Part shown: positions 1-64,000 of the stretch, in pieces
Layout of the letters: every line of letters starts with the position of its first letter
Position numbering within the stretch: the first letter of the stretch is position 1
NCBI GenBank assembly: GCA_965216565.1
Contig: OZ244170.1
Location: forward strand, 3,936,001 to 4,000,000
Reading direction: 5' to 3'
Length of the DNA stretch: 64,000 nt
Source of the DNA: Bythopirellula sp.
GTDB lineage: Bacteria; Planctomycetota; Planctomycetia; Pirellulales; Lacipirellulaceae
Made by a program: the position numbers and the translations under genes
Notes under the pieces: generated by a model
The model's database searches: none
Told to the model about the DNA's origin: nothing
Seen by the model: only the letters and a program-made list of their open reading frames with translations

Positions 1-151
1 CGGGTTTAATTCGCGGACCATCGAGGTCTTCGATACGAAGCACGATCGTCCAGCCACGCTGGCGAGCGAGTGCCCAGTTGACCAGAAACGTCCGAGCGTT
101 GCCCAAGTGCAGAGCGCCGGTTGGTGAGGGAGCAAGTCGAGTCTTGGGCAT
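1..151 (-). CDS. gluQRS: Glutamyl-Q tRNA(Asp) synthetase, N-terminal part (runs off the window edge; not in ORF track)
   Basis: Manual translation from ATG 151: [50 protein letters not shown]. It has a HIGH-type motif (HLGN), and LRIEDLDxPR fits GluQRS better than GltX (usually LRIEDTD). Confidence 0.85.
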
Positions 152-234
152 AAGTGAGTGATGGCCAATTGGGTATGGGGAGCTGCGACCTATTATGAGA
201 AACGCGGCTAGTTTGGGCCAGTTGGCGGCCCTGA

Positions 235-404
235 GAGAATCTCCTCAACCTTTATCCTACAACCGGCACGTTCGCGCAAATCGGTACAGGCATTGGATTA
301 GACGTACGGGGGATTGAGTGGGTCGTGCCCGAGTCGGCGGCGGTGGACTCGCCATGCTGGCTGCGGGGCTGTTAATTGCTTGCAGAACCCGAAAGTTCGG
401 GTAA
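235..404 (+). pseudogene. Frameshifted 3' remnant of a PEP-CTERM protein gene
   Basis: Frame +1 reads [33 protein letters not shown] (235-333). After a one-base shift it continues GGGGLAMLAAGLLIACRTRKFG* (336-404), i.e. VPE + hydrophobic helix + basic tail. No start codon; in-frame TGA at 232-234. Confidence 0.55.
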
Positions 405-614
405 TATAAGAATAGACCCTCATTCGAGGGGTTACCTTCCTTATCAGGTCTGGTGCTTGTGGATCGCATTCCAATTAGTTCTTCCTAAACCCGCATTCGG
501 GTGAAGAGCTTTCTTTTATTGACTTCCCATTTCATTGGCGAAGTCGGTCTCCCCAACACGCGAGCCGTGTTTGCGCACCCGATTTTGTCTCATTAATATT
601 TTCACAGGTTCACC

Positions 615-1487
615 ATGTATAGCACTACTAGATTTTTGTGTTTTATCGTTATCTTCTTGGTCAGCAGTTGTCATCAAGCGTTGGCCAAATTTGATCTGCA
701 GGTCAATCTAATTGAGTCTGGATTTAATTCCAGTCAGATCGCCATCCTCAACGATTCCATTGCCCAGGCCAAAGCCGTTTGGGACGATGTGCTCATCGGT
801 TATCAGGCTGGCATCAGCAATCCCGGGGTAACTGTCACAGTCCGTCAAGGTTCGACCTTTGCGGAAGCGCAGATCAACAGCAGCACGGTTCAGGGAGGAT
901 TCGCTTTTCCAGTGACTGCTACAGTACGCATCAACCCTGCCGTTGTCACAGCATTCAGTGCTTGGGACGGTTCGGGGCCGACTGATCCAGATCCTAATTT
1001 TATTGGACTCAACTACGTCGACGACATACTCGCCCACGAGATTGGGCATGGCCTGGGCATCGGCACGCTCTGGACATCCAACGGATTATACACTGGTGGT
1101 TCCTTCAGATACCGCGGTGCTAATGGAGTCCGGGCCTACCGTCGCGAGTTCGATCCGAATGCCACCTTTGTGCCGGTGGAAGACGCTGGCAGCAGCGGCA
1201 CGATGAACACTCACTGGGACCAAATCATGCGAAGCAGCACGCAAGAAGGGAACCCTGGCGATCCCTGGAGCTTGGATCCGCGCGTGGGCGTAACCGATTT
1301 GCTCGGGCGAGACCGCGCTTTGGAATTAATGACCGGCGCACTCGACCCCGACTACGGCGAGCCATTCTTGAGCAGCACCACGATTGCTTCGATGCGGGAT
1401 ATGGGCTACCGCACGATTCCGGAGCCATCGGCTATATTGTTGGCACTAATGGGAGTGCTTGGCATGGGCCGCAGACGCACGGGTTAG
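615..1487 (+). CDS. PEP-CTERM-anchored zinc metalloprotease, leishmanolysin (M8)-like
   Basis: Signal peptide; HEIGHGLG zinc motif; distal GSSGTMNTHW; ELMT Met-turn; C-terminal IPEPS-hydrophobic-RRR. Confidence 0.85.
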   Translation: MYSTTRFLCFIVIFLVSSCHQALAKFDLQVNLIESGFNSSQIAILNDSIAQAKAVWDDVLIGYQAGISNPGVTVTVRQGSTFAEAQINSSTVQGGFAFPVTATVRINPAVVTAFSAWDGSGPTDPDPNFIGLNYVDDILAHEIGHGLGIGTLWTSNGLYTGGSFRYRGANGVRAYRREFDPNATFVPVEDAGSSGTMNTHWDQIMRSSTQEGNPGDPWSLDPRVGVTDLLGRDRALELMTGALDPDYGEPFLSSTTIASMRDMGYRTIPEPSAILLALMGVLGMGRRRTG

Positions 1488-1504
1488 GGTAATTTGCCTG
1501 TCAG

Positions 1505-2236
1505 TCATTTATCCTGATCGCTCAGATCGTCGCCACCCTCTTGCACAATTGCCTTGGTGATCTGCTTGCGTAGCGTCTCGAGCTGATCGATCTGTTTCCG
1601 TAGGCGAATTAGTTCTCGGTCGATGCTATCCACGTTCCGTTCTTCCATGGCGTTCAGGGGCCGGTCGTTGTTGGTGTCAGTCCTGCTGATACGGTGCAGC
1701 AATGGAATCAGCAGCGAAAGAGCAGCGTCTACGATCGACAAAGCTGCCAGGAATCGAAGCGCACGATCGCCATCGATTTCCCATACAAGCATAACTGAGG
1801 CGAGAATCGCCAGGCCATAGACGATTTGAATCGCGATCAGGTAAACCCACGAAAACCTTTTGGCCAAGCGAGCAATCGAGAGCAGGCAGACCTGGACCGT
1901 CGCTAACGTAAAGATGGCAAATACGCCAATGGTTTTGAGATACCACTCAGATTCAAACTCCGGCCAAATCGCAATCATCAGTAGAACGGTCGTCACGAAG
2001 GTAAGCAACATTCCGACGTAGGGCAGTCCATTGCTGCGACGAGGTGTTCGAGAGAGATCGCATGCCAGGCCACACAGACTTGCCACAGCCAAGACGATAG
2101 TAGTAATCATGACGCGGACTTCGAACCAATTCCACTGACCTCGAAGTATGATGACTACTCCAGCAATTGCCCCTAGGACGACCGACCCGGTTAAGAGCTT
2201 TAACATAAGCCGTTTGAGTGAGGATTTTTCTTTCAT
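1505..2236 (-). CDS. Integral membrane protein (~6 TM) with C-terminal coiled coil
   Basis: 243-aa ORF with repeated hydrophobic helices and a charged heptad tail (IDRELIRLRKQIDQLETLRKQI). Confidence 0.8.
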   Translation of the reverse strand: MKEKSSLKRLMLKLLTGSVVLGAIAGVVIILRGQWNWFEVRVMITTIVLAVASLCGLACDLSRTPRRSNGLPYVGMLLTFVTTVLLMIAIWPEFESEWYLKTIGVFAIFTLATVQVCLLSIARLAKRFSWVYLIAIQIVYGLAILASVMLVWEIDGDRALRFLAALSIVDAALSLLIPLLHRISRTDTNNDRPLNAMEERNVDSIDRELIRLRKQIDQLETLRKQITKAIVQEGGDDLSDQDK

Positions 2237-2277
2237 AGTATTTGCTTGTTGGTTATTTTTTTGAGAGTGACAAGCAG

Positions 2278-2306
2278 GCTCGTCGACGCGGGGGGCGTCG
2301 ACGAGC
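2278..2306. repeat. Perfect 12-bp inverted repeat between two co-oriented genes
   Basis: GCTCGTCGACGC-GGGGG-GCGTCGACGAGC with no adjacent U-tract, so more likely an mRNA stability/processing hairpin than a terminator. Confidence 0.6.
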
Positions 2307-2351
2307 GCTGCCAGTATTGCCCGACACTGCCAACAGCGGCGGGCCCACGGT

Positions 2352-4907
2352 CTATCGCCATTTCAACACTTGAAACACTCCCTCGCCTTCGCGAACCTTC
2401 TCGGGCAGTGCTAGTAAACGATCGCGATAAATGCTCAACAGGACAGCCACCAAGAAAAACAGTCCTCCGCCCACCATCATATAGATCGCCGTTGTTTGAA
2501 GCTGATTGGGAATACGCAACAGGCCAAGCAAACTAACGACGTACACGGTGAGTGCACCACTGCCTAGCAGGGTCGAGGATCGAATGCGACAAACAATTCC
2601 GATACCCAAGAGCCCTAGGCCGACTGCCAAGACTCCAATCTCGTGGAGCATGACCCAACCCCAGGCGTGGGAAGATCCCCAAATTCGCTGTTGCAACAGC
2701 CCTATCAATAGAGGCACGCTGCTAAGGATGCTTCCAAAAGCCAAGTTGAAGCTTACCAGTTCGTTCCGCCGCTCTGTTTCGCGGAACCAACCGTAATATC
2801 CAAAGGCCAGCATGATCAAACCACCACAGGTCACAAGAAGTTCGCTTTTTTGCAAGAAAGTGAATGGGCTAAGCACATTGACCACGAGCATCGTGACAAG
2901 CACTTCGCCGGCGGCAAGCACGAGGAAACTTCGGCGCCAGGCATCTTGTCGAGTGAGTAATGCGGCTACGAGCGATGCTACGATTTGCACAGCCAGCAGC
3001 CCCAATAGCGACGCATTCGCTTCGTTTACTAAGACGCGCGCCAACGAAAGTAAGAGCGCCGCCACGCCGCCCAATCCAATCCCCACCCAGCTAAAGTAGT
3101 GGCACTGTTTGAGCCTCTTCTCGCCAAATACACCTGTTGCTTCCAGCAACCGTGCCGCAACTAGTGCAACCAATCCCACCGTCGTGGCAGCCACAATCGG
3201 CGCGTATTGAGTGTAATCGAGCCAAAGAAGCGTCTGCCAAACACTCACGCACAACGAGATAGCGGACAGCACCGGCGACATAGCACGGCGTGAATGAACA
3301 CTTGCCATACCAAAGCTAAGCGAAGACGCAGCAAATAGCAGGCTGAGCCAAAGATGGGGTGCGGCAACGGCAAGGACTTCCACCAGACCCAATATCGCAG
3401 CCAACCCTACAATTAAGAGTAGGCAGGTGACCAATTCGGCTGCGCGAGACCATGCTAAGCGGCGTGCTTCACTCTTGGTAACCAAAGACGCGACTACGAT
3501 TGCCAAGGGAATCAGCATTTCAGCTACCAACGTGATTGCTGTAAGGGGTATGCCAACCATCGACAGCGTGCCTGCCGTGGAGAACATGGCGAAAACAGCC
3601 GCCAACTGCCAGTTGCGTATAACTCTTGCAGACTTGGATTCCCGCTCTGCCCGAATCGCACTCCATACACAACTCGCTGAAGCAACTGACATTGCTACGA
3701 TGAACAGGCCCTCGAATTGATAGGGGAATGCGTCGCTCAGAACTTCCAGTCGAGCGCGGCCATAGAGTAATAGCCCCAAAAGCCCGGTTGTGACGTGAAG
3801 TCCACTGACGATCGGTCCAGAAGACTGAAGCAAAGCTTGCAGTTGCTGGGTGAGTGGTCCTCCGCTTCCACTCTCGCTCTGAGAGGTTCTCGCCATGTTG
3901 AGAGCCAGGGCCGTGACGGCCAGCAGCAAGGTGACTAGCGACATCGTGAATGGAATACTAAGTAAGTCGAGCAAAATCACTGCCGCCCAAAGCACGGTGA
4001 GTACCGCCGAAACAATGTATCTTCCACCGGCCCTGACAACGAGTTGGGAGTAAACGTAGGAATAGGCTCCTGCCATCGCTAGCAGCAGGGCGAATAGTTT
4101 GAGATGCGTTTGGGTTGAGACTAGTGGCTTCGCGAACCAGCCCAGGTCGGCAAAGAAGGTTTCGTAAAACAGTCCACACAACCTGCCCCCTAAGAGTAGC
4201 AGCAGCCCTGCTGCTAGAGCCGTGTGACCTGCTTGAAAGAATGCTTTTCCAAAATTCTGACGACTGAAAGGACCTTCGCCCGACGCAAATGCGCGCTCGG
4301 CATGAATGCAGATCATGCCAATCACAACTAATAGTGTGGAGGGGGAAAGAATCTCCCAGAATCTCCCAATGTTTTGATCGGCCAATAGCAGGAGCCCTGT
4401 CATCGCTACGCCACCTACAATGGCAAACACGAATTTGGGGTCGGCTAAAACCCTGGCAACAGACGCGTAGATCAAACAGCAAGCCACCGCCGGCACCCAT
4501 AGATGCCCTCCCTGGTCGAGCGTGATCAATCCCTGGGCATCATAGAACCATAGGTTCAACGGCATCACTAGGCAGCCGAGCATCGTAATCGCTTTGCCGG
4601 CGGTTTGATAGCGCGTGTATCGGGCCGTTGCCATGCCCGCAGCGACTACGGCGCAATTCGTAATTCCTAAGCAGGTGGCTACGACGACAGGGTTTTCGAA
4701 AACACCAACCGACCAGAGCCACACGACAAGTCCCACAACAAGTAACCCCGCCCCGCAGGCCATCAAGCCTTGTAGTGATTTCGGGTTGAGGAGTACCTCA
4801 ATGAAACTACGTGACGACTTTTTGCCGATGGTGTTTTCCACGGCCGCTTCCTCGACAACTGTGACTTTTACAAACTCTTCTTCTGGTTGCTGGTGATGAT
4901 CGGCCAT
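2352..4907 (-). CDS. Large polytopic membrane protein (>20 hydrophobic segments), function unknown
   Basis: Long ORF hydrophobic almost throughout. ATG 4907 chosen over the track's TTG 4934. Confidence 0.8.
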   Translation of the reverse strand: MADHHQQPEEEFVKVTVVEEAAVENTIGKKSSRSFIEVLLNPKSLQGLMACGAGLLVVGLVVWLWSVGVFENPVVVATCLGITNCAVVAAGMATARYTRYQTAGKAITMLGCLVMPLNLWFYDAQGLITLDQGGHLWVPAVACCLIYASVARVLADPKFVFAIVGGVAMTGLLLLADQNIGRFWEILSPSTLLVVIGMICIHAERAFASGEGPFSRQNFGKAFFQAGHTALAAGLLLLLGGRLCGLFYETFFADLGWFAKPLVSTQTHLKLFALLLAMAGAYSYVYSQLVVRAGGRYIVSAVLTVLWAAVILLDLLSIPFTMSLVTLLLAVTALALNMARTSQSESGSGGPLTQQLQALLQSSGPIVSGLHVTTGLLGLLLYGRARLEVLSDAFPYQFEGLFIVAMSVASASCVWSAIRAERESKSARVIRNWQLAAVFAMFSTAGTLSMVGIPLTAITLVAEMLIPLAIVVASLVTKSEARRLAWSRAAELVTCLLLIVGLAAILGLVEVLAVAAPHLWLSLLFAASSLSFGMASVHSRRAMSPVLSAISLCVSVWQTLLWLDYTQYAPIVAATTVGLVALVAARLLEATGVFGEKRLKQCHYFSWVGIGLGGVAALLLSLARVLVNEANASLLGLLAVQIVASLVAALLTRQDAWRRSFLVLAAGEVLVTMLVVNVLSPFTFLQKSELLVTCGGLIMLAFGYYGWFRETERRNELVSFNLAFGSILSSVPLLIGLLQQRIWGSSHAWGWVMLHEIGVLAVGLGLLGIGIVCRIRSSTLLGSGALTVYVVSLLGLLRIPNQLQTTAIYMMVGGGLFFLVAVLLSIYRDRLLALPEKVREGEGVFQVLKWR

Positions 4908-4989
4908 GGCCCAATCCCCCGATTTGTTTGGCAACGCGCAGCTAGGCGAGACCGTGAACTCGAAGAACCTGCTGCACGCCTACCTTCAA

Positions 4990-5006
4990 AGCAGAACTGG
5001 TGCCAG
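4990..5006 (-). promoter_or_regulatory. Sigma54 (-24/-12) promoter for the membrane-protein operon
   Basis: Minus strand CTGGCACCAGTTCTGCT gives TGGCAC and exact GG-N10-GC spacing, ~83 nt upstream of ATG 4907, next to a GAFTGA activator gene. Confidence 0.75.
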
Positions 5007-5080
5007 TAACCGGAAAATCGACCTAAGATATGTTCCAATAGGTACTTAGGGAGATGAGGCAGCAGCACCGTAGGGTCAGG

Positions 5081-5119
5081 GTATACTTTCAGTGTACCGT
5101 CAGTGTACACCCTTTGTAC
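5081..5119. promoter_or_regulatory. Phased direct repeats, candidate upstream activating sequence
   Basis: TAC at 5084, 5095, 5106 and 5117 (exact 11-bp period); TCAGTGTAC occurs twice (5089-5097, 5100-5108). Confidence 0.55.
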
Positions 5120-5142
5120 TCAGCCTTTAGAAGAGACGAACC

Positions 5143-6717
5143 ATGATTTCAGCCTCAGAGCGGAAATTCGTCCAGCTGCTTTCTCAACTGGCTTATAGCA
5201 ATCCATTCCAACCACAGCGCCTCGAATTAGAACGACAAGCGCTTGGGAAAGAGTACCAACACGAAGATCAGATCGCTTGGAGCAAGAACCAGCACATCGA
5301 AGATGCGGATCGGCCCAACGTAGTGAGCCTCACGACGCGAGCCGAAGAATTGGTCGATCGATTACGGGAACAGATCGAACTGGACAACAATGTTTCGGCA
5401 GCGGAGCAAACCCAATATCAGGATTTAGTGCTCTACGTTCTCTATTATCGTCACGTGAGCAAGATCCACGTCGATCAAAACTTGCTTGCCTCGCGCCGAT
5501 CGCGACAACAAATTGCCAAAGCATGGCGGGCCTTTCGCCCGCAATACGAACACTATCTCGTCCTGCCGCAACTTAGGCTACCTTTGGCCGAGGAGGCAGC
5601 CCATTTGTTTGCGTGTTTCTTCCAGATACGTCGTGCCTTTCGGAATGTCTTCGACCATATCCTGGGTGATTCACGACCGGCCGCCGAAGTGCGCGGGATG
5701 GTGTGGCAGTCGGTCTTCACTCACGACATGCGGCGTTACCAAACTTCGCTGCACGATCGGATGCGAGACATCACGACCCTAGTCACAGGCGCTTCGGGAA
5801 CGGGTAAGGAACTGGTCGCAAGAGCGATAGGTTTGTCGCAGTACATTCCTTTCGATGCCGAGAAAGAGCAGTTTGCGGGCGACCTGGAACGGGCCTTTTT
5901 ACCAGTAAATCTCTCTGCCCTGTCTCCCACTCTGATTGAGTCGGAACTGTTCGGGCACAGTAAGGGAGCATTTACTGGCGCGGTAGCCGACCGAACAGGT
6001 TGGCTCGAAAGTTGCCCGCCACATGGCGCGATTTTTCTCGATGAAATCGGGGAGCTCGAGCCTCAGTTGCAGGTCAAACTGCTACGAGTCGCGCAGAATC
6101 GTACCTATTCACGTATCGGAGAAGTTCAGGATTGCCAGTTCTGCGGCAAGCTAATTGCCGCTACCAATCGGGATTTGACCACGGAGATTCGCGAAGGCAG
6201 GTTTCGCGAGGACTTATTCTACAGGCTTTGCAGTGATCGCATTGAAATGCCTTCTTTGCAGACTCATCTTGAAGATCGTGCCGAGGCACTGGAGGGTTTT
6301 GTTGCCTTCATTACGAAGCAATTGGTGGGTGACGAGAGTGAGAAACTAACTAGCGAAACTCTCGAGTGGATCGAGAAGGAGATGGGCTCTGGGTACCACT
6401 GGCCGGGGAATATTCGTGAGCTTGAACAATGTGTCCGGAATATTTTGGTGCGACGCCACTACACTCCCCGAGAGACAGTTGAGGAACAGGCTGGCCCGGC
6501 AGCATCGCAGGCGTGGCTTCGTGAAGCTCAGGCCGGAACACTTACCCATGCGGAACTACTTACGAATTATTGCACTTGGGTCTATGCCAAGCTCGGTAGC
6601 TATCAACAGACGGCTGCCGCGTTGGGACTCGATCGCCGAACTGTGAAGTCGAAGATCGATCGAAAATTGCTCAATCAGCTCACGCGAGAAAGCAAAAACT
6701 TTTCAGCCATCCTGTAG
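5143..6717 (+). CDS. Sigma54-dependent enhancer-binding protein (AAA+, C-terminal HTH), unrecognised N-terminal domain
   Basis: Walker A GASGTGKE, ESELFGH..GAFTGA, Walker B FLDEIGE, FREDLFYRL, WPGNIREL, Fis-like HTH TAAALGLDRRTV. Confidence 0.92.
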   Translation: MISASERKFVQLLSQLAYSNPFQPQRLELERQALGKEYQHEDQIAWSKNQHIEDADRPNVVSLTTRAEELVDRLREQIELDNNVSAAEQTQYQDLVLYVLYYRHVSKIHVDQNLLASRRSRQQIAKAWRAFRPQYEHYLVLPQLRLPLAEEAAHLFACFFQIRRAFRNVFDHILGDSRPAAEVRGMVWQSVFTHDMRRYQTSLHDRMRDITTLVTGASGTGKELVARAIGLSQYIPFDAEKEQFAGDLERAFLPVNLSALSPTLIESELFGHSKGAFTGAVADRTGWLESCPPHGAIFLDEIGELEPQLQVKLLRVAQNRTYSRIGEVQDCQFCGKLIAATNRDLTTEIREGRFREDLFYRLCSDRIEMPSLQTHLEDRAEALEGFVAFITKQLVGDESEKLTSETLEWIEKEMGSGYHWPGNIRELEQCVRNILVRRHYTPRETVEEQAGPAASQAWLREAQAGTLTHAELLTNYCTWVYAKLGSYQQTAAALGLDRRTVKSKIDRKLLNQLTRESKNFSAIL

Positions 6718-6814
6718 GTCTGCCAACCCATTGGCGAGTCGGTTTTGCGGCAGACGTCCTCTTTGGGCATCGATACAATGGGAGAATCCCAGTTTCGATC
6801 AAGGAGCCAGCCCT

Positions 6815-7282
6815 GTGCCATCCAAGAGTGAATCACTTCCAATTGTTGGATGGCGCGAGTGGGTTTCACTGCCCGACCTCGGGATCAATCGCATTAAGGC
6901 AAAGGTCGACACGGGAGCACGTTCGTCCTCGCTCCATGCATTTGATATCGAGGAATTCCAAAGAGAGGACAAGCCTTGGGTTCGGTTCAAAGTTCAACCG
7001 GTGCAACGCAAGGACGACAGGGTAGTGATCGCTGAGGCCAGGGTGCTGGAGCATCGCTCGGTTCGCAGTTCCAGCGGCGAGTCTTCTACCCGCCCGGTGA
7101 TTCTGACCAATGTCGTATTGCTAAAAATGAAAATCGAAGTTGAATTAACCTTGGCAAATCGAGACGAGATGGGTTTCCGCATGTTGCTCGGTCGCGAGGC
7201 CGTCCGTGGACGCTTTTTGGTAGACTCAGGCCGGTCATACTACGGCGGCAGACGAAAGCTGAAGAAGAAACGAAAATCATAG
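6815..7282 (+). CDS. RimK-associated retropepsin-like protease (RimB-like; 'ATP-dependent zinc protease' family)
   Basis: VGWREWV, AKVDTGARSSSLH, RDEMGFRMLLGR; GTG 6815 follows AAGGAG at 6801-6806; directly upstream of rimK. Confidence 0.85.
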   Translation: MPSKSESLPIVGWREWVSLPDLGINRIKAKVDTGARSSSLHAFDIEEFQREDKPWVRFKVQPVQRKDDRVVIAEARVLEHRSVRSSSGESSTRPVILTNVVLLKMKIEVELTLANRDEMGFRMLLGREAVRGRFLVDSGRSYYGGRRKLKKKRKS

Positions 7283-7326
7283 AGCTGAGATTTCCCCTCA
7301 GCCGAACCGCTTATTAGAAGAGAGAA

Positions 7327-8571
7327 ATGAAACTCGCCATCCTATCGTGCAGCCCCAAATGCTATAGCACGCGTCGTTTACGCGAAGCGGCGGATCAGCG
7401 CGGTCATAAAGTGAAGGTGCTCAACACGCTAAACTTCGCCATCGATTTGCGTGAGGGCGATCCTGATTTGTTTTATCGGCAAAAGCTACTTTCGCATTAC
7501 GATGCGATCTTGCCGCGCATCGGTGCCTCGATCACCTATTATGGCACAGCCGTCGTTCGGCAATTCGAGCAGATGGATATTTTTTGCGCCAACTCCTCTT
7601 CGGGACTAACAAATTCCCGAGACAAACTTCGGAGTTTGCAAATCTTAAGTAAACACCATATCGGCATCCCGGAAACTACTTTTGTACGCGACAAAAAGGA
7701 CGTGTTGCCTGCGATCGAAAGAGTGGGCGGGGCTCCGGTGGTCATCAAGTTGATCGAAGGTACTCAAGGTATCGGTGTGTTGCTGGCTGAATCGGTAAAA
7801 TCAGCCGAGGCGATTATCGAATTGCTGCAAAGCCAAAAGCAGAGTGTGCTAATCCAAAAGTTTGTGGCTGAGAGCAAAGGACGCGACATCCGCGCCTTCG
7901 TAATCGGAGATCGCGTGGTCGCTGCCATGCGACGTGTGGCCCAGGGCCAGGAGTTTCGTAGCAATGTGCATCGGGGGGGTCGGACCGAACAGGTAGTGCT
8001 CGACACAACCTACTGCGAGACGGCTATTCGGGCTGCCCAAATCATGGGGCTGCGTATCGCAGGTGTCGATATGCTGGAAAGCTCGGAGGGTCCGCAAATT
8101 ATGGAAGTCAATTCCTCGCCAGGCTTGGAAGGAATTGAACGGTGTACTCAACTCGACATTGCAGGTGCGGTGATCGACTACATCGCCGCCCAGGTCGACT
8201 TTCCCGAAATCGATTTACGCCAACGGCTCACCGTCAGCCGTGGATACGGTGTGGCAGAGATTTTGGTGCCGGAGGGCTCCGAGTATGTCGACAAATCGAT
8301 CAGCGATTCGGGACTCCGTGAAAAAGACATCAATGCGCTAACTCTGTACCGCGGCGAAAAAACCATTCCCAACCCCCGCTCCGACCGTTTACTGGAACCG
8401 GGCGATCGCCTACTTTGCTTTGGTAAGCTAGAACGTATGCGAGATTTGATACCTGCCAAAACTCGCCGTAAGCGTAGGCCGAAGGTAAAGGATCTTCCCG
8501 ATTTGCCAGTGGCCGACGAGGTGCTTTCTGATGAACCTCAGTCCGCCGCAGCCAACAAAGCCGGATCTTAA
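7327..8571 (+). CDS. rimK: RimK-family ATP-grasp alpha-L-glutamate ligase with C-terminal TrkA-C (RCK_C)-like domain
   Basis: YSTRRLREAA, LPRIGAS, SRDKLRSLQIL, GTQGIGV, FRSNVHRGG, EVNSSPGLEGIE; extra ~110-aa tail with VAEILVPEGS..LYRG..PNP..LEPGDRL. Confidence 0.9.
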   Translation: MKLAILSCSPKCYSTRRLREAADQRGHKVKVLNTLNFAIDLREGDPDLFYRQKLLSHYDAILPRIGASITYYGTAVVRQFEQMDIFCANSSSGLTNSRDKLRSLQILSKHHIGIPETTFVRDKKDVLPAIERVGGAPVVIKLIEGTQGIGVLLAESVKSAEAIIELLQSQKQSVLIQKFVAESKGRDIRAFVIGDRVVAAMRRVAQGQEFRSNVHRGGRTEQVVLDTTYCETAIRAAQIMGLRIAGVDMLESSEGPQIMEVNSSPGLEGIERCTQLDIAGAVIDYIAAQVDFPEIDLRQRLTVSRGYGVAEILVPEGSEYVDKSISDSGLREKDINALTLYRGEKTIPNPRSDRLLEPGDRLLCFGKLERMRDLIPAKTRRKRRPKVKDLPDLPVADEVLSDEPQSAAANKAGS

Positions 8572-8575
8572 GTCG

Positions 8576-9676
8576 ATGACTTCCAGCGCAGAATCACGTC
8601 CACCGAGACCGATCCAGAATTGGGATGGTCAGGAAATCTTGCCGGGGGAATCTCGTGATGTGAAGTTAGGAGTTTCTGAAAGTTACAGCAGCATGACGGT
8701 GAAGATTCCCATTCACATCCGTCGTGCTGAGGACGATGGTCCGGTAGTGTTTGTCACAGCCGCCTTGCATGGTGACGAAATCAACGGTACCGGTGCCATC
8801 CGGGAATTGATTCAAGATGCAGATTTCCGATTAAAACGTGGAACGTTGGTGTTAGTTCCGGTGTTAAACATTTTGGGATTCGATCGCCACACACGTTATC
8901 TACCAGACCGCCGTGATCTCAACCGTTCCTTTCCCGGAGCGGTTGATGGGAGTCTGGCAAGCCGAATGGCCCATGCAATCTTTGAGAAAATCGTATTGCG
9001 CTGCGACTACGGGATCGATTTGCACACGGCCTCCGTGCGGCGAACCAACTATCCGAATGTGCGAGGCGATTTGACTGATCCTGAGGTTCGCCGCTTGGCC
9101 AAGGCTTTTGGTACCGAGATTGTGATCAATGGCAAGGGCCCTCAAGGCGCGTTTCGCCGCGAGGCTTGTCTGGCGGGTTGTCCCACGATTATTCTCGAAG
9201 GAGGAGAAGTCTGGAAAGTCGAGCCAGGAATAGTCGCCACTTCATTGCGCGGAATCAAAAACGTGCTCGCCAAGCTGGACATGATCGACAGAGTGCCGAC
9301 GCCGCCCCTATTTCAAGTTGTGATTGAAAAGACTAAATGGATTCGTGCCGAGCGCGGTGGATTCTTGCAGTTCCACGTCAAACCGGGAGACATTGTTGAA
9401 AAGGATCAGCCGTTGGCCACCAATACTACATTGTTGGGAAGAGAACACAGCATGTTACACGCCCCGTTTAATTCGATTGTGATCGGGATGACTACTCTAC
9501 CGGCGACCAGTCCTGGTGAGCCAGTGTGTCATCTCGGTCGCCTTCCCAAAGGGGTAGAACTTGCCGAACTCAATCGGAAGCGAGAGAAAGATCACGGTCT
9601 GGGCGAGCGCGTCCTGGAAGACTTGGCCTCGAACATCCATGTTGTGGAATCGACTGATGAGAAAGCTGAAAGTTAG
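8576..9676 (+). CDS. Succinylglutamate desuccinylase/aspartoacylase (M14-like) family protein
   Basis: AALHGDEING, RRDLNRSFPG, IDLHT, EGGE and a C-terminal barrel-sandwich hybrid-like segment. Confidence 0.88.
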   Translation: MTSSAESRPPRPIQNWDGQEILPGESRDVKLGVSESYSSMTVKIPIHIRRAEDDGPVVFVTAALHGDEINGTGAIRELIQDADFRLKRGTLVLVPVLNILGFDRHTRYLPDRRDLNRSFPGAVDGSLASRMAHAIFEKIVLRCDYGIDLHTASVRRTNYPNVRGDLTDPEVRRLAKAFGTEIVINGKGPQGAFRREACLAGCPTIILEGGEVWKVEPGIVATSLRGIKNVLAKLDMIDRVPTPPLFQVVIEKTKWIRAERGGFLQFHVKPGDIVEKDQPLATNTTLLGREHSMLHAPFNSIVIGMTTLPATSPGEPVCHLGRLPKGVELAELNRKREKDHGLGERVLEDLASNIHVVESTDEKAES

Positions 9677-9759
9677 TGCCAACCTTTGCGATGCTTCGCC
9701 AAGAAGAACGACATTGATATTGAGCAACACCCTCTGAGCTATTCTAGCGTCGTCTGTGG

Positions 9760-10416
9760 CTAGCCCTCGATCACCTCGATAATCCGTGTGGGCGACAACT
9801 CGCCCAAAACATCGACCACCAAGTCTGCCTGGGAAAGTTCTGCGCGAGTGGCGGTACCCACCAGGGCGATGCTCGTCATGCCGGCGTTGTTGGCCGCTTC
9901 GATTCCAGCGGGGGCATCTTCGATCACGGCGCAATAGCTGGGATCGATTTCTAGTTGCTGGGCGCCGAGCTGGAAAACTTGCGGGTCGGGCTTGCCGCGG
10001 GTGACGTCGACGCCCGTGACGATTGCCCCAAACTCTTTGACTCGCCCTAGAGATTCCAGGGTAAGCATCACATTGGCCGGCGGGCCTGAGGAACCAACCC
10101 CCAGTGCGAAGCCGGCTGTGGCGAGTGCGTCGACAAGCTCAGCAGCGCCGTCCACCGGAGGAAAGGCGTCGCGAATGATGTCGCGATAGAGGGCCTCCTT
10201 GCGATCGTCGAGCCGCTGAATTTCGTCTGCAGAAAGATCGCTTTTGTAGAGTTCTGCAATGATATCGGCGCTGGTGCGACCAAACGTAGCACGGAATTCA
10301 GCTTCGGTGAATTCGACGCCCTGCTCACTCAGCATAGCCTGCCAACTTTGGAAGTGTGCTTGATAAGAATCGATCAGCACGCCATCAACATCAAAGAGAA
10401 CTGCTTTCTTAGTCAA
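9760..10416 (-). CDS. HAD-family phosphatase (beta-PGM/CbbY-like)
   Basis: FDVDGVL motif I, GKPDP, IEDAPAGIEAA; start overlaps the actP stop. Confidence 0.88.
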   Translation of the reverse strand: MTKKAVLFDVDGVLIDSYQAHFQSWQAMLSEQGVEFTEAEFRATFGRTSADIIAELYKSDLSADEIQRLDDRKEALYRDIIRDAFPPVDGAAELVDALATAGFALGVGSSGPPANVMLTLESLGRVKEFGAIVTGVDVTRGKPDPQVFQLGAQQLEIDPSYCAVIEDAPAGIEAANNAGMTSIALVGTATRAELSQADLVVDVLGELSPTRIIEVIEG

Positions 10417-12146
10417 CTTGCCTGCTCATTTCTTGTCAGTAATGACACGATCACTAAGGTTGCGAAGCCTAGCGGAATGGTAACGATACCTGGTTGGCTG
10501 AAGGGCACGAAGGCATCTTCAGCCGACAGGCCATAGACCTTCGAGAAGGTATCGCCGCTTAAAAGAATCCAAGCCAAGGAGCTGACCATGCCTACGACAA
10601 TTGCGGCAATGATCCCCTGCTTGGTCGTCCCCTTCCAAAATAGGAGCATCACCAGTGCCGGCAAATTGGCCGAGGCTGCCACGCTAAAGGCCCATCCAAC
10701 CAGATAGCCGACATTGAGTTCTTGAAACAGAATTCCCAGGACGATTGCTAACAAGCCAATCACTACCGAGGCAATTTTGGCGAGGCGCACCTGCTCGTGA
10801 TCGGTCAGTGGTTCGTTGCTGATCATCGCCACCAAGTCATGCGCGACCGCACCGGCGGAAGCTAGAATTAACCCGCTCACTGTGCCGAGCACGGTTGTGA
10901 AGGCAATTGCCGAGATGATGGCGAACATCCACTCGCCAATGCTACGTGCCAAGAGCGGTGCGGCCATGTTGGTGTCGGTGACGTCCATCGCACCGCTGGT
11001 CATTGCACCCAGCCCCATATACAGCGTGAGGACATAGAAGAATCCGATGCAGCCAATGCCGACGATCGTGCTCATGCGCGCGGCGTGTTCATCTTTGACG
11101 GTGTAATAGCGAATTAAAATGTGTGGCAGCGAGGCAGTCCCGCAAAATAGGGCCAACATCAGCGATAAAAAGTTCAGCTTTTCAGAAAACACATCGCCGC
11201 GAATCCCCTTGAATTTGGGATGTTCCCCGGGCCGTAGCACTTGGCTACCCGGGGTTGGCTTGGGGGTGTAGGTGGTGGTGACCGTGCCATCGGTGGCGGT
11301 AGATTTCTCTGAACTCCACAGGATGACTTCGCTCTCTTGCAAAATGCGAAAGAACTCCAGCGGTCCCACGGGACCCGTTTTTTGAACACCTCCCGGCAAT
11401 TTGCTAATGTGTCCCACCGGCGGAAGCGTGGCCTGCCCTTCTTCAGTTCCTCGCGGTACCCCGTTGATAAGTGTCTGTCCGTCAGGAGTCTTCGTGACGG
11501 TGATTGGCCCTAGCGGTTTGTCTTGGACTTCGAACCCTCGCTGGAGAATCATAACGGTTAGCACACCGCTAAAAAGTACGAGCAGAGATCCTTTGAGGAA
11601 TTGCACCCAAGTGGTGGAGACCATGCCGGCAGTCACGACGATAGTGATCACCACGGCACCAACGATGGCGACACCCGCCCAATGTGGCAATCCCAAGAGT
11701 GGTTGCACGAGCACGCCTGCTCCCACCATTTGCGGGATGAGGTAGAACACGCTGACGGCCAAGGTGCTAATGCCCGCGGCAACTTTGATGCCAGGCGAAT
11801 CGAACGTGGAGTTAAGCGCATCGGCAAACGTGAATTTTCCGAGCCGTTTCATAGGCTCAGCGACAACGAACAGGGCCACCACCCAACCGGCCAGAAAACC
11901 AATGGAGTACAAAAATCCGTCGTAGCCGAAGAAGGCGATCATGCCGCAGATGCCCAGGAACGACGCGGCCGAGAGGTAATCGCCGGCGAATGCCACGCCG
12001 TTGACGAACCAAGGGATTTCTCCGTGGGCTGCAAAGTAGCCGGCGGACGACTTTGCCTTGCGACCGAGATAAAAACTCAGGCCGAGGGTTATACCAACGA
12101 ACAAACAGAAGATGACAATCGCCTGAGGCGACGCGGAATGGATCAC
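10413..12146 (-). CDS. actP: Cation/acetate symporter (sodium:solute symporter family)
   Basis: NGVAFAGDYLSAASFLG, YLIPQMVGAG, GTASLPHILIRYYTV, AASANLP; GTG start overlaps the upstream stop (GTGA). Confidence 0.88.
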   Translation of the reverse strand: MIHSASPQAIVIFCLFVGITLGLSFYLGRKAKSSAGYFAAHGEIPWFVNGVAFAGDYLSAASFLGICGMIAFFGYDGFLYSIGFLAGWVVALFVVAEPMKRLGKFTFADALNSTFDSPGIKVAAGISTLAVSVFYLIPQMVGAGVLVQPLLGLPHWAGVAIVGAVVITIVVTAGMVSTTWVQFLKGSLLVLFSGVLTVMILQRGFEVQDKPLGPITVTKTPDGQTLINGVPRGTEEGQATLPPVGHISKLPGGVQKTGPVGPLEFFRILQESEVILWSSEKSTATDGTVTTTYTPKPTPGSQVLRPGEHPKFKGIRGDVFSEKLNFLSLMLALFCGTASLPHILIRYYTVKDEHAARMSTIVGIGCIGFFYVLTLYMGLGAMTSGAMDVTDTNMAAPLLARSIGEWMFAIISAIAFTTVLGTVSGLILASAGAVAHDLVAMISNEPLTDHEQVRLAKIASVVIGLLAIVLGILFQELNVGYLVGWAFSVAASANLPALVMLLFWKGTTKQGIIAAIVVGMVSSLAWILLSGDTFSKVYGLSAEDAFVPFSQPGIVTIPLGFATLVIVSLLTRNEQAS

Positions 12147-12385
12147 GAGTGGTCCTCCGTCTTTTCGGATCTCGGACCGGGATCGCACATCTTTCCGTAA
12201 ATCAACGCTAGTACAAATGCTGCCACAATGAGGGCAAAGCCGTAGATGATGGCGAGATTGATTCCCTCCAGCGGCATCTTCTCCATGGCGTCTGGCGAAA
12301 ATGCACTCAAGCCGACAAAACCACCATATAGCAGCAAGTAGAACAGGAAGAACTTCAGGCCGAGACGCGAGTTACTAGATTTCAT
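12143..12385 (-). CDS. DUF485 (YjcH-like) small membrane protein
   Basis: 80 aa with two TM helices (LGLKFFLFYLLLYGGFV; GINLAIIYGFALI); the usual partner directly upstream of actP. Confidence 0.8.
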   Translation of the reverse strand: MKSSNSRLGLKFFLFYLLLYGGFVGLSAFSPDAMEKMPLEGINLAIIYGFALIVAAFVLALIYGKMCDPGPRSEKTEDHS

Positions 12386-12486
12386 CTTTGCAAGGACCCG
12401 AGGAGTGCGAGAAAAGTCAGGTCCTAGGATAACCCGCGGCAAAGCGGATTGAAAGTGCGGCTCAGTAATCAGGAATAGATCGAATG

Positions 12487-13104
12487 CTAGTTCCCTGGGA
12501 ACGAGTATTGGTTGTAAAGTTTCGTGAGTTGCGGCTGATGTTCCTTGGGTATGGTGATGGTGACCCCAGGCCAAAGGTATTTTAGGACGAACTCGTTCTT
12601 TGGTTGCCACCGGGGATTCCAAAGTTCGATTGCCTCCACGGTACCCTCTTCACTGCGTAGCACTTCCAGATAGTCCCACCCTCGGAACATGCAGTGATAG
12701 ATAATTCCTGCTGACGAAACGCTGAGAGTATTGAACAAAAAGACCAGGCAAATGCTGACGAGGATGGGAATTGAAGCACCCGTGAAGGCGGCCACACCGG
12801 TGGGGTGTCGGTCAAAATAGATTGCAGCAATGCCGAAGGCGACTATGACTAATAGCTGCTGGAGGAGTGCTTTCCAAGGAATCGGCGGGACGAACGATAC
12901 CACAATCGGGCCTGCCTTGCCGCGAGACCAGCGAAGTCCCAAGAACGAAAACGCGAGCGTGGACATCACAAAGGTAACGGCAAAGAGAAGCAGTCCCCGT
13001 TTGTATTGCGGACTAACGTCGAGTTGCAACACCTGGCTGGCGGTCGTCAGATAAACGCCCAGCATGAGCATCAGCAACAGCATGTCTCGCAGGCGAAAGC
13101 GCAT
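12487..13104 (-). CDS. Hypothetical membrane protein with MRFRLRDMLLLM leader
   Basis: About four hydrophobic helices; N-terminal RFxL motif. Confidence 0.7.
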   Translation of the reverse strand: MRFRLRDMLLLMLMLGVYLTTASQVLQLDVSPQYKRGLLLFAVTFVMSTLAFSFLGLRWSRGKAGPIVVSFVPPIPWKALLQQLLVIVAFGIAAIYFDRHPTGVAAFTGASIPILVSICLVFLFNTLSVSSAGIIYHCMFRGWDYLEVLRSEEGTVEAIELWNPRWQPKNEFVLKYLWPGVTITIPKEHQPQLTKLYNQYSFPGN

Positions 13105-13199
13105 AAGATTCTGCCCAAACGGGACCACGAATGTAGCGGATTCAACGAATGACAAGGATCGATCTCATTCGCGATATTCGACTAGTTCGTGGTCAACCT

Positions 13200-14840
13200 T
13201 CACACCAGTTGTTGTGGCAGGTTGAGCCCTGGGGCGGCAAGGGTGCTGTCGGTGCCGGTGAGGAATTCGTCGATAGCTCGTGCTGCCCCACGGCCTTCGT
13301 TAATCGCCCACACCACCAGGCTTTGACCGCGTCGGCAATCGCCTGCAGCGAATACGCCTTCGAGGTTGGTAGCAAAATCGCCGTGCTTGGCGGCAAAGGT
13401 TTTCCAATTGCCGCGTGGGTTTTGGGTGTCTAGCCCCAGCATCTCGCCGACGGTGAGTTCTGGCCCGACAAAGCCGGTAGCTAAGAACACTAAGTCGGCA
13501 GGCCAAACTTTTTCGCTTCCAACTACCTCTGAGAAGGGTGCCTTCTCGCCTGGCTTCGACCAATCGACGGTGACAGTCTTCACGCCGCTGACACGACCAT
13601 TGCCGTCGTCCACAAATTCCTTGGTCATCACGTTAAACTGTCGGGGATCGTCGCCCAGCTTGGCGGCAGTTTCGGCGTGTGAATAGTCTACGCGATAAAT
13701 TCGCGGCCATTGCGGCCAGGGATTGTTCGCGGCCCGTTGTTCCGGTGGGACATCCAGCAATTCGAAATTGACGATACTGTTGGCACCGTGCCGAAGCGAC
13801 GTACCGATGCAGTCGGCTCCCGTATCGCCACCACCGATGACAATTACATTCTTTCCGGCAGCGGAGAGATACTCGCCATCGGGGCTGGGGGCATCAAGCA
13901 CGGAACCGGGCACTAGGCGATGGGGTGCACCGTTCGACTTAGTCGCGATTGTCTCGTCCAACAATGCCTTCGTATTACGGGTAAGAAAGTCCATGGCTAG
14001 ATGAATGCCATCGAGTTCCCGACCGGGGCAGCCTCCGGTGGGATCAAACGGTTTTGTCGCACCAGTGGCCATGAGCAAGGCGTCGAAGTTTTCGAGCAAT
14101 TCCTTGGGATCGATAAACTCCATCTTGCAGCCCCGCTCCATCATGATTTGAGTCATGTGCCCGGGCTGGAAATCTTCTTCCAGTCCCACGTGGGCACAAG
14201 TGACGAACTCGATCCCCTCCTTCTTCAGCAGATTTATACGACGTTCTACGACCCCCTTGTCGAGCTTCATATTGGGAATCCCGTACATCAGTAGTCCACC
14301 GATGCGGTCGGCCCGTTCGTAAACAGTTACCGAATGGCCAGCCTTATTGAGCTGTGCAGCGGCTGCGAGCCCAGCAGGCCCACTGCCGACAACGGCCACC
14401 TTTTTGCCGGTGCGGTGCGACGGCGGCTGCGCAGTCACCCATCCTTCGGCAAACCCGCGGTCGATAATTGCGTTCTCGATATTCTTAATCGTCACGGCAG
14501 GATCGATGATTCCCAGCACGCAGGCCCCTTCGCACGGTGCAGGACAGGCTCGGCCGGTGAACTCGGGGAAATTGTTGGTCTTATGAAGCCGATCCAGCGC
14601 TTCCTGCCAGCGACCGTGGTAGACCAAGTCGTTCCACTCTGGAATCAAATTGTCGATGGGACAACCCGTATCCGACTGGCAGAATGGCACCCCGCAATCC
14701 ATGCATCGCGCACCCTGGGTGCGAAGATGCTCCTCGGCTGGTTCCGTGTAAATCTCTAGAAAATCGCCAGCCCGCGCAAGCGGATCCCGATAGGGTACAA
14801 CTTCACGAGAGAATTCTTTAAATCCGGTAGGTTTGCCCAT
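13200..14840 (-). CDS. gltD: Glutamate synthase small (beta) subunit
   Basis: [60 protein letters not shown]. Confidence 0.97.
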
Positions 14841-14845
14841 GGTAC

Positions 14846-14967
14846 GTCAGTTGTTAGTAGTTAATGGTCATTTGGATTGTTAAACCAAGAAGGCACGGAG
14901 AGCACTAAGGTACGCATTGTGTGAACATTCGTAACTATTTGTGGCTGTGGTTGCTCTCCGTCTTCTT
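14846..14967. repeat. Intergenic heptamer run plus imperfect inverted repeat between gltB and gltD
   Basis: GTCAGTT-GTTAGTA-GTTAATG-GTCATTT (14846-14873); AAGAAG[GC]ACGGAGAGCA (14887-14904) pairs with TGCTCTCCGTCTTCTT (14952-14967). Confidence 0.5.
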
Positions 14968-15006
14968 TGTGTCTTTGTGATTATTCTTTGCATCTTGGCG
15001 AGTGTA

Positions 15007-18000
15007 TTAAACAACCGCAGGCTCTTCCGCTTGCGATTGTCTTTCCATCAAAACGCGTTTGTAGTCGGTGGGCATCACTTTGACAAATTGCGGGAGTGTT
15101 TCATCCCAACGGTCCAGTATGTCTGCCGCGACGGTCGATTGCGTGTAGTTCTGATGCAACTCGATTAGTTCGCGTAGTTCGGCAAGATCTTCGCCGTCGA
15201 CTACTTTCTCCAACTCGACCATGCCGAGATTGCAACGGGTTGCCAAGGCGTCTTTCGGGTCCCAGATATAGGCCACCCCGCCGCTCATTCCCGCGGCAAA
15301 GTTGCGACCCGTTGGGCCGAGTATCACGACGCGCCCCCCGGTCATGTATTCGCAACCATGGTCGCCAACCCCTTCGATTACGGCTTGAGCGCCGCTATTG
15401 CGGACGGCGAATCGTTCTGCTGCGCGACCCCGATAGAAAGCCTGACCCCCGGTCGCTCCGTACAGACAGACGTTGCCGACGATAATATTGTCTTCGGCGG
15501 CAAAGCTAGAATTCTTCGGCGGGTAGATAATGATCTTGCCCCCAGAGAGTCCTTTGCCGATGTAGTCGTTGGCGTCGCCTTCCAGTTCTAGAGTCACGCC
15601 CTTGGACAAGAACGCGCCAAAGCTCTGCCCGGCTGAACCGTTGAATTTGAAATGGATAGTGTCGTCGGGGAGGCCCTGCTGACCCCATTTCTTGGCAATC
15701 TCGTTGGAGAGGATCGTACCCACGGTGCGATTGATATTCACAATCGGCAGTTCGGCGCGAACTTTGTCTCCGTTTTCCAAAGCTGGTTTGGCGAGATCCA
15801 ATAGCTTGGTAATGTCCAGTGACTTATCGAGTCCGTGATCTTGGCCTTGAGTACAGTAGGTGCCGACATCCTCGTGAGGAAGTTCGACAGGAGTTAGTAA
15901 GCTGGTAAGGTCTAGCCCGTCGGCCTTCCAGTGCTTGATCGCATCGTCGGTCTCCAGGCAGTCGACTCGTCCCACCATTTCGTCGATCGTGCGGAACCCG
16001 AGTTCCGCCATCAAGGTGCGGGCCTCTTCGGCGACCATGAACAGGTAGTTGACGACGTGCTCCGGTTTTCCGTTGAATTTCTTTCGCAGTTCAGGGTCTT
16101 GCGTGGCGATGCCGACCGGGCAAGTGTTCAGGTGGCACTTACGCATCATGATACATCCAAGGGTAATCAGCGGTGCCGTGGAGAAACCGAACTCTTCGGC
16201 ACCTAGCAAAGCGGCGATGACCACGTCGCGGCCAGTTTTCAGCCCGCCATCGGTCTGCAGTACTACGCGGCTTCGCAAATCATTGAGCACTAGTGTCTGG
16301 TGTGTTTCGGCAATGCCCAGTTCCCACGGCAATCCGGCGTGTTTGATGCTAGTTAGTGGAGACGCACCTGTGCCACCGCCATCGCCTGAGATGAGGATGT
16401 GGTCGGCAAAGCCTTTTGCCACGCCTGCAGCGATGGTGCCAACACCCACTTCGGAAACTAACTTCACGCTTACTCGCGATTCGCGGTTCGCATTTTTCAA
16501 ATCGTGGATTAGTTGTTTTAGATCCTCAATGGAGTAAATGTCGTGATGCGGCGGCGGGCTGATGAGCCCCACACCCGGCGTCGAATAACGTATTCGCGCG
16601 ATCGTGTCATCCACTTTGCGACCGGGCAGTTCGCCGCCCTCCCCTGGCTTAGCGCCCTGGGAGATCTTGATTTGCAACTCGTCGGCATTGGTTAGATAGT
16701 TGATCGTGACACCAAAACGCCCAGAGGCTACCTGCTTAATGGCCGATCGCTTGGAGTCTCCATTTTCGAGTGGTTCAAACCGCACGGGGTCTTCGCCACC
16801 CTCGCCGGTGTTGCTCTTACCACCCATGCGATTCATGGCGATGGCTAACGATTCGTGTGCCTCGGCTGAGATCGAACCGAACGACATTGCCCCCGTGCAG
16901 AATCGCTTGACGATTTCCGTGGCACTTTGGACTTCTTCAATGGGAATACTGCCGCCGTTGCTGCCGGGCTTCAATTTCAAAAGTCCCCGCAGTTGGCAGC
17001 GTGTCCGTGCGTCGTGGTTAATGTGTTCGGCAAATCTTTGATAAGCATCTTTGTCACCCGATCGGGCGGCAACTTGGATATCAGTGATCGATTTGGGATC
17101 CCACATGTGGCGTTCGCCTTCGGCACGCCAATGAAATTCACCCGGGTTGGGGAGTACCGGCAGACGGACTGCTTCTTGTCGCGGATAGCCGAGCGCGTGG
17201 CGGCGCATTGCTTCTTGAGCAAGAACATCGAAGTTCACGCCTTGAATACGGCTGGCAGTTCCCACGAAGCAGCGATCAATGACTTCGTCGCGGAGGCCCA
17301 CTGCCTCGAAGATTTGGGCACCCTTATAACTTTGCAACGTGGAGATGCCAATTTTGGCCATTACTTTGAGCATGCCTTTAGCGACGCCCTTACGGTACTT
17401 GGCCACTAGATCGTGGTCTTCTTTGGTAACGGGATCGTAGATTTCGCCATCGGCCACGGCTTCTACTGCGGGATGGGCGTCCCCTTCGCCACTCTCAGCG
17501 TCGGAAAGTGCCGGTTCGCCACTGCCTAGCAGGCCTTCTCGGCGTGCTTGCCACAACGACTCGAATGCCAGGTAAGGATTGATGGCATCGGCCCCGTAAC
17601 CGACAAGGAGGCAGTGATGATGTACTTCGCGGGCTTCGCCGGTCTCGACGACAAGTGCAACGCGAGTCCGCTTTGATTGCTTGACTAAATGATGGTGCAC
17701 AGCCCCCACTGCCAACAAAGCTGGAATTGGAACGCGGCCTTCGCGAACTTCACGATCAGAAAGCAATAGCGTGGTTTCGCCAGCATCGACAGCTTGTTCG
17801 GCCTCTAGGCACACTCGGTCGAGCGCTTTGACCATTCCTTCCGCACCGTGACTGCGTGGCCAGGTGATGTCCAGCGTCTCGGTGCTCCAGCCGGGCTGGG
17901 TCATGTGACGGATGGCAGCAAGCTGTTCGTTCGACAGAATCGGATGAGGAACCCGCAGCCGATGTGCGTGTTCTTCGGTGGTTTCCAACAGGTTGCGTTC

Positions 18001-19674
18001 AGGCCCGATATAGCACTCGAGCGACATGATGACTTCCTCGCGAATCGAATCGATCGCTGGATTAGTCACCTGCGCGAAAAGCTGGCGAAAATAGTCGTAT
18101 AGCATTCGCGGCTTATCGGAGAGGCATGCCAGGCACGAATCATTGCCCATTGATCCAATGGGATCTTTCTCCACAGCAATCAGAGGCAGCAACATGAACT
18201 TCATGGTTTCGATGGTATAGCCAAACGCTTGCATTCGTTGCAGTAACGTTGCCGAATCGAAACCGTGCGCCTCGTTTTCTGGTTCTAGGTCGTTGAGCGA
18301 AATGCGTTGATCCTGAATCCACTTGGCATAAGGCCGTCGCGAAGCAAAGTCACTTTTCAACTCTTCATCGGGAATCAATCGCCCTTCGTCGAAATCGACC
18401 AGAAACATCTTGCCCGGCTGCAGTCGCCCTTTAATCTTCACATTGTCCGGTTCGATGGTGGGGAGTACGCCAACTTCGCTGGCCATGATCACCCGGTCGT
18501 CGTGGGTGATGTAATAGCGTGAAGGCCGCAGCCCGTTGCGATCGAGTACGGCACCAATGTATTTGCCGTCGGTAAACGCTATCGAAGCGGGGCCGTCCCA
18601 GGGTTCCATCAGAGTGGAGTTGTATTCGTAGAAGGCCCGCTTGTCTTCGGGCATCGTCAAATGGTTTTGCCATGCCTCGGGCACCATCATCATGACGGCT
18701 TCCTGCAAGGTTCGGCCCGACATCAGCAAGAATTCCAGCACATTGTCAAACGTACCTGAATCGCTGCAATCGGGTTCGACGACTGGAAACAACTTTTCCA
18801 GATCGTCCCCAAACAAGTCGCTCTCTGCCACGCCCTGACGAGCCTTCATCCAATTCATGTTGCCACGTAAGGTATTGATTTCGCCATTGTGGCTCATGAA
18901 TCGGCATGGCTGCGCGCGGTCCCAGGAAGGAAATGTGTTTGTGGAAAATCGCGAATGCACCATTGCTAGGTGGCTAGTGTAGTCGGGGTCGGCTAGATCC
19001 GGGAAATAGCTGAACAGCTGCTCCGTGTTGAGCATGCCCTTGTAAATAATCACTTTGGTCGACAGCGAGCAGATGTAGAACATCTTGGCCTGCGAAAGCG
19101 ACTCATCTGTGCGTAGTAGGTGACTAGCCTGCTTGCGGATGAGATAGAGTTCGCGCTCAAAGGCGTCGCCATCGATGCCGTCAGCTGCGGCGACAACCAA
19201 TTGTTCGATTTGTGGCTCGCCAGCTTGCGCGGTCGGGCCAACGTCGGCCGCTTTCTTGTCAGTTGGTACAAGCCGCCAGCCGACGAGCTTCTGGCCACGT
19301 TCGGCAATCAGCTTTTCGATCGTCCGCTTGCACTGGTCGCGCTCCATTTCGATTCTTGGCAGAAACACATTGCCGGCGGCAAACCGTCCGGGCTTGGGCA
19401 GGTCGACGCCCAGGTCTTGCTTAACGACTTTCTGCAAAAACTCGTGCGGGAGAGCGGTGAGAACACCGGCACCGTCACCCGTGTTGGCCTCGCAACCACA
19501 AGCACCGCGGTGATCCATGTTGCGAAGTATTTCTTCGGAGTCGACGACAATCTGGTGACTCCGCTCGCCCTTAATATGCGCGATGAACCCGACGCCGCAC
19601 GAATCGTGCTCGTTGGCGGGGTCGTAGAGGCCTTGCTTGGCTGGGTAATGAATCAAGTCTGTTTTCTGCTGCAT
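15007..19674 (-). CDS. gltB: Glutamate synthase large (alpha) subunit
   Basis: EHDSCGVGF (Ntn amidotransferase Cys), HSRFSTNTFPSW, HNGEIN, QGAKPGEGG, CIMMRKCHLNTC 3Fe-4S motif, GXGXG domain. Confidence 0.98.
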   Translation of the reverse strand: MQQKTDLIHYPAKQGLYDPANEHDSCGVGFIAHIKGERSHQIVVDSEEILRNMDHRGACGCEANTGDGAGVLTALPHEFLQKVVKQDLGVDLPKPGRFAAGNVFLPRIEMERDQCKRTIEKLIAERGQKLVGWRLVPTDKKAADVGPTAQAGEPQIEQLVVAAADGIDGDAFERELYLIRKQASHLLRTDESLSQAKMFYICSLSTKVIIYKGMLNTEQLFSYFPDLADPDYTSHLAMVHSRFSTNTFPSWDRAQPCRFMSHNGEINTLRGNMNWMKARQGVAESDLFGDDLEKLFPVVEPDCSDSGTFDNVLEFLLMSGRTLQEAVMMMVPEAWQNHLTMPEDKRAFYEYNSTLMEPWDGPASIAFTDGKYIGAVLDRNGLRPSRYYITHDDRVIMASEVGVLPTIEPDNVKIKGRLQPGKMFLVDFDEGRLIPDEELKSDFASRRPYAKWIQDQRISLNDLEPENEAHGFDSATLLQRMQAFGYTIETMKFMLLPLIAVEKDPIGSMGNDSCLACLSDKPRMLYDYFRQLFAQVTNPAIDSIREEVIMSLECYIGPERNLLETTEEHAHRLRVPHPILSNEQLAAIRHMTQPGWSTETLDITWPRSHGAEGMVKALDRVCLEAEQAVDAGETTLLLSDREVREGRVPIPALLAVGAVHHHLVKQSKRTRVALVVETGEAREVHHHCLLVGYGADAINPYLAFESLWQARREGLLGSGEPALSDAESGEGDAHPAVEAVADGEIYDPVTKEDHDLVAKYRKGVAKGMLKVMAKIGISTLQSYKGAQIFEAVGLRDEVIDRCFVGTASRIQGVNFDVLAQEAMRRHALGYPRQEAVRLPVLPNPGEFHWRAEGERHMWDPKSITDIQVAARSGDKDAYQRFAEHINHDARTRCQLRGLLKLKPGSNGGSIPIEEVQSATEIVKRFCTGAMSFGSISAEAHESLAIAMNRMGGKSNTGEGGEDPVRFEPLENGDSKRSAIKQVASGRFGVTINYLTNADELQIKISQGAKPGEGGELPGRKVDDTIARIRYSTPGVGLISPPPHHDIYSIEDLKQLIHDLKNANRESRVSVKLVSEVGVGTIAAGVAKGFADHILISGDGGGTGASPLTSIKHAGLPWELGIAETHQTLVLNDLRSRVVLQTDGGLKTGRDVVIAALLGAEEFGFSTAPLITLGCIMMRKCHLNTCPVGIATQDPELRKKFNGKPEHVVNYLFMVAEEARTLMAELGFRTIDEMVGRVDCLETDDAIKHWKADGLDLTSLLTPVELPHEDVGTYCTQGQDHGLDKSLDITKLLDLAKPALENGDKVRAELPIVNINRTVGTILSNEIAKKWGQQGLPDDTIHFKFNGSAGQSFGAFLSKGVTLELEGDANDYIGKGLSGGKIIIYPPKNSSFAAEDNIIVGNVCLYGATGGQAFYRGRAAERFAVRNSGAQAVIEGVGDHGCEYMTGGRVVILGPTGRNFAAGMSGGVAYIWDPKDALATRCNLGMVELEKVVDGEDLAELRELIELHQNYTQSTVAADILDRWDETLPQFVKVMPTDYKRVLMERQSQAEEPAVV

Positions 19675-19708
19675 GATTATCTTTCCACCTAGGTAACTGA
19701 CATGAAAG

Positions 19709-20689
19709 TCAGTGTGTCTTTTCTTGAATCACTCTTTTACTTTGCGATTGTCTTGAACGCGCGCCATTTTGCGAGCCATTTCCATTGTGGTAATGCACAA
19801 AATCATCATCGGCGCAGAGCAAATTAACGAACTGCTTGCCAATGTGATTGAGTAGGCGGTCGCGATGGTTGATGATTCCTAACGGTCGGACCATCGATTT
19901 ATCAGCTAAGGCAACAGTGACTAAGGCACCAGTCTGAACTTCTTTCTGTACGGTCGGCTCAGGCAAAATGCTAATGCCCGCCCCACCCTCAATATCGCGC
20001 TTAATCATTTCGATATTGTCGAATTCGTGGGTGATGTTTACGTCAACCTTGTTGACCATCAGTGCCCGATCAATTTCTGCGCGTATTCTTAGATCGACTT
20101 CGAACGTGACGAACGACTCACCTGCTAGGTCGGCAATCTCTACTTTTTCGCATTGGGAGAGTCGGTGCCCAGGGGGGCAGACAACGACCAGCGGTTCTGT
20201 GCGCCAATCCATGGCGGTGATGGTGCGAGATTCTTCGGGGTAGCTAATCAGGCCCAAGTCTACGGTCCCTTGCTCCACTGCCGCATAGACTTGGGCGGGA
20301 TGCATGTAATCAAGCGTTACCTGTGCACTAGGATAGGCCGCCTCGAACCGTCGCATGAAGGCACTCATGTGAGCAAGCCCTACAGAATAGATTGAGGCCA
20401 CTTTCAAGCTGCGCGCCGTTTCATCGTGCAGTGAGTGAATTTCGTCAGCCAGTTCCTGATGCTGCTTGACTAGTTGGAGGCAGCCCTCGAAATAGCGTTC
20501 TCCTTCGGGAGTAACCACAAAAGGTCGTTTCGTCCGATCGAGCAGTTGGACACCTAATCGATCTTCCAATTGTTGAACTGCTTGACTGGCGCTCGATTGC
20601 GAGATGCCGTTGTCGTCGGCTGCGCGAGAGAAACTGCGCCGCTGGACAACCTCGCAAAAGATTCGCATTGATCGCAAGTTGATATTCAT
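19709..20689 (-). CDS. LysR-family transcriptional regulator co-oriented upstream of gltBD
   Basis: N-terminal wHTH (SFSRAA...SQSSASQAVQQLEDRLGVQLLDR) plus LysR substrate-binding domain. Confidence 0.92.
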   Translation of the reverse strand: MNINLRSMRIFCEVVQRRSFSRAADDNGISQSSASQAVQQLEDRLGVQLLDRTKRPFVVTPEGERYFEGCLQLVKQHQELADEIHSLHDETARSLKVASIYSVGLAHMSAFMRRFEAAYPSAQVTLDYMHPAQVYAAVEQGTVDLGLISYPEESRTITAMDWRTEPLVVVCPPGHRLSQCEKVEIADLAGESFVTFEVDLRIRAEIDRALMVNKVDVNITHEFDNIEMIKRDIEGGAGISILPEPTVQKEVQTGALVTVALADKSMVRPLGIINHRDRLLNHIGKQFVNLLCADDDFVHYHNGNGSQNGARSRQSQSKRVIQEKTH

Positions 20690-20977
20690 TGAAACCTTCG
20701 TTGTGCAGTTCTGCGCGCAACTTCCAGCAGTTCAAACTCGTGTTGACCGATGGTGCGGGCGCACCGATCGCTCCCAAAATTGCCCGACTTCGCCGCTAAC
20801 GACGATTCGAGACTTAGAAGGCGTGACCTTCGATTCTGGCAGAATCTATTCCAGCGACGGCAGCTTTCGCGGAGAAGCTATCTAATTTGTGAGTGGCACC
20901 GTCTGATGGGCGAGCTTCCAGATGCTCGATTAAATATCCTAATATGAGGCGTGGCCAGAATCGAAAATCGAGATATT

Positions 20978-21006
20978 AGAATAGCCGGGCGCCTTACCAG
21001 TGTCAA
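20978..21006 (-). promoter_or_regulatory. Sigma70-type promoter for lysR-gltB-gltD
   Basis: Minus strand TTGACA-N17-TATTCT; an ATC-N9-GAT (T-N11-A) dyad at 20960-20974 overlaps the expected start site. Confidence 0.6.
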
Positions 21007-21056
21007 GCCGCTGGATAACTCGTCAAATACGCCTTAAACCATTGCCATTAATGGCT

Positions 21057-22259
21057 TTAACGCCTCAATTCAGGAAGTCGTTCAAAGGCGTAATTGTGAC
21101 CCCGATCCCGGATTACCTCTGCTGAGATAATGCGATCCGGCTTGGGTAAATAGCCGATACTGGGATCGCGACGCTTCAGAGCTGCGGCGTTTTCCATGCC
21201 CTCGATCACACGACCGAAGGCGGTATGTTTGCCGTCCAGATAGCTGGTAGGAACAAAGCATAAGAAGAATTGCGAACCGCCGGAGTTGGGAGCACCCGTT
21301 TTGGCCATGCTCAATGAACCGCGAAAGTGTTTGCGATGATTGGCCTTCGTGTGCTCGTCGCGAATCGTATATCCCGGTCCGCCACTGCCCGTGCCTTGCG
21401 GATCGCCACCTTGGGCCATAAACATGGGCAGTACGCGGTGGAAAGTAACGTCGTTGTAGTAGCCCTGTTTCACAAGGTTAATAAAGTTGGCAACCGATTC
21501 GGGCGCTTCGTTTTCGAACAGCTCTACGATAATGTCGCCCTGGCTAGTTACTAATTTCACCCGAGGAAGATCGTCATCCGCTGCCTCTTGTTTGCGAAGG
21601 GCCTGTTCCTTCTGCCATCGCAAACGAATTTTCGGCAACTCTTCTTTCCACATAGCCGCCTGTTGCTGCACGCGCGTGCTCGCTTGCTGCGATTGCTGTC
21701 GGGAGATGTTATCGAACAATCCTCGTTTTTGAGCTTCATTGAAATACTTTTCAGCCAGGTTGTACTGCTCCAAACAATAGGCGGAGACACCGCCCAGGAT
21801 CCAGAGATCTTCCCACTTCTCCCCTCCTCCCCCTTCCAAGAGTGCTTTGATAAGAGGAAGGGCACGTTCGTATTGATCTCCCCCATCTCCACGAGTGTCG
21901 CCGGTGACAAAGAATCTAGCCAATAGGACCAGTGTTTCATTGACCTTCGGGAACTGGTCTGGATTTGCCTTATAAGCGCTGAGCCCGGCCGAGACGATCT
22001 GTTCCAGCAGAGCCTCGTTTTGCTTGCGGACTTGGTCGATTTGTTGCTTGACTTCGCCCTGGGCATCGCCGGAGTCGGCCTTTTGCTTGTACAGCGATTG
22101 CAGCTTCTCGGTCGAGTTCCGCCACTCAACGAGAGCTCGGTCGAAGTTTTGCTTGGCATCAGCCGCGGAATCGGCTGCCGGCGCGGCCGCCGTTTCTTGG
22201 GCTTGAGAGTCAACGACGAAGAACGCTGACAAAAGAATGAATAAACAAATGCGTTGCAT
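21057..22259 (-). CDS. Exported cyclophilin-type peptidyl-prolyl isomerase with helical/TPR-like N-terminal region
   Basis: Signal peptide MQRICLF...SQA; FHRVLPMFMAQGGDP, GSQFF, YLDGKHTAFGRV. Confidence 0.9.
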   Translation of the reverse strand: MQRICLFILLSAFFVVDSQAQETAAAPAADSAADAKQNFDRALVEWRNSTEKLQSLYKQKADSGDAQGEVKQQIDQVRKQNEALLEQIVSAGLSAYKANPDQFPKVNETLVLLARFFVTGDTRGDGGDQYERALPLIKALLEGGGGEKWEDLWILGGVSAYCLEQYNLAEKYFNEAQKRGLFDNISRQQSQQASTRVQQQAAMWKEELPKIRLRWQKEQALRKQEAADDDLPRVKLVTSQGDIIVELFENEAPESVANFINLVKQGYYNDVTFHRVLPMFMAQGGDPQGTGSGGPGYTIRDEHTKANHRKHFRGSLSMAKTGAPNSGGSQFFLCFVPTSYLDGKHTAFGRVIEGMENAAALKRRDPSIGYLPKPDRIISAEVIRDRGHNYAFERLPELRR

Positions 22260-22327
22260 GGGATGTCGCCTGAATGTATTTCGGGTCACAATGGGTGATT
22301 GAAAGTCATCCAACATAGCAGAGTCCC

Positions 22328-23020
22328 ATGCCCAAGCGAAGACGCCTCCAAACTGAAGCCATTGATAGCACCGACTTGCGGATTATTGGCGGTGTGTTTC
22401 GAGGAAGTAAGCTCACCTACGGTGCCTTTCAGCAAGGGGGCAGCCAAGTCACGCGCCCTATGAAGCATCGCGTGCGTGAAGCGATGTTCAACTTGGTGAG
22501 TACCGAGTGCAAAGGTCGGCATGCGATCGACCTATTTGCCGGCACGGGTGCATTGGGTTTGGAAGCGCTCAGCCGCGGAGCGGTGAGTGCCACCTTTATC
22601 GAGAAGCATATCCCCACGGCGAGAGTTGTGCAGGAGAATATATCGGCATTGCGTGTCGACGATCGCTGTCAGCTTCTGACGACAAGTGCATTCTTGTGGT
22701 CGAAGCGAGATTTGCCGAAGACCGACGGTAAGGTGGCAAAGACGGAAGGACCGAGCTACTTTGCTCCCCCTCCCCTCGACTTGCCCTGGCTGGTGTTTTG
22801 TAGTCCGCCCTATGCGTTTTACATTGATCGCCAGCAGGAAACATTGGAACTAATTGCTGCGATCATGAAGTACGCTCCGGAAGGGAGCATTTTTCTAGTC
22901 GAGGCCGACGAAAGATTCGACTTTCAGTTGTTGCCCGGTCAGGTTGCTCTTGAACGGGGCGATCCAGGCTGGGATGTTCGCACGTATCCACCCGCGGTGG
23001 TCGGCGTGCTGCGTGGTTGA
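22328..23020 (+). CDS. rsmD: RsmD-family 16S rRNA methyltransferase
   Basis: LRIIGG, RPM..RVREAMFN, DLFAGTGALGLEALSRG, SPPY. Confidence 0.85.
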   Translation: MPKRRRLQTEAIDSTDLRIIGGVFRGSKLTYGAFQQGGSQVTRPMKHRVREAMFNLVSTECKGRHAIDLFAGTGALGLEALSRGAVSATFIEKHIPTARVVQENISALRVDDRCQLLTTSAFLWSKRDLPKTDGKVAKTEGPSYFAPPPLDLPWLVFCSPPYAFYIDRQQETLELIAAIMKYAPEGSIFLVEADERFDFQLLPGQVALERGDPGWDVRTYPPAVVGVLRG

Positions 23021-23033
23021 GCAGAGCCAGTTC

Positions 23034-23918
23034 TCATAGACTCTCTAGATACGCCGCGGTCTCGCGGTGCAGTTTCAGCACGGCTTGCTTTACTTTTGCA
23101 AATTCCGCGCGTTGTTTTATTGCGTCGACCACTGGTTGCCAAAGGTGCTCGGGCAAACTGGCATTGGTGGCGAGACTTTCAATTCGGTTGGCGGTCTTGT
23201 TCAGCACATCGCTGTCGGCTGTGTAATCTAGCAGAATTGCATGCGTGACAATCGCAAGTTGGCAAAGTGCTTCATGCTGAGGAGAATGCGACCTGCCAAC
23301 TTCTTCTGCGAGGCGGGTGCCGTCGGCTCCTCTTAAGACTTCCAAAGCAATAGGCAACGGCTCCCCGATGCCGGCAGGAATCTCAGGTAATGCAACGTCG
23401 AGCTCGTCGGCGGCTTGCTCGGCTTTTGTCATTACACCAGCGTAACGGTCGCTACCGTAGCCTTTGCCATAGATACCAATGGCCAAGCTCCATTTGCTGC
23501 CCAGTTGCCAAGGCATTGCTAAGGGGACTATCGATGGCATTTCCGCTGGATCTGTCTCTGTCTCCTCTTCTAGCCAGTCCAACTCCGCAGCGGGAGCTGG
23601 TTTGGCAGGGCTGACTAAGTTTTGCTCGGACTCCGATTCGTTCCAAACCGGTTCGGGCAATTCAGCTTCGGGCCTGTCGAATGGTGCAGATTTGGGGGCT
23701 TCACTTTCGATTGTTGGGGTAGTTGAATCATATCGACCCGTTTCCCCGAAACTGCTGCCCTGAGTTGGCTCAGTCGCTGGTTTGCTTGAACTTACAAACA
23801 CAGCGGGAGTTTGCGGTGGCGCTTCGGTGCTGGGATCGAAGTGGACCTCTTGCCAGCAGCCAATCAGGGTTGGGGCCAAGATCAATATCAAAGCTATCTT
23901 CGTATAGGCATTCATCAC
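23034..23918 (-). CDS. Hypothetical lipoprotein
   Basis: Lipobox LIGC after a hydrophobic leader; Pro/Glu-rich linker, then a helical domain. Confidence 0.7.
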   Translation of the reverse strand: MMNAYTKIALILILAPTLIGCWQEVHFDPSTEAPPQTPAVFVSSSKPATEPTQGSSFGETGRYDSTTPTIESEAPKSAPFDRPEAELPEPVWNESESEQNLVSPAKPAPAAELDWLEEETETDPAEMPSIVPLAMPWQLGSKWSLAIGIYGKGYGSDRYAGVMTKAEQAADELDVALPEIPAGIGEPLPIALEVLRGADGTRLAEEVGRSHSPQHEALCQLAIVTHAILLDYTADSDVLNKTANRIESLATNASLPEHLWQPVVDAIKQRAEFAKVKQAVLKLHRETAAYLESL

Positions 23919-24079
23919 AATTAAATATAGCCGACAAATCCATAGGGAGTGCAGATTCGTGGATCGGGAAGCGATCTTCCACAGCAGAACTGTAAGGAAC
24001 GACAGCTAAAATTTCGGTTATTGACGCGCATGCGCATTGCTCTGGTCGAACGGGGTCAGGTTCGCGTAACCTGGGCAAT

Positions 24080-25756
24080 ATGGACGAGGCTTCTCAGGAT
24101 CAAGAGAGTTGGCTTTCCAGAATGGTGAAGCCTAGGAATTCGATCACCCCTGCGCTGGTCGGCAGTATTCTTTGTTGGTTGGCGCTTCCACCGGTGGGCT
24201 GGAGTTACCTGGCTTGGGTGGGGCCCATACCGTGGCTGTTGTTGATTGTTCAGCCTCTACTGCCTGGTCGCCGGCCTTATAGGGCCCTTTGGCTGGGAGG
24301 CATCGTTTATTGGCTTCTGGCAGCTCACTGGATTCGGTTGCCGCACCCGGCCAACTACATCGCTTGGGTGGCGCTTGCCGCGTATTTGGGAATGTACCTG
24401 CCCGCGTTCGTCGCCCTGTCTCGCGTAGGTGTGCATCGCTTGCGAATGCCCTTGGTATTAGTGGCCCCCGTGGTGTGGGTCGGGCTCGACTGGTTGCGCG
24501 GCTGGCTCTTGACCGGCTTTTCGATGTGCTCGCTTTGCCATTCGCAAGCGATCCATCCATGGGTCATTCAGATTGCCGATCTCGGTGGCGAATATTTGGT
24601 GACGTTTGTCTTAGTGCTGGTCGCAGCATGCCTCACATCTCTAATAGGTGAGCTTTTCTCGGATTCAGAGGCACGAAGACCGATGACGCGGATGCTTGTT
24701 GCACCACTACTTGCGATCACGGTACTTTGCGGGACAGCTTTCTACCACTCCCTCCGACTGACCGAACTCGCTGTACAGAAACGGGGTGAGCATGGAAGTG
24801 CCAGGATTGCACTTATCCAAGGAAATACGCTCGCCGACTGGAAAAGTGATCCCGCCAAACAGCAACAGATTATGGACGAGTATATTGGTCTTTCGGTTGA
24901 GGCTGCGAGTAAGCACGCTGAAGTCGACCTGGTGATTTGGCCGGAAACGGCTTTTCGCCAGTCGCTACTCACGGTTGAGTCAGGCTATTCACCTCCTGTG
25001 GAATTGGTACCGCCCCCGCACTTGGAGGCTTCCACCAACTATCTAAAACTCTTAGTCGAACGGCTCGAAGCAGCGGTGTTTGTGGGTATCGACCGAATTC
25101 ACATTCTTCCGGGTGATGAAGAATCCCCGAGCTTTCTTGGTCATAATTCGTCGGTGATGATCGACAAAGATGGCAACCGCGTAGGCACCTACGACAAGAT
25201 GCACCTGGTGCCCTTCGGGGAATACATCCCACTTGCAAACTGGATTCCGCTGCTCTACCGCATAACGCCAGTGACTGGTGGGGCTCAGCCCGGGGCGGCG
25301 CCTGCAGGGTTGCTGATGGACGATGTGCTTTACGTGCCCAATATTTGCTATGAGTCTGCTGTGCCGCGGCTGATTCGGCGGCAAGTGAATGCGGTTGCAG
25401 CCGAATTCGAGAGGCGGCCCGACGTGCTGGTGAACCTGACCAACGACGCCTGGTACTGGGGCTCGAGCCAGCTCGATTTGCATTTGGCGTGTAGTGTGTT
25501 TCGAGCCGTTGAAATGCGCATTCCCCACGTGATTGCCGCTAACGGTGGATTATCCGCACACATCGATTCATTCGGTACGGTGCAGCAGGTTAGCGAGCGG
25601 CAAACACCCACTTACCTTGTAGCCGATGTGCAGGTGAGAGATCGGGCGGCGACCTTTTATAACCGCTGGGGCGACTGGTTGGCGATTCCCTGTGTGTTAT
25701 GCTGTGTAGTTTTGGCGGTATACGGAAAAGGCTTTCACCGCAGCACAAAACGCTGA
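24080..25756 (+). CDS. lnt: Apolipoprotein N-acyltransferase
   Basis: N-terminal TM helices; nitrilase-fold triad motifs WPE, YDKMHLVPFGEY, ICYE; TNDAW. Confidence 0.93.
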   Translation: MDEASQDQESWLSRMVKPRNSITPALVGSILCWLALPPVGWSYLAWVGPIPWLLLIVQPLLPGRRPYRALWLGGIVYWLLAAHWIRLPHPANYIAWVALAAYLGMYLPAFVALSRVGVHRLRMPLVLVAPVVWVGLDWLRGWLLTGFSMCSLCHSQAIHPWVIQIADLGGEYLVTFVLVLVAACLTSLIGELFSDSEARRPMTRMLVAPLLAITVLCGTAFYHSLRLTELAVQKRGEHGSARIALIQGNTLADWKSDPAKQQQIMDEYIGLSVEAASKHAEVDLVIWPETAFRQSLLTVESGYSPPVELVPPPHLEASTNYLKLLVERLEAAVFVGIDRIHILPGDEESPSFLGHNSSVMIDKDGNRVGTYDKMHLVPFGEYIPLANWIPLLYRITPVTGGAQPGAAPAGLLMDDVLYVPNICYESAVPRLIRRQVNAVAAEFERRPDVLVNLTNDAWYWGSSQLDLHLACSVFRAVEMRIPHVIAANGGLSAHIDSFGTVQQVSERQTPTYLVADVQVRDRAATFYNRWGDWLAIPCVLCCVVLAVYGKGFHRSTKR

Positions 25757-25789
25757 CACTCCCGGTCGCAGCAAGGTTAGCTATCCCCT

Positions 25790-27562
25790 ATGGCAGTCGT
25801 TCTGCAACTACAAGATGCCCACAAACGCTACGGCGAGCAGCTTCTACTCGACGGCGCAAGCTGTGCGCTAGCGGACGATCAGAAGGTGGGGCTCATTGGT
25901 CGCAATGGGGCGGGCAAGAGTACGCTGTGTCAGGTGCTGCTGGGGAACGAAGAGCTCGATGCTGGAGAGGTAGTCCGCAGCAAGAAGCTTCGGCTCGGTT
26001 ACCTGCGTCAACACGACCCGTTTCAGGAAGGCGAAACGGTGATCGGCTTTTTGCAGCGTGATAGCGGTCAGCCTGAGTGGCGTTGTGGCGAGGTGGCCTG
26101 GCAGTTTCAAATTCCCGATGCCATGCTCGATCAGCTAGTGCGGGAGCTTTCTGGCGGCTGGCAAACACGTGTGAAACTTGCGGCATTGCTGCTGCACGAT
26201 CCGAATCTTCTCATTCTCGACGAGCCGACCAACTTCCTCGATCTGAGAACCCAGATGCTGTTGGAAGAGTTTCTCCGAGAGTTTCGCAGCGGGTGTCTGA
26301 TCGTATCGCACGATCGTTCGTTCTTGGAACGTACCTGCACGCATACGCTGGAGATCTCGCGGGGCCAATTGACGATGTTTCCCGGCGGAGTTGATCGCTA
26401 TTTGGAGAATCTAGCCGAGCGTCGCGAGCACGATTTGCGCGTGAATGCCGCTACGCTCACGAAGCGCAAGCAGCTTGAGACGTTTATCAATAAGAATCGT
26501 GCCAATGCCAACACGGCGGCTCAAGCTCGTAACAAGGCCAAACAACTCGAACGGCTCGAGCTGATCGAAGTTCAAGGTCAAGAAGCTTCGGTAGGTTTTA
26601 GCTTCCCCAAGGTGGAGCCCCGCCAAGGGACGGCTTTGCGGACCGAGCAGTTGGTGATCGGTTATCCCGACCATCGCGTTGCCGAGAGCGCTCAGGTCGA
26701 GGTGGAGCATGGCTCGCGCGTCGGTGTGGTGGGTGACAACGGCCAAGGTAAAACGACCTTCCTCCGGACAGTATGCGGTTCGCTCGACCCCTTGGACGGA
26801 CGATTGAAATGGGGCTATGGCTGCCAGGTAGGCGTCTATGCACAACACGTGTATACCACCTTACCCGAACGCGATACGGTCGAGGAGTATCTGCAGCATC
26901 AGGCAGCACCGGGAACAACAATCCAGCAACTCAAGGACGTGGCGGGCAGTTTTTTGTTCAGTGGCGATACGGTGACCAAGAAGATTCGTGTGCTCAGCGG
27001 TGGGGAACGTGCCCGGCTGGTGCTCGCGGGACTGTTGCTCGAACAGCACAATGTTTTGATTCTTGACGAGCCAGGAAACCATCTAGACGTAGAAACAGTG
27101 GAAGCTCTGGCTGATGCCCTCTGCCGGTATGAAGGGACAGTGATATTCACCAGTCACGATCGCCACTTTATGCATCGCGTGGCCACTGCCGTGATTGAGG
27201 TGCGCGATGGCCGCGTGGCCAGTTACCCATCCAGCTACGACGACTATGTGTACCGTGTGCAGAAGGAACTGGAGGACGGCCTGCGGAGCGAACATACTGT
27301 GCGCGGCAGCGAAGCCAAGGAAGCCACAGGCTCGCGCAAGCTGGGCGGTCGGGAAGAGCGAGAATTGCAAAAGCGACTAAAATCGCTGGAGCGTAAGATT
27401 GCCAAACTCGACGAGCAGAAGAACGAACTTCAGCAGGAGTTGCTCACCGTCACCGAAGCTGCCGCGGCCCAAAAGCTCCACGAGGAGATGTCTTCTTTGA
27501 CACCGCAGGTCGAGGAACTGGAAGAGGAGTGGCTTGAAGTCTACAACGAACTGGAATCGTAA
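25790..27562 (+). CDS. ABC-F family ATPase
   Basis: Two NBDs (GRNGAGKST/LSGGW/LDEPTN and GDNGQGKTT/LSGGE/LDEPGN), no TM segments, C-terminal coiled coil. Confidence 0.93.
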   Translation: MAVVLQLQDAHKRYGEQLLLDGASCALADDQKVGLIGRNGAGKSTLCQVLLGNEELDAGEVVRSKKLRLGYLRQHDPFQEGETVIGFLQRDSGQPEWRCGEVAWQFQIPDAMLDQLVRELSGGWQTRVKLAALLLHDPNLLILDEPTNFLDLRTQMLLEEFLREFRSGCLIVSHDRSFLERTCTHTLEISRGQLTMFPGGVDRYLENLAERREHDLRVNAATLTKRKQLETFINKNRANANTAAQARNKAKQLERLELIEVQGQEASVGFSFPKVEPRQGTALRTEQLVIGYPDHRVAESAQVEVEHGSRVGVVGDNGQGKTTFLRTVCGSLDPLDGRLKWGYGCQVGVYAQHVYTTLPERDTVEEYLQHQAAPGTTIQQLKDVAGSFLFSGDTVTKKIRVLSGGERARLVLAGLLLEQHNVLILDEPGNHLDVETVEALADALCRYEGTVIFTSHDRHFMHRVATAVIEVRDGRVASYPSSYDDYVYRVQKELEDGLRSEHTVRGSEAKEATGSRKLGGREERELQKRLKSLERKIAKLDEQKNELQQELLTVTEAAAAQKLHEEMSSLTPQVEELEEEWLEVYNELES

Positions 27563-27749
27563 GGCCGGCTAGGAGATACACTCCGGCAATCCGTTGAGTC
27601 ACAGCTAGCGCCTGAATGAAGGTACTATCCCTTTCTACCGGTACAGTCCCACCCTCTCCGTGGTCAATACCATAGGCTCTGGAGCGTGTCGAAACTACGG
27701 CGTGACGTAGGTTTTAGCAGTGTTTTCCCCATTTGCTGGAGCTACCCCG

Positions 27750-30700
27750 ATGCCCCGATTTCTGCTGCGACTACCCACTGTCTTGATTGTGCTGGTGGGC
27801 TGCTGTGCTTCGTTACAAATTCAAGCCGCAACGACCAACGTAACATTTACGGTCTCCTCCAATACGGATGATGCGTCTCAAGATTCCGGCGGGACTATGT
27901 ATGTTTCGTCTGTTAATTCTTATATGAGTCGATTCTGCGGATATCGCTTTCAGAATGTGACTATTCCGGCTGGTGCTACGATCACTAGCGCCACCTTGCA
28001 GGTATATGCTTACGGGGGGGGAACCACTAGTTTCTCAGTAGACCTCTTGGCCCAAGATGCGGACAATCCTTCTACATTCACTTCGAGCGGCAGTAACATC
28101 AGTGGTCGTACTGGTACTTCTGCCCAAACGGTATGGTCAGTCGGTTCAAGCTCATTTACAGATGGGCAATCCATTACTTCGCCCGACTTTGCCTCGTCCA
28201 TTCAGGAAGTAGTCGACAGAAGTGGCTGGGCGTCGGGGAATGCGCTAGTCGTATTGACGACGCACAATTCTGGTGATAAAGGCATCTCTCAGCGTGATCG
28301 AAGCACGTCCTACGCTCCCAAGTTGCACATTACCTACTCAACAGGTGGATCGACCTTCTACGTTCGCACCGATGGAGACGATTCGAATACTGGAACTGGC
28401 GATTCTACTTCAGAAGCATGGCAAACCATCGACAGAGCGCTGACAAGTTCTTCTGTGGGCGAAGGCGCTATCATTTACGTTAGGAGCGGAACCTACAACG
28501 AAGAAATAGCCCCAACAAGAGATGGCACTTCCAGCTCACCGATTCAGGTAATTGCGGACCGAGATGGCTCGATCTTCGGAGGTATAGGTGGCAACGTTGT
28601 TATTCAAGCGCCAAGTGGCACGAGTGCGTTTGACCTGGAGTTTGACGACTACATTAGATTCACCGGATTGACGCTACAAGGTAACGGTACAGACACTGTT
28701 TTTCTTTCGGATTGCGCCGGTGTGGTATTCAATTCATGCGAGGTTTCCAGTGGCACTGATGGTTTTAACATCGCTGGAAGTAGTACCGTGACACTGAGTA
28801 ATTGTCTAATTCGCAGCAACTCAGCAGATGGAATTGGCCTCCATGGAGGTACAACAACCGTTTACAACTGTACAGTTGTTGCTAACGGAGACGACGGCAT
28901 CGACGCAGGTAACAACAATGCCACGGTGGTCAATTCCATCATTGCAAACAACGGAGACTATGGTTTCTCTCGACAATCGGATGGCGATGGGACATTCTCC
29001 AATTTCTACAACTTGCTCCACAACAACACGAGCGGTAACTATAACGGTGCCTCGACTGGCGTCGGAGAGATTTCGTCCGACCCCTTGTTTGTAGGAGGTA
29101 GTGACTATCACTTGCAGAGTGGTTCACCAGCCATCGATGCAGGGGCAGATCTCAGTGGCACCGTTGATAACGATATGGATGGCAATGCCCGTCCCAACGG
29201 ATCGAGCCACGATATGGGGGCCTACGAAAACACGCCGTCCACGGACTACTACGTGCGATCCGATGGCAGTGATAGTAATTCAGGAACAGGCCCCACGGCG
29301 GGGGAAGCTTGGGCGACAGTCGAACATGCAGCCGAGCAGTCGATAGCAGCGGGATCCATTGTTCATGTCCAAGCGGGGACCTATGCTGGCGCTATCTCGG
29401 CAGGTGTGAGTGGGAACTCGGGGAGCCCGATCCAATTTATCGCCGATCGCTCCGGCACGGTGACCGGGTGGCCATCGGGAGAAGTCTACTTGCAATCGAG
29501 TTCTGGGAACAAGGTAGTGGATATTGATGGTGAGGACTACTTGGAGTTTTACGGCTTCACTTTCGACGGTGAACCTGGAGACAGGGCAATCGCCATCGAC
29601 GATAGCCAAGGGATCGTCATCAGCCACTGTGAGATTTACGGGGGTAACCGAGGAATCGAGATCGATAACGACGCCGAGGTGACGGTCCTCAACTGCCTGA
29701 TTCATAACAATAATCGGGGAATCGAAGTTATCGATGGTACGGCTGACATTTGGAACTGTACCATCGCAGACAATACAGTCGATGGTTTTGAGCTTGAAGA
29801 TGGTACGGCAACAGTCACCAACTGTATCATTGCCAACAATGGTAATGCTGGAATCGACTACAATAACGGTACATTCACACACACCTACAACCTGGTTTTT
29901 GGGAATTCGCCCGATTATGAAGGAACGAGTGCTTCGACGGGAGAAACTTCCGTAGATCCGGAATTCGTTGCTTCCGACAACTACCGCATTGGTGAGAATT
30001 CACCAGCCATCGACGCAGGCACAAACGCATCTGGAACGATAGACGATGATCTGGCAGGAACTGCTCGCCCTATCAACGGCCTTTGGGATATGGGTTGTTA
30101 TGAAGGCCCTGGGTTGATTGGTCATTGGATACTTAATGAAACCACTGGGACGAATGCGACCGATTCCTCACCATTTGGACAGGATGGCACCTACACGAAT
30201 GGAGTCACTCTCAATACGGCTGGACCGTATCCAGGAGACGCAGCGATTGCAGCGGCATTTGATGGAAGCAACGACCGTGTAACGCTACCAAGTGCCACGC
30301 ATGATTTTTCGAACGGGATCACGCTCGCCGCCTGGGTGAAGCCCTCTGCGACCCCCAGTCCGTATGCGTCCATTGTTGCCTTTGGCAACGGCTCGACAGT
30401 TGACGACATCTGGTTCGGTTGGCAGCCAGGATACGGCTTAGAAATTTTTCTAACAGATACAGTAAGTGGCGCTTCGAACACATTTGCCGCCGACTACATA
30501 GAGATGCAAGTTGATGTGTGGGAGCATTGTGTGGTGACGATCGACGCAGCTGGCGACGCAAAGCTTTACCGAAATGGCGTCGAAACTGCCAGCAAGAACG
30601 TTAGTCTACCAACAAATGTTACGCGAACACAAAACTTCATAGGACATTCCGCGTTTGGCGACCCTTTTCCTGGAATCCTGTTCGACGTTCGGATGTACAA

Positions 30701-32006
30701 CCGAGCGATCTCTGCGGAGGAAGTCTCTGAACTCTACGGTTTAGTGGGTCATTGGGAAATGAATGAGAGCACAGGTACCACGGCAGCTGACTCCACCGGC
30801 TATGCCAACGACGCCACGCTGGCAGGCGCTACATGGACCAGCGATTGTGCGGGTAACTATGCTTTAGAATTCGATGGGGCGGGTGGCATCGCTGCGACTG
30901 ATTCCGACTTCGACCCGCCACCGACGGGGACCGTCGCTTTTTGGATGCGCTCCGCTGGCAATCCAGGGGCGCGTTCCCGACCGTTCGGCAATGGTGGTGA
31001 CTGGGAGATGCGGCAAGAATCGGACGGCACCCTTTCCTTCGATATTGGTGGCGAGGGCCCCGACGTGGGAGCAGGACCTGATGCATTTATCACTAACGAG
31101 GGGCTGAGTTTTCAGAACCGCTGGTACCACGTTGTTGCAAAATTCGATGCCGATGACGATTCGTTTGAGGTCTACATCGATGGAACACTTGTCAACAGTG
31201 GCATCAACGGTAACGACATGACGGAGCAGGTGGAGAATATCCTTTCTTTTGGCACGCGGACTGGAAGCACCGAGTACTGGGAAGGAGCATTGCGTGACTT
31301 CCGCATTTACAATCGACCCATTTCCAATGAAGAGATTGGCAGACTTTCAGGGCTATTAGCCCATTGGCGGCTCAACGAGTCTTCGGGTTCCGTGGCAGAC
31401 GATGCTGGGGCACTCGACAACGATGCCACCTATGTGGCGAGCCCCACGCTAGGCGTACCCGGCCCCTACCCCGCTGCCACCGGCACGGCAGTTGCGCTCA
31501 ACGGGACCAGCCAATCGATTACCTCCGGTCAAAGTCTGCTGAGCGGTGTCTCGGAGTTCACCATCATGGGCTGGATTCGTCCGGATGACACTGCGCCTGA
31601 TAAATCGTTCTTCGGTCAGAATGGTGTGATCGAACTGGGAATCGACACTGCCACAAATCAAATCGATTTGTGGACTGCGGCTGGCGGTTCGATTAACGCA
31701 ACCGTGCAGCTGCCCTACGGTAAATGGTCGCATCTATCGGCTACCGGTAGCGGCACCGAATTGCGGCTCTACGTCAACGGTCGACAAGTTGCCTCAGGAG
31801 GTTCCTCAACCTCCAACTATGGAAGCAGTGGGAACGCATTCAAAATTGGCGAAGGGGTCCTCAACTCCACGGGCGACTATCTGCCAGCACGCGTCGACGA
31901 TGTGCGAGTTTATGGACGACTACTATGTCCGCACGATGTGAATGCGATTTACAAAGAAGGTCGTCCCAGTGGTGTGCGGATTATCGAATGGGTTGAAACG
32001 CGGTAG
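27750..32006 (+). CDS. 1418-aa secreted multidomain protein: N-terminal beta-sandwich, two right-handed beta-helix modules, three LamG-like domains
   Basis: Signal peptide; TIPAGATITSATL...PKLHITY domain; two YVRxDGxDSNxGTG...SPAIDAG...DMGxYE modules; three L(I/V/L)(G/A)HWx(L/M)NE LamG repeats; no PEP-CTERM. Confidence 0.85.
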   Translation: MPRFLLRLPTVLIVLVGCCASLQIQAATTNVTFTVSSNTDDASQDSGGTMYVSSVNSYMSRFCGYRFQNVTIPAGATITSATLQVYAYGGGTTSFSVDLLAQDADNPSTFTSSGSNISGRTGTSAQTVWSVGSSSFTDGQSITSPDFASSIQEVVDRSGWASGNALVVLTTHNSGDKGISQRDRSTSYAPKLHITYSTGGSTFYVRTDGDDSNTGTGDSTSEAWQTIDRALTSSSVGEGAIIYVRSGTYNEEIAPTRDGTSSSPIQVIADRDGSIFGGIGGNVVIQAPSGTSAFDLEFDDYIRFTGLTLQGNGTDTVFLSDCAGVVFNSCEVSSGTDGFNIAGSSTVTLSNCLIRSNSADGIGLHGGTTTVYNCTVVANGDDGIDAGNNNATVVNSIIANNGDYGFSRQSDGDGTFSNFYNLLHNNTSGNYNGASTGVGEISSDPLFVGGSDYHLQSGSPAIDAGADLSGTVDNDMDGNARPNGSSHDMGAYENTPSTDYYVRSDGSDSNSGTGPTAGEAWATVEHAAEQSIAAGSIVHVQAGTYAGAISAGVSGNSGSPIQFIADRSGTVTGWPSGEVYLQSSSGNKVVDIDGEDYLEFYGFTFDGEPGDRAIAIDDSQGIVISHCEIYGGNRGIEIDNDAEVTVLNCLIHNNNRGIEVIDGTADIWNCTIADNTVDGFELEDGTATVTNCIIANNGNAGIDYNNGTFTHTYNLVFGNSPDYEGTSASTGETSVDPEFVASDNYRIGENSPAIDAGTNASGTIDDDLAGTARPINGLWDMGCYEGPGLIGHWILNETTGTNATDSSPFGQDGTYTNGVTLNTAGPYPGDAAIAAAFDGSNDRVTLPSATHDFSNGITLAAWVKPSATPSPYASIVAFGNGSTVDDIWFGWQPGYGLEIFLTDTVSGASNTFAADYIEMQVDVWEHCVVTIDAAGDAKLYRNGVETASKNVSLPTNVTRTQNFIGHSAFGDPFPGILFDVRMYNRAISAEEVSELYGLVGHWEMNESTGTTAADSTGYANDATLAGATWTSDCAGNYALEFDGAGGIAATDSDFDPPPTGTVAFWMRSAGNPGARSRPFGNGGDWEMRQESDGTLSFDIGGEGPDVGAGPDAFITNEGLSFQNRWYHVVAKFDADDDSFEVYIDGTLVNSGINGNDMTEQVENILSFGTRTGSTEYWEGALRDFRIYNRPISNEEIGRLSGLLAHWRLNESSGSVADDAGALDNDATYVASPTLGVPGPYPAATGTAVALNGTSQSITSGQSLLSGVSEFTIMGWIRPDDTAPDKSFFGQNGVIELGIDTATNQIDLWTAAGGSINATVQLPYGKWSHLSATGSGTELRLYVNGRQVASGGSSTSNYGSSGNAFKIGEGVLNSTGDYLPARVDDVRVYGRLLCPHDVNAIYKEGRPSGVRIIEWVETR

Positions 32007-32007
32007 C

Positions 32008-32979
32008 CTACCGAATCAATTCGTGGCTTTTCAGCCAGGCCTCAAGCACCAGGGGCCAGTTGTCGACTGGCAATCCGCGTTGAAGCATGCCGAATCCGTG
32101 GCCCCCCTGCTCGTAAGCGTGGAATTCTGCTGAAACGCCGTGATTCCGTAAAGCTCTGTAGTAGCGGAGGCTGTTCTCGATATTCACCACGCCATCGTCC
32201 GCCGCATGGATCAGAAACGTGGGGGGTGTGTTATCCGATGCCCGCCGATCAGGTGACAAGTGTTCAATCAATTCCTTCTCCTGACGATCCCCCAATAGGT
32301 TGCCGCGAGACCCGCCGTGTGTCACCTCCGACTCCATCGAAATCACAGGATAAGCCAAAATTGCGAAATCGGGGCGACTGCTTTGTTTAGCGATCGCGTC
32401 TGTGGAGTCGGCATTTCCCTCGTCAGCAAGGGTCGCGGCGCATGCCGCTAAATGCCCACCTGCAGAAAAACCGAAGACACCGATGCGGTTGGTTTCCAAC
32501 TGCCACTCGTCGGCGCGGGAGCGGACGATGCGTATTGCCCGTTGAACATCCATCAATGGCACGGGATGCTCGTGAGCTCCACCGCCCTGCCGATATTTCA
32601 AAGTGAATGATGCCATGCCACGCTCGGCACACCACTTCCCGACGTCGATTCCCTCCTTGTCGAAGGAAACTCCTCCATACCCGCCGCCAGGACAGATCAC
32701 CACTGCCGAACCAATTCGGTTTCCCTCGGCAGGCAAATTCACGGTGAGTGTGGGTACGCGAGTGCCGGTGATCCAACGATTGGTAGTCCCTTCCGCCTCT
32801 CGGACTTCCACTTTCTCTGGACCCGGTATTTTGCCCTCTGAGTTTTCCTCAGGAATGGGCACCTCGCCCTCCGACCACAAGGGAATTTCCTCTGCGGCAG
32901 TAGAAGCTGCGAAAGTCATTGAATAAGCAAGAAGCAATAAGACCGCTAAACGGCAAACTGCGCCTTTTGAAAAATCCAT
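32008..32979 (-). CDS. Exported alpha/beta hydrolase (acetylxylan esterase/BD-FAE-like)
   Basis: CPGGGY oxyanion motif, GFSAGGH nucleophile elbow, HAADD, GGHGFG. Confidence 0.88.
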   Translation of the reverse strand: MDFSKGAVCRLAVLLLLAYSMTFAASTAAEEIPLWSEGEVPIPEENSEGKIPGPEKVEVREAEGTTNRWITGTRVPTLTVNLPAEGNRIGSAVVICPGGGYGGVSFDKEGIDVGKWCAERGMASFTLKYRQGGGAHEHPVPLMDVQRAIRIVRSRADEWQLETNRIGVFGFSAGGHLAACAATLADEGNADSTDAIAKQSSRPDFAILAYPVISMESEVTHGGSRGNLLGDRQEKELIEHLSPDRRASDNTPPTFLIHAADDGVVNIENSLRYYRALRNHGVSAEFHAYEQGGHGFGMLQRGLPVDNWPLVLEAWLKSHELIR

Positions 32980-33051
32980 GGAAATACTCCAGCCTGAGTT
33001 TGAACATCAGCTAATAGAATACCTAGCTCAATCGTTCATTCAAGCAGGAGT

Positions 33052-35193
33052 TCATTTCTTACGGATTCTGCCGCAACAACTTAATGCCGTGCTTAGTAAG
33101 ATCAGCAAGGTTGTCGGTTCGGGCACTGCGGTCGCCAAGGTAGGTGGAGTGCCTGCGCCTAAGTTTTGCTGCCAGACGAGAAAATCGAGGCCCGTGTAAC
33201 CGCCTGGGCCATAGCCAGCTTCCCAGGTTGCAAGGTCTTGGTGATCGACAAATCCATTGGCGTCGAAATCGCCTGGAATCGTCGCGATGGAAGCAGCCTC
33301 TAGAATGATTGAATCTGTGACTCCATCGATAAATAAATTCCAATTGAATCCCAAAGGCAGGATGGTGTTTGCAAAGTCTAAACTGGCAAAGTCGCCGAAG
33401 GTGAACAATGTGAATTGCTGCCCCACGATCGGCGTGAAATTGGGATCCAGCGAAACTTCGAGCGTGCCATCGAGGAAGATGTTACGCGAAACATCGATCA
33501 AGTCGTTGCCGCCGTCGAACAGATCGATCGCAATCGTGGCGTCTTCCAGATTAGAAAGGTCTCCCGTAACTGTGAGGAGCCCGTCAGGTTCGATCCGGCC
33601 ACCTAGATTGCGCACCACACCACTAATAGGGCCGGTGCCAACAAAGATAGTGCCATTGCCCGCGAGAGTACCTCCTTCGATGTTCACCACTTGCGAATCG
33701 AGCGTACCGTTGTTGAGCCAAACTTCGCCGTCTGCTTCAATCAAAGTTTCGCCAAATGTGGTAAGTGTGGCTCCGGCAGTCACTTCGACTGTCATTCGTG
33801 CCCCGGGATCGCCAGAGACTGCAAGTTGAAATATCGTGGAATTAATGACCACCGTAGCATTTTGGTCGCTACCCGATACGTTCCGAGCTTCTGCAATCCA
33901 AAGAGAACCGGGTGACCCGGGCGTAGTCCAGTTGACGCCCGTTGCCCAGTTGCCAATTGCCGAAGTGGTCGACCACTGATGCTTTTCCGTCACTGGATCG
34001 CTGATGTAGAGTGCCGGGCCGTTGGAGCTGGGGACTGTTGCCGCCGGAGCCGCGTCGATCACAATGTCTCGCCCCGCAAACACGTGCATACCGATGATGG
34101 CGTCGATGATATTGGCGGGACTAATAGGGTCGGGGACATTCAGTACCACCACGGGCACGTTTTCTAAAGTAAGCGAACCGCCGACGGCATCGATTTCCAT
34201 TTCCTCGACATAGTATCCCGGTACACCACCGGCCACGCCGCCCGCTCCTTCGACCTCGACCAGAAAATCTGGCTCATCCAGTCCCACATCGATTCCCATA
34301 TCGAGAGCTGTGAACTCAGAGACGACAGTCACATCGGCACCCGTATCGAAAAGAAACTCGATATTTTGAGTCGATGTGCCGTTGTTTTCGACGTCCACTT
34401 CTAAAAAGAGTCCGCCATTGGCAATCACGGTGGGAGTGGAAGGATTCTCATGCAGAGGCTCTCCGGCGAGCACATTCGCTATGTCAAACACATAAAAGGG
34501 GCCTTGCAGAAAAGAGTCGGAAGGCTCGAGGTTCAGATTCGTGTATCGGTTGATTCCCTGTTGATCTCCTTGACCAAGATCGAAGAACTCGACCTGGGGA
34601 GTGCGCATCGTACGACCCTGGTGCTGAAAAATCTGTGGCTGACTATTAAGAATCTTGACTCCATGCTGGGCAACTAGGGGAAGCCCGACAATATTTGGTA
34701 ATTCCCAATCGGAACCTGCCTCTAAGATCGAAACACTCGACTGCCCACGAAAGTCGTTGGGATCCATTTCCAAACTGGCGCCAGCGCTAACTCGGTCTCC
34801 TAAGCCAGCAGCGTAGATCCCTAGGGGATCGTCAATAGTCATGAAGATCGAACCGCCGGTGGCTCCGAAAATCTCTTGCTGATTGATACCACCAAAGCCT
34901 TCTGCCGCGACATCAAACCCGCTATTGCTGGCAGCAGACTGGGTAATAATGTGAACCGCAGCGCCTGAGTCGAGCAAAGCAATATCGTGGAAACCTGAAC
35001 CCAAGGGAGTTCCAACCTGCGTGGTTTGTGGGTCGGCAACAAAAAACTGCAGATCGTCATCTTGAGATTCGAATTCATCGGTCAAACCGATGCCTACGAA
35101 GGGAATAAAACCACCAAGCGGCACTTCATCGGCACTGCCCATGCTAGCAAAACATGCGCAGAGCATGGCTGCAACCAAAATCTTTTGGAACAT
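33052..35193 (-). CDS. PEP-CTERM protein with two retropepsin-like aspartyl-protease lobes and dockerin-like domain
   Basis: ALLDSGA...NIVGLP and FLFDTGA...AIIGMH; PGDFDANG...DFLVWQQN; VPEPT-hydrophobic-RIRKK. Confidence 0.8.
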   Translation of the reverse strand: MFQKILVAAMLCACFASMGSADEVPLGGFIPFVGIGLTDEFESQDDDLQFFVADPQTTQVGTPLGSGFHDIALLDSGAAVHIITQSAASNSGFDVAAEGFGGINQQEIFGATGGSIFMTIDDPLGIYAAGLGDRVSAGASLEMDPNDFRGQSSVSILEAGSDWELPNIVGLPLVAQHGVKILNSQPQIFQHQGRTMRTPQVEFFDLGQGDQQGINRYTNLNLEPSDSFLQGPFYVFDIANVLAGEPLHENPSTPTVIANGGLFLEVDVENNGTSTQNIEFLFDTGADVTVVSEFTALDMGIDVGLDEPDFLVEVEGAGGVAGGVPGYYVEEMEIDAVGGSLTLENVPVVVLNVPDPISPANIIDAIIGMHVFAGRDIVIDAAPAATVPSSNGPALYISDPVTEKHQWSTTSAIGNWATGVNWTTPGSPGSLWIAEARNVSGSDQNATVVINSTIFQLAVSGDPGARMTVEVTAGATLTTFGETLIEADGEVWLNNGTLDSQVVNIEGGTLAGNGTIFVGTGPISGVVRNLGGRIEPDGLLTVTGDLSNLEDATIAIDLFDGGNDLIDVSRNIFLDGTLEVSLDPNFTPIVGQQFTLFTFGDFASLDFANTILPLGFNWNLFIDGVTDSIILEAASIATIPGDFDANGFVDHQDLATWEAGYGPGGYTGLDFLVWQQNLGAGTPPTLATAVPEPTTLLILLSTALSCCGRIRKK

Positions 35194-35517
35194 ATAGTTA
35201 GTCCTAGTACAAAGTGAGTGCCGCAATCACGGCCTATGAAATAGAAAGGTATACAAGTATTAATTCACGCACCTGATGTGCGCTAGGGTATCGAAACTAA
35301 TCGCGCCGCTCTCAGAGGACGCACACAGCAACTTTTAGTAAGCCACTGCCACACGGACCACAGAGCGTGGTCCAGAGAAGCCCTTCTATATTCCAAGGAG
35401 CCTAAAACCCCATGCTCCTAGGGTCTAAGCTACGCCGACGCTCAGTTCATGTCAAGTTGGGCAAGTTTTCCATCGCACCACCAGAGCTACAAAACCCTAG
35501 TTTGTGAAAGATCGGAA

Positions 35518-35757
35518 TCACTTTGTGCGGGAAATACTTTCGATCATTCCTTGCCACAGCACTACCGCCGTCACCAGGCTCGGCAACAAGAAGGGGAACA
35601 TCACCAGCAGAGTGGTCAATGTCCAACTTGGATTGTGCCAAGCATCAGCGCAAATCGCGGCGACAATCGGCACACTGAAAGAGGCGTAGGCCATCACCCC
35701 TAGCAGAGTTGCTAGCGAGAAGCGCGGGCGGTGCTGCGTTTTGTTGCGAATCTCCAT
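35518..35757 (-). CDS. Small membrane protein with RPRFSLATLL leader
   Basis: 79 aa, two hydrophobic helices. Confidence 0.55.
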   Translation of the reverse strand: MEIRNKTQHRPRFSLATLLGVMAYASFSVPIVAAICADAWHNPSWTLTTLLVMFPFLLPSLVTAVVLWQGMIESISRTK

Positions 35758-35951
35758 ACGACTCTTTCAAGAGAGTGAGTGCCCTATCTTCTTTATAGGA
35801 CCAATCTTACATGTTCTTGTTAAAAACGTTCGCCAAAGTGTTGGATGCCCCAGATTATCAAAACGTTCTGTGTAGGTTGCAATTCCCAGCTATTTGAGCC
35901 AAGATACGCGACTCTTCCACGGAATCCGGAACATTCTCAGGAGACAAGGTT

Positions 35952-37217
35952 ATGATTCGCTCCGCACATGCTATAGCTGTATCGTTAATTGGAATCGCTT
36001 TCAGCTTTTCCGTCTGCCATCAATTGGCTACAGCCATTGATATTACTGTTGACTATCGCTACGACAGCAACGACTTTTTTGATCCAGCAACCACCGATGG
36101 CCAGCAAGCCAGGGCTGCGTTAGAAGCAGCGGCCGCGCGCTTTAGCTCCATCATCACGACATCTCTTCTACCAGCAAACTTTAACGATGACTTTACCGAT
36201 GCACGAATTGGATTCACTCATCCTGGAGATGGAGGCGGTTGGCAAGTAAGTGGGGCCAATGGTCAAGCCTCTGATTCACTCGCAGGTGATCCCAATAACG
36301 CAGCTGACGAATATCGTGGGCCTTGGTCGCTGGCTGCAGACGAGTGGGTTCTTTATGCTGCAGGTCGCTCGTTAAGCTCTTCGGGAGTTGGTGGTACTGG
36401 AACCGGCTTGAACTTTACAAGCGTCTTTAATGATGACAGCTCTGTCCTCAATCGCGGATTCCGCACAGGTAGCAGCTTCGGCGATTTGCCTGTGTGGGGT
36501 GGAGCTATTACGTTCGATAACGATGGTGGCGTGAATTGGCACTTTGATCACACGGTTGCATCGAGTTCAGGAACGACCGATTTCTATTCTATTGCGCTGC
36601 ATGAGATTGGTCACGTATTGGGTTTGAGTACCAGTTGGAACGATTGGGAAGCCCAGATGTCAGGCAGCACCTTTGTTGGACCGAACACTCTAGCTGCCTA
36701 CAATGCGGACAACGGTACCTCGCTCACAAGCTTGAATGTTGAAGGGGGTGGAAATAATCACTGGGATGATGGCGCTTACGATTCGAAGATTTTTTCTGGA
36801 GGTAACCCTATTACGGTCGGTACTGTGGGACTAGGTAATTTGCAGGACTTGCTTATGGAGCCAATTGCCAATTTTAGCTTTCCCAATCGAAGAAGATTTG
36901 AATTAACGAACGTTGATGTCGCGGCACTCGAAGACATTGGTTGGTCAGTGATTTCACAGGCTTTCGATCCGGCTGACTTTGATACCGATGGCGATGTCGA
37001 TGGCGACGATCTGTCCACATGGGAATCGAGCTACGCGTCGAACGCTGGCGGCGACGCGAATGGCGATGGCGTTACTGATGGCGAGGATTTCCTGATCTGG
37101 CAGCAGAATTTCACGGGCAGTTCCCCTACTGGGCCACTTTCGTCAGTACCAGAGCCAGGGACTATTGCACTGGCAACCTTCGGTCTATGTGCCTTTGGCT
37201 GGCGTAGACGCAGATAA
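35952..37217 (+). CDS. PEP-CTERM zinc metalloprotease (matrixin/M8-like) with dockerin-like domain
   Basis: Signal peptide; LHEIGHVLGL, NNHW, LLMEP; DFDTDGDVDGDD repeats; VPEPG-hydrophobic-RRRR. Confidence 0.85.
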   Translation: MIRSAHAIAVSLIGIAFSFSVCHQLATAIDITVDYRYDSNDFFDPATTDGQQARAALEAAAARFSSIITTSLLPANFNDDFTDARIGFTHPGDGGGWQVSGANGQASDSLAGDPNNAADEYRGPWSLAADEWVLYAAGRSLSSSGVGGTGTGLNFTSVFNDDSSVLNRGFRTGSSFGDLPVWGGAITFDNDGGVNWHFDHTVASSSGTTDFYSIALHEIGHVLGLSTSWNDWEAQMSGSTFVGPNTLAAYNADNGTSLTSLNVEGGGNNHWDDGAYDSKIFSGGNPITVGTVGLGNLQDLLMEPIANFSFPNRRRFELTNVDVAALEDIGWSVISQAFDPADFDTDGDVDGDDLSTWESSYASNAGGDANGDGVTDGEDFLIWQQNFTGSSPTGPLSSVPEPGTIALATFGLCAFGWRRRR

Positions 37218-37616
37218 TCATCGCACCGTTATGCTTGATTCGATGAGATCCCACTTGTTGCCGTAAAGGTCAGCAAAGACGGCTACCGTTCCGTAGGATT
37301 CTTCTCTTGGCTCTTCAAGAAAAGTTACGCCGCGGGCTTTCATGTCTCGGTAGTCGTCCCAGAACGAACTGGTTTCCAGGAAGAGAAATACGCGGCCTCC
37401 TGTTTGATCGCCGACGCAGTTTCGTTGACCGGCCGAATCTGCTTTAGCCAAGAGCAGATTGCATTCTCCAATTTCGGGACCGACCCTCACCCAGCGTTTT
37501 TCGTCATTAAGCGGAGTATCTTCCAGCAGCACGAAGCCGAGCTTCTCGGTGTAGAATTCAATCGCTTCGTCGTAGTCGCGGACTAACAGGCTTAGTTGAG
37601 CAATGTGTTGAGGCAA
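37218..37616 (-). CDS. VOC/glyoxalase family protein
   Basis: LLVRDYDEAIEFYTEKLGF...EPREESYGTVAVFADLYGNKWDL; TTG start. Confidence 0.85.
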   Translation of the reverse strand: MPQHIAQLSLLVRDYDEAIEFYTEKLGFVLLEDTPLNDEKRWVRVGPEIGECNLLLAKADSAGQRNCVGDQTGGRVFLFLETSSFWDDYRDMKARGVTFLEEPREESYGTVAVFADLYGNKWDLIESSITVR

Positions 37617-37625
37617 GAGCAGCCC

Positions 37626-38900
37626 CTAAACTTCGCCTAGGACCAGCGTGATGTTCTGGCCGCCGAAACCGAAACTATTAGAGAGTACTGTGCTGCACTT
37701 ATGCTCGCGGGCCTCGTTCGGAACGTAGTCGAGGTCGCACGCAGGATCGGGTGTTTCGTAGTTGATCGTTGGGGGCACGATGTTGTGCTTGAGCGTCTTT
37801 AGGCAAACGATGGCTTCGGTCGCCCCTGCCGCGGCGATGAGGTGCCCCGTCATGCTCTTGGTGCTGGAGACGGGGATCGAATCGGCCTGGTCGCCAAACG
37901 CTTTGCGAATGGCAAGCGACTCTACTTTGTCATTGACCGTGGTACTGGTGCCGTGGGCATTGATGTAGTCGATCTGGTCGGTATTCCGCCCCGCGTCAGC
38001 GAGTGCCATTTGCAGGCAACTCGTGGCCCCCCTTCCCTCAGGATGGGTATCGGTAATTCGGAACGCGTCGGCGGTAGTGCCGTAGCCCAAGATTTCACCA
38101 TAGATTTGGGCGCCGCGTGCCTGGGCATGTTCCATGCCTTCTAACACCAACATCGAAGCACCTTCTCCCAGGACGAAACCGTTTCGATTCAAGTCGAAAG
38201 GACGCGAGGCTTTCTCGGGCTCGTCGTTTTCTTCGCTTAGTGCTGTAAGAAGATTGAAGCCAGTAACGCCGAAAGGATGGATCATGCTGTGCGCGCCGCC
38301 GGAAAGCATGACGTCCGCCTCACCGCGACGGACAATTTCGGTGGCCTCGCCAATAGCCTGGCTGCTGGCGGCACAGGCGGTCAAACAATTGACATTGGGT
38401 CCCTGGGCGTCGAACATACCCGCCAAGTACCCGGCTGGCATGTTTGGCTCCTGTTCGAGCTCTGCCTGTGGATCGAGGATCTTCATGCCCGCTTCGACGA
38501 ATGACTTAGTACTGAGCTCGCCGGTTTGGACGGCGGCTGTCATCATTTGCGAAAAGCGGTAGAAATCTTGCCCTCCTTCGCCGGCACCCAAATAAACGCC
38601 AAACTTGGTGGGTTCCACGCTGCCGAGTACGCCGGAATCATCGACGGCTTGCCGAGCAGCACCTGCAGAAAAGCAGGTGTGGCGGCTACGATCTTTCCAC
38701 ACCTCGGCATCTTCGCCAACTTCGGCAATAGACCAATCGCGAACTTCCGCCGCGATATTTGTGGGAAAGCTACTCGCATCAAATAGCGTGATGCGCCCTA
38801 CGCCGCTTTTGGCGGCAAGTAGGTTATCCCACAACTGGTCGACCGTGGTGCCCAGCGGAGTGACACATCCGATACCAGTGACGACTACACGACGTCGCAT
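37626..38900 (-). CDS. fabF: Beta-ketoacyl-ACP synthase (FabF-like)
   Basis: RRVVVTGIG, TACAAS (Cys), INAHGTST and KSMTGH (two His), SNSFGFGG. Confidence 0.9.
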   Translation of the reverse strand: MRRRVVVTGIGCVTPLGTTVDQLWDNLLAAKSGVGRITLFDASSFPTNIAAEVRDWSIAEVGEDAEVWKDRSRHTCFSAGAARQAVDDSGVLGSVEPTKFGVYLGAGEGGQDFYRFSQMMTAAVQTGELSTKSFVEAGMKILDPQAELEQEPNMPAGYLAGMFDAQGPNVNCLTACAASSQAIGEATEIVRRGEADVMLSGGAHSMIHPFGVTGFNLLTALSEENDEPEKASRPFDLNRNGFVLGEGASMLVLEGMEHAQARGAQIYGEILGYGTTADAFRITDTHPEGRGATSCLQMALADAGRNTDQIDYINAHGTSTTVNDKVESLAIRKAFGDQADSIPVSSTKSMTGHLIAAAGATEAIVCLKTLKHNIVPPTINYETPDPACDLDYVPNEAREHKCSTVLSNSFGFGGQNITLVLGEV

Positions 38901-38919
38901 GGCAATTGCTCCTTCGTGG

Positions 38920-39010
38920 AATGACCAATGCCCAAGGACCTAACAACCAAAAAGAAGATTTGGCCAAGGACGACTTTTCGCTCTTCACGGGTCATTTGTG
39001 AATTGGTCAT
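38920..39010. repeat. Palindromic heptamer-repeat intergenic element
   Basis: AATGACC-AATGCCC-AAGGACC on the left and GGTCATT-TGTGAAT-TGGTCAT on the right; ATGACCAAT pairs with ATTGGTCAT. Confidence 0.55.
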
Positions 39011-39015
39011 CATTT

Positions 39016-39558
39016 CTATGCCGGCTGTCCGTCGGCCGTCTCTACTAAGGGATAATCCTTTTCTTCCAGTGGCGAGCCGTCCTCGTGGACTCCGACTTCG
39101 AAAAGCCGTACAAGCGTAAGCCAATGACGAAGATCACGCGGCCGAAACAGCCGTTGTCCTTGAAGAGCTTCGTTGGCATCGCCCAAACGGGCAAAAAACA
39201 ACAGCGATTCAGCGTGCAGACGCTCGCCGATGTGCGCAGTAGCAGAAACGGCTGCGCCATCGTTGCGGATCGTGTCGACCCGCACCCGATAGGTGAGGGT
39301 GTCGCCCGGCCGAACCTGGCAGTGGAACTTAGCCTTGGAGAGTTTTCCGAGCACAACAAGTTCGCCAAAACCATATTTCTCACTAACCAGCAAGCCACCC
39401 GCCTGGGCCATGCCTTCGGCCACCAACGAATTGGGCATGATCGGATAACCGAGCATGTGATCGTGCATATGCTCTTCAGAGAGCGAGACATTCTTCACGG
39501 CCACGGCATGGGAGCCGCTGACGAATTCTGTGAATTGATCAATCCAGAACCAACGCAT
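39016..39558 (-). CDS. FabA/FabZ-like hot-dog dehydratase (second copy)
   Basis: MRWFWID, AVKNVS..EEHMHDH..YPIMPNSLVAEGMAQ, VRPGD. Confidence 0.8.
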   Translation of the reverse strand: MRWFWIDQFTEFVSGSHAVAVKNVSLSEEHMHDHMLGYPIMPNSLVAEGMAQAGGLLVSEKYGFGELVVLGKLSKAKFHCQVRPGDTLTYRVRVDTIRNDGAAVSATAHIGERLHAESLLFFARLGDANEALQGQRLFRPRDLRHWLTLVRLFEVGVHEDGSPLEEKDYPLVETADGQPA

Positions 39559-39596
39559 ATCTCGCAATCCTCAAAGAATAGGGTTCGTCGAACCGG

Positions 39597-39992
39597 CTAG
39601 GATTGTTGTGCCGCCAACTTGTGAGAGACAAAGCTGCACATGTCTTTCACTGTCAGCTGTTGCCCCAAATTCTGCACGGATCGATCGGACTCAAACTTGC
39701 TGAGATCGGCAAACGGCATCCGCTCTTTGAGTTGTTCAAGGCCGGCATCGTTCACTTTGCCGCCTTCAACATAGTCGGAATTGGTGAGAATATCCTCGGG
39801 AAACAATTCGCCACGTTCGATCTTAATATCAAAAGCCTTCTCCAGACGAAACACGATATCGAGAAAATCAATCGATTCGGCATCGAGATCACCCTGCAAG
39901 GTGGCTTCTGGGGTGACTTCGTCGTCGTCTACGCCGAGAGCATCGACCAAGGCTTCCTGTACTTTCGTAAAAATTTGTTCATCAGTTGGCAT
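39597..39992 (-). CDS. Extended acyl carrier protein (131 aa)
   Basis: VDALGVDDDEVTPEA..DLDAESIDFLDIVFRLEKAFDIKI, then a long insert before LTVKDM. Confidence 0.88.
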   Translation of the reverse strand: MPTDEQIFTKVQEALVDALGVDDDEVTPEATLQGDLDAESIDFLDIVFRLEKAFDIKIERGELFPEDILTNSDYVEGGKVNDAGLEQLKERMPFADLSKFESDRSVQNLGQQLTVKDMCSFVSHKLAAQQS

Positions 39993-40038
39993 GGTGATTC
40001 AAACCTCCGCTTACTTTTTGTAATTCTGTCAATTATGC

Positions 40039-40533
40039 CTAAGCAACACCGACTGGTGCATCGATGCCATAGGTTAGTAGTTTTGCTTGTTGTTTTTGAA
40101 GTTCGATCATCCGTTGATCAAGTTCGGCTTGCCGTGGGTCGGTATCGCCCAAATTGTAACGTTCCAGAACCAGACGACCGCTCACCGAAATGCGATCTTC
40201 CACCTCGCCAGTAAAGCGAAAGTGGGTCAATCGATCATCACTCTTGGTTTGCTGCACTTTGATGACTAACTGGTGTCCAGGTGTCACAAAGTCGGCATAC
40301 TTGATCGCACGTGCTTCTTGGAGCACGACAATGTTGTGGGCAAAATCTTCACTGAGCCGAATCAGCCAGGCACACGACTGCGTGGCGGCCTCGAGCATGA
40401 ATACTCCAGGTAGCACCGGAAACTCGGGAAAGTGATCCCCCAGATACTCCTCGGCAAGCGAAACATTCTTGACCGCTGTCAATTCAGTGTCGGGCTCATA
40501 GGAGCAAATCCGATCCAGAAGGCAGAATCGCAT
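40039..40533 (-). CDS. FabZ-like 3-hydroxyacyl-ACP dehydratase
   Basis: FCLLDRI, AVKNVS..EEYLGDHFP..PVLPGVFMLEAATQ (catalytic His/Glu), VTPG. Confidence 0.85.
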   Translation of the reverse strand: MRFCLLDRICSYEPDTELTAVKNVSLAEEYLGDHFPEFPVLPGVFMLEAATQSCAWLIRLSEDFAHNIVVLQEARAIKYADFVTPGHQLVIKVQQTKSDDRLTHFRFTGEVEDRISVSGRLVLERYNLGDTDPRQAELDQRMIELQKQQAKLLTYGIDAPVGVA

Positions 40534-40601
40534 AGGCGGTTTCCAAACAGCGGCGAGTAGCTGTGGTAGATTGGGTGGGATGGCAAAATGGCAAACACGC
40601 G

Positions 40602-40630
40602 ATTATAGCCCTCGGCGCCCCCAGCCACAA
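40602..40630 (-). promoter_or_regulatory. Sigma70-type promoter for the fabZ-acp-fabZ-fabF cluster
   Basis: Minus strand TTGTGG-N17-TATAAT, about 70 nt upstream of ATG 40533. Confidence 0.5.
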
Positions 40631-40648
40631 CGGTTCCAATCCTCGAAA

Positions 40649-40692
40649 TATAGTGAATTGAGAGCTAGGGTTATAGTGAAATAGGAGCTAGG
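40649..40692. repeat. 21-bp imperfect direct repeat (period 23)
   Basis: TATAGTGAA-TTGA-GAGCTAGG (40649-40669) and TATAGTGAA-ATAG-GAGCTAGG (40672-40692). Confidence 0.65.
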
Positions 40693-40770
40693 ACGACGGC
40701 CCAGAGGCTAAGGATTGGGGAAGAGAATCGGACCGCAACAGTCACTCCGTATCGCTCACTTCAGTGGAGC

Positions 40771-42384
40771 TTACTTGACTGAAAGGTCCAGCCGCCGCAG
40801 TTCGTCCTTGGCCCGCAGCACAATCGGGCGAAGCTCCAGGTTCTTGTCGTAAAGCTCGACGAGGCCCTCCAATACGATTCTCGCTTCCATCAGGTTCCCC
40901 GAGTCGATCAAGCCTGTAGCGTGAGCAAGCTTCTCTTCCAAAAATTCTAGCTGCGAACCTTCTTCCCCCTGGCTTTCCTCGATGCGGTCCATCTGACGTC
41001 GGGCCAGTGCTACGAACGCCTGGTCGTACTTGTCGTCGCTAGCCTTAAAAAGGTTGACTAGCGCTTTGTACTTGTCCCAGGCTGAAAACCGATCGCCAAA
41101 ACGCTCTAGGCTCCTCGCCTCGCCAAACTGCCGCTCGGCTTCCGAGTCGGGGGCACGCCGAAGTCGTTCGTTTTTGTTGAGCCGCTTTTCAGCTCGATTG
41201 ATAGCTACTTTGTTGTCAAACTCTTCCAATTCGTCGGCATACTTGCTTTCTGGAAATCGCTCCCGGAACGACTCTAAATAGAGTTCCTCGGCACGCGTCC
41301 AATCGAGGGAACTATCCGACTCCATCAAAGGTTTGGCATAGGAGAACAGTGCGTCTTCCGTTGGCGGCCAAAGGATCCAGGCTCCCACTCCAATTACGGC
41401 TATCAAGCTCAAGGCAAGAAACCAAACACGCTCGTAAAAAGGACTCGTGTCGCGTTTCTTAGTTCGTCGTTTTTTGAGTCGCTTGACTTCGGCACGATCC
41501 TGGGCGACGGCGAGCGTCCCTTTTTGGCCCGAAAACGCCTGCTGCGTGGCCCCTGCCCCGCTGGCAACCTTGCGTTTGGCATTCACGATGGCCCGGTGCG
41601 TTTCTTCTGCCGAGGTGAAGCGATTCTTTCGTTTCACCTGCAACAGTTTTTCCACCAAAACATCAAGCCACACCGGGCAGTCGAGTACGTGGGTCGATAC
41701 GCGTGGGACGGGGGTATCTCGCCGCGTCATGACGAGCTCACTCGGAGAATTGGCGTTCCAAGGCAATTCGCCCGTCAAACACTCATAGAGAATGACACCC
41801 AGGCTAAACAGATCTCCCTGCGGGGACGATGCCGACTGTTTGCCTTTGAAGACCTCCGGAGATATATAGTGAGCAATCTCCATGGGGCAACGCAAACCCA
41901 GGACGTCGTCCCGATCTGCCCATGAGCAGTCAAAGCCAGTCAGTTTGGCTTGATCCGTGTCGGTAAATAGAATCCGCGTGGGCGTGAGTCGCTGGTGAAC
42001 GATCCCCCGTGCATGGGCGTGGTGTAGCGCAACGCAGATTTCATCGGCTAGGTCGACAGTCACTTCCCAGGGCAGACGGCCACGACGGTCGAGCCGCTTG
42101 CGGAGCGATTCTCCCTCGACCAACTCCAGGGCGAGATAGGGTTGGCCATTTTCAATGGCACCACCGTAGTAGCGAACGATGCCAGGGTGTTGCATTTTTT
42201 GCAGTGTCTTAAAGTCGTCTGCAAAAGTGCTACCGCGCATGGGGCGGTTGACTATGTCTTTAGATAGCAATTTGACGGCCATCGTCAGTTGTCGTTCGAC
42301 ATGAATCCCCCGCAGAATATTGCCCTCCGACTCGCCGTCGAGCGTTTCTTCAAGGGCAAATGGGCCGATGCGCGTTAGCTGCAT
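40771..42384 (-). CDS. Membrane-anchored Hanks-type Ser/Thr kinase-fold protein, probable pseudokinase
   Basis: MAVK, HPGIV, YISPE and DLFSLGVILYECLTG retained; Gly loop, alphaC Glu, HRD and DFG degenerate; one TM helix and a helical extracytoplasmic domain. Confidence 0.85.
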   Translation of the reverse strand: MQLTRIGPFALEETLDGESEGNILRGIHVERQLTMAVKLLSKDIVNRPMRGSTFADDFKTLQKMQHPGIVRYYGGAIENGQPYLALELVEGESLRKRLDRRGRLPWEVTVDLADEICVALHHAHARGIVHQRLTPTRILFTDTDQAKLTGFDCSWADRDDVLGLRCPMEIAHYISPEVFKGKQSASSPQGDLFSLGVILYECLTGELPWNANSPSELVMTRRDTPVPRVSTHVLDCPVWLDVLVEKLLQVKRKNRFTSAEETHRAIVNAKRKVASGAGATQQAFSGQKGTLAVAQDRAEVKRLKKRRTKKRDTSPFYERVWFLALSLIAVIGVGAWILWPPTEDALFSYAKPLMESDSSLDWTRAEELYLESFRERFPESKYADELEEFDNKVAINRAEKRLNKNERLRRAPDSEAERQFGEARSLERFGDRFSAWDKYKALVNLFKASDDKYDQAFVALARRQMDRIEESQGEEGSQLEFLEEKLAHATGLIDSGNLMEARIVLEGLVELYDKNLELRPIVLRAKDELRRLDLSVK

Positions 42385-42539
42385 AATCGGAGGCAGGGAG
42401 CATGAGGTAACCGAAGCCGTGGCAAGGCAGTAGCCTTACCCTTTCTATTGTAGTCCGATGGGCTACCGGAGCAATTCGAGTTACACAGTCCTCAGATTTG
42501 GCTAAGGAATGGTTAGATTCAAATCTCACGCCTAGGCAT

Positions 42540-43169
42540 TTAGGCCGTAGGTTGCTCGGCCGGTTGTGCCGGAGCTTGCGGTTTGGGTGATGGCTCGGGC
42601 TTGCCATTGACGATTTTGTCGTGGCCAACGCGTTCCTCGACAAGACGGAGGATTTCGTCAGTAGTAGGCCGCTCGTAGATAAAATCGTCGAGCGTGAATT
42701 TCTTCTCATTGCCATCCGCTTCATAGTGGAGCTTGGCGATTCCCTTCTTGTCCCACTTCTTCTTATCGATCTTGGTGATCTTATCGAGCGGTACTTCCTC
42801 ACCACGACTGCTGCGGAGTTGCTTGTCGTCGAGTTCAATCCAGCGTCCGAGGGAACGGAGCACATTGATCAAGACTAACAGTCCGGGAATGCCAGCGATG
42901 CCAACCATATAGAACTGGACTTGAATGTCAGCGTCGCTTTTGGGCTCGCCGGGATCGTAAGGTTCCCAACCGTTCTCAGCAGCAACCTCGGGCCAACGCT
43001 CCAGTTCTTCCACCACTTCCAGATCTGCATAAGCCTCGGCACGCGCTTGCTGTTCCGGGTAGGCATACTTTCCGTCGTAGTAGGACCAACCGGCGAACCC
43101 GAGCAGGACTAACGCTACGGCTGAGAGCCGCAGAAGATGTTTCTTGCTAATGTCTGTACGCAATGCCAT
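42540..43169 (-). CDS. Hypothetical membrane protein (2 TM plus soluble C-terminal domain)
   Basis: 209-aa ORF, WSYYDG..YP motif, two hydrophobic helices. Confidence 0.75.
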   Translation of the reverse strand: MALRTDISKKHLLRLSAVALVLLGFAGWSYYDGKYAYPEQQARAEAYADLEVVEELERWPEVAAENGWEPYDPGEPKSDADIQVQFYMVGIAGIPGLLVLINVLRSLGRWIELDDKQLRSSRGEEVPLDKITKIDKKKWDKKGIAKLHYEADGNEKKFTLDDFIYERPTTDEILRLVEERVGHDKIVNGKPEPSPKPQAPAQPAEQPTA

Positions 43170-43521
43170 AAAGTGCCCCCAGCAGATACGAATCCAGCCA
43201 CGAAAGCTTTAGTAGTTTTGGAAGAGCCGCCTTGCTCTGTGGAAACTTGTGCAGAGTTATTCAACCTAGCAAACAAGTCTCTATTATGGAATGAGAAAGC
43301 GAGAATAGAAACTCTCAAACGGTGACGAAACGTGTCACCGGAAGTCATTAGCCTCCATTTAGCCGCATAGCTGCTGTAACCGGGCTAGTCGCTATTAGCG
43401 TGTACTCCGGGCAAACTAAACAGTTTTTCCCTTATATGGAGAACCGCCGGAGCCTTCTGAGACGCTCGCAGAGATGTAATTTGCTGGCAATCGGATTTTC
43501 GGGATGAGAAAATAGGAGTTA

Positions 43522-44409
43522 ATGACTCCTTCAATTCAATACGTGCGAACAGCTCTTCTTGGATGCATGGCGATGCTATTTTCGTCTGCTCATGCCCTTG
43601 CGGAAGTCAGCGTGCAGACCGGTGATGGCCGTGCATTTTCCGGCCAGGTAGATAGCCGTACTTCCGATCAGGCTTTGTGGCTTCGTCACGAAGAGGAAGG
43701 CATCATTCTCACAAGTCGTGTCAGCTGGAACGATATCTCCTCGGCTGAGGTCGATGGCAAGTCAGTTGAGATTGATGAGCTATCCGATGGCGCAAACGAA
43801 TTGATATCGGTGCCAGACGCGGGTCTGCTGGTCGAATTTGGTCCACTCCCGCGTTTGATCCCACCCGCCCCACCGGCTCAGCGACGGGGGCGAATTACCA
43901 GCCTGGAGGTTGATGCAAGATTGGTGAATCTGGATCGCACCGCCGAACCCGATGGCTACGAGATTGTGATCGCTGCGATCGATGCCTACGGCCACGAAGT
44001 TCCCGTGCGTGGCAATTTGTACGTGCGGCTGCAAGGTGAACGCAACGAGCACTATTCCGGCAGAATTCGGTTTGAGAACCTTCAGCAGTGGAGTCAGCCA
44101 GTCTCTGAACACGACTTCGTCGACGGACTGGCGATCTATGCCTTGCGATTCCGTCGCGGCTTTGGACCGGAGTTCGATGACGAGCTCCGACCGGACGCTC
44201 AACTCAATGTGCGGCTGGGTGTTTTTGGCGAGGGCAACTACTCCGCGACCGTCCCTGTGCCACTTTGGGAGTTCAGTCCCTTCAAAGACAGACTCCAGAT
44301 GTTCGAAGGTAGCCGATTCTTCCGAGACGAAATCACGCATCGCACGCGGCACCTAAGTACAGATCCACCGGGAATCTATCGTCGGGTGTGGCGAAATCAG
44401 AGACGTTAG
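43522..44409 (+). CDS. Hypothetical secreted protein
   Basis: AGGAG RBS, signal peptide ending AHALA, two beta-rich regions joined by a Pro-rich linker. Confidence 0.75.
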   Translation: MTPSIQYVRTALLGCMAMLFSSAHALAEVSVQTGDGRAFSGQVDSRTSDQALWLRHEEEGIILTSRVSWNDISSAEVDGKSVEIDELSDGANELISVPDAGLLVEFGPLPRLIPPAPPAQRRGRITSLEVDARLVNLDRTAEPDGYEIVIAAIDAYGHEVPVRGNLYVRLQGERNEHYSGRIRFENLQQWSQPVSEHDFVDGLAIYALRFRRGFGPEFDDELRPDAQLNVRLGVFGEGNYSATVPVPLWEFSPFKDRLQMFEGSRFFRDEITHRTRHLSTDPPGIYRRVWRNQRR

Positions 44410-44579
44410 GTCTCGTCGGTAGAAGCTTGCTCGCCGTCGGGAGCTCGACGATCCTCGCCACTGCGGCGTTCTGTCTGAGGCGGCGTAGAATCCGCTTGCT
44501 GCGATTCTTGTCGACGCTCTTTCTCACGCTTCTCGAGAAGGGAGTTCAAATCATCCGGTACATTCAATCGATCTACCAT
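44406..44579 (-). CDS. 57-aa Arg-rich small protein, last gene of the pilus operon (not in ORF track)
   Basis: MVDRLNVPDDLNSLLEKREKERRQESQQADSTPPQTERRSGEDRRAPDGEQASTDET; starts 18 nt after the secretin stop and fills the gap to the convergent gene, with overlapping stop codons. Confidence 0.7.
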   Translation of the reverse strand: MVDRLNVPDDLNSLLEKREKERRQESQQADSTPPQTERRSGEDRRAPDGEQASTDET

Positions 44580-44597
44580 GGTATCAACTGCTCAGAT

Positions 44598-46343
44598 TTA
44601 GTTGGTGGGGTTCGGAGCAACTACGGAATGCTCGTGACTTGGCGTGGCTTCGAAGGGAAATCCATAGGGTGAGTAGGAGGCTGGATAACAGCCGGTGTCC
44701 TCGGCCGTTGGCGGCAGACGGTGCAATAATCCATATCTGGGGCGGCGTGGATTACGAAAGGTATCTGGCAAACGTGCTTCGTAGGGACGGGGATTAATAT
44801 CCAAAGCTCCCCTCGTCAGTGGTTCCAATGTACGCATTAGCTTGTGCGATTCGCGTTCGTTGATAATCGGTGTATAAGGCTGAATATGAGGTACGAGTGT
44901 GACAATGATTTCAGAGCGTTTCTTCTCGATGACACGTCGTTGGAAAATAACACCTACATAAGGCAGGTCGCCCAGCCAGGGGATCTTGGTTTGGATGTTA
45001 CTGTCTTGCTCTTGGATCAAACCACCAATCACCATGCCCTGGCCGTCGGAGAGGATAATATCGGTCTCCACTTCGGTCGTTTCTTCGGAGGGCAAACCTG
45101 TCTCGGGACTCACCTGGCCGGTGGACACTTCTGGCTTGATCCGCATCAATACGCGACCGTCGCGCGTGATGCGTGGAGTAACAGTTAGTACAACACCAAC
45201 ATCTAGAAACTGTATTTCCTCAAGTGTGCTTGTCTGTGTTGTGGTAACCACACGAAAGCCAAGTTGTTCGCCCACTTGCATGCGTGCTTGCTGACCACTA
45301 ACAGCGAGAACTTTGGGTGAAGCGAGCGTCTTGGCATCGGTTGTGTTTTGGAGGAGTTCTACCAAGCTTTGGATCGCACCACCGGTCGCTTCCAGAAAGA
45401 AAGCGGAAGTATTGGCTGAATTGGCGAGACCCACTGTGCGGAGGTTGAAGTCGTTTCCAGAAGCCGAGACACTGAGGGCATCGAGGTTCACGCCGCTGCG
45501 GCAATCGCTATCTAGTTCGATCTGCAGGATGTTGGCTTCGATCAGCACCTGCCGCGGCGGTTGATCGGCTTGGCAAACGTAGTCTTGAATTTGGGCCATG
45601 TTGCCCGGATAGTCGACGACGACGACTGCTTCGCGTGTGCGTCGGTTATCGCTGGAAGAGGTTTCTAATACCCATGATTTGCCACCTGGGGATAGCAACC
45701 CTTTGACTGCTTGATCGATGTCTGCGGCCGATGCAAAGTCGAGTTCTAGGACTTCAACGTGACGACCCCCTGCACTTGGCGAAAACGAATCGGCATTTTC
45801 CATGCTGGTGATCATGATAACGCCATTGGTGCTCGTCCAAGTGTGACCGGACGCCGAGAGTAATGCGTCAAGCACCTGTTGCCAGGGAACACGATCGAAA
45901 GACGCCGTAACAGGCGTTTCCGCAGTCGCGGCAAAGACGAGGTTTAGGTTCTGTGTCTCGGCTATCAGGCCGACAACTTGCCGGAGCGAAGCATCACGTA
46001 CCATCAAAGAAATGTCTCCCTCGTGGTGTTCGATGACCGCATCCCCCAACTGCTCGGGAGTTACCAGTGGAATGACTTGTTGATCAGCTGGTTTTGGTGG
46101 TTGCACCTGCACTGGCAGCGCTTCACCGACGGCATTTCCTAAGGTGTTTCTCAGCGTGTCGACGACCGAACTGGGCGAGAATCCCGAAGATCCCGCGGTA
46201 TTTGTCGCAACCGGAGAAGATTGTGCCTGAGAGTTTGGCGGCGGTAACACAGGTTGAGCGGTGGCTGGAGAAACGCACGAAAGCTCGAGGCATAGTAAGA
46301 GCGCCAACCAAACTCGGCATCGTGCCGATGGTTCCCGCCTCAT
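44598..46343 (-). CDS. Secretin (PilQ/GspD family)
   Basis: Signal peptide; N domains; DQPPRQVLIEANI, LASPKV, VGVVLTVTPRI, VIGGLI, KIPWLGDLPYVGVIF. Start could also be 46373. Confidence 0.92.
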   Translation of the reverse strand: MRREPSARCRVWLALLLCLELSCVSPATAQPVLPPPNSQAQSSPVATNTAGSSGFSPSSVVDTLRNTLGNAVGEALPVQVQPPKPADQQVIPLVTPEQLGDAVIEHHEGDISLMVRDASLRQVVGLIAETQNLNLVFAATAETPVTASFDRVPWQQVLDALLSASGHTWTSTNGVIMITSMENADSFSPSAGGRHVEVLELDFASAADIDQAVKGLLSPGGKSWVLETSSSDNRRTREAVVVVDYPGNMAQIQDYVCQADQPPRQVLIEANILQIELDSDCRSGVNLDALSVSASGNDFNLRTVGLANSANTSAFFLEATGGAIQSLVELLQNTTDAKTLASPKVLAVSGQQARMQVGEQLGFRVVTTTQTSTLEEIQFLDVGVVLTVTPRITRDGRVLMRIKPEVSTGQVSPETGLPSEETTEVETDIILSDGQGMVIGGLIQEQDSNIQTKIPWLGDLPYVGVIFQRRVIEKKRSEIIVTLVPHIQPYTPIINERESHKLMRTLEPLTRGALDINPRPYEARLPDTFRNPRRPRYGLLHRLPPTAEDTGCYPASYSPYGFPFEATPSHEHSVVAPNPTN

Positions 46344-46393
46344 GCTTCCTTGCACTGAGTTTACTTGCCGCATGTATTGCTCACGAACCTCGT

Positions 46394-46936
46394 TTAGCGT
46401 GATTTCGATTTAGTTAAAATCACACCTTGCGAAGTAATGTTGCTCACTTCATAGCCATCAATCTTGTCTCCAACTCGAACATGAGTGTCGCCGACTTTGG
46501 CAATTCGCTCTGAACCTGTAATCAAAACAATGCCGGTGCCCTCGTCTTGCATCTCATCTAATTGCAGATCGTGCTCAGTTTCTGCGACGATGTTCGAGTT
46601 CTCTCTTTGCACTTCCACTTCTAAAATGTTCTTGTACCAATCCGGCGTCGAAAGAGGATCAAGGCGAACGATTTGCTCGGTACTGAATTGAGGCCACTCA
46701 CGTTCAGCCCGCTTATCAGCCTCTTCCTTGAGTCTTCCTTCTTGTGTTTGGATACTTACATCTAGGTCTGAGCTTGACGTGCCGTTAGGCTCACTTGCTG
46801 CCACAGGTGATGGCCCATGCTGCGAGTCTGGTAGCTGCACGACGATCACAATGGCCAACACAGCCACCAGCACGCCAATAAGTGCTAGCTGCGAGCGCGT
46901 AACTCCAGCCTTATTCTGCTTCTTCTTGATCGTCAT
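46394..46936 (-). CDS. Bitopic accessory protein in PilP/GspC position
   Basis: Basic N-terminus, one TM, C-terminal VRVGDKIDGYEVSNITSQGVIL beta motif typical of PilP/GspC-HR folds; lies between pilO and secretin. Confidence 0.6.
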   Translation of the reverse strand: MTIKKKQNKAGVTRSQLALIGVLVAVLAIVIVVQLPDSQHGPSPVAASEPNGTSSSDLDVSIQTQEGRLKEEADKRAEREWPQFSTEQIVRLDPLSTPDWYKNILEVEVQRENSNIVAETEHDLQLDEMQDEGTGIVLITGSERIAKVGDTHVRVGDKIDGYEVSNITSQGVILTKSKSR

Positions 46937-46953
46937 TTTTATCGCTCTAACTG

Positions 46954-47535
46954 TTACGTCTTATTGGAATCGGTCAGGATGCGGTCATAATATACCGTCA
47001 ATGTTGCTAGCATCTTGTGTTCTTGGCCTTCTTCACTGTTGCTCACGGTCAATTGGGTAACGTCGGCAATCCATCTAGACTCGGAGAGGCCCTCTAAGAA
47101 CAAACACATGCTTGCATAACTGCCGGTGCAGTGTAGCTGCACATCGCTTTGACGATGGGTCGCTACCAAGGTTGGCTTTTCCATGGTGAGCTGTGAAATT
47201 TCCAGTCCACTGACCGCCGCAATGCTGTGAAGCGTTTTTGTAAGTTCCTCACCGTTCAATGGTTGGGAAAGTCGAGTGCGAATCTTCTCGCCTTTGGCAT
47301 CTAGTTTTGCTACATCTTTTTGTAGTTGGTGATGCAGTATGCTAACGGGTCCCGAACGTTGCAGAAAATTTGCCAACTGTTCGATGCGCTGCAAATCAGA
47401 AGCTTGCTGGTCCTGCACCGTGCCATATGCGAAGTAGTAGTAGGAACCAACGGCAATTGCCAAAAGAGCAAGACCGATGCCATGCAACACCAGCCCCAGC
47501 GAGACAGGTCGATTGTTGTGTGTGCTGTTCTTCAT
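46954..47535 (-). CDS. pilO: PilO-like alignment protein
   Basis: TM + coiled coil + CTGSYASMCLFLEGL ferredoxin-like core; synteny. Confidence 0.75.
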   Translation of the reverse strand: MKNSTHNNRPVSLGLVLHGIGLALLAIAVGSYYYFAYGTVQDQQASDLQRIEQLANFLQRSGPVSILHHQLQKDVAKLDAKGEKIRTRLSQPLNGEELTKTLHSIAAVSGLEISQLTMEKPTLVATHRQSDVQLHCTGSYASMCLFLEGLSESRWIADVTQLTVSNSEEGQEHKMLATLTVYYDRILTDSNKT

Positions 47536-47551
47536 TTCCGTTTACTTGGTG

Positions 47552-48121
47552 TTACAGGACGCAATCGATGCGAAAGGACTGCATCGGTTGCCGATTGACG
47601 ACGATCGTCTCGGTGTTGCGAACTTGGATATCTGCAAATGGCATCGAAGATCGGAGCTGTTGTACGAATAGCCCGACGGCGCTGGTGTCGATGCCAATTC
47701 CTGACACAGACATCTGCTCTTCCGGGGGATTGGAGGCCAGCGGACCTTGCTGGCGATAGGTAATGTCTTCGAGAAATACCCGGCCATGAGTCGCCTCAGC
47801 GGCACTGCCTACGATAGCCAAGAGAGTAGATGCCGGCGTATCTGTCGAAATCGCAAGCTCAAGCTCGTAATCTGTTCGGGTGGTAGAGATCCGACTGGTG
47901 AGTTTTGTGATCTCCGCCTTGGCTGCTCGGACAGGAGTGTATTGTGCTTCGAGCGCTTCCAGTTGGATTCTGTCGTTGCGGGCTGGCCACCAAATAGTAG
48001 CACCATGCACTGCAAGTGCGATAATCGTAAGGGCAAGGATCTTTGACCACTGGCCGAGCCGAGTGTGATAACACTGCCGATCGAGTGCCCGTTGACTCAT
48101 TAAATTGACGTAGGTATTCAT
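47552..48121 (-). CDS. pilN: PilN-like alignment protein
   Basis: N-terminal VNLM (INLLP-like) motif, TM, coiled coil, VSGIG...VGLFVQQL; ATGA overlap with pilM. Confidence 0.75.
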   Translation of the reverse strand: MNTYVNLMSQRALDRQCYHTRLGQWSKILALTIIALAVHGATIWWPARNDRIQLEALEAQYTPVRAAKAEITKLTSRISTTRTDYELELAISTDTPASTLLAIVGSAAEATHGRVFLEDITYRQQGPLASNPPEEQMSVSGIGIDTSAVGLFVQQLRSSMPFADIQVRNTETIVVNRQPMQSFRIDCVL

Positions 48122-49188
48122 CGTTTCTCCCACGCTAGAGCGGAAAGAGCAATTGCCGGGCCCAGTAAATGGGTCCAGTTGGCATCCACCAAGTTGTCGG
48201 TCTGTTGCCCGTTGCCGAACTGCCAACGTCGATGTTCCAGACCAAGTCTTTCGGTTAGCAGCGGCGCGATTCCATTGACGGCCGATCCGCCCCCAAACAT
48301 AAAGACGCCTTGGGGAATAATCTGGCGTCGCTGGGTTTGCAGATGCGACATAGTCCGCTGGATTTCGAATTCCAGCTTTTCGATTGGGCCAGAAATCGAA
48401 TCCAAGATCACTTGAGCTCGTTGGTCGCGGTTCGCTGTCGAGAGATCATGTTCTTCTAGTAGTTGCACTGCTTGTTTCTCATCGATGTCGAGTTCCGAGG
48501 TGATCGACTGTAGAACCTGCTTGAATCCACAATTCTTGAGAGGCCGAACATAAACGGGACGTCGGTTATGCACGATACAAACAGTTGCCTGGGTGTATCC
48601 CCAGTCGAGAGCGGCCCAGGTTTCCTTGCTCTTGCGAGGCAGTACCATCGATACTGCTCTGGCGAGAGCCAGTGGAGCACCGTCGATCGTTCGGCAATTC
48701 CAGCCCAGGCTCGATATTTCTTGGGCCAGATTGTCTGTCCATATTTGGGGTGCAGAGATGATGTTCGTCTTTAAGGGCGATGTGCCTTTCTCGGGTGTCT
48801 CCGCATGCCAAGCGGCACATTGCAAGTGCGCCGCTGGTTGGCAGGTTGCTGCTTCGACCAATTGTCGAAGTTTGCCTTGGCGGTTGGCTGCAGTGTCTAA
48901 TGCCCCGTCGACTTGATGTGTTCGACAGATACTCATTGGGAGAGCCGCAGCAACGTTCTTTCCCAGGAGATCGCGGCGTAAATCTGCGGCGGTGGCCATT
49001 TCTTCACTCGATCCGATGTACTTGCCCGAATCTGCTGATGTGAAGTCCCAGCCCATAGTGCGGGGAACAATGGCCGCTGCTGCAAGTTCCCAGCGCTTGT
49101 TCGACTGAACCACCTGCGCAACCTTCACGTGCGACGTGCCAACGTCGATACCGATCCAACCAGTTTTTTTTCGCTGAATTCCTAGCAT
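48118..49188 (-). CDS. pilM: PilM-like actin-fold protein
   Basis: IGIDVGTSHVKVAQ, ALDWG, MFGGGS. Confidence 0.85.
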   Translation of the reverse strand: MLGIQRKKTGWIGIDVGTSHVKVAQVVQSNKRWELAAAAIVPRTMGWDFTSADSGKYIGSSEEMATAADLRRDLLGKNVAAALPMSICRTHQVDGALDTAANRQGKLRQLVEAATCQPAAHLQCAAWHAETPEKGTSPLKTNIISAPQIWTDNLAQEISSLGWNCRTIDGAPLALARAVSMVLPRKSKETWAALDWGYTQATVCIVHNRRPVYVRPLKNCGFKQVLQSITSELDIDEKQAVQLLEEHDLSTANRDQRAQVILDSISGPIEKLEFEIQRTMSHLQTQRRQIIPQGVFMFGGGSAVNGIAPLLTERLGLEHRRWQFGNGQQTDNLVDANWTHLLGPAIALSALAWEKR

Positions 49189-49210
49189 GACAATCTCGTT
49201 GGTAGGTCCC

Positions 49211-50398
49211 TCATCGGTTAGCCAAAGTGGAGAGGTCGAACACAGGCAACATCACAGCCAGTACAACGATGGCCACCAGGGCGCCCATTCCGATTGTGAT
49301 CAACGGTTCGAGCAATCCGACGACCTGCCGCATCCGCGCCTCGGTGTCTTCCTCGTAGTAGGCTCCCAGCAGGTAGGTGACTTCACCCAAGTTTCCTGTG
49401 TTTTCGGCCGTCATCAGCATCTCGCGGGCCGATTCAGGGACAATCTCCGAGGTCTCAAGAATACTGCCCAGGCTGCGACCATTGAGTACAGCCTCTTCCA
49501 TTTCTTCCACAAGTTCGTGGTAATGGACGTTCTGCATGGCGACTTTTGTGAGCCGCAAGACATCGAGAAGCGGGACACCGCTTTCGAGCATCATGCCAAA
49601 CATTCGGCATACTCGACCAATGAGCTGCGAGCGATAGACCTTGCTAACAACTGGCATCTTGAGCCATAGCAAATCGAGTGAGCGGCGCCCGCCGTCTGTT
49701 TTTCGCCAGACTAACATTCCAGTTAACAGCGACCCAGCCAGAGGAAGCCACAACCACCAACGGCTGCGTAATTCGCTCGCGAGCATGAGAAGCACTTCAG
49801 TAACAAATGGCAGAACTAGTTCGTATTCTTCAAATATCTGCGAGAATCGGGGTAGGACGAACAGAACCAAGGCGACCAATACCGAAGAGGAAACGGCGAA
49901 CAACAGGATTGGATAGGTCATTAGCGCGCGGAGAGTACGCCGCGAGCGAATTTCTCCTCGTTGTACAGCCGCCAGTTGCTTGAGCACATCCGACATCTTT
50001 CCGGAGGCCTCGCCCGCAGCCACTGTTGCCACAAAAGTTGCTTCAAAGACTTCTGGGTGTTCGCGTAAAGCGTTGGAAAGCGGGTTCCCCGCCATCACGG
50101 AATCGTGGACTTCAGTCAGCACGTTTGCCAGGGCCGGTCTTTTGCATTGTCTGGCTAAGGAACCCAAGGCGGTAGCCACATCGACGCCAGAACGGGTCAT
50201 GATCGCGAGCTGCGAAGTAATCTCGGCAAGGGCATCTTTGGGAATCGAGTTGCCACCGAAACCCCAGCCCGCCGTCTCCTGATCGGACGAATCCCAGTTA
50301 GAATCGTCGGCCGAGGAAATTAGATCGCTAGCAGACATTTCCTGTTCGGAAATGCTGCCTTCGATCCACGGCATTGTGTCAGTTTCAGTAGCGTTCAT
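49211..50398 (-). CDS. PilC/GspF inner-membrane platform protein
   Basis: QLAIMTRSGV, AGEASG, LMTYP, MLESGVPL, LLEP, AVMLPVF. Confidence 0.92.
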   Translation of the reverse strand: MNATETDTMPWIEGSISEQEMSASDLISSADDSNWDSSDQETAGWGFGGNSIPKDALAEITSQLAIMTRSGVDVATALGSLARQCKRPALANVLTEVHDSVMAGNPLSNALREHPEVFEATFVATVAAGEASGKMSDVLKQLAAVQRGEIRSRRTLRALMTYPILLFAVSSSVLVALVLFVLPRFSQIFEEYELVLPFVTEVLLMLASELRSRWWLWLPLAGSLLTGMLVWRKTDGGRRSLDLLWLKMPVVSKVYRSQLIGRVCRMFGMMLESGVPLLDVLRLTKVAMQNVHYHELVEEMEEAVLNGRSLGSILETSEIVPESAREMLMTAENTGNLGEVTYLLGAYYEEDTEARMRQVVGLLEPLITIGMGALVAIVVLAVMLPVFDLSTLANR

Positions 50399-50458
50399 CT
50401 TTTTGTTCTATTGTTCGCTTTCATTGCGAAGGAGTGCTACGCAATTTGTCGGCCTTGG

Positions 50459-52237
50459 TTACTCCACGAATGCGATGCGAGCAACTTCTTCTAAACTCGA
50501 CTTTTCCTGCTCAGCCAAACGCAATCCACCCTCGAGCAAAGTGGGTAGGCCTTGTTCTGCGTACCAATCTCTGATTGATTCCAAGGGTGTGTTTTTTGCA
50601 ATCATGCGACGCAATTCGGCATCGGCGGGTAGCACTTCGTAAATACCCGTCCGTCCTTTAAACCCTGTATCGAAACACTCACGACACCCCTCTCCGCGTG
50701 AAAAACTGCGACGCAAGTCTCCTTGATAGTGGAGGGCTTGGAGGTATTCGGCAGGCGGATAGTAGTTCGTCTGACAGTTCGGGCATATCGTCCTGACCAG
50801 TCGCTGAGCTACGACCCCTACTAGTGCGGCGGCCAGCTTGTAGCTTTCCACCTCCATATCCAACATGCGAGTAATGGCGCTAATGCTGTCGTTGGTGTGC
50901 AACGTGCTGAGTACGAGATGACCAGTTAGCGCGGCCTGTACTGCCACCTGCGCAGTCTCGGCATCGCGGATTTCACCAACCATAATCACGTCGGGGTCTT
51001 GCCGAAGGATAGATCGTAAGGCCGAGGCGAACTTCATACCTCGTGTTCCATCGGCTTGCACTTGGTTGACAAGGTCAATCTGGTATTCCACCGGGTCTTC
51101 GACCGTCACGATATTTCGGCTTGGAGACTTGATGAGCTCCAAAGCGGAATAGAGAGTCGTCGTTTTTCCGCTGCCGGTCGGCCCAGTGACCAATACCAAG
51201 CCGTAAGGCTTCTTGAGCAATTGCTTAATGATGCCTAGCGTATCTGGAAGGATCCCCAACTCGTCGAGATTAAAGGTTAGCCGCTGCTTGTCGAGCACAC
51301 GAATCACCACCTTCTCGCCCATGACGGTCGGCAATGTGGAGACTCGCAAGTCGACTTCCTTGCCGTCGGCAATCACTTGGCACCGACCATCTTGCGGCAA
51401 TCGTTGTTCGGCAATATCGAGTCTGGCCATTACCTTGATACGGGAGATAATAGCCGGATAAATGTCGCGCCGCGGACGTAGCATTTCTACCAGTTGGCCA
51501 TCGATACGAAACCGCACGGTGCCAAACTTTCGACTAGGCTCGATGTGAATATCGCTGGCGTTCTTGCGGATCGCCTGCAACACCAGGTAGTTCACAAGAT
51601 TGATGACTGGGCTGCCGTCGACAAGTTCGTGGACGGACGAAATGTCCATTTCCGAACTGTCCATCTGCAATTCAACAGCCGACTCGTCCAAATCTGCGGT
51701 TACGGCATCTACACGAAAATCTTCTTCGTAAGCCCGCCTGAGCATTCGGTTGATTGACACCGAAAAGGCAAAGACCGGTTTCACTGTCAGCCCGGTGACA
51801 TGCTCGATTCGATCGATGGTGTCTAGATCTTGTGGCTCATCTGTTGCAATGATCAGAGAGTCGCGAACACGAAAGAGTGCCAACGACTGCAACTCTTCAG
51901 CCAGCTTATGTGGAATCAGCTTTACCGCTGCAGGGTCGAGCATTCCTTCACGAAGCCGGACCGCAGGGACGCCCAATTGCGCTTCCATGAATGGCAGCAA
52001 TTGGTCTTCGTTCGCAAAACCAAGTTCCAGCAACGACTCCCCAAGCTTCTGACCCTTTTGAGACTGATGGTTCAGCGCGGCTTCTAACTCTTCGGAGTCA
52101 ATAAGGTCGGCACCTAACAATCGCTGGCCTAGAGGCCCACGTGGAGTGTTAGTTTCGGAGGCAGCAAACATCGAGGATCGAATCGGAGATTCGGACCCTT
52201 CTGCGTTAGAAGTTGTGGGATTAGTGATGGTGCTCAT
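50459..52237 (-). CDS. PilB/GspE assembly ATPase with N-terminal MshEN-like domain
   Basis: ASDIHIEP, RLPQDGR, GPTGSGKTTTLY, TVEDPVE, LRQDPDVIMVGEIRD, TGHLVLSTLHTN, tetra-Cys; N-terminal PLGQRLL...Q / KLGESLL...Q tandem motif. Confidence 0.95.
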   Translation of the reverse strand: MSTITNPTTSNAEGSESPIRSSMFAASETNTPRGPLGQRLLGADLIDSEELEAALNHQSQKGQKLGESLLELGFANEDQLLPFMEAQLGVPAVRLREGMLDPAAVKLIPHKLAEELQSLALFRVRDSLIIATDEPQDLDTIDRIEHVTGLTVKPVFAFSVSINRMLRRAYEEDFRVDAVTADLDESAVELQMDSSEMDISSVHELVDGSPVINLVNYLVLQAIRKNASDIHIEPSRKFGTVRFRIDGQLVEMLRPRRDIYPAIISRIKVMARLDIAEQRLPQDGRCQVIADGKEVDLRVSTLPTVMGEKVVIRVLDKQRLTFNLDELGILPDTLGIIKQLLKKPYGLVLVTGPTGSGKTTTLYSALELIKSPSRNIVTVEDPVEYQIDLVNQVQADGTRGMKFASALRSILRQDPDVIMVGEIRDAETAQVAVQAALTGHLVLSTLHTNDSISAITRMLDMEVESYKLAAALVGVVAQRLVRTICPNCQTNYYPPAEYLQALHYQGDLRRSFSRGEGCRECFDTGFKGRTGIYEVLPADAELRRMIAKNTPLESIRDWYAEQGLPTLLEGGLRLAEQEKSSLEEVARIAFVE

Positions 52238-52569
52238 TGAATGAAGCTCCCGACGGCTGATTTTGTACCGTCATGGCACTCAAAATGACTTCCGACCCTA
52301 GTCACACGCAAGACTTCTTCACACAAAGGCGTAAGCCCAGAGAGTTTCACGGTTCCGCCGAGGTGATTGATGCGATCCCGCGCATCGAGCAAGGCATCGA
52401 GACCAGCACTATCCAACAAAGGAACACCGGTAAGATTTAGAACAACCATTGGCTGTCCACCGCTCAGGTTCGAGTCCAGAGTCTTTTCTAGGTCTTCAAC
52501 CGAATCGCTAATTAGAGGTCCCTGTAGATTTACTACGTCTACAGCACCTTGAGATTCCACTTGAAACAT
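52234..52569 (-). CDS. Stand-alone STAS (anti-sigma antagonist-like) protein
   Basis: VVLNLTGVPLLDSAGLDALL (conserved phosphorylatable Ser), GGTVKL; ATGA overlap with the ATPase gene. Confidence 0.9.
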   Translation of the reverse strand: MFQVESQGAVDVVNLQGPLISDSVEDLEKTLDSNLSGGQPMVVLNLTGVPLLDSAGLDALLDARDRINHLGGTVKLSGLTPLCEEVLRVTRVGSHFECHDGTKSAVGSFIQ

Positions 52570-52574
52570 TGCCG

Positions 52575-54398
52575 TTACTCCAAGGGAATGGTGACTAAGA
52601 AAGTGCTGCCTTTGTCGAGGGTGCTTTCGACAGTGATATCTCCACCGTGCATGCGAACCACTTCTCTGGCAAGCGAGAGTCCCAAGCCGGTGCCAACTTC
52701 GTCTTGCACACGGCTGTCAGACGAACGGAAGAACTTGTCGAACACATGCGGTAACTCTTCTTCAGAGATGCCAACACCTGTATCTTCGATGGCGATCTCA
52801 AGCGATTCGTCGTCCAGTTTCACCTTCATCGCCACGTGGCCCGATTCGGGCGTGTACTTTGCGGCGTTGCCTAGCAGGTTCACTAGCACCGCTACCATTT
52901 TCTCTTTGTCGAGATTCAAGACACGCATTTTTTCTGGCAATCGAACTTCGAACTGCTGATCTTTTTGATCCATCAGGGGTTGGACCTTGGCCAGGACTTC
53001 CTCAAACAATCGGGCAGTATCTGTCTTTTGACGATCGGCAGACAGCGAGCCCACTTCCATGCTGCTAATGCTCAGCAGATCGTCGACAAAGCGGGCCAGA
53101 CGGGTCACCTCGCTATTGATCGTGTTACAGAATTCCTTCTGCTGCTCGACTTCGATGTTCTTGCTTGTGGCCAGCATCTCTGCGTAGGCCTTGATATTCG
53201 AAAGTGGTGTCCGTAGCTCGTGGGTCGCGGTGTCGATAAATTGATCTCGCATTTGGTCAGCGAGTTTTTGCTGAGTAACATCTCGAAGCGACCACACCAG
53301 CCCCTTGAAGGACTCGCCTACCAGGGGTTGTCGCGAAACGCGTAAGACACGCTGCGAATCCCCCTCCTGCCGCTGCGCCTCGGAGACAACCTGACGATTT
53401 TGGCATTGCGGGTCGAACAAGGGGCAAGCATCTAGTTCTGGCAGTTCGTCCAGTAGCCTTTCGCCAAGCATTGTCCCCTGCAAGGAGTGTTCGTCGTCCG
53501 TGCCGAGCAAAGCACTTATGGCGCGGTTCGCAAAAGTAATCTTTCCTTCAGGGTCAGTCAGCACGATGCCGTCGGAGAGATTTTGTAGAACCTCGGCCAT
53601 TTCATTTTCATTACGGGAGGCTGCCGCGTCTGCCAGTCGTTTTTCGATCTCGCTGCCAGAGGTTTTGTTCTCGCTATCCGCGAGAGCGGCGATAAGGCGA
53701 TTCCATCCTAATGCCGAGGCACTACGCGTCTTCAGCTTTTGTGGAGTTAACTTTGCGTGTGGAGATTGCAATGCTAGGGACCGCAATTGAGCATCGATTT
53801 GGGCATGACTGCTGGTGATCGTCCAGAGGATCTTGCCACCAATTGCCACGAATACTAGCGGAATAAGAAGCACGAGTGGTGCGTACTTGTCCAACTTGTG
53901 CAAAGTAGCCAGCAAGCTGGACTCACCGAAGGCAATTTTCAAGGTGCCAATCTGCTTCGAGTTCACCATGAGAGGGACATGGTATTCCTGTATCTGGCGT
54001 CCTTCGGACCCAGTGAACCGGATGCCCTGAACATTTTCCCAGGTTAGCAGACTGCCCTGAGGCTTAACTTCAGGGGAACCGACTAAGGAAACGTCGCTAT
54101 GCGCTAGAACGACTCCATCGATGCCAATCACGGTGGCATATTCGACGAAGGGTTGGTTATGCGCCGAGATTACCTGCTGTTGCAAGTTTTGCTGACCATG
54201 TCGCAAGTACGACATCTCGATAGCCGAAGCGGTCTTTCTCAGGCTCGCAAGACTAGAGTCGCAGGATTGTTTGTTGACAATTTCGTGCGAAATCATCAAC
54301 ACCGCCCCACCTAGCCAACAGAGCATGGCTAGAGAGAACATGAGGTAGCAGGCGACTACTTTCCTCGGGAATCCCAGATTGGTTGGAGAGGCGGACAT
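52575..54398 (-). CDS. Membrane sensor histidine kinase (periplasmic sensor, PAS, HisKA, HATPase)
   Basis: Two TMs; LSDGIVLTDPEGKITFAN PAS; THELRTPL H-box; NLLGNAAKY, DTGVGI, GTGLGL. Confidence 0.93.
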   Translation of the reverse strand: MSASPTNLGFPRKVVACYLMFSLAMLCWLGGAVLMISHEIVNKQSCDSSLASLRKTASAIEMSYLRHGQQNLQQQVISAHNQPFVEYATVIGIDGVVLAHSDVSLVGSPEVKPQGSLLTWENVQGIRFTGSEGRQIQEYHVPLMVNSKQIGTLKIAFGESSLLATLHKLDKYAPLVLLIPLVFVAIGGKILWTITSSHAQIDAQLRSLALQSPHAKLTPQKLKTRSASALGWNRLIAALADSENKTSGSEIEKRLADAAASRNENEMAEVLQNLSDGIVLTDPEGKITFANRAISALLGTDDEHSLQGTMLGERLLDELPELDACPLFDPQCQNRQVVSEAQRQEGDSQRVLRVSRQPLVGESFKGLVWSLRDVTQQKLADQMRDQFIDTATHELRTPLSNIKAYAEMLATSKNIEVEQQKEFCNTINSEVTRLARFVDDLLSISSMEVGSLSADRQKTDTARLFEEVLAKVQPLMDQKDQQFEVRLPEKMRVLNLDKEKMVAVLVNLLGNAAKYTPESGHVAMKVKLDDESLEIAIEDTGVGISEEELPHVFDKFFRSSDSRVQDEVGTGLGLSLAREVVRMHGGDITVESTLDKGSTFLVTIPLE

Positions 54399-54439
54399 TT
54401 TGTTTTGCGTTGGTGGTCACGGCAGTGAAATCGACTCGA

Positions 54440-54829
54440 CTAGGAAACGGGAGTTGCCATTTGGTCAAGAACTGTTTTCACAAGTGCCGAGGGGCTAAAC
54501 GGCTTGGAAAAGACTGCATTTATTCCGAGTTCTTTCTGCAGTCGGGGTAGTTCCAATTCCAATCCTTTGGCAGTCAGCAAATTGATGGGACAGTCGACGT
54601 ACTCGGGCATTGATCGCAAATGCCCACAAAGTTCCAAGCCAGTCATCTCGGGCATCTGCTGGTCCGTAATCACCAGATCGAACTTCGTTTCTTGTGCCAA
54701 TTCGTACGCAATCCTGGCGTTCTTGGCTGTGACAGTTTCAAAGCCAGCCTCTTCCATGGCAAACTGGATGACCCTCGCCAGGGCAAGATTGTCATCTACT
54801 ATCAACACTTTTTTCAGTTCGTCGTTCAT
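54440..54829 (-). CDS. Single-domain response regulator (CheY-like)
   Basis: LIVDD, ITDQQMP (phospho-Asp), LLTAK, SKPF; no output domain. Confidence 0.92.
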   Translation of the reverse strand: MNDELKKVLIVDDNLALARVIQFAMEEAGFETVTAKNARIAYELAQETKFDLVITDQQMPEMTGLELCGHLRSMPEYVDCPINLLTAKGLELELPRLQKELGINAVFSKPFSPSALVKTVLDQMATPVS

Positions 54830-54884
54830 CAATACTGCCTAATTGCCTTTCAAGTCAGTGATCGACAGCTTCCAAGTCTGTGGC

Positions 54885-55319
54885 CTAGAAGTCGTCGTAA
54901 GTGGTAGCTCCGTCGCCCGAAGTTGCGCCAGTATTCGCAATGAATTCACCTGTGTCGGTATTGTACTTCCAACCGTGAGTCGGGGTTCCCGAAGCAACAA
55001 TCGGAGTGACGGTTGTTGCCTCGACGGTGTTTGTCATTGGAGCCACAGGGCTAGTTGGGAACTGTCCGCGGATGTAAGGGGCCAACGCAGTCTGCAGACT
55101 AGTAGCGGCATTCGCACAGGGTGGCAGTGTTCCACCGTTGTCCGCAGTGTAAAGCTCAATGGCATCACGGACGATCGTAAGTGTTTGCTTCAGACCGTTG
55201 TCGGTCGCAGTTTGCGAAGTGCTGAGGAACTTGGGAGCTGCAACACCGGCCAAGATTCCTAGAATCAGGACCACAACGACGAGTTCAACCAGGGTGAACG
55301 CAGAATTCTTCTTGTTCAT
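54885..55319 (-). CDS. Major type IV pilin / GspG-like pseudopilin
   Basis: Class III signal MNKKNSA|FTLVELVVVVLILGILAGVAAP (E5, P22), AIELY..DN; GAGG RBS; first gene of the operon. Confidence 0.9.
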   Translation of the reverse strand: MNKKNSAFTLVELVVVVLILGILAGVAAPKFLSTSQTATDNGLKQTLTIVRDAIELYTADNGGTLPPCANAATSLQTALAPYIRGQFPTSPVAPMTNTVEATTVTPIVASGTPTHGWKYNTDTGEFIANTGATSGDGATTYDDF

Positions 55320-55729
55320 TGTTTTAGTACCTCAGATAAATTTCAAATTTGTGTAAGCCCTTGCAGGCCAACTTCTGTTTGACGTGACTCTAAAGGCAAC
55401 AATAGCTCTCAAATGCGTCAGAGAGCCCTACTGCCGTTAATGGGACCCACCTAGGTAGATCAATTAGTTCTTGAAAAAGTAGCTTGTACTATTTGACAAG
55501 AGTCAAACAACTCTGCTCAGGAGTCGCCAGAAATCTGTCTCTAAGCTGCACGATCGCACTAGGCGGCACAATCGGACTCTCATTGCCAACAGCTGCAACT
55601 TGTAAGCTATTATTTTCTGGTGGGAAAACGTCCTGCTGCGGAGAAAGCTCGCTTTTACGAGTAATTAAGTTTTCTGGGGTAATCCGCTTGAGGTTGTCTC
55701 GCAGTAAAGACTTAGTAGTGAAATTCGAT

Positions 55730-57379
55730 ATGGCATTAGAAATCGCATCACAAACCGAATCAGCCATCCAAGGCGCGAAGAAGAGCCTTAGCTCTTTGGA
55801 ACAAGCACTCGGTGCCCGTTTTGGAATTTGGAATTTAGCACCCGGTGGCGAATTTGAGCCCTTGGACGTTCCAGACAACAGCTCAACCGATATCTCGGTG
55901 GTTCTGGCCAGTCTGGAGCAGGCAAGCCAACAGCAAAAGACTGTATTGCAGTCGTTCGCCGGGGACCAATGTCAATTGACGGCCCCATGGCCTGCAGGCC
56001 ACACAACTCGTCTGTTTGTTACGACTACGGTTGACGATTCGCAGGCAAGTCTCGCAGCAGAGCTATTGCAGGTCACCATCCAGGGAATCAAGCAGCAATC
56101 CGAGATCCAAGACCTGAAGGAAGAGAATGCCGCCTACTTAATGCAACTCAATGAGGATATGGAAGAACTCGTCTTTCTCCGCTCAATTGCTGATAAATTG
56201 GCACTGGGTGATCTGTCGCTTAATTCCGAAAAGCTGCTGCAATACATCTTGCCCGCCCTGGGTGAGTCGACCGGAGTAGAAGCCGTTCACTTTGTTGATG
56301 GACGACGGGGGACTACGCCGGAAATTGTCGAATCCTGGTTCTGTGGCAATTGCCCGCAGCGTGTGGATATAGACATAGTCAACCTGCTTGCGGAAGACTA
56401 TTGCCCGAACGTGCAAGAGTCACCCATAGTCGAAAACAACGTACAAGACAGAGAATACGGTGCTAAGTACGAAGGCGTTGAGGGCTTCGCTATTGTGCCA
56501 GTCTCCACTCACTTGATCACATTTGGCTGGATAGTGGCTATCAATCGGAAAACAGAACAATCCAATAAGCACCAGCATCCAGTGTGGCAACTTGGCAACG
56601 ACGAGCTTGGGACTTGTGAGGTTTCACTCATGAGTACCACCGCAGCAATGGTGGCCTCCTACTCTCACAATGTTACGTTATTTGACGAACGTGAAGCACT
56701 TATGCTAAGTGTCGTGCGGACTTTAGTTTCTGCGATCGAATCTCGCGACCAATACACTTGCGGCCATAGCGAACGTGTTGCCAGATATGCCAAGAGGCTA
56801 GCCAAGGAATTGGGGTACGATCAAGAAGGCTGCAAACAGATTTACCTCACAGGTCTGCTGCACGACATTGGGAAGATTGGGTTACCCGACTCCGTCCTGA
56901 AGAAGCCTGGCTCGCTCACTAAGGAAGAATTCGCCGAGATCATGAAGCATCCCGACCTGGGTTGGGCAATTCTTCGTGAGTTGGAGCCCATGGAGTACGT
57001 GCTACCGGGAGTGTTGCATCACCACGAACGTGCCGATGGCAAAGGCTATCCCGACGGTTTGATGAGAGACAATACTCCTTTGGAGGGCCGATTGTTGGCC
57101 GTTGTCGATGCGTTCGACGCCATGACCTCCGACCGTCCCTATCGTAAAGGAATGCCCTGGGAGCAAGCGGTCAGCATTCTGCTGGACGGCGCCGATTCCC
57201 AGTGGGATGCCGAAGTCGTCGACAAATTCGTCGCTATTATGCCAGACATGCTTAGTATCCGCGATAACTATCGTCGTCCGCCGCTTCCGGTCAGAAAACC
57301 TGAAGAAGAACAAGCAGAAAGTCAGGCGCTCCCGAAGGACGAGAACTTCGACGTCAGCGAACTACTCAGCGCTCACTAA
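55730..57379 (+). CDS. HD-GYP cyclic-dinucleotide phosphodiesterase with GAF-like N-terminal region
   Basis: GHSERVA, LHDIGKIG, HHERADGKGYPDGL, DAFDAMTSDRPYR. Start uncertain (track gives 55484). Confidence 0.92.
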   Translation: MALEIASQTESAIQGAKKSLSSLEQALGARFGIWNLAPGGEFEPLDVPDNSSTDISVVLASLEQASQQQKTVLQSFAGDQCQLTAPWPAGHTTRLFVTTTVDDSQASLAAELLQVTIQGIKQQSEIQDLKEENAAYLMQLNEDMEELVFLRSIADKLALGDLSLNSEKLLQYILPALGESTGVEAVHFVDGRRGTTPEIVESWFCGNCPQRVDIDIVNLLAEDYCPNVQESPIVENNVQDREYGAKYEGVEGFAIVPVSTHLITFGWIVAINRKTEQSNKHQHPVWQLGNDELGTCEVSLMSTTAAMVASYSHNVTLFDEREALMLSVVRTLVSAIESRDQYTCGHSERVARYAKRLAKELGYDQEGCKQIYLTGLLHDIGKIGLPDSVLKKPGSLTKEEFAEIMKHPDLGWAILRELEPMEYVLPGVLHHHERADGKGYPDGLMRDNTPLEGRLLAVVDAFDAMTSDRPYRKGMPWEQAVSILLDGADSQWDAEVVDKFVAIMPDMLSIRDNYRRPPLPVRKPEEEQAESQALPKDENFDVSELLSAH

Positions 57380-57425
57380 GGACCAAGTTTCTCCCGCGAA
57401 ATTGGACCATTCAAGGACACCTCTC

Positions 57426-57896
57426 GTGAAAACTCCCCGCCCAGCGCTCACGATGGTTGAACTGGTTGTCGTTGTCTTGATTGTAGGCATCATGGCTGCT
57501 GCTATCTCGCCGAGAGTGGCTAGCACGATGACTACCTCACGGGTGCGTGCGGCTGCTCAAATTATTGCCTCCGATATCGAAATGGCCGGTCATCGTGCGA
57601 AGGTCCGCGGCACCCCGCAAGAGGTTAAGTTCTCGCTCGGCAATAGTTCCTATGAATTATTGAACATGAAGCACCTTGACCATCCAGGACAAAACTACAT
57701 GGTCGATCTGACTGCCTCTCCTTACGACGCATTGTTGGATAGTGTTTCGTTTGGCTCTGACGGTACTTCGAAGTCGCTATGGTTCAACCGCTTCGGACGA
57801 CCGGACTTCGGAGGTTCGATTGTCGTAAGCGCAGGAAACAAACAGCGTACAGTGCTGGTAGACGGAGTCACCGGAAAGGCAACTGTGCAGCCATGA
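57426..57896 (+). CDS. Minor pilin, FimT/GspH-like
   Basis: GTG start after AAGGA; PRPA|LTMVELVVVVLIVG; C-terminal FNRFGRP..GGSIVV..VLVDGVTG. Confidence 0.85.
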   Translation: MKTPRPALTMVELVVVVLIVGIMAAAISPRVASTMTTSRVRAAAQIIASDIEMAGHRAKVRGTPQEVKFSLGNSSYELLNMKHLDHPGQNYMVDLTASPYDALLDSVSFGSDGTSKSLWFNRFGRPDFGGSIVVSAGNKQRTVLVDGVTGKATVQP

Positions 57897-58981
57897 CTCG
57901 ACGAGCCGGATACACCTTAATCGAATTAGTCGTGAGTATGGCAGCAGCTGCCACGTTGATGGTGGGGCTGGCATCATGTCTTCACATTGCTTTTCGAGTC
58001 TTCGATGCCCAACTGGCATCCATTCGAGCATCGAAAGCTGCTGAAGTCCAAGCCGATATCATGCGAGATTTGGGTCGCGCTACGATTTTCACTAGCAGAT
58101 CCAGCGATGCGGTGACTTTCAAAGTTCCCGATGAAAACGGCGACAACGTTGAGGAGACTATCAGCTACTCGTTCGACCCCAATGGCGAGTTATCGATGAC
58201 GTTCAACGGCACGTCGAGCATTCTCCTTAGAGACCTAAGTTCTTCCCAGTTCAGTTATCTTGCACGATCGCAAGCTGGCAGTGCGCCGGTACCTGCGATG
58301 TTTGACGTCAGCAAGTGGGGAACCAGGTGGGACGGAAGCTCTACCGGGTCGGTCGTCTATGAAGAATTTACCGAGGAGAAGGAATCCTCGGATGTCAATC
58401 TGATCTCAGTTGATCTACCTGGAGGAACCGTCGCCGGAGACCTGCTGATTCTGGCGGTAGCATTTAATGGCCAAGAGTCCTTCGTCGATCCGTCGGGTTG
58501 GACACGGATTCATGCATCGGAAGATAACCAAGGCAGAGTATCACTCGGCGTGTGGTGGAAGATTGCTGATTCTCCAGAAGCCTTTAGTCACTCGGTGGCG
58601 TGGTCCGATAGCGACGAGGCCTACGGCTGGATGATGCGATTTACGGGCCACAATACGAGCAATCCGATCGAGGCTTCGGCGAATGCAAAAGGAAATTCCA
58701 TCTCACCCACCTCACCCGCCGTGAGCACGAGCGTAGACAACTGTTTGATTCTCCGACTAGGCGCTTTTGATCGCAATTATATTACGACGGACGACGCAGG
58801 AGTTACTGACCATACAACGATAACTATGGATAGTAGCAGCTCAAACGGTTCTTCGACTTCCGGTGGAGCGGCTTACGCAACACTAACCACGGCAGGCGAC
58901 AGCGGGTCAGAGACTTTCCAGCTTAGCCAGCAGGAACAGTTTGTCACCGTCACAATCGCAATTGCACCGGAGGCAAATTAA
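57893..58981 (+). CDS. Minor pilin, PilW/GspJ-like, with extra C-terminal beta domain
   Basis: MTRRAG|YTLIELVVSM; ATGA overlap; appended domain VDLPGGTVAGDLLILAV..PSGWT. Confidence 0.85.
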   Translation: MTRRAGYTLIELVVSMAAAATLMVGLASCLHIAFRVFDAQLASIRASKAAEVQADIMRDLGRATIFTSRSSDAVTFKVPDENGDNVEETISYSFDPNGELSMTFNGTSSILLRDLSSSQFSYLARSQAGSAPVPAMFDVSKWGTRWDGSSTGSVVYEEFTEEKESSDVNLISVDLPGGTVAGDLLILAVAFNGQESFVDPSGWTRIHASEDNQGRVSLGVWWKIADSPEAFSHSVAWSDSDEAYGWMMRFTGHNTSNPIEASANAKGNSISPTSPAVSTSVDNCLILRLGAFDRNYITTDDAGVTDHTTITMDSSSSNGSSTSGGAAYATLTTAGDSGSETFQLSQQEQFVTVTIAIAPEAN

Positions 58982-59634
58982 TGCTTTGCAGAGTACCAGA
59001 GTTGTGCAAGCTTTTTGGCAGTCGGCGGACGTGCCGCACGGGCATCTCGCACGTGGAAGTGCTTGTTTGCATCCCGCTAGTGGGTGTCATGCTGGTCAGT
59101 GCGATGAACTCTACAGGTAGTATCGTACGCACTTGGAATTTTGCTCACGATCAGCACCGCGCTCGCGCAATCGCAGAGAATTTGATGGCGGAAATTCTGC
59201 AACAACAGTACGAAGAACCTGACGATACGCCCACCAATGGGAGGGAATCGGGCGAGTCGGCCGCTACTCGACTAAACTGGGATGACGTGGACGACTACAA
59301 CGGCTGGAGCCAATCGCCACCTGCTGATAAATCGGACACGGTGCTCAGCGGCTATGTCGGTTGGTCGCGAGCTGTGAGCATAGCATATGTTGAGCTTAAC
59401 GATCCTACCCAAACCACCGCTGATGACGAGGGTGTAAAACGAATCACAGTAACAGTCACAAATCCTACTGCAGAAACAATCGTACTGGTTGCCTACCGAT
59501 CCAAATGGGGTGCGCTCGAGGAACGACCTCTACTTAACACCAACATTCAGGGATTCGTGTCGCACGAATTGGAAGCTAGTGGTAGCACGTTTCACGATGG
59601 GGTGCAGTTGCCAAACCATTCGGAGGACGAGTGA
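58981..59634 (+). CDS. Minor pilin, PilV/GspI-like
   Basis: RRTCRTG|ISHVEVLV; AENLMAEIL; WDDVDDYNGW; VKRITVTV; TAATG coupling. Confidence 0.75.
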   Translation: MLCRVPELCKLFGSRRTCRTGISHVEVLVCIPLVGVMLVSAMNSTGSIVRTWNFAHDQHRARAIAENLMAEILQQQYEEPDDTPTNGRESGESAATRLNWDDVDDYNGWSQSPPADKSDTVLSGYVGWSRAVSIAYVELNDPTQTTADDEGVKRITVTVTNPTAETIVLVAYRSKWGALEERPLLNTNIQGFVSHELEASGSTFHDGVQLPNHSEDE

Positions 59635-61463
59635 TGTATCGCAACCGGTCAAAGATAAAGTCTGGCCAGCGAGTTTACCGTCTTGCAAGCCTAAGTTCTC
59701 TGCGGTCAACTCGCATAGGCTCGCTGTATCTTTCTGTGTTGGTTACCTGTACCGTCGTAAGCGTCTTGGCATTGGCAGGGATGCGTGCGGCGCGTGTGCA
59801 CTTGAAATCCACCACTACCGGAGTTTATGCAAGCCAGGCACGCTTGCTTGCCAAATCGGCCATCGAATTGGGGATCGCACAACTGAGAGCGAATTCCGAT
59901 TGGCGGACGTTCTATGCTGTCGATACGCCCTACCCTTCGCCGGCGGTCGCCAGTGCGGGAGGAACCTTCTTTTGGCGACTCAAAACCAATGGAGGTTCAA
60001 ACCGATCTCTGCAAGGAATCGGCACGGTGGGCGATGCTGTTTGCACTTTGGAAGTCAAACTGTGGCAGCAACCAGACCTCGATTGTACCCTACTCGCTGG
60101 CGGCGATATCACCGTGAACACCGGTTGTTCGCTCACTTGCGAAGACGGACCGATCTGTGCCAACGGTGACTATAACAATTTAGGTTCCACTACGGCGGAT
60201 GTTGAGGCTCAGTCGATTACTGGCAATACCGTTGTAGGTACCGAAACTGTTCCAGGCAATCAACGTATCTTGCCGAGCCCAGATCCAATCTTCGAATATT
60301 ACGAGAGTCAAGGCACTCCGCTCACTCCAGCAAACATGATGGGCACGCTGATAGTTGCCCAAACGGTACTCAGTCCAAATTCCAGCTGGGGCGCCACAAA
60401 TCCGAATGGGATTTACGTAATCGATGCCGGAAATAGCAACGTCTCAATTTCTGACAGTCGGATTGTCGGCACGATTGTCGTAACAAACTTGGATCCCGGA
60501 AAAAAAGTGATTGTCGCTCAACACGTGAACTGGGAGCCAGCCCACCCAAACTATCCATCGCTATTAGTGGAAGGCGACCTTGCCATCGAGCTCAGAGATG
60601 GAGAACTAACCGAATACGTGATCTTTCCGCCTTCGTTTAACCCGTTGGGCACGCCTTATCAGGGAGACGAAGACAGCGATTGGAATGACAGCTTTGCCTC
60701 ATCACTGGCAGGCGTCGTTTATTGTACTGGTAACTTAGAAATCGACGGCAGTACCTCTGCAGATAGATCCCCTGATCTACGGGGTGTATTTATCGCCGAT
60801 GGTAATTGCATAATTCGAGACCGCATGTTCCCAACAATAAAACACGATCCAATTCCAGCGATGGACCCACCTCCCGGGTTTGGTGCCTTTGAAACCATGG
60901 AATCTGAGTCGGCCGTATCGATGTTGAGAAGCTATTCAGGCAGCGGTTTAACCGATGAACTACTAGACGACAAGCAATGGGCTCAATACTTTAAACCCAA
61001 TCTGCCAGCCGAGGCAACCGGCTGGCGAATCACCCGAGCCGAATTCTATTGCGTCAAGGAATCTAACAATAGAAATTTTGAGGTAACTCTCTATACTCCA
61101 GACGGGGGTAATATGCCCTCGAGCACGGTGATCGATTCAGTCTCGGCCAACAGCAACGATTTAAGTTCCTCGCTGAGCTGGCAAGGATTCGACTTCAGCG
61201 GGACAGCCACAATTCCGGTCGGCGATGGCGTATGCCTGGCACTGACAACTGCCGTAAGTCAAGCTCCACTGAAGCTTGAGTATTTAAGCGGCGGAGTGTC
61301 TCAACCCGACTCGGCACTAATCACGGGGGATCCCTCTTGGAACAGCTTTGAAACCGACCAAGCACTCCTTTGCCGAGTTTACGGAGTGTATTACACAGAA
61401 TCTGGAGCGTCCAAACCGGTCGTCATCGAACCGGGTAGCTGGCGTCAAATAGATAGTGACTAG
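59631..61463 (+). CDS. Large minor pilin, PilX/GspK-like, with appended domains
   Basis: RIG|SLYLSVL (no E5, as in PilX/GspK), QARLLAKSAIELG, C-terminal PGSWRQ. Confidence 0.8.
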   Translation: MMYRNRSKIKSGQRVYRLASLSSLRSTRIGSLYLSVLVTCTVVSVLALAGMRAARVHLKSTTTGVYASQARLLAKSAIELGIAQLRANSDWRTFYAVDTPYPSPAVASAGGTFFWRLKTNGGSNRSLQGIGTVGDAVCTLEVKLWQQPDLDCTLLAGGDITVNTGCSLTCEDGPICANGDYNNLGSTTADVEAQSITGNTVVGTETVPGNQRILPSPDPIFEYYESQGTPLTPANMMGTLIVAQTVLSPNSSWGATNPNGIYVIDAGNSNVSISDSRIVGTIVVTNLDPGKKVIVAQHVNWEPAHPNYPSLLVEGDLAIELRDGELTEYVIFPPSFNPLGTPYQGDEDSDWNDSFASSLAGVVYCTGNLEIDGSTSADRSPDLRGVFIADGNCIIRDRMFPTIKHDPIPAMDPPPGFGAFETMESESAVSMLRSYSGSGLTDELLDDKQWAQYFKPNLPAEATGWRITRAEFYCVKESNNRNFEVTLYTPDGGNMPSSTVIDSVSANSNDLSSSLSWQGFDFSGTATIPVGDGVCLALTTAVSQAPLKLEYLSGGVSQPDSALITGDPSWNSFETDQALLCRVYGVYYTESGASKPVVIEPGSWRQIDSD

Positions 61464-61535
61464 AACTGCCGGCTCCGTCATGTCAGTTAGAGAACAGTTC
61501 CCGGGGGTGAGGCCGATCTTTTCACACAGCGCAGC

Positions 61536-61585
61536 AAAAAAGCCAGTCGCCTGACGTGCTTCCTTGCACCTGGGACGACTGGCTT
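61536..61585 (-). terminator. Intrinsic terminator of the Cys-rich gene, between convergent genes
   Basis: Minus strand AAGCCAGTCG...CGACTGGCTT followed by a T run; the loop holds a GTGC-AAGGAA-GCAC mini-hairpin. Confidence 0.7.
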
Positions 61586-61608
61586 ATGGCGCGAATCCTT
61601 TCACGCTT

Positions 61609-61637
61609 GACTAGTTGCTAGGGGCTAGGAGCTAGAG
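61609..61637. repeat. Heptamer tandem repeat
   Basis: CTAGTTG-CTAGGGG-CTAGGAG-CTAGAG. Confidence 0.5.
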
Positions 61638-61674
61638 ACTCGGGTCTCGGAACTCTATGCTCCCTGCTCTTTGC

Positions 61675-62373
61675 TTAATAAGGTCCCAACGGTTGGGGGT
61701 TGCACATCAAGAAGTCGCGCGGTCCCCGAGTGGTATAGTACGGATAAGCCGTTTGCCCGGACTGAGGACCTGGTGCGAAGTTGTAGTTGGCGGGGTACCC
61801 ACCCGAGTGCGGGCAACAACCTCCGCTGGCGAGACGGCCGGCAATACGTTGGCAAGGACCACAACCGTCGTTGCAACCCCCACACTCATCGCTACAGCCG
61901 CCACCCATCCGGCAACGCATTCGATCCATCGCGTTGCAAATACAGCAGCCGGAGCCACCATCGGAGCAGTCACCGCAGCAAGTGTCGCCACAACAACAGT
62001 CCCCACAGCACTCGTCGGCACAGCCGCAGCTGCAATCGCAGCAGCAATCCTGAGGACATCCACAGGAGCATTCGCCACAGCAACCTCCGTCACAGCAAGA
62101 GCCTTCGCTGCAACAGTCGCAGCCACATTGGCACTGGCAAGTTTGACAGCCAGACTGGGGCTGCAGGCCATACAGCAGTCCGCCCGTCATGTTCATGTCA
62201 TACCCACTCGGGCCTTCATGGTAAGCGGTCCGCATCACATTGGGACGCGACGCATTTTGGCTACGCGCAATATGGCTAGCCGGTCCGTTGTCCTTTTTCA
62301 CGAATTGGCTGCTACCAACGCAGCCAGAGGCAGCCATCGAAACGACGGCAGCCAGCACTAGAAGCTGTTTCAT
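61675..62373 (-). CDS. Cys/Gly-rich lipoprotein
   Basis: Lipobox AASGC; about 40 Cys in CxC/CC/CCC clusters; ordered C-terminus AYPYYTTRGPRDFLMCNP; AGGGGG RBS. Confidence 0.75.
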   Translation of the reverse strand: MKQLLVLAAVVSMAASGCVGSSQFVKKDNGPASHIARSQNASRPNVMRTAYHEGPSGYDMNMTGGLLYGLQPQSGCQTCQCQCGCDCCSEGSCCDGGCCGECSCGCPQDCCCDCSCGCADECCGDCCCGDTCCGDCSDGGSGCCICNAMDRMRCRMGGGCSDECGGCNDGCGPCQRIAGRLASGGCCPHSGGYPANYNFAPGPQSGQTAYPYYTTRGPRDFLMCNPQPLGPY

Positions 62374-62803
62374 CAGATTTCCCCCTGAGTCGAATAGAGA
62401 GGAGACGCGTGAGATATGCGGGTCGGCGCGCTGCGGGCGTGCCGGTACGAGTCATCCTGTAGAACTGGTATCGGCGGTAGAATCGTCAGAATCCAACAAA
62501 TCGGAAACGACTCTCTCTTGCTAGCACTACTGTGCGTTGAGGCGATACCCTCCTAAGAACTAATCGACTTGCAACTTAGCCGGACCGCCACTGTCTACCC
62601 GCCGTGGTGGGCGGTCCAAGGCCCTCCGGAGGCAGGTGTGCCTCCGGCTAGGAGGGGCGAGCTTTGACATCGCCCTCCACGCACCGCTATTGGATTTTAG
62701 CGGCGGTTTTGCTACAAATCTGCACCCGCATAGGGTGCGCGATCTTGCAGCCTACGCTAGCGTCGCCCCCCTCTCCCGCATGCCCAGAGATCAAGGACGA
62801 TCC

Positions 62804-64000
62804 ATGAGCAACTTTGCTCGCGCGCTCCGGCTCGCACTTCGACAACGGTTCACCATTTGCGCTGCGCTTTTTTGCTCGCTCGTGGTTGCTTTGCTCTGGG
62901 CCGGGAATATTACAGCGGTCTTGCCTGTTGTGGATGGTGTCATGCACGGCAAGTCGATTCCTGACATGATCGACGAGGAACTAGCGGCGTCGCAAGACAA
63001 GATTGATGGTCTCCAGCAGAAGTTAGCGGAACTGGATGCCGTCGATACCAAGAAGTCATCGTCCCAGATGAGACAACTGCGGCTCGAACTCACTGCTCAA
63101 ACAGCCTGGCGGGAGACCCTCAACACAGCGGATGAGACAGCCAATCGCTGGTTACCCACCACGGCCTTTGGCACCTTGGTGGCTATCTGCCTCGCCCTCT
63201 TTGCCGGCACGGTCTTGAAGAACATCTTCCGCGTTGCCGGTCTGTATCTCACCTCTCGCTTGGGTAAGGTCGTCGACTTTGAACTGCGGAAAGAATTCTA
63301 CCGCCGTAGTTTGCGGCTCGACTTGGTGACTTTTCGAGCGACTAGCACCGGGGATCTAATCAATCGATTCACTACCGAGGTAAATTGGATCGCTCATGGA
63401 GTGATGACCGTCTTTGGCACTGCGGTACGTGAGCCGTTGAAAATGATGGCCTGCTTGATTGGCGCTGCCTGCATAAGTTGGCAACTGTTGCTACTGACGC
63501 TCATCTCCGCACCAGTTGCTGGTTATGCGATTCACTGGTTGGCCAAAGCCTTAAAGCGAGCAAATCGTCGTGCCTCCGAAGAATTTTCCACCGTTTTCGA
63601 TCATTTGGAGGAAAGCTTCGAGTCGATCAAGCTCATCAAGGCCTTCACGATGGAATCGCACGAACGGGGTCGGTTCCATCAGATTTCTAAGCAATACTAC
63701 AAGCGATCGATGCGAATCGCCTTTTACGATTCTCTAGCTAGTCCTGTCGTGGAGGTGATGGGCATTGGCATCATCTTGGCGGTCGTGATGGCCGGTGGCT
63801 ATTTGGTACTTAATGGTGAAACGCACATTCTGGGGATTCGCGTCAGCGACGAGCCACTGACCAACGGCATGCTGACCTTGTTCTATGCCATGCTCGCTGG
63901 GGCAAGCGATCCAGTTCGACGTCTGGCTGGCGTATTCAACCACTTACAACGGGCTGCTGCCGCGAGTGATCGGGTATTTGAGTTGTTCGACCGGACTACA
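62804..64000 (+). CDS. MsbA-like ABC exporter, N-terminal transmembrane domain (runs off the window; not in ORF track)
   Basis: ATG 62804 after AAGGA: MSNFARALRLALRQRFTICAALFCSLVVALLWAGNITAVLP...ELRKEFYRR..TGDLINRFT..LIKAFTME..LQRAAAASDRVFELFD. Confidence 0.85.
   Translation, partial: MSNFARALRLALRQRFTICAALFCSLVVALLWAGNITAVLPVVDGVMHGKSIPDMIDEELAASQDKIDGLQQKLAELDAVDTKKSSSQMRQLRLELTAQTAWRETLNTADETANRWLPTTAFGTLVAICLALFAGTVLKNIFRVAGLYLTSRLGKVVDFELRKEFYRRSLRLDLVTFRATSTGDLINRFTTEVNWIAHGVMTVFGTAVREPLKMMACLIGAACISWQLLLLTLISAPVAGYAIHWLAKALKRANRRASEEFSTVFDHLEESFESIKLIKAFTMESHERGRFHQISKQYYKRSMRIAFYDSLASPVVEVMGIGIILAVVMAGGYLVLNGETHILGIRVSDEPLTNGMLTLFYAMLAGASDPVRRLAGVFNHLQRAAAASDRVFELFDRTT

Follow-up and report, generated by a model that had tools for sequence, protein, structure and literature searches.

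A planctomycete type IV filament locus with built-in kinase, receiver, STAS and HD-GYP signalling genes

A type IV filament cluster of Bythopirellula sp. (Planctomycetota) carries among its structural genes a histidine kinase, a single-domain receiver, a stand-alone STAS protein and an HD-GYP protein, and probably turns filament assembly on and off in a manner not described before. This layout is more than chance, because relatives from two classes keep the same gene order. Two elements are new in this analysis: a family of 57-residue arginine-rich proteins encoded beside the secretin, and a strand-oriented upstream motif common to pilus and flagellar genes.

Results

The window analysed here is a stretch of 64,000 nucleotides (contig OZ244170.1, positions 3,936,001 to 4,000,000), on which an earlier note had described the locus from the letters alone. 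All 17 genes noted there were recovered, in two divergent operons (Table 1): the minus-strand operon runs from the major pilin through receiver, kinase, STAS and ATPase to the secretin and the arginine-rich ORF, and on the plus strand the HD-GYP gene is followed by four minor-pilin-like genes (57426–61463). Re-checking again gave a 5 nt gap between kinase and STAS and a 4 nt overlap (ATGA) between STAS and ATPase. The window lacks PilT, prepilin peptidase, GGDEF and RsbW-type genes, as the note had said, and each of these is present elsewhere in the genome. Its statement that the window has no DNA-binding regulator was mistaken, as a LysR regulator lies at 19712–20689, far from the locus; a gene for a sigma-54-interaction protein (5143–6714) is also distant from it. 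An Rfam search over 43000–64000 returned no riboswitch or other RNA family, and one chance-level match. The 295-aa gene that often flanks the cluster was considered as a core part and rejected: order-level genomes that gave no match to the kinase, and thus lack the cassette, also carry it, and in some genomes it lies apart from the cluster.

Table 1. Features of the filament locus (positions in the window)
Feature	Position	Strand	Evidence and remarks
Unnamed, probably exported 295-aa Planctomycetota protein	43522..44409	+	often flanks cluster; membership uncertain
57-aa Arg-rich ORF	44406..44579	-	unnamed family; no Pfam match
Secretin	44598..46373	-	PF00263, 141 bits
Membrane-anchored 180-aa protein at PilP/GspB/MshK position	46394..46936	-	PF16537 weak, 15-24 bits, below cut-off
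PilO-like	46954..47535	-	PF04350, 25.4 bits (cut-off 22)
PilN-like	47552..48121	-	PF05137, 25.1 bits (cut-off 22.8)
PilM-like	48118..49188	-	PF11104, 35.6 bits (cut-off 27)
PilC/GspF platform (T2SSF)	49211..50398	-	PF00482, 162 bits
PilB/GspE-type assembly ATPase, MshEN+T2SSE	50459..52237	-	NF053729, 52.2 bits (cut-off 38)
Stand-alone STAS protein, 111 aa	52234..52569	-	PF01740, 52 bits
Membrane sensor histidine kinase	52575..54398	-	two hydrophobic segments, weak sCache, PAS, HisKA, HATPase_c; His393
Single-domain receiver	54440..54832	-	PF00072, 78 bits; phospho-acceptor Asp57
Major pilin, class III signal	54885..55319	-	PF07963 above cut-off
Promoter-like motif copy facing pilin operon	55395..55412	-	13.6 bits
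Promoter-like motif copy facing pilin operon	55472..55489	-	19.0 bits
Promoter-like motif copy facing HD-GYP operon	55600..55617	+	17.4 bits
HD-GYP phosphodiesterase-type protein	about 55730..57379	+	PF13487, 135 bits
Minor pilin 1, GspH/FimT-like	57426..57896	+	TIGR01708, 33.5 bits, below cut-off
Minor pilin 2, extra C-terminal domain	57893..58981	+	PF07963 above cut-off
Minor pilin 3, GspI/PilV-like	58981..59634	+	TIGR01707, 24 bits, below cut-off
Minor pilin 4, GspK/PilX-like, large variable domains	59631..61463	+	NF037980 weak

The earlier note had treated synteny with pilus genes elsewhere as a test of its reading. In a survey of 40 kinase-centred Planctomycetota loci, some of them stretches cut by contig ends, this linkage holds across the phylum, although the kinase–receiver–HD-GYP triad also stands without pilus genes in two of the 40 (L041 and L076). 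STAS lies immediately upstream of the ATPase in all 36 of these loci that hold an ATPase. The receiver is missing from six and HD-GYP from nine of the 40 stretches, some of which end at contig ends; in a further locus (L075) kinase, STAS and ATPase are present and the platform genes do not lie beside them. Receiver and HD-GYP adjoin in divergent, tandem and displaced layouts (L080, L082, L083, L084). The note did not recognise the architecture from characterised systems, and our literature search found no description of it; the supplementary lists of MshEN proteins (PMC5013675) and of generic systems (PMC6668835), outside that search, may include planctomycete members.

A second sample, the 29 best STAS matches of a search that started from STAS, has the ATPase directly downstream of STAS in 28 loci. 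The gene upstream of STAS is the kinase in 17, HD-GYP in four, the receiver in two and none recognised in six; because this neighbour varies, the link of STAS to the ATPase is closer than that to the kinase. Of the PilB/GspE ATPases, just one in each genome carries STAS, corresponding to one of five here and to five of the 30 loci from five other genomes. Ser54 of STAS aligns with the phospho-site of SpoIIAA and MlaB and is invariant (37/37 rows); the D-S pair occurs in 119 of the 120 best homologues, and 118 of the 120 are 111 aa long. The STAS-linked ATPases form two separate clades (25 rows, 100/99; 7 rows, 100/89), a split that the STAS tree roughly repeats (73/89). Such co-divergence is also expected from plain inheritance of a cassette, which counts against our preferred model. 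No longer STAS fusion protein occurred among 8000 scored candidates, which is weak evidence.

Conservation indicates that the catalytic residues of kinase, receiver and HD-GYP are intact: the H box is present in all 41 kinase rows, the acceptor Asp in all 35 receiver rows shown, and the HD-GYP residues (HD, HHE, GYP and metal-binding) are invariant in 30/30. The HD-GYP protein is modelled (pLDDT 85) with a coiled coil and two N-terminal alpha/beta domains of sensor type, and has no receiver domain; we term the two domains GAF-like on the strength of weak Pfam matches in four of 30 members and the secondary structure of the model. Its relatives in the PDB include 5z7c and 4mcw. The putative substrate is c-di-GMP; the closest solved structures include a 3'3'-cGAMP enzyme as well as c-di-GMP enzymes, which counts against the preferred model.

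The assembly ATPase scores almost alike against GspE (TIGR02533, 561.3 bits, cut-off 630.25) and PilB (TIGR02538, 558.6 bits, cut-off 675.65). In a tree with an unresolved backbone the system is not placed as T4aP, T2SS or MSH; the ATPase falls outside the GspE pair (the row labelled Aero_PilB is a GspE) and does not cluster with the presumed MshE of Aeromonas (L169), which has a long branch. Its MshEN region holds two 24-residue motifs five residues apart (24-5-24). The Gly, Leu and Gln positions are retained, with G in 37/37 rows at three positions and Q58 in 33/37; the Gly18 position is Asp here. The Arg position of the first motif is Pro35 (21 P, 14 R and 2 K among 37 rows) and that of the second, corresponding to R38 of MshE, is Lys64 (Arg in 12/37). 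Arg9 of MshE is reported to matter for the binding of c-di-GMP (PMC5013675), and the degenerate Arg positions weaken the case for c-di-GMP gating of this predicted receptor, again to the detriment of the preferred model.

With PF00437, PF00482 and PF07963 all above cut-off, ATPase, platform and major pilin lie in one cluster, as in the 'generic' class described in PMC6668835; the secretin within the cluster (PF00263) and two A24 prepilin peptidases elsewhere in the genome agree with the same model (PMC6668835). By this gene content the locus belongs to the type IV filament superfamily, as a variant with built-in signalling genes. The major pilin (F1, E5 and P22 invariant in 34 rows; model pLDDT 91.9) was called GspG-like in the earlier note, and its best fold match is indeed the pseudopilin EpsG (4lw9; Z 6.6, rmsd 2.7, 83 residues aligned). 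PulG is at Z 5.2 and C. difficile PilA1 at Z 5.5, so that EpsG stands only 1.1 above a true pilin. The best profile match is PulG (51.4 bits), with Geobacter and Thermus pilins within 4 bits; against TIGR01710 the pilin scores 43 bits, with a cut-off of 88.85. The description 'T4aP-like in parts' stands for the alignment complex, where PilM, PilN and PilO are present with Pfam matches just above cut-off; it does not extend to a PilP lipoprotein. The 'P-like' gene keeps the conserved position, but its product has an N-terminal hydrophobic anchor without the lipoprotein Cys, no PilP match and just a weak GspB-type match. Searches of the locus gave no match to GspC or GspL and a weak one to GspM, with PilM, PilN and PilO above cut-off instead. 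The platform protein scores best to GspF. PilT is missing from the cluster, with PilT-like genes elsewhere in the genome. Minor pilin 2 has lengths of 170–620 aa in relatives, in which its extra C-terminal domain varies, and minor pilin 4 has a CBM_4_9 domain in one relative (L071).

The arginine-rich gene adjoins the secretin in 24/24 genomes. A single-sequence search with the 57-aa product returned itself alone, no Pfam entry matched, and ESM Atlas clusters were unnamed, at under 0.9. A further search gathered 350 representatives at E<=0.001, with an N-terminal LIEKR box followed by [DE]RR repeats; on this conservation the ORF defines a real family, so far without name or annotation. Caulobacter CleD is described as an arginine-rich c-di-GMP-binding peptide, and the 57-aa protein resembles it in being short, likely disordered and rich in DRR-type repeats (PMC7382256). 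It differs in having neither the DRR-x11-(R/K)RxxD spacing reported for CleD nor tyrosines, in standing alone and in its conserved LIEKR box (PMC7382256).

Three copies of a strand-oriented motif, RAGCTAnnTT, lie between the divergent operons, and further copies are enriched upstream of the genes for Tad, the second PilB and the flagellar stator and of c-di-GMP genes. The finding was replicated in relatives, with the motif at 17/17 TadA loci and at 13/13 loci of the second PilB. Of 25 additional loci, most of them distant, 18 had no site above 12 bits, which counts against the preferred model. The earlier note had placed control at the post-translational level. The co-encoded signalling genes are conserved, but 'post-translational only' is too narrow because both operons carry this conserved motif common to pilus, flagellar and c-di-GMP genes; control of the filament is likely to be both transcriptional and post-translational. 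Compared by eye, the motif did not fit the consensus sequences of sigma-54 and sigma-28. A short RpoD/RpoS-like sigma factor (genome 34900–35760) was also set aside: PDB, plasmid and NCBIfam searches yielded no specific link, and its upstream region has no motif. None of the three sigma genes checked carries it. The -7 box of Bacteroides sigma-ABfr is given as TAnnTTTG (PMC7366714), and many planctomycete copies contain this sequence, strand-oriented and upstream of genes. Unlike the Bacteroides box as described there, the planctomycete motif has an extra 5' AGC, a small gene set and no clear -33 TTTG (PMC7366714).

Discussion

We give an even chance to a model in which the signal of the kinase likely reaches HD-GYP by way of the receiver. 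HD-GYP would then lower c-di-GMP near the MshEN domain of the ATPase, with STAS likely a bound regulatory subunit of that ATPase. His393 of the kinase would phosphorylate Asp57 of the receiver, which would act in trans on the HD-GYP protein, itself without a receiver; c-di-GMP bound to MshEN would gate filament extension, as in MshE. With its Ser54 face, STAS would bind the ATPase in the way that MlaB binds MlaF, and would tune the activity or stability of the motor, and the arginine-rich protein may bind c-di-GMP or dock near the secretin. A sigma factor or regulator would transcribe both operons and, along with them, the genes for Tad pili, flagellar stator and the second PilB system as well as other c-di-GMP genes. 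The basis for this model is the gene order, the intact catalytic residues, the co-inheritance of STAS and ATPase and the common upstream motif.

Precedents for its parts are MlaB–MlaF (10.1101/2020.04.27.064196), MshE (PMC5013675) and PilB–PilZ–FimX (PMC8389850). MshE of the Vibrio cholerae MSHA pilus is an MshEN c-di-GMP receptor, and the present locus shares with that system, as described, the tandem 24-5-24 MshEN on the assembly ATPase and a cluster without retraction ATPase (PMC5013675). It differs from MSHA in its built-in kinase, receiver, HD-GYP and STAS, in the change of the first Arg to Pro and in having no recognised MshM- or MshN-like gene, the locus holding neither a TPR gene nor another ATPase. 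The succession of PilM/N/O-type genes, small membrane protein and secretin is also that of MSHA. In Xanthomonas citri, PilZ is reported as a small adaptor through which, together with FimX, c-di-GMP signalling is linked to the extension ATPase PilB at its N-terminal domain; STAS is a small candidate for such a position, but it is not a PilZ protein, the enzyme is HD-GYP rather than GGDEF-EAL, and all genes are co-encoded here (PMC8389850). E. coli MlaB, a stand-alone STAS subunit of MlaF with a conserved Ser/Thr at the interface, offers a parallel to a STAS protein paired with an ATPase, with the subunit role putative here; MlaF is an ABC ATPase, whereas the putative partner here is a secretion/pilus ATPase (10.1101/2020.04.27.064196). 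With SpoIIAA and RsbV the protein shares the STAS fold and the phospho-site Ser; it differs in its fixed place before the ATPase and in a locus without anti-sigma kinase, phosphatase or sigma gene.

The flow of information could be reversed, the filament machine acting as a surface sensor whose state kinase, receiver and HD-GYP pass on to the c-di-GMP pool of the whole cell, instead of controlling the motor on the spot. The triads that persist without pilus genes, the degenerate MshEN motif in this genus, a cluster without cyclase set against six strong GGDEF matches elsewhere in the genome, and a motif that the locus has in common with motility genes and with other c-di-GMP genes all suit this reading; we nevertheless think it unlikely, given the retained Gly, Leu and Gln positions of MshEN and the STAS–ATPase overlap, which indicates the motor as target. 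STAS might instead be a classical anti-anti-sigma factor that returns assembly status to the sigma factor reading the common motif. Its Ser54 sits at the SpoIIAA phospho-site (role: 10.1101/2020.04.27.064196), its homologues are named 'anti-sigma factor antagonist' in databases, and there is a regulon-like motif in a genome with 31 sigma-70 region-2 matches. Against this, no anti-sigma or sigma gene was recognised at the locus, the only RsbW-type kinase of the genome (one strong HATPase_c_2 gene) lies beside a different STAS of its own, STAS is kept in lineages that for the most part gave no motif, and the three sigma genes checked lack it; this role is quite improbable. Anti-sigma kinases that bind STAS proteins have the GHKL fold, which the sensor kinase shares, and STAS could be a connector that binds the GHKL domain or HD-GYP, its place before the ATPase being due to operon inheritance alone. 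Of the 38 kinase-centred loci that include STAS, 37 have the kinase immediately upstream of it, but starting the search from the kinase biases this count; among the STAS-first loci the kinase is much the less constant neighbour, and L076 and L041 retain the kinase without STAS, so that a connector role seems very unlikely.

A further alternative concerns the output alone and is compatible with the signalling model: instead of building a long surface pilus, the machine could export proteins by means of a pseudopilus, much like type II secretion. The fold and profile matches to EpsG and PulG, four GspH/I/J/K-like minor pilins, a cluster without PilT and the platform's best score to GspF speak for it. 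The complete PilM, PilN and PilO in place of GspL and GspM, Geobacter and Thermus pilin scores close to that of PulG, the fold match to C. difficile PilA1, the large variable domains of the minor pilins, one a carbohydrate-binding module, the tandem MshEN motif and the place of the ATPase outside the GspE pair make it rather doubtful. The more likely product is a filament for surface attachment that has no retraction motor of its own.

A bolder version of the signalling model, in our view improbable, would make the locus a phylum-wide, unnamed type IV filament subtype. Its dedicated 111-residue STAS would be a subunit of the extension ATPase that phosphorylation can switch; the local nucleotide level would be set by receiver and HD-GYP, split over two proteins, and by the 57-residue arginine-rich product as a c-di-GMP sponge. 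Promoters of a Bacteroidota-like class, read by an alternative sigma factor, would co-ordinate the system with Tad pili and flagellar motor in a planctomycete master circuit for the change from swimming to attachment.

Planctomycetes are covered with fibres and alternate between swimming and attached life; to our knowledge, hardly anything is known of how they control filament assembly. The locus supplies a candidate for a new class of pilus-motor regulator, the STAS protein, and a candidate family of tiny nucleotide-binding proteins that lacks annotation, and the candidate promoter motif defines a putative attachment and motility regulon. Should STAS prove to bind the ATPase, the principle known from MlaB would be extended from ABC transporters to secretion ATPases.

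The filament locus and its surroundings

The genes listed in the earlier note were all confirmed, in the order and on the strands claimed, as were the 5-nt spacing between kinase stop and STAS start and the ATGA overlap of STAS with the ATPase gene. Its statement that no DNA-binding regulator is present holds for the locus and fails for the window, which carries LysR and sigma-54-interaction genes, both far from the locus. The host genome is a single contig of 5.2 Mb that includes the window, and elsewhere it encodes PilT-like ATPases, two A24 peptidases, six strong GGDEF hits and one RsbW-type kinase. The large beta-helix protein in the Table is possibly an adhesin or a polysaccharide enzyme; the Cys-rich protein had no Pfam or NCBIfam match and was not found in the relatives' loci examined.

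Table. Features of the window and of the host contig (G000:C1)
Feature	Position	Strand	Description
Beta-helix protein with three laminin-G-like domains	27720-32003		1428 aa
Membrane Ser/Thr protein kinase	40771-42384		2 kb off the locus
Unnamed, exported-looking Planctomycetota protein	43522-44409		lies at the secretin end of the cluster in some genomes and at the minor-pilin end in others
Arg-rich ORF	44579-44406	minus	57 aa
Motif RAGCTAnnTT(TG)	55320-55730		three strand-oriented copies
Cys-rich, secreted-looking protein	61675-62373		232 aa; convergent to the last minor pilin
Second filament cluster (L236)	G000:C1:1546500-1553000		double-GGDEF gene, divergent pilin, upstream motif; lone receiver directly before MshEN ATPase
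Short RpoD/RpoS-like sigma factor (L253)	G000:C1:34900-35760		lacks region 1.1

The major pilin may be GspG-like, as had been proposed: the best fold match of its model (pLDDT 91.9) was EpsG (Z 6.6, rmsd 2.7, 83 residues), followed by Clostridioides difficile PilA1 (Z 5.5) and PulG (Z 5.2). By profile PulG came first, ahead of Geobacter and Thermus pilins by <4 bits. PilM, PilN and PilO scored above Pfam cut-offs; the ATPase scored equally against the GspE and PilB profiles, below cut-off for both. The ATPase phylogeny suggested earlier, with reference labels checked, supported the STAS-linked clades, but its backbone was unresolved and it did not place the system type. The locus falls within the 'generic' definition of PMC6668835, in whose main text 'Planctomyc-' was not found, and matches no named subtype cleanly. 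Minor pilins 2 and 4 differ widely in length among relatives, and in one of these a minor pilin includes a carbohydrate-binding module, features that would fit a tip adhesin. An output in secretion rather than a pilus is possible though doubtful, a question separate from the signalling readings below.

Signalling and filament genes are conserved together

A kinase match at E<=1e-60 was present in 19 of 24 same-genus genomes, 2 of 16 other-family genomes and, with only three candidates scored per genome, 24 of the 400 genomes in a phylum-wide set. The 40 kinase-centred stretches comprised 18 of the 21 non-own matches from the genus and family search, 20 of the 24 phylum-wide matches and 2 others; several stop at contig ends. 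They hold STAS (38), ATPase (36), pilin (35), receiver (34), platform (34) and HD-GYP (31), with STAS directly 5' of the ATPase in all 36 ATPase-bearing loci. The synteny survey bore out the expectation that signalling and filament genes occur together in relatives. The entire divergent layout is preserved within the genus. In another class the pilins are relocated behind PilO, and the receiver and HD-GYP are relocated jointly or absent from the stretch. STAS and filament genes are missing from two loci (L041 in genome G003, L076 in G174), where HD-GYP, receiver and kinase persist.

A STAS-first search gave matches in 75 of 400 genomes. Among the best 29 hits the ATPase followed directly in 28, and the gene 5' of STAS was the kinase (17), HD-GYP (4), a receiver (2) or none recognised (6); 16 of the 29 came from genomes shared with the kinase-first set, and the ATPase was present in 12 of the 13 new ones. 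Starting from the ATPase, STAS preceded one of five PilB/GspE ATPases in the host genome. Five other genomes gave 34 matches, and in the 30 of these that were retrieved STAS preceded the ATPase in 5, one per genome. These counts are drawn from kin, and the rows are hence non-independent. In a tree of 68 rows, from which Tad, some PilT, five long-branch and near-identical genus rows were left out, the 32 STAS-linked ATPases formed two clades, one of 25 rows including the window's ATPase (100/99) and one of 7 (100/89), that were united in 0 of 200 bootstrap trees. The STAS tree split likewise, with moderate support (73/89), across families holding both types. In the second lineage (L099, L101, L106, L107, L112, L113 and L114) the same STAS family directly precedes the ATPase and follows an HD-GYP or receiver gene; its sister ATPases (L144, L145) have no STAS. 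The STAS-ATPase link is one of co-inheritance of genes, which is distinct from physical contact.

Ser54 of STAS was invariant in 37 of 37 rows. Homologues formed 969 clusters at E<=1e-15; in the best 120, 118 were exactly 111 aa and 119 had the Asp-Ser motif. Judged from these alignments, STAS is under strong sequence constraint. Kinase His393 (41/41) and the receiver acceptor Asp (35/35) were likewise kept, as were the metal-binding and GYP residues of the HD-GYP protein (30/30). The HD-GYP model (pLDDT 85) has two alpha/beta domains and coiled coils ahead of the catalytic domain, with no receiver domain; a GAF match was weak and confined to 4 of 30 members. Its solved relatives are a 3'3'-cGAMP phosphodiesterase and c-di-GMP phosphodiesterases. 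The ATPase MshEN motif passes NF053729 and retains the Gly, Leu and Gln positions, with Asp at the MshE Gly18 position and Lys at that of Arg38. Binding of c-di-GMP is plausible but unsure, because the Arg9 position is Pro (Pro in 21, Arg in 14 of 37 rows), and Arg9, with Gln32, is important for binding in MshE (PMC5013675).

The Arg-rich ORF, single-copy in the host genome, is shared with 16 relatives, and ten of its residues are invariant. It occurred in 24 of 200 order-level genomes, in every case <=1.5 kb from the secretin and in 23 directly 3' of it on the same strand. It matched no Pfam family; a profile search of 1.84 billion proteins gave 350 representatives at E<=0.001, the best 150 of which (median 61 aa) contain L[IVL]EKR in 148, EKR then RR in 149 and a [DE]RR-x2-4-[DG]RR repeat in 96. 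The DRR-type Arg richness resembles that of CleD, whose DRR-rich peptide binds c-di-GMP (PMC7382256), but the DRR spacing differs, and a CleD-like role is therefore offered as an analogy only.

A shared upstream motif

Alignment of the divergent intergenic region with 14 same-genus relatives revealed three conserved boxes with AGCTA-N2-3-TT as their core. Two point towards the pilin and the third towards HD-GYP. A matrix of 33 sites, from relatives only and picked by pattern and position, scored the window copies at 19.0, 17.4 and 13.6 bits. The genome holds 76 sites >14 bits; 40 lie between genes, where length alone predicts 12.6. Twenty-four such sites face genes outside the window (22 checked with Pfam), and 11 of these stand before a pilus, Tad, flagellar-motor, HD-GYP or HDOD gene. 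Genes with the motif upstream include TadA (two genes), the prepilin peptidase of a Tad system, a second pilin/receiver-PilB locus, motAB, a FliL-like gene, one HD-GYP gene and two of the HDOD type. With a gene category taken as whole sets from genome-wide searches plus a pilin pattern, and worded after the hits were seen, a same-strand site >12 bits preceded 12 of 102 category leaders versus 33 of 2502 others (odds ratio 10, p 7e-8); opposite-strand figures were 4 of 102 and 25 of 2502. In same-genus genomes the motif lay 5' of TadA on the gene's strand in 17 of 17 loci (one of 18 was left out for its short length; 0 on the opposite strand, 0.14 in shuffles), of the second receiver-PilB locus (L236) in 13/13, of motA in 9/17 and of HDOD-GGDEF in 7/17. 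Of another 25 cassette loci, most of them distant, 18 had no site >12 bits. From its orientation and position we infer a promoter; the motif is similar to TAnnTTTG, the -7 box of Bacteroides (PMC7366714). The genome encodes three long RpoD-like sigmas beside the short one in the Table.

Discussion

Each domain is of a known kind; what appears undescribed is how they are combined, together with the dedicated STAS family, the small protein and the motif. Full-text literature, with most subscription journals outside its coverage, yielded no description of the cassette, small protein or motif.

Of the signalling readings, it is unlikely that the filament machine acts as a sensor feeding global c-di-GMP. 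A role of STAS as an anti-anti-sigma factor is less probable again. That STAS connects the kinase or HD-GYP, two of the genes found 5' of it, is the least probable, the ATPase being its near-constant 3' neighbour.

The reading we prefer, at evenly balanced confidence, is that the kinase would signal to the lone receiver and the receiver to HD-GYP, which would lower c-di-GMP at the MshEN ATPase. STAS would be a bound regulator of that ATPase, on the model of MlaB on MlaF (10.1101/2020.04.27.064196) or PilZ on PilB (PMC8389850), and the whole may operate under a transcriptional programme shared between attachment and motility.
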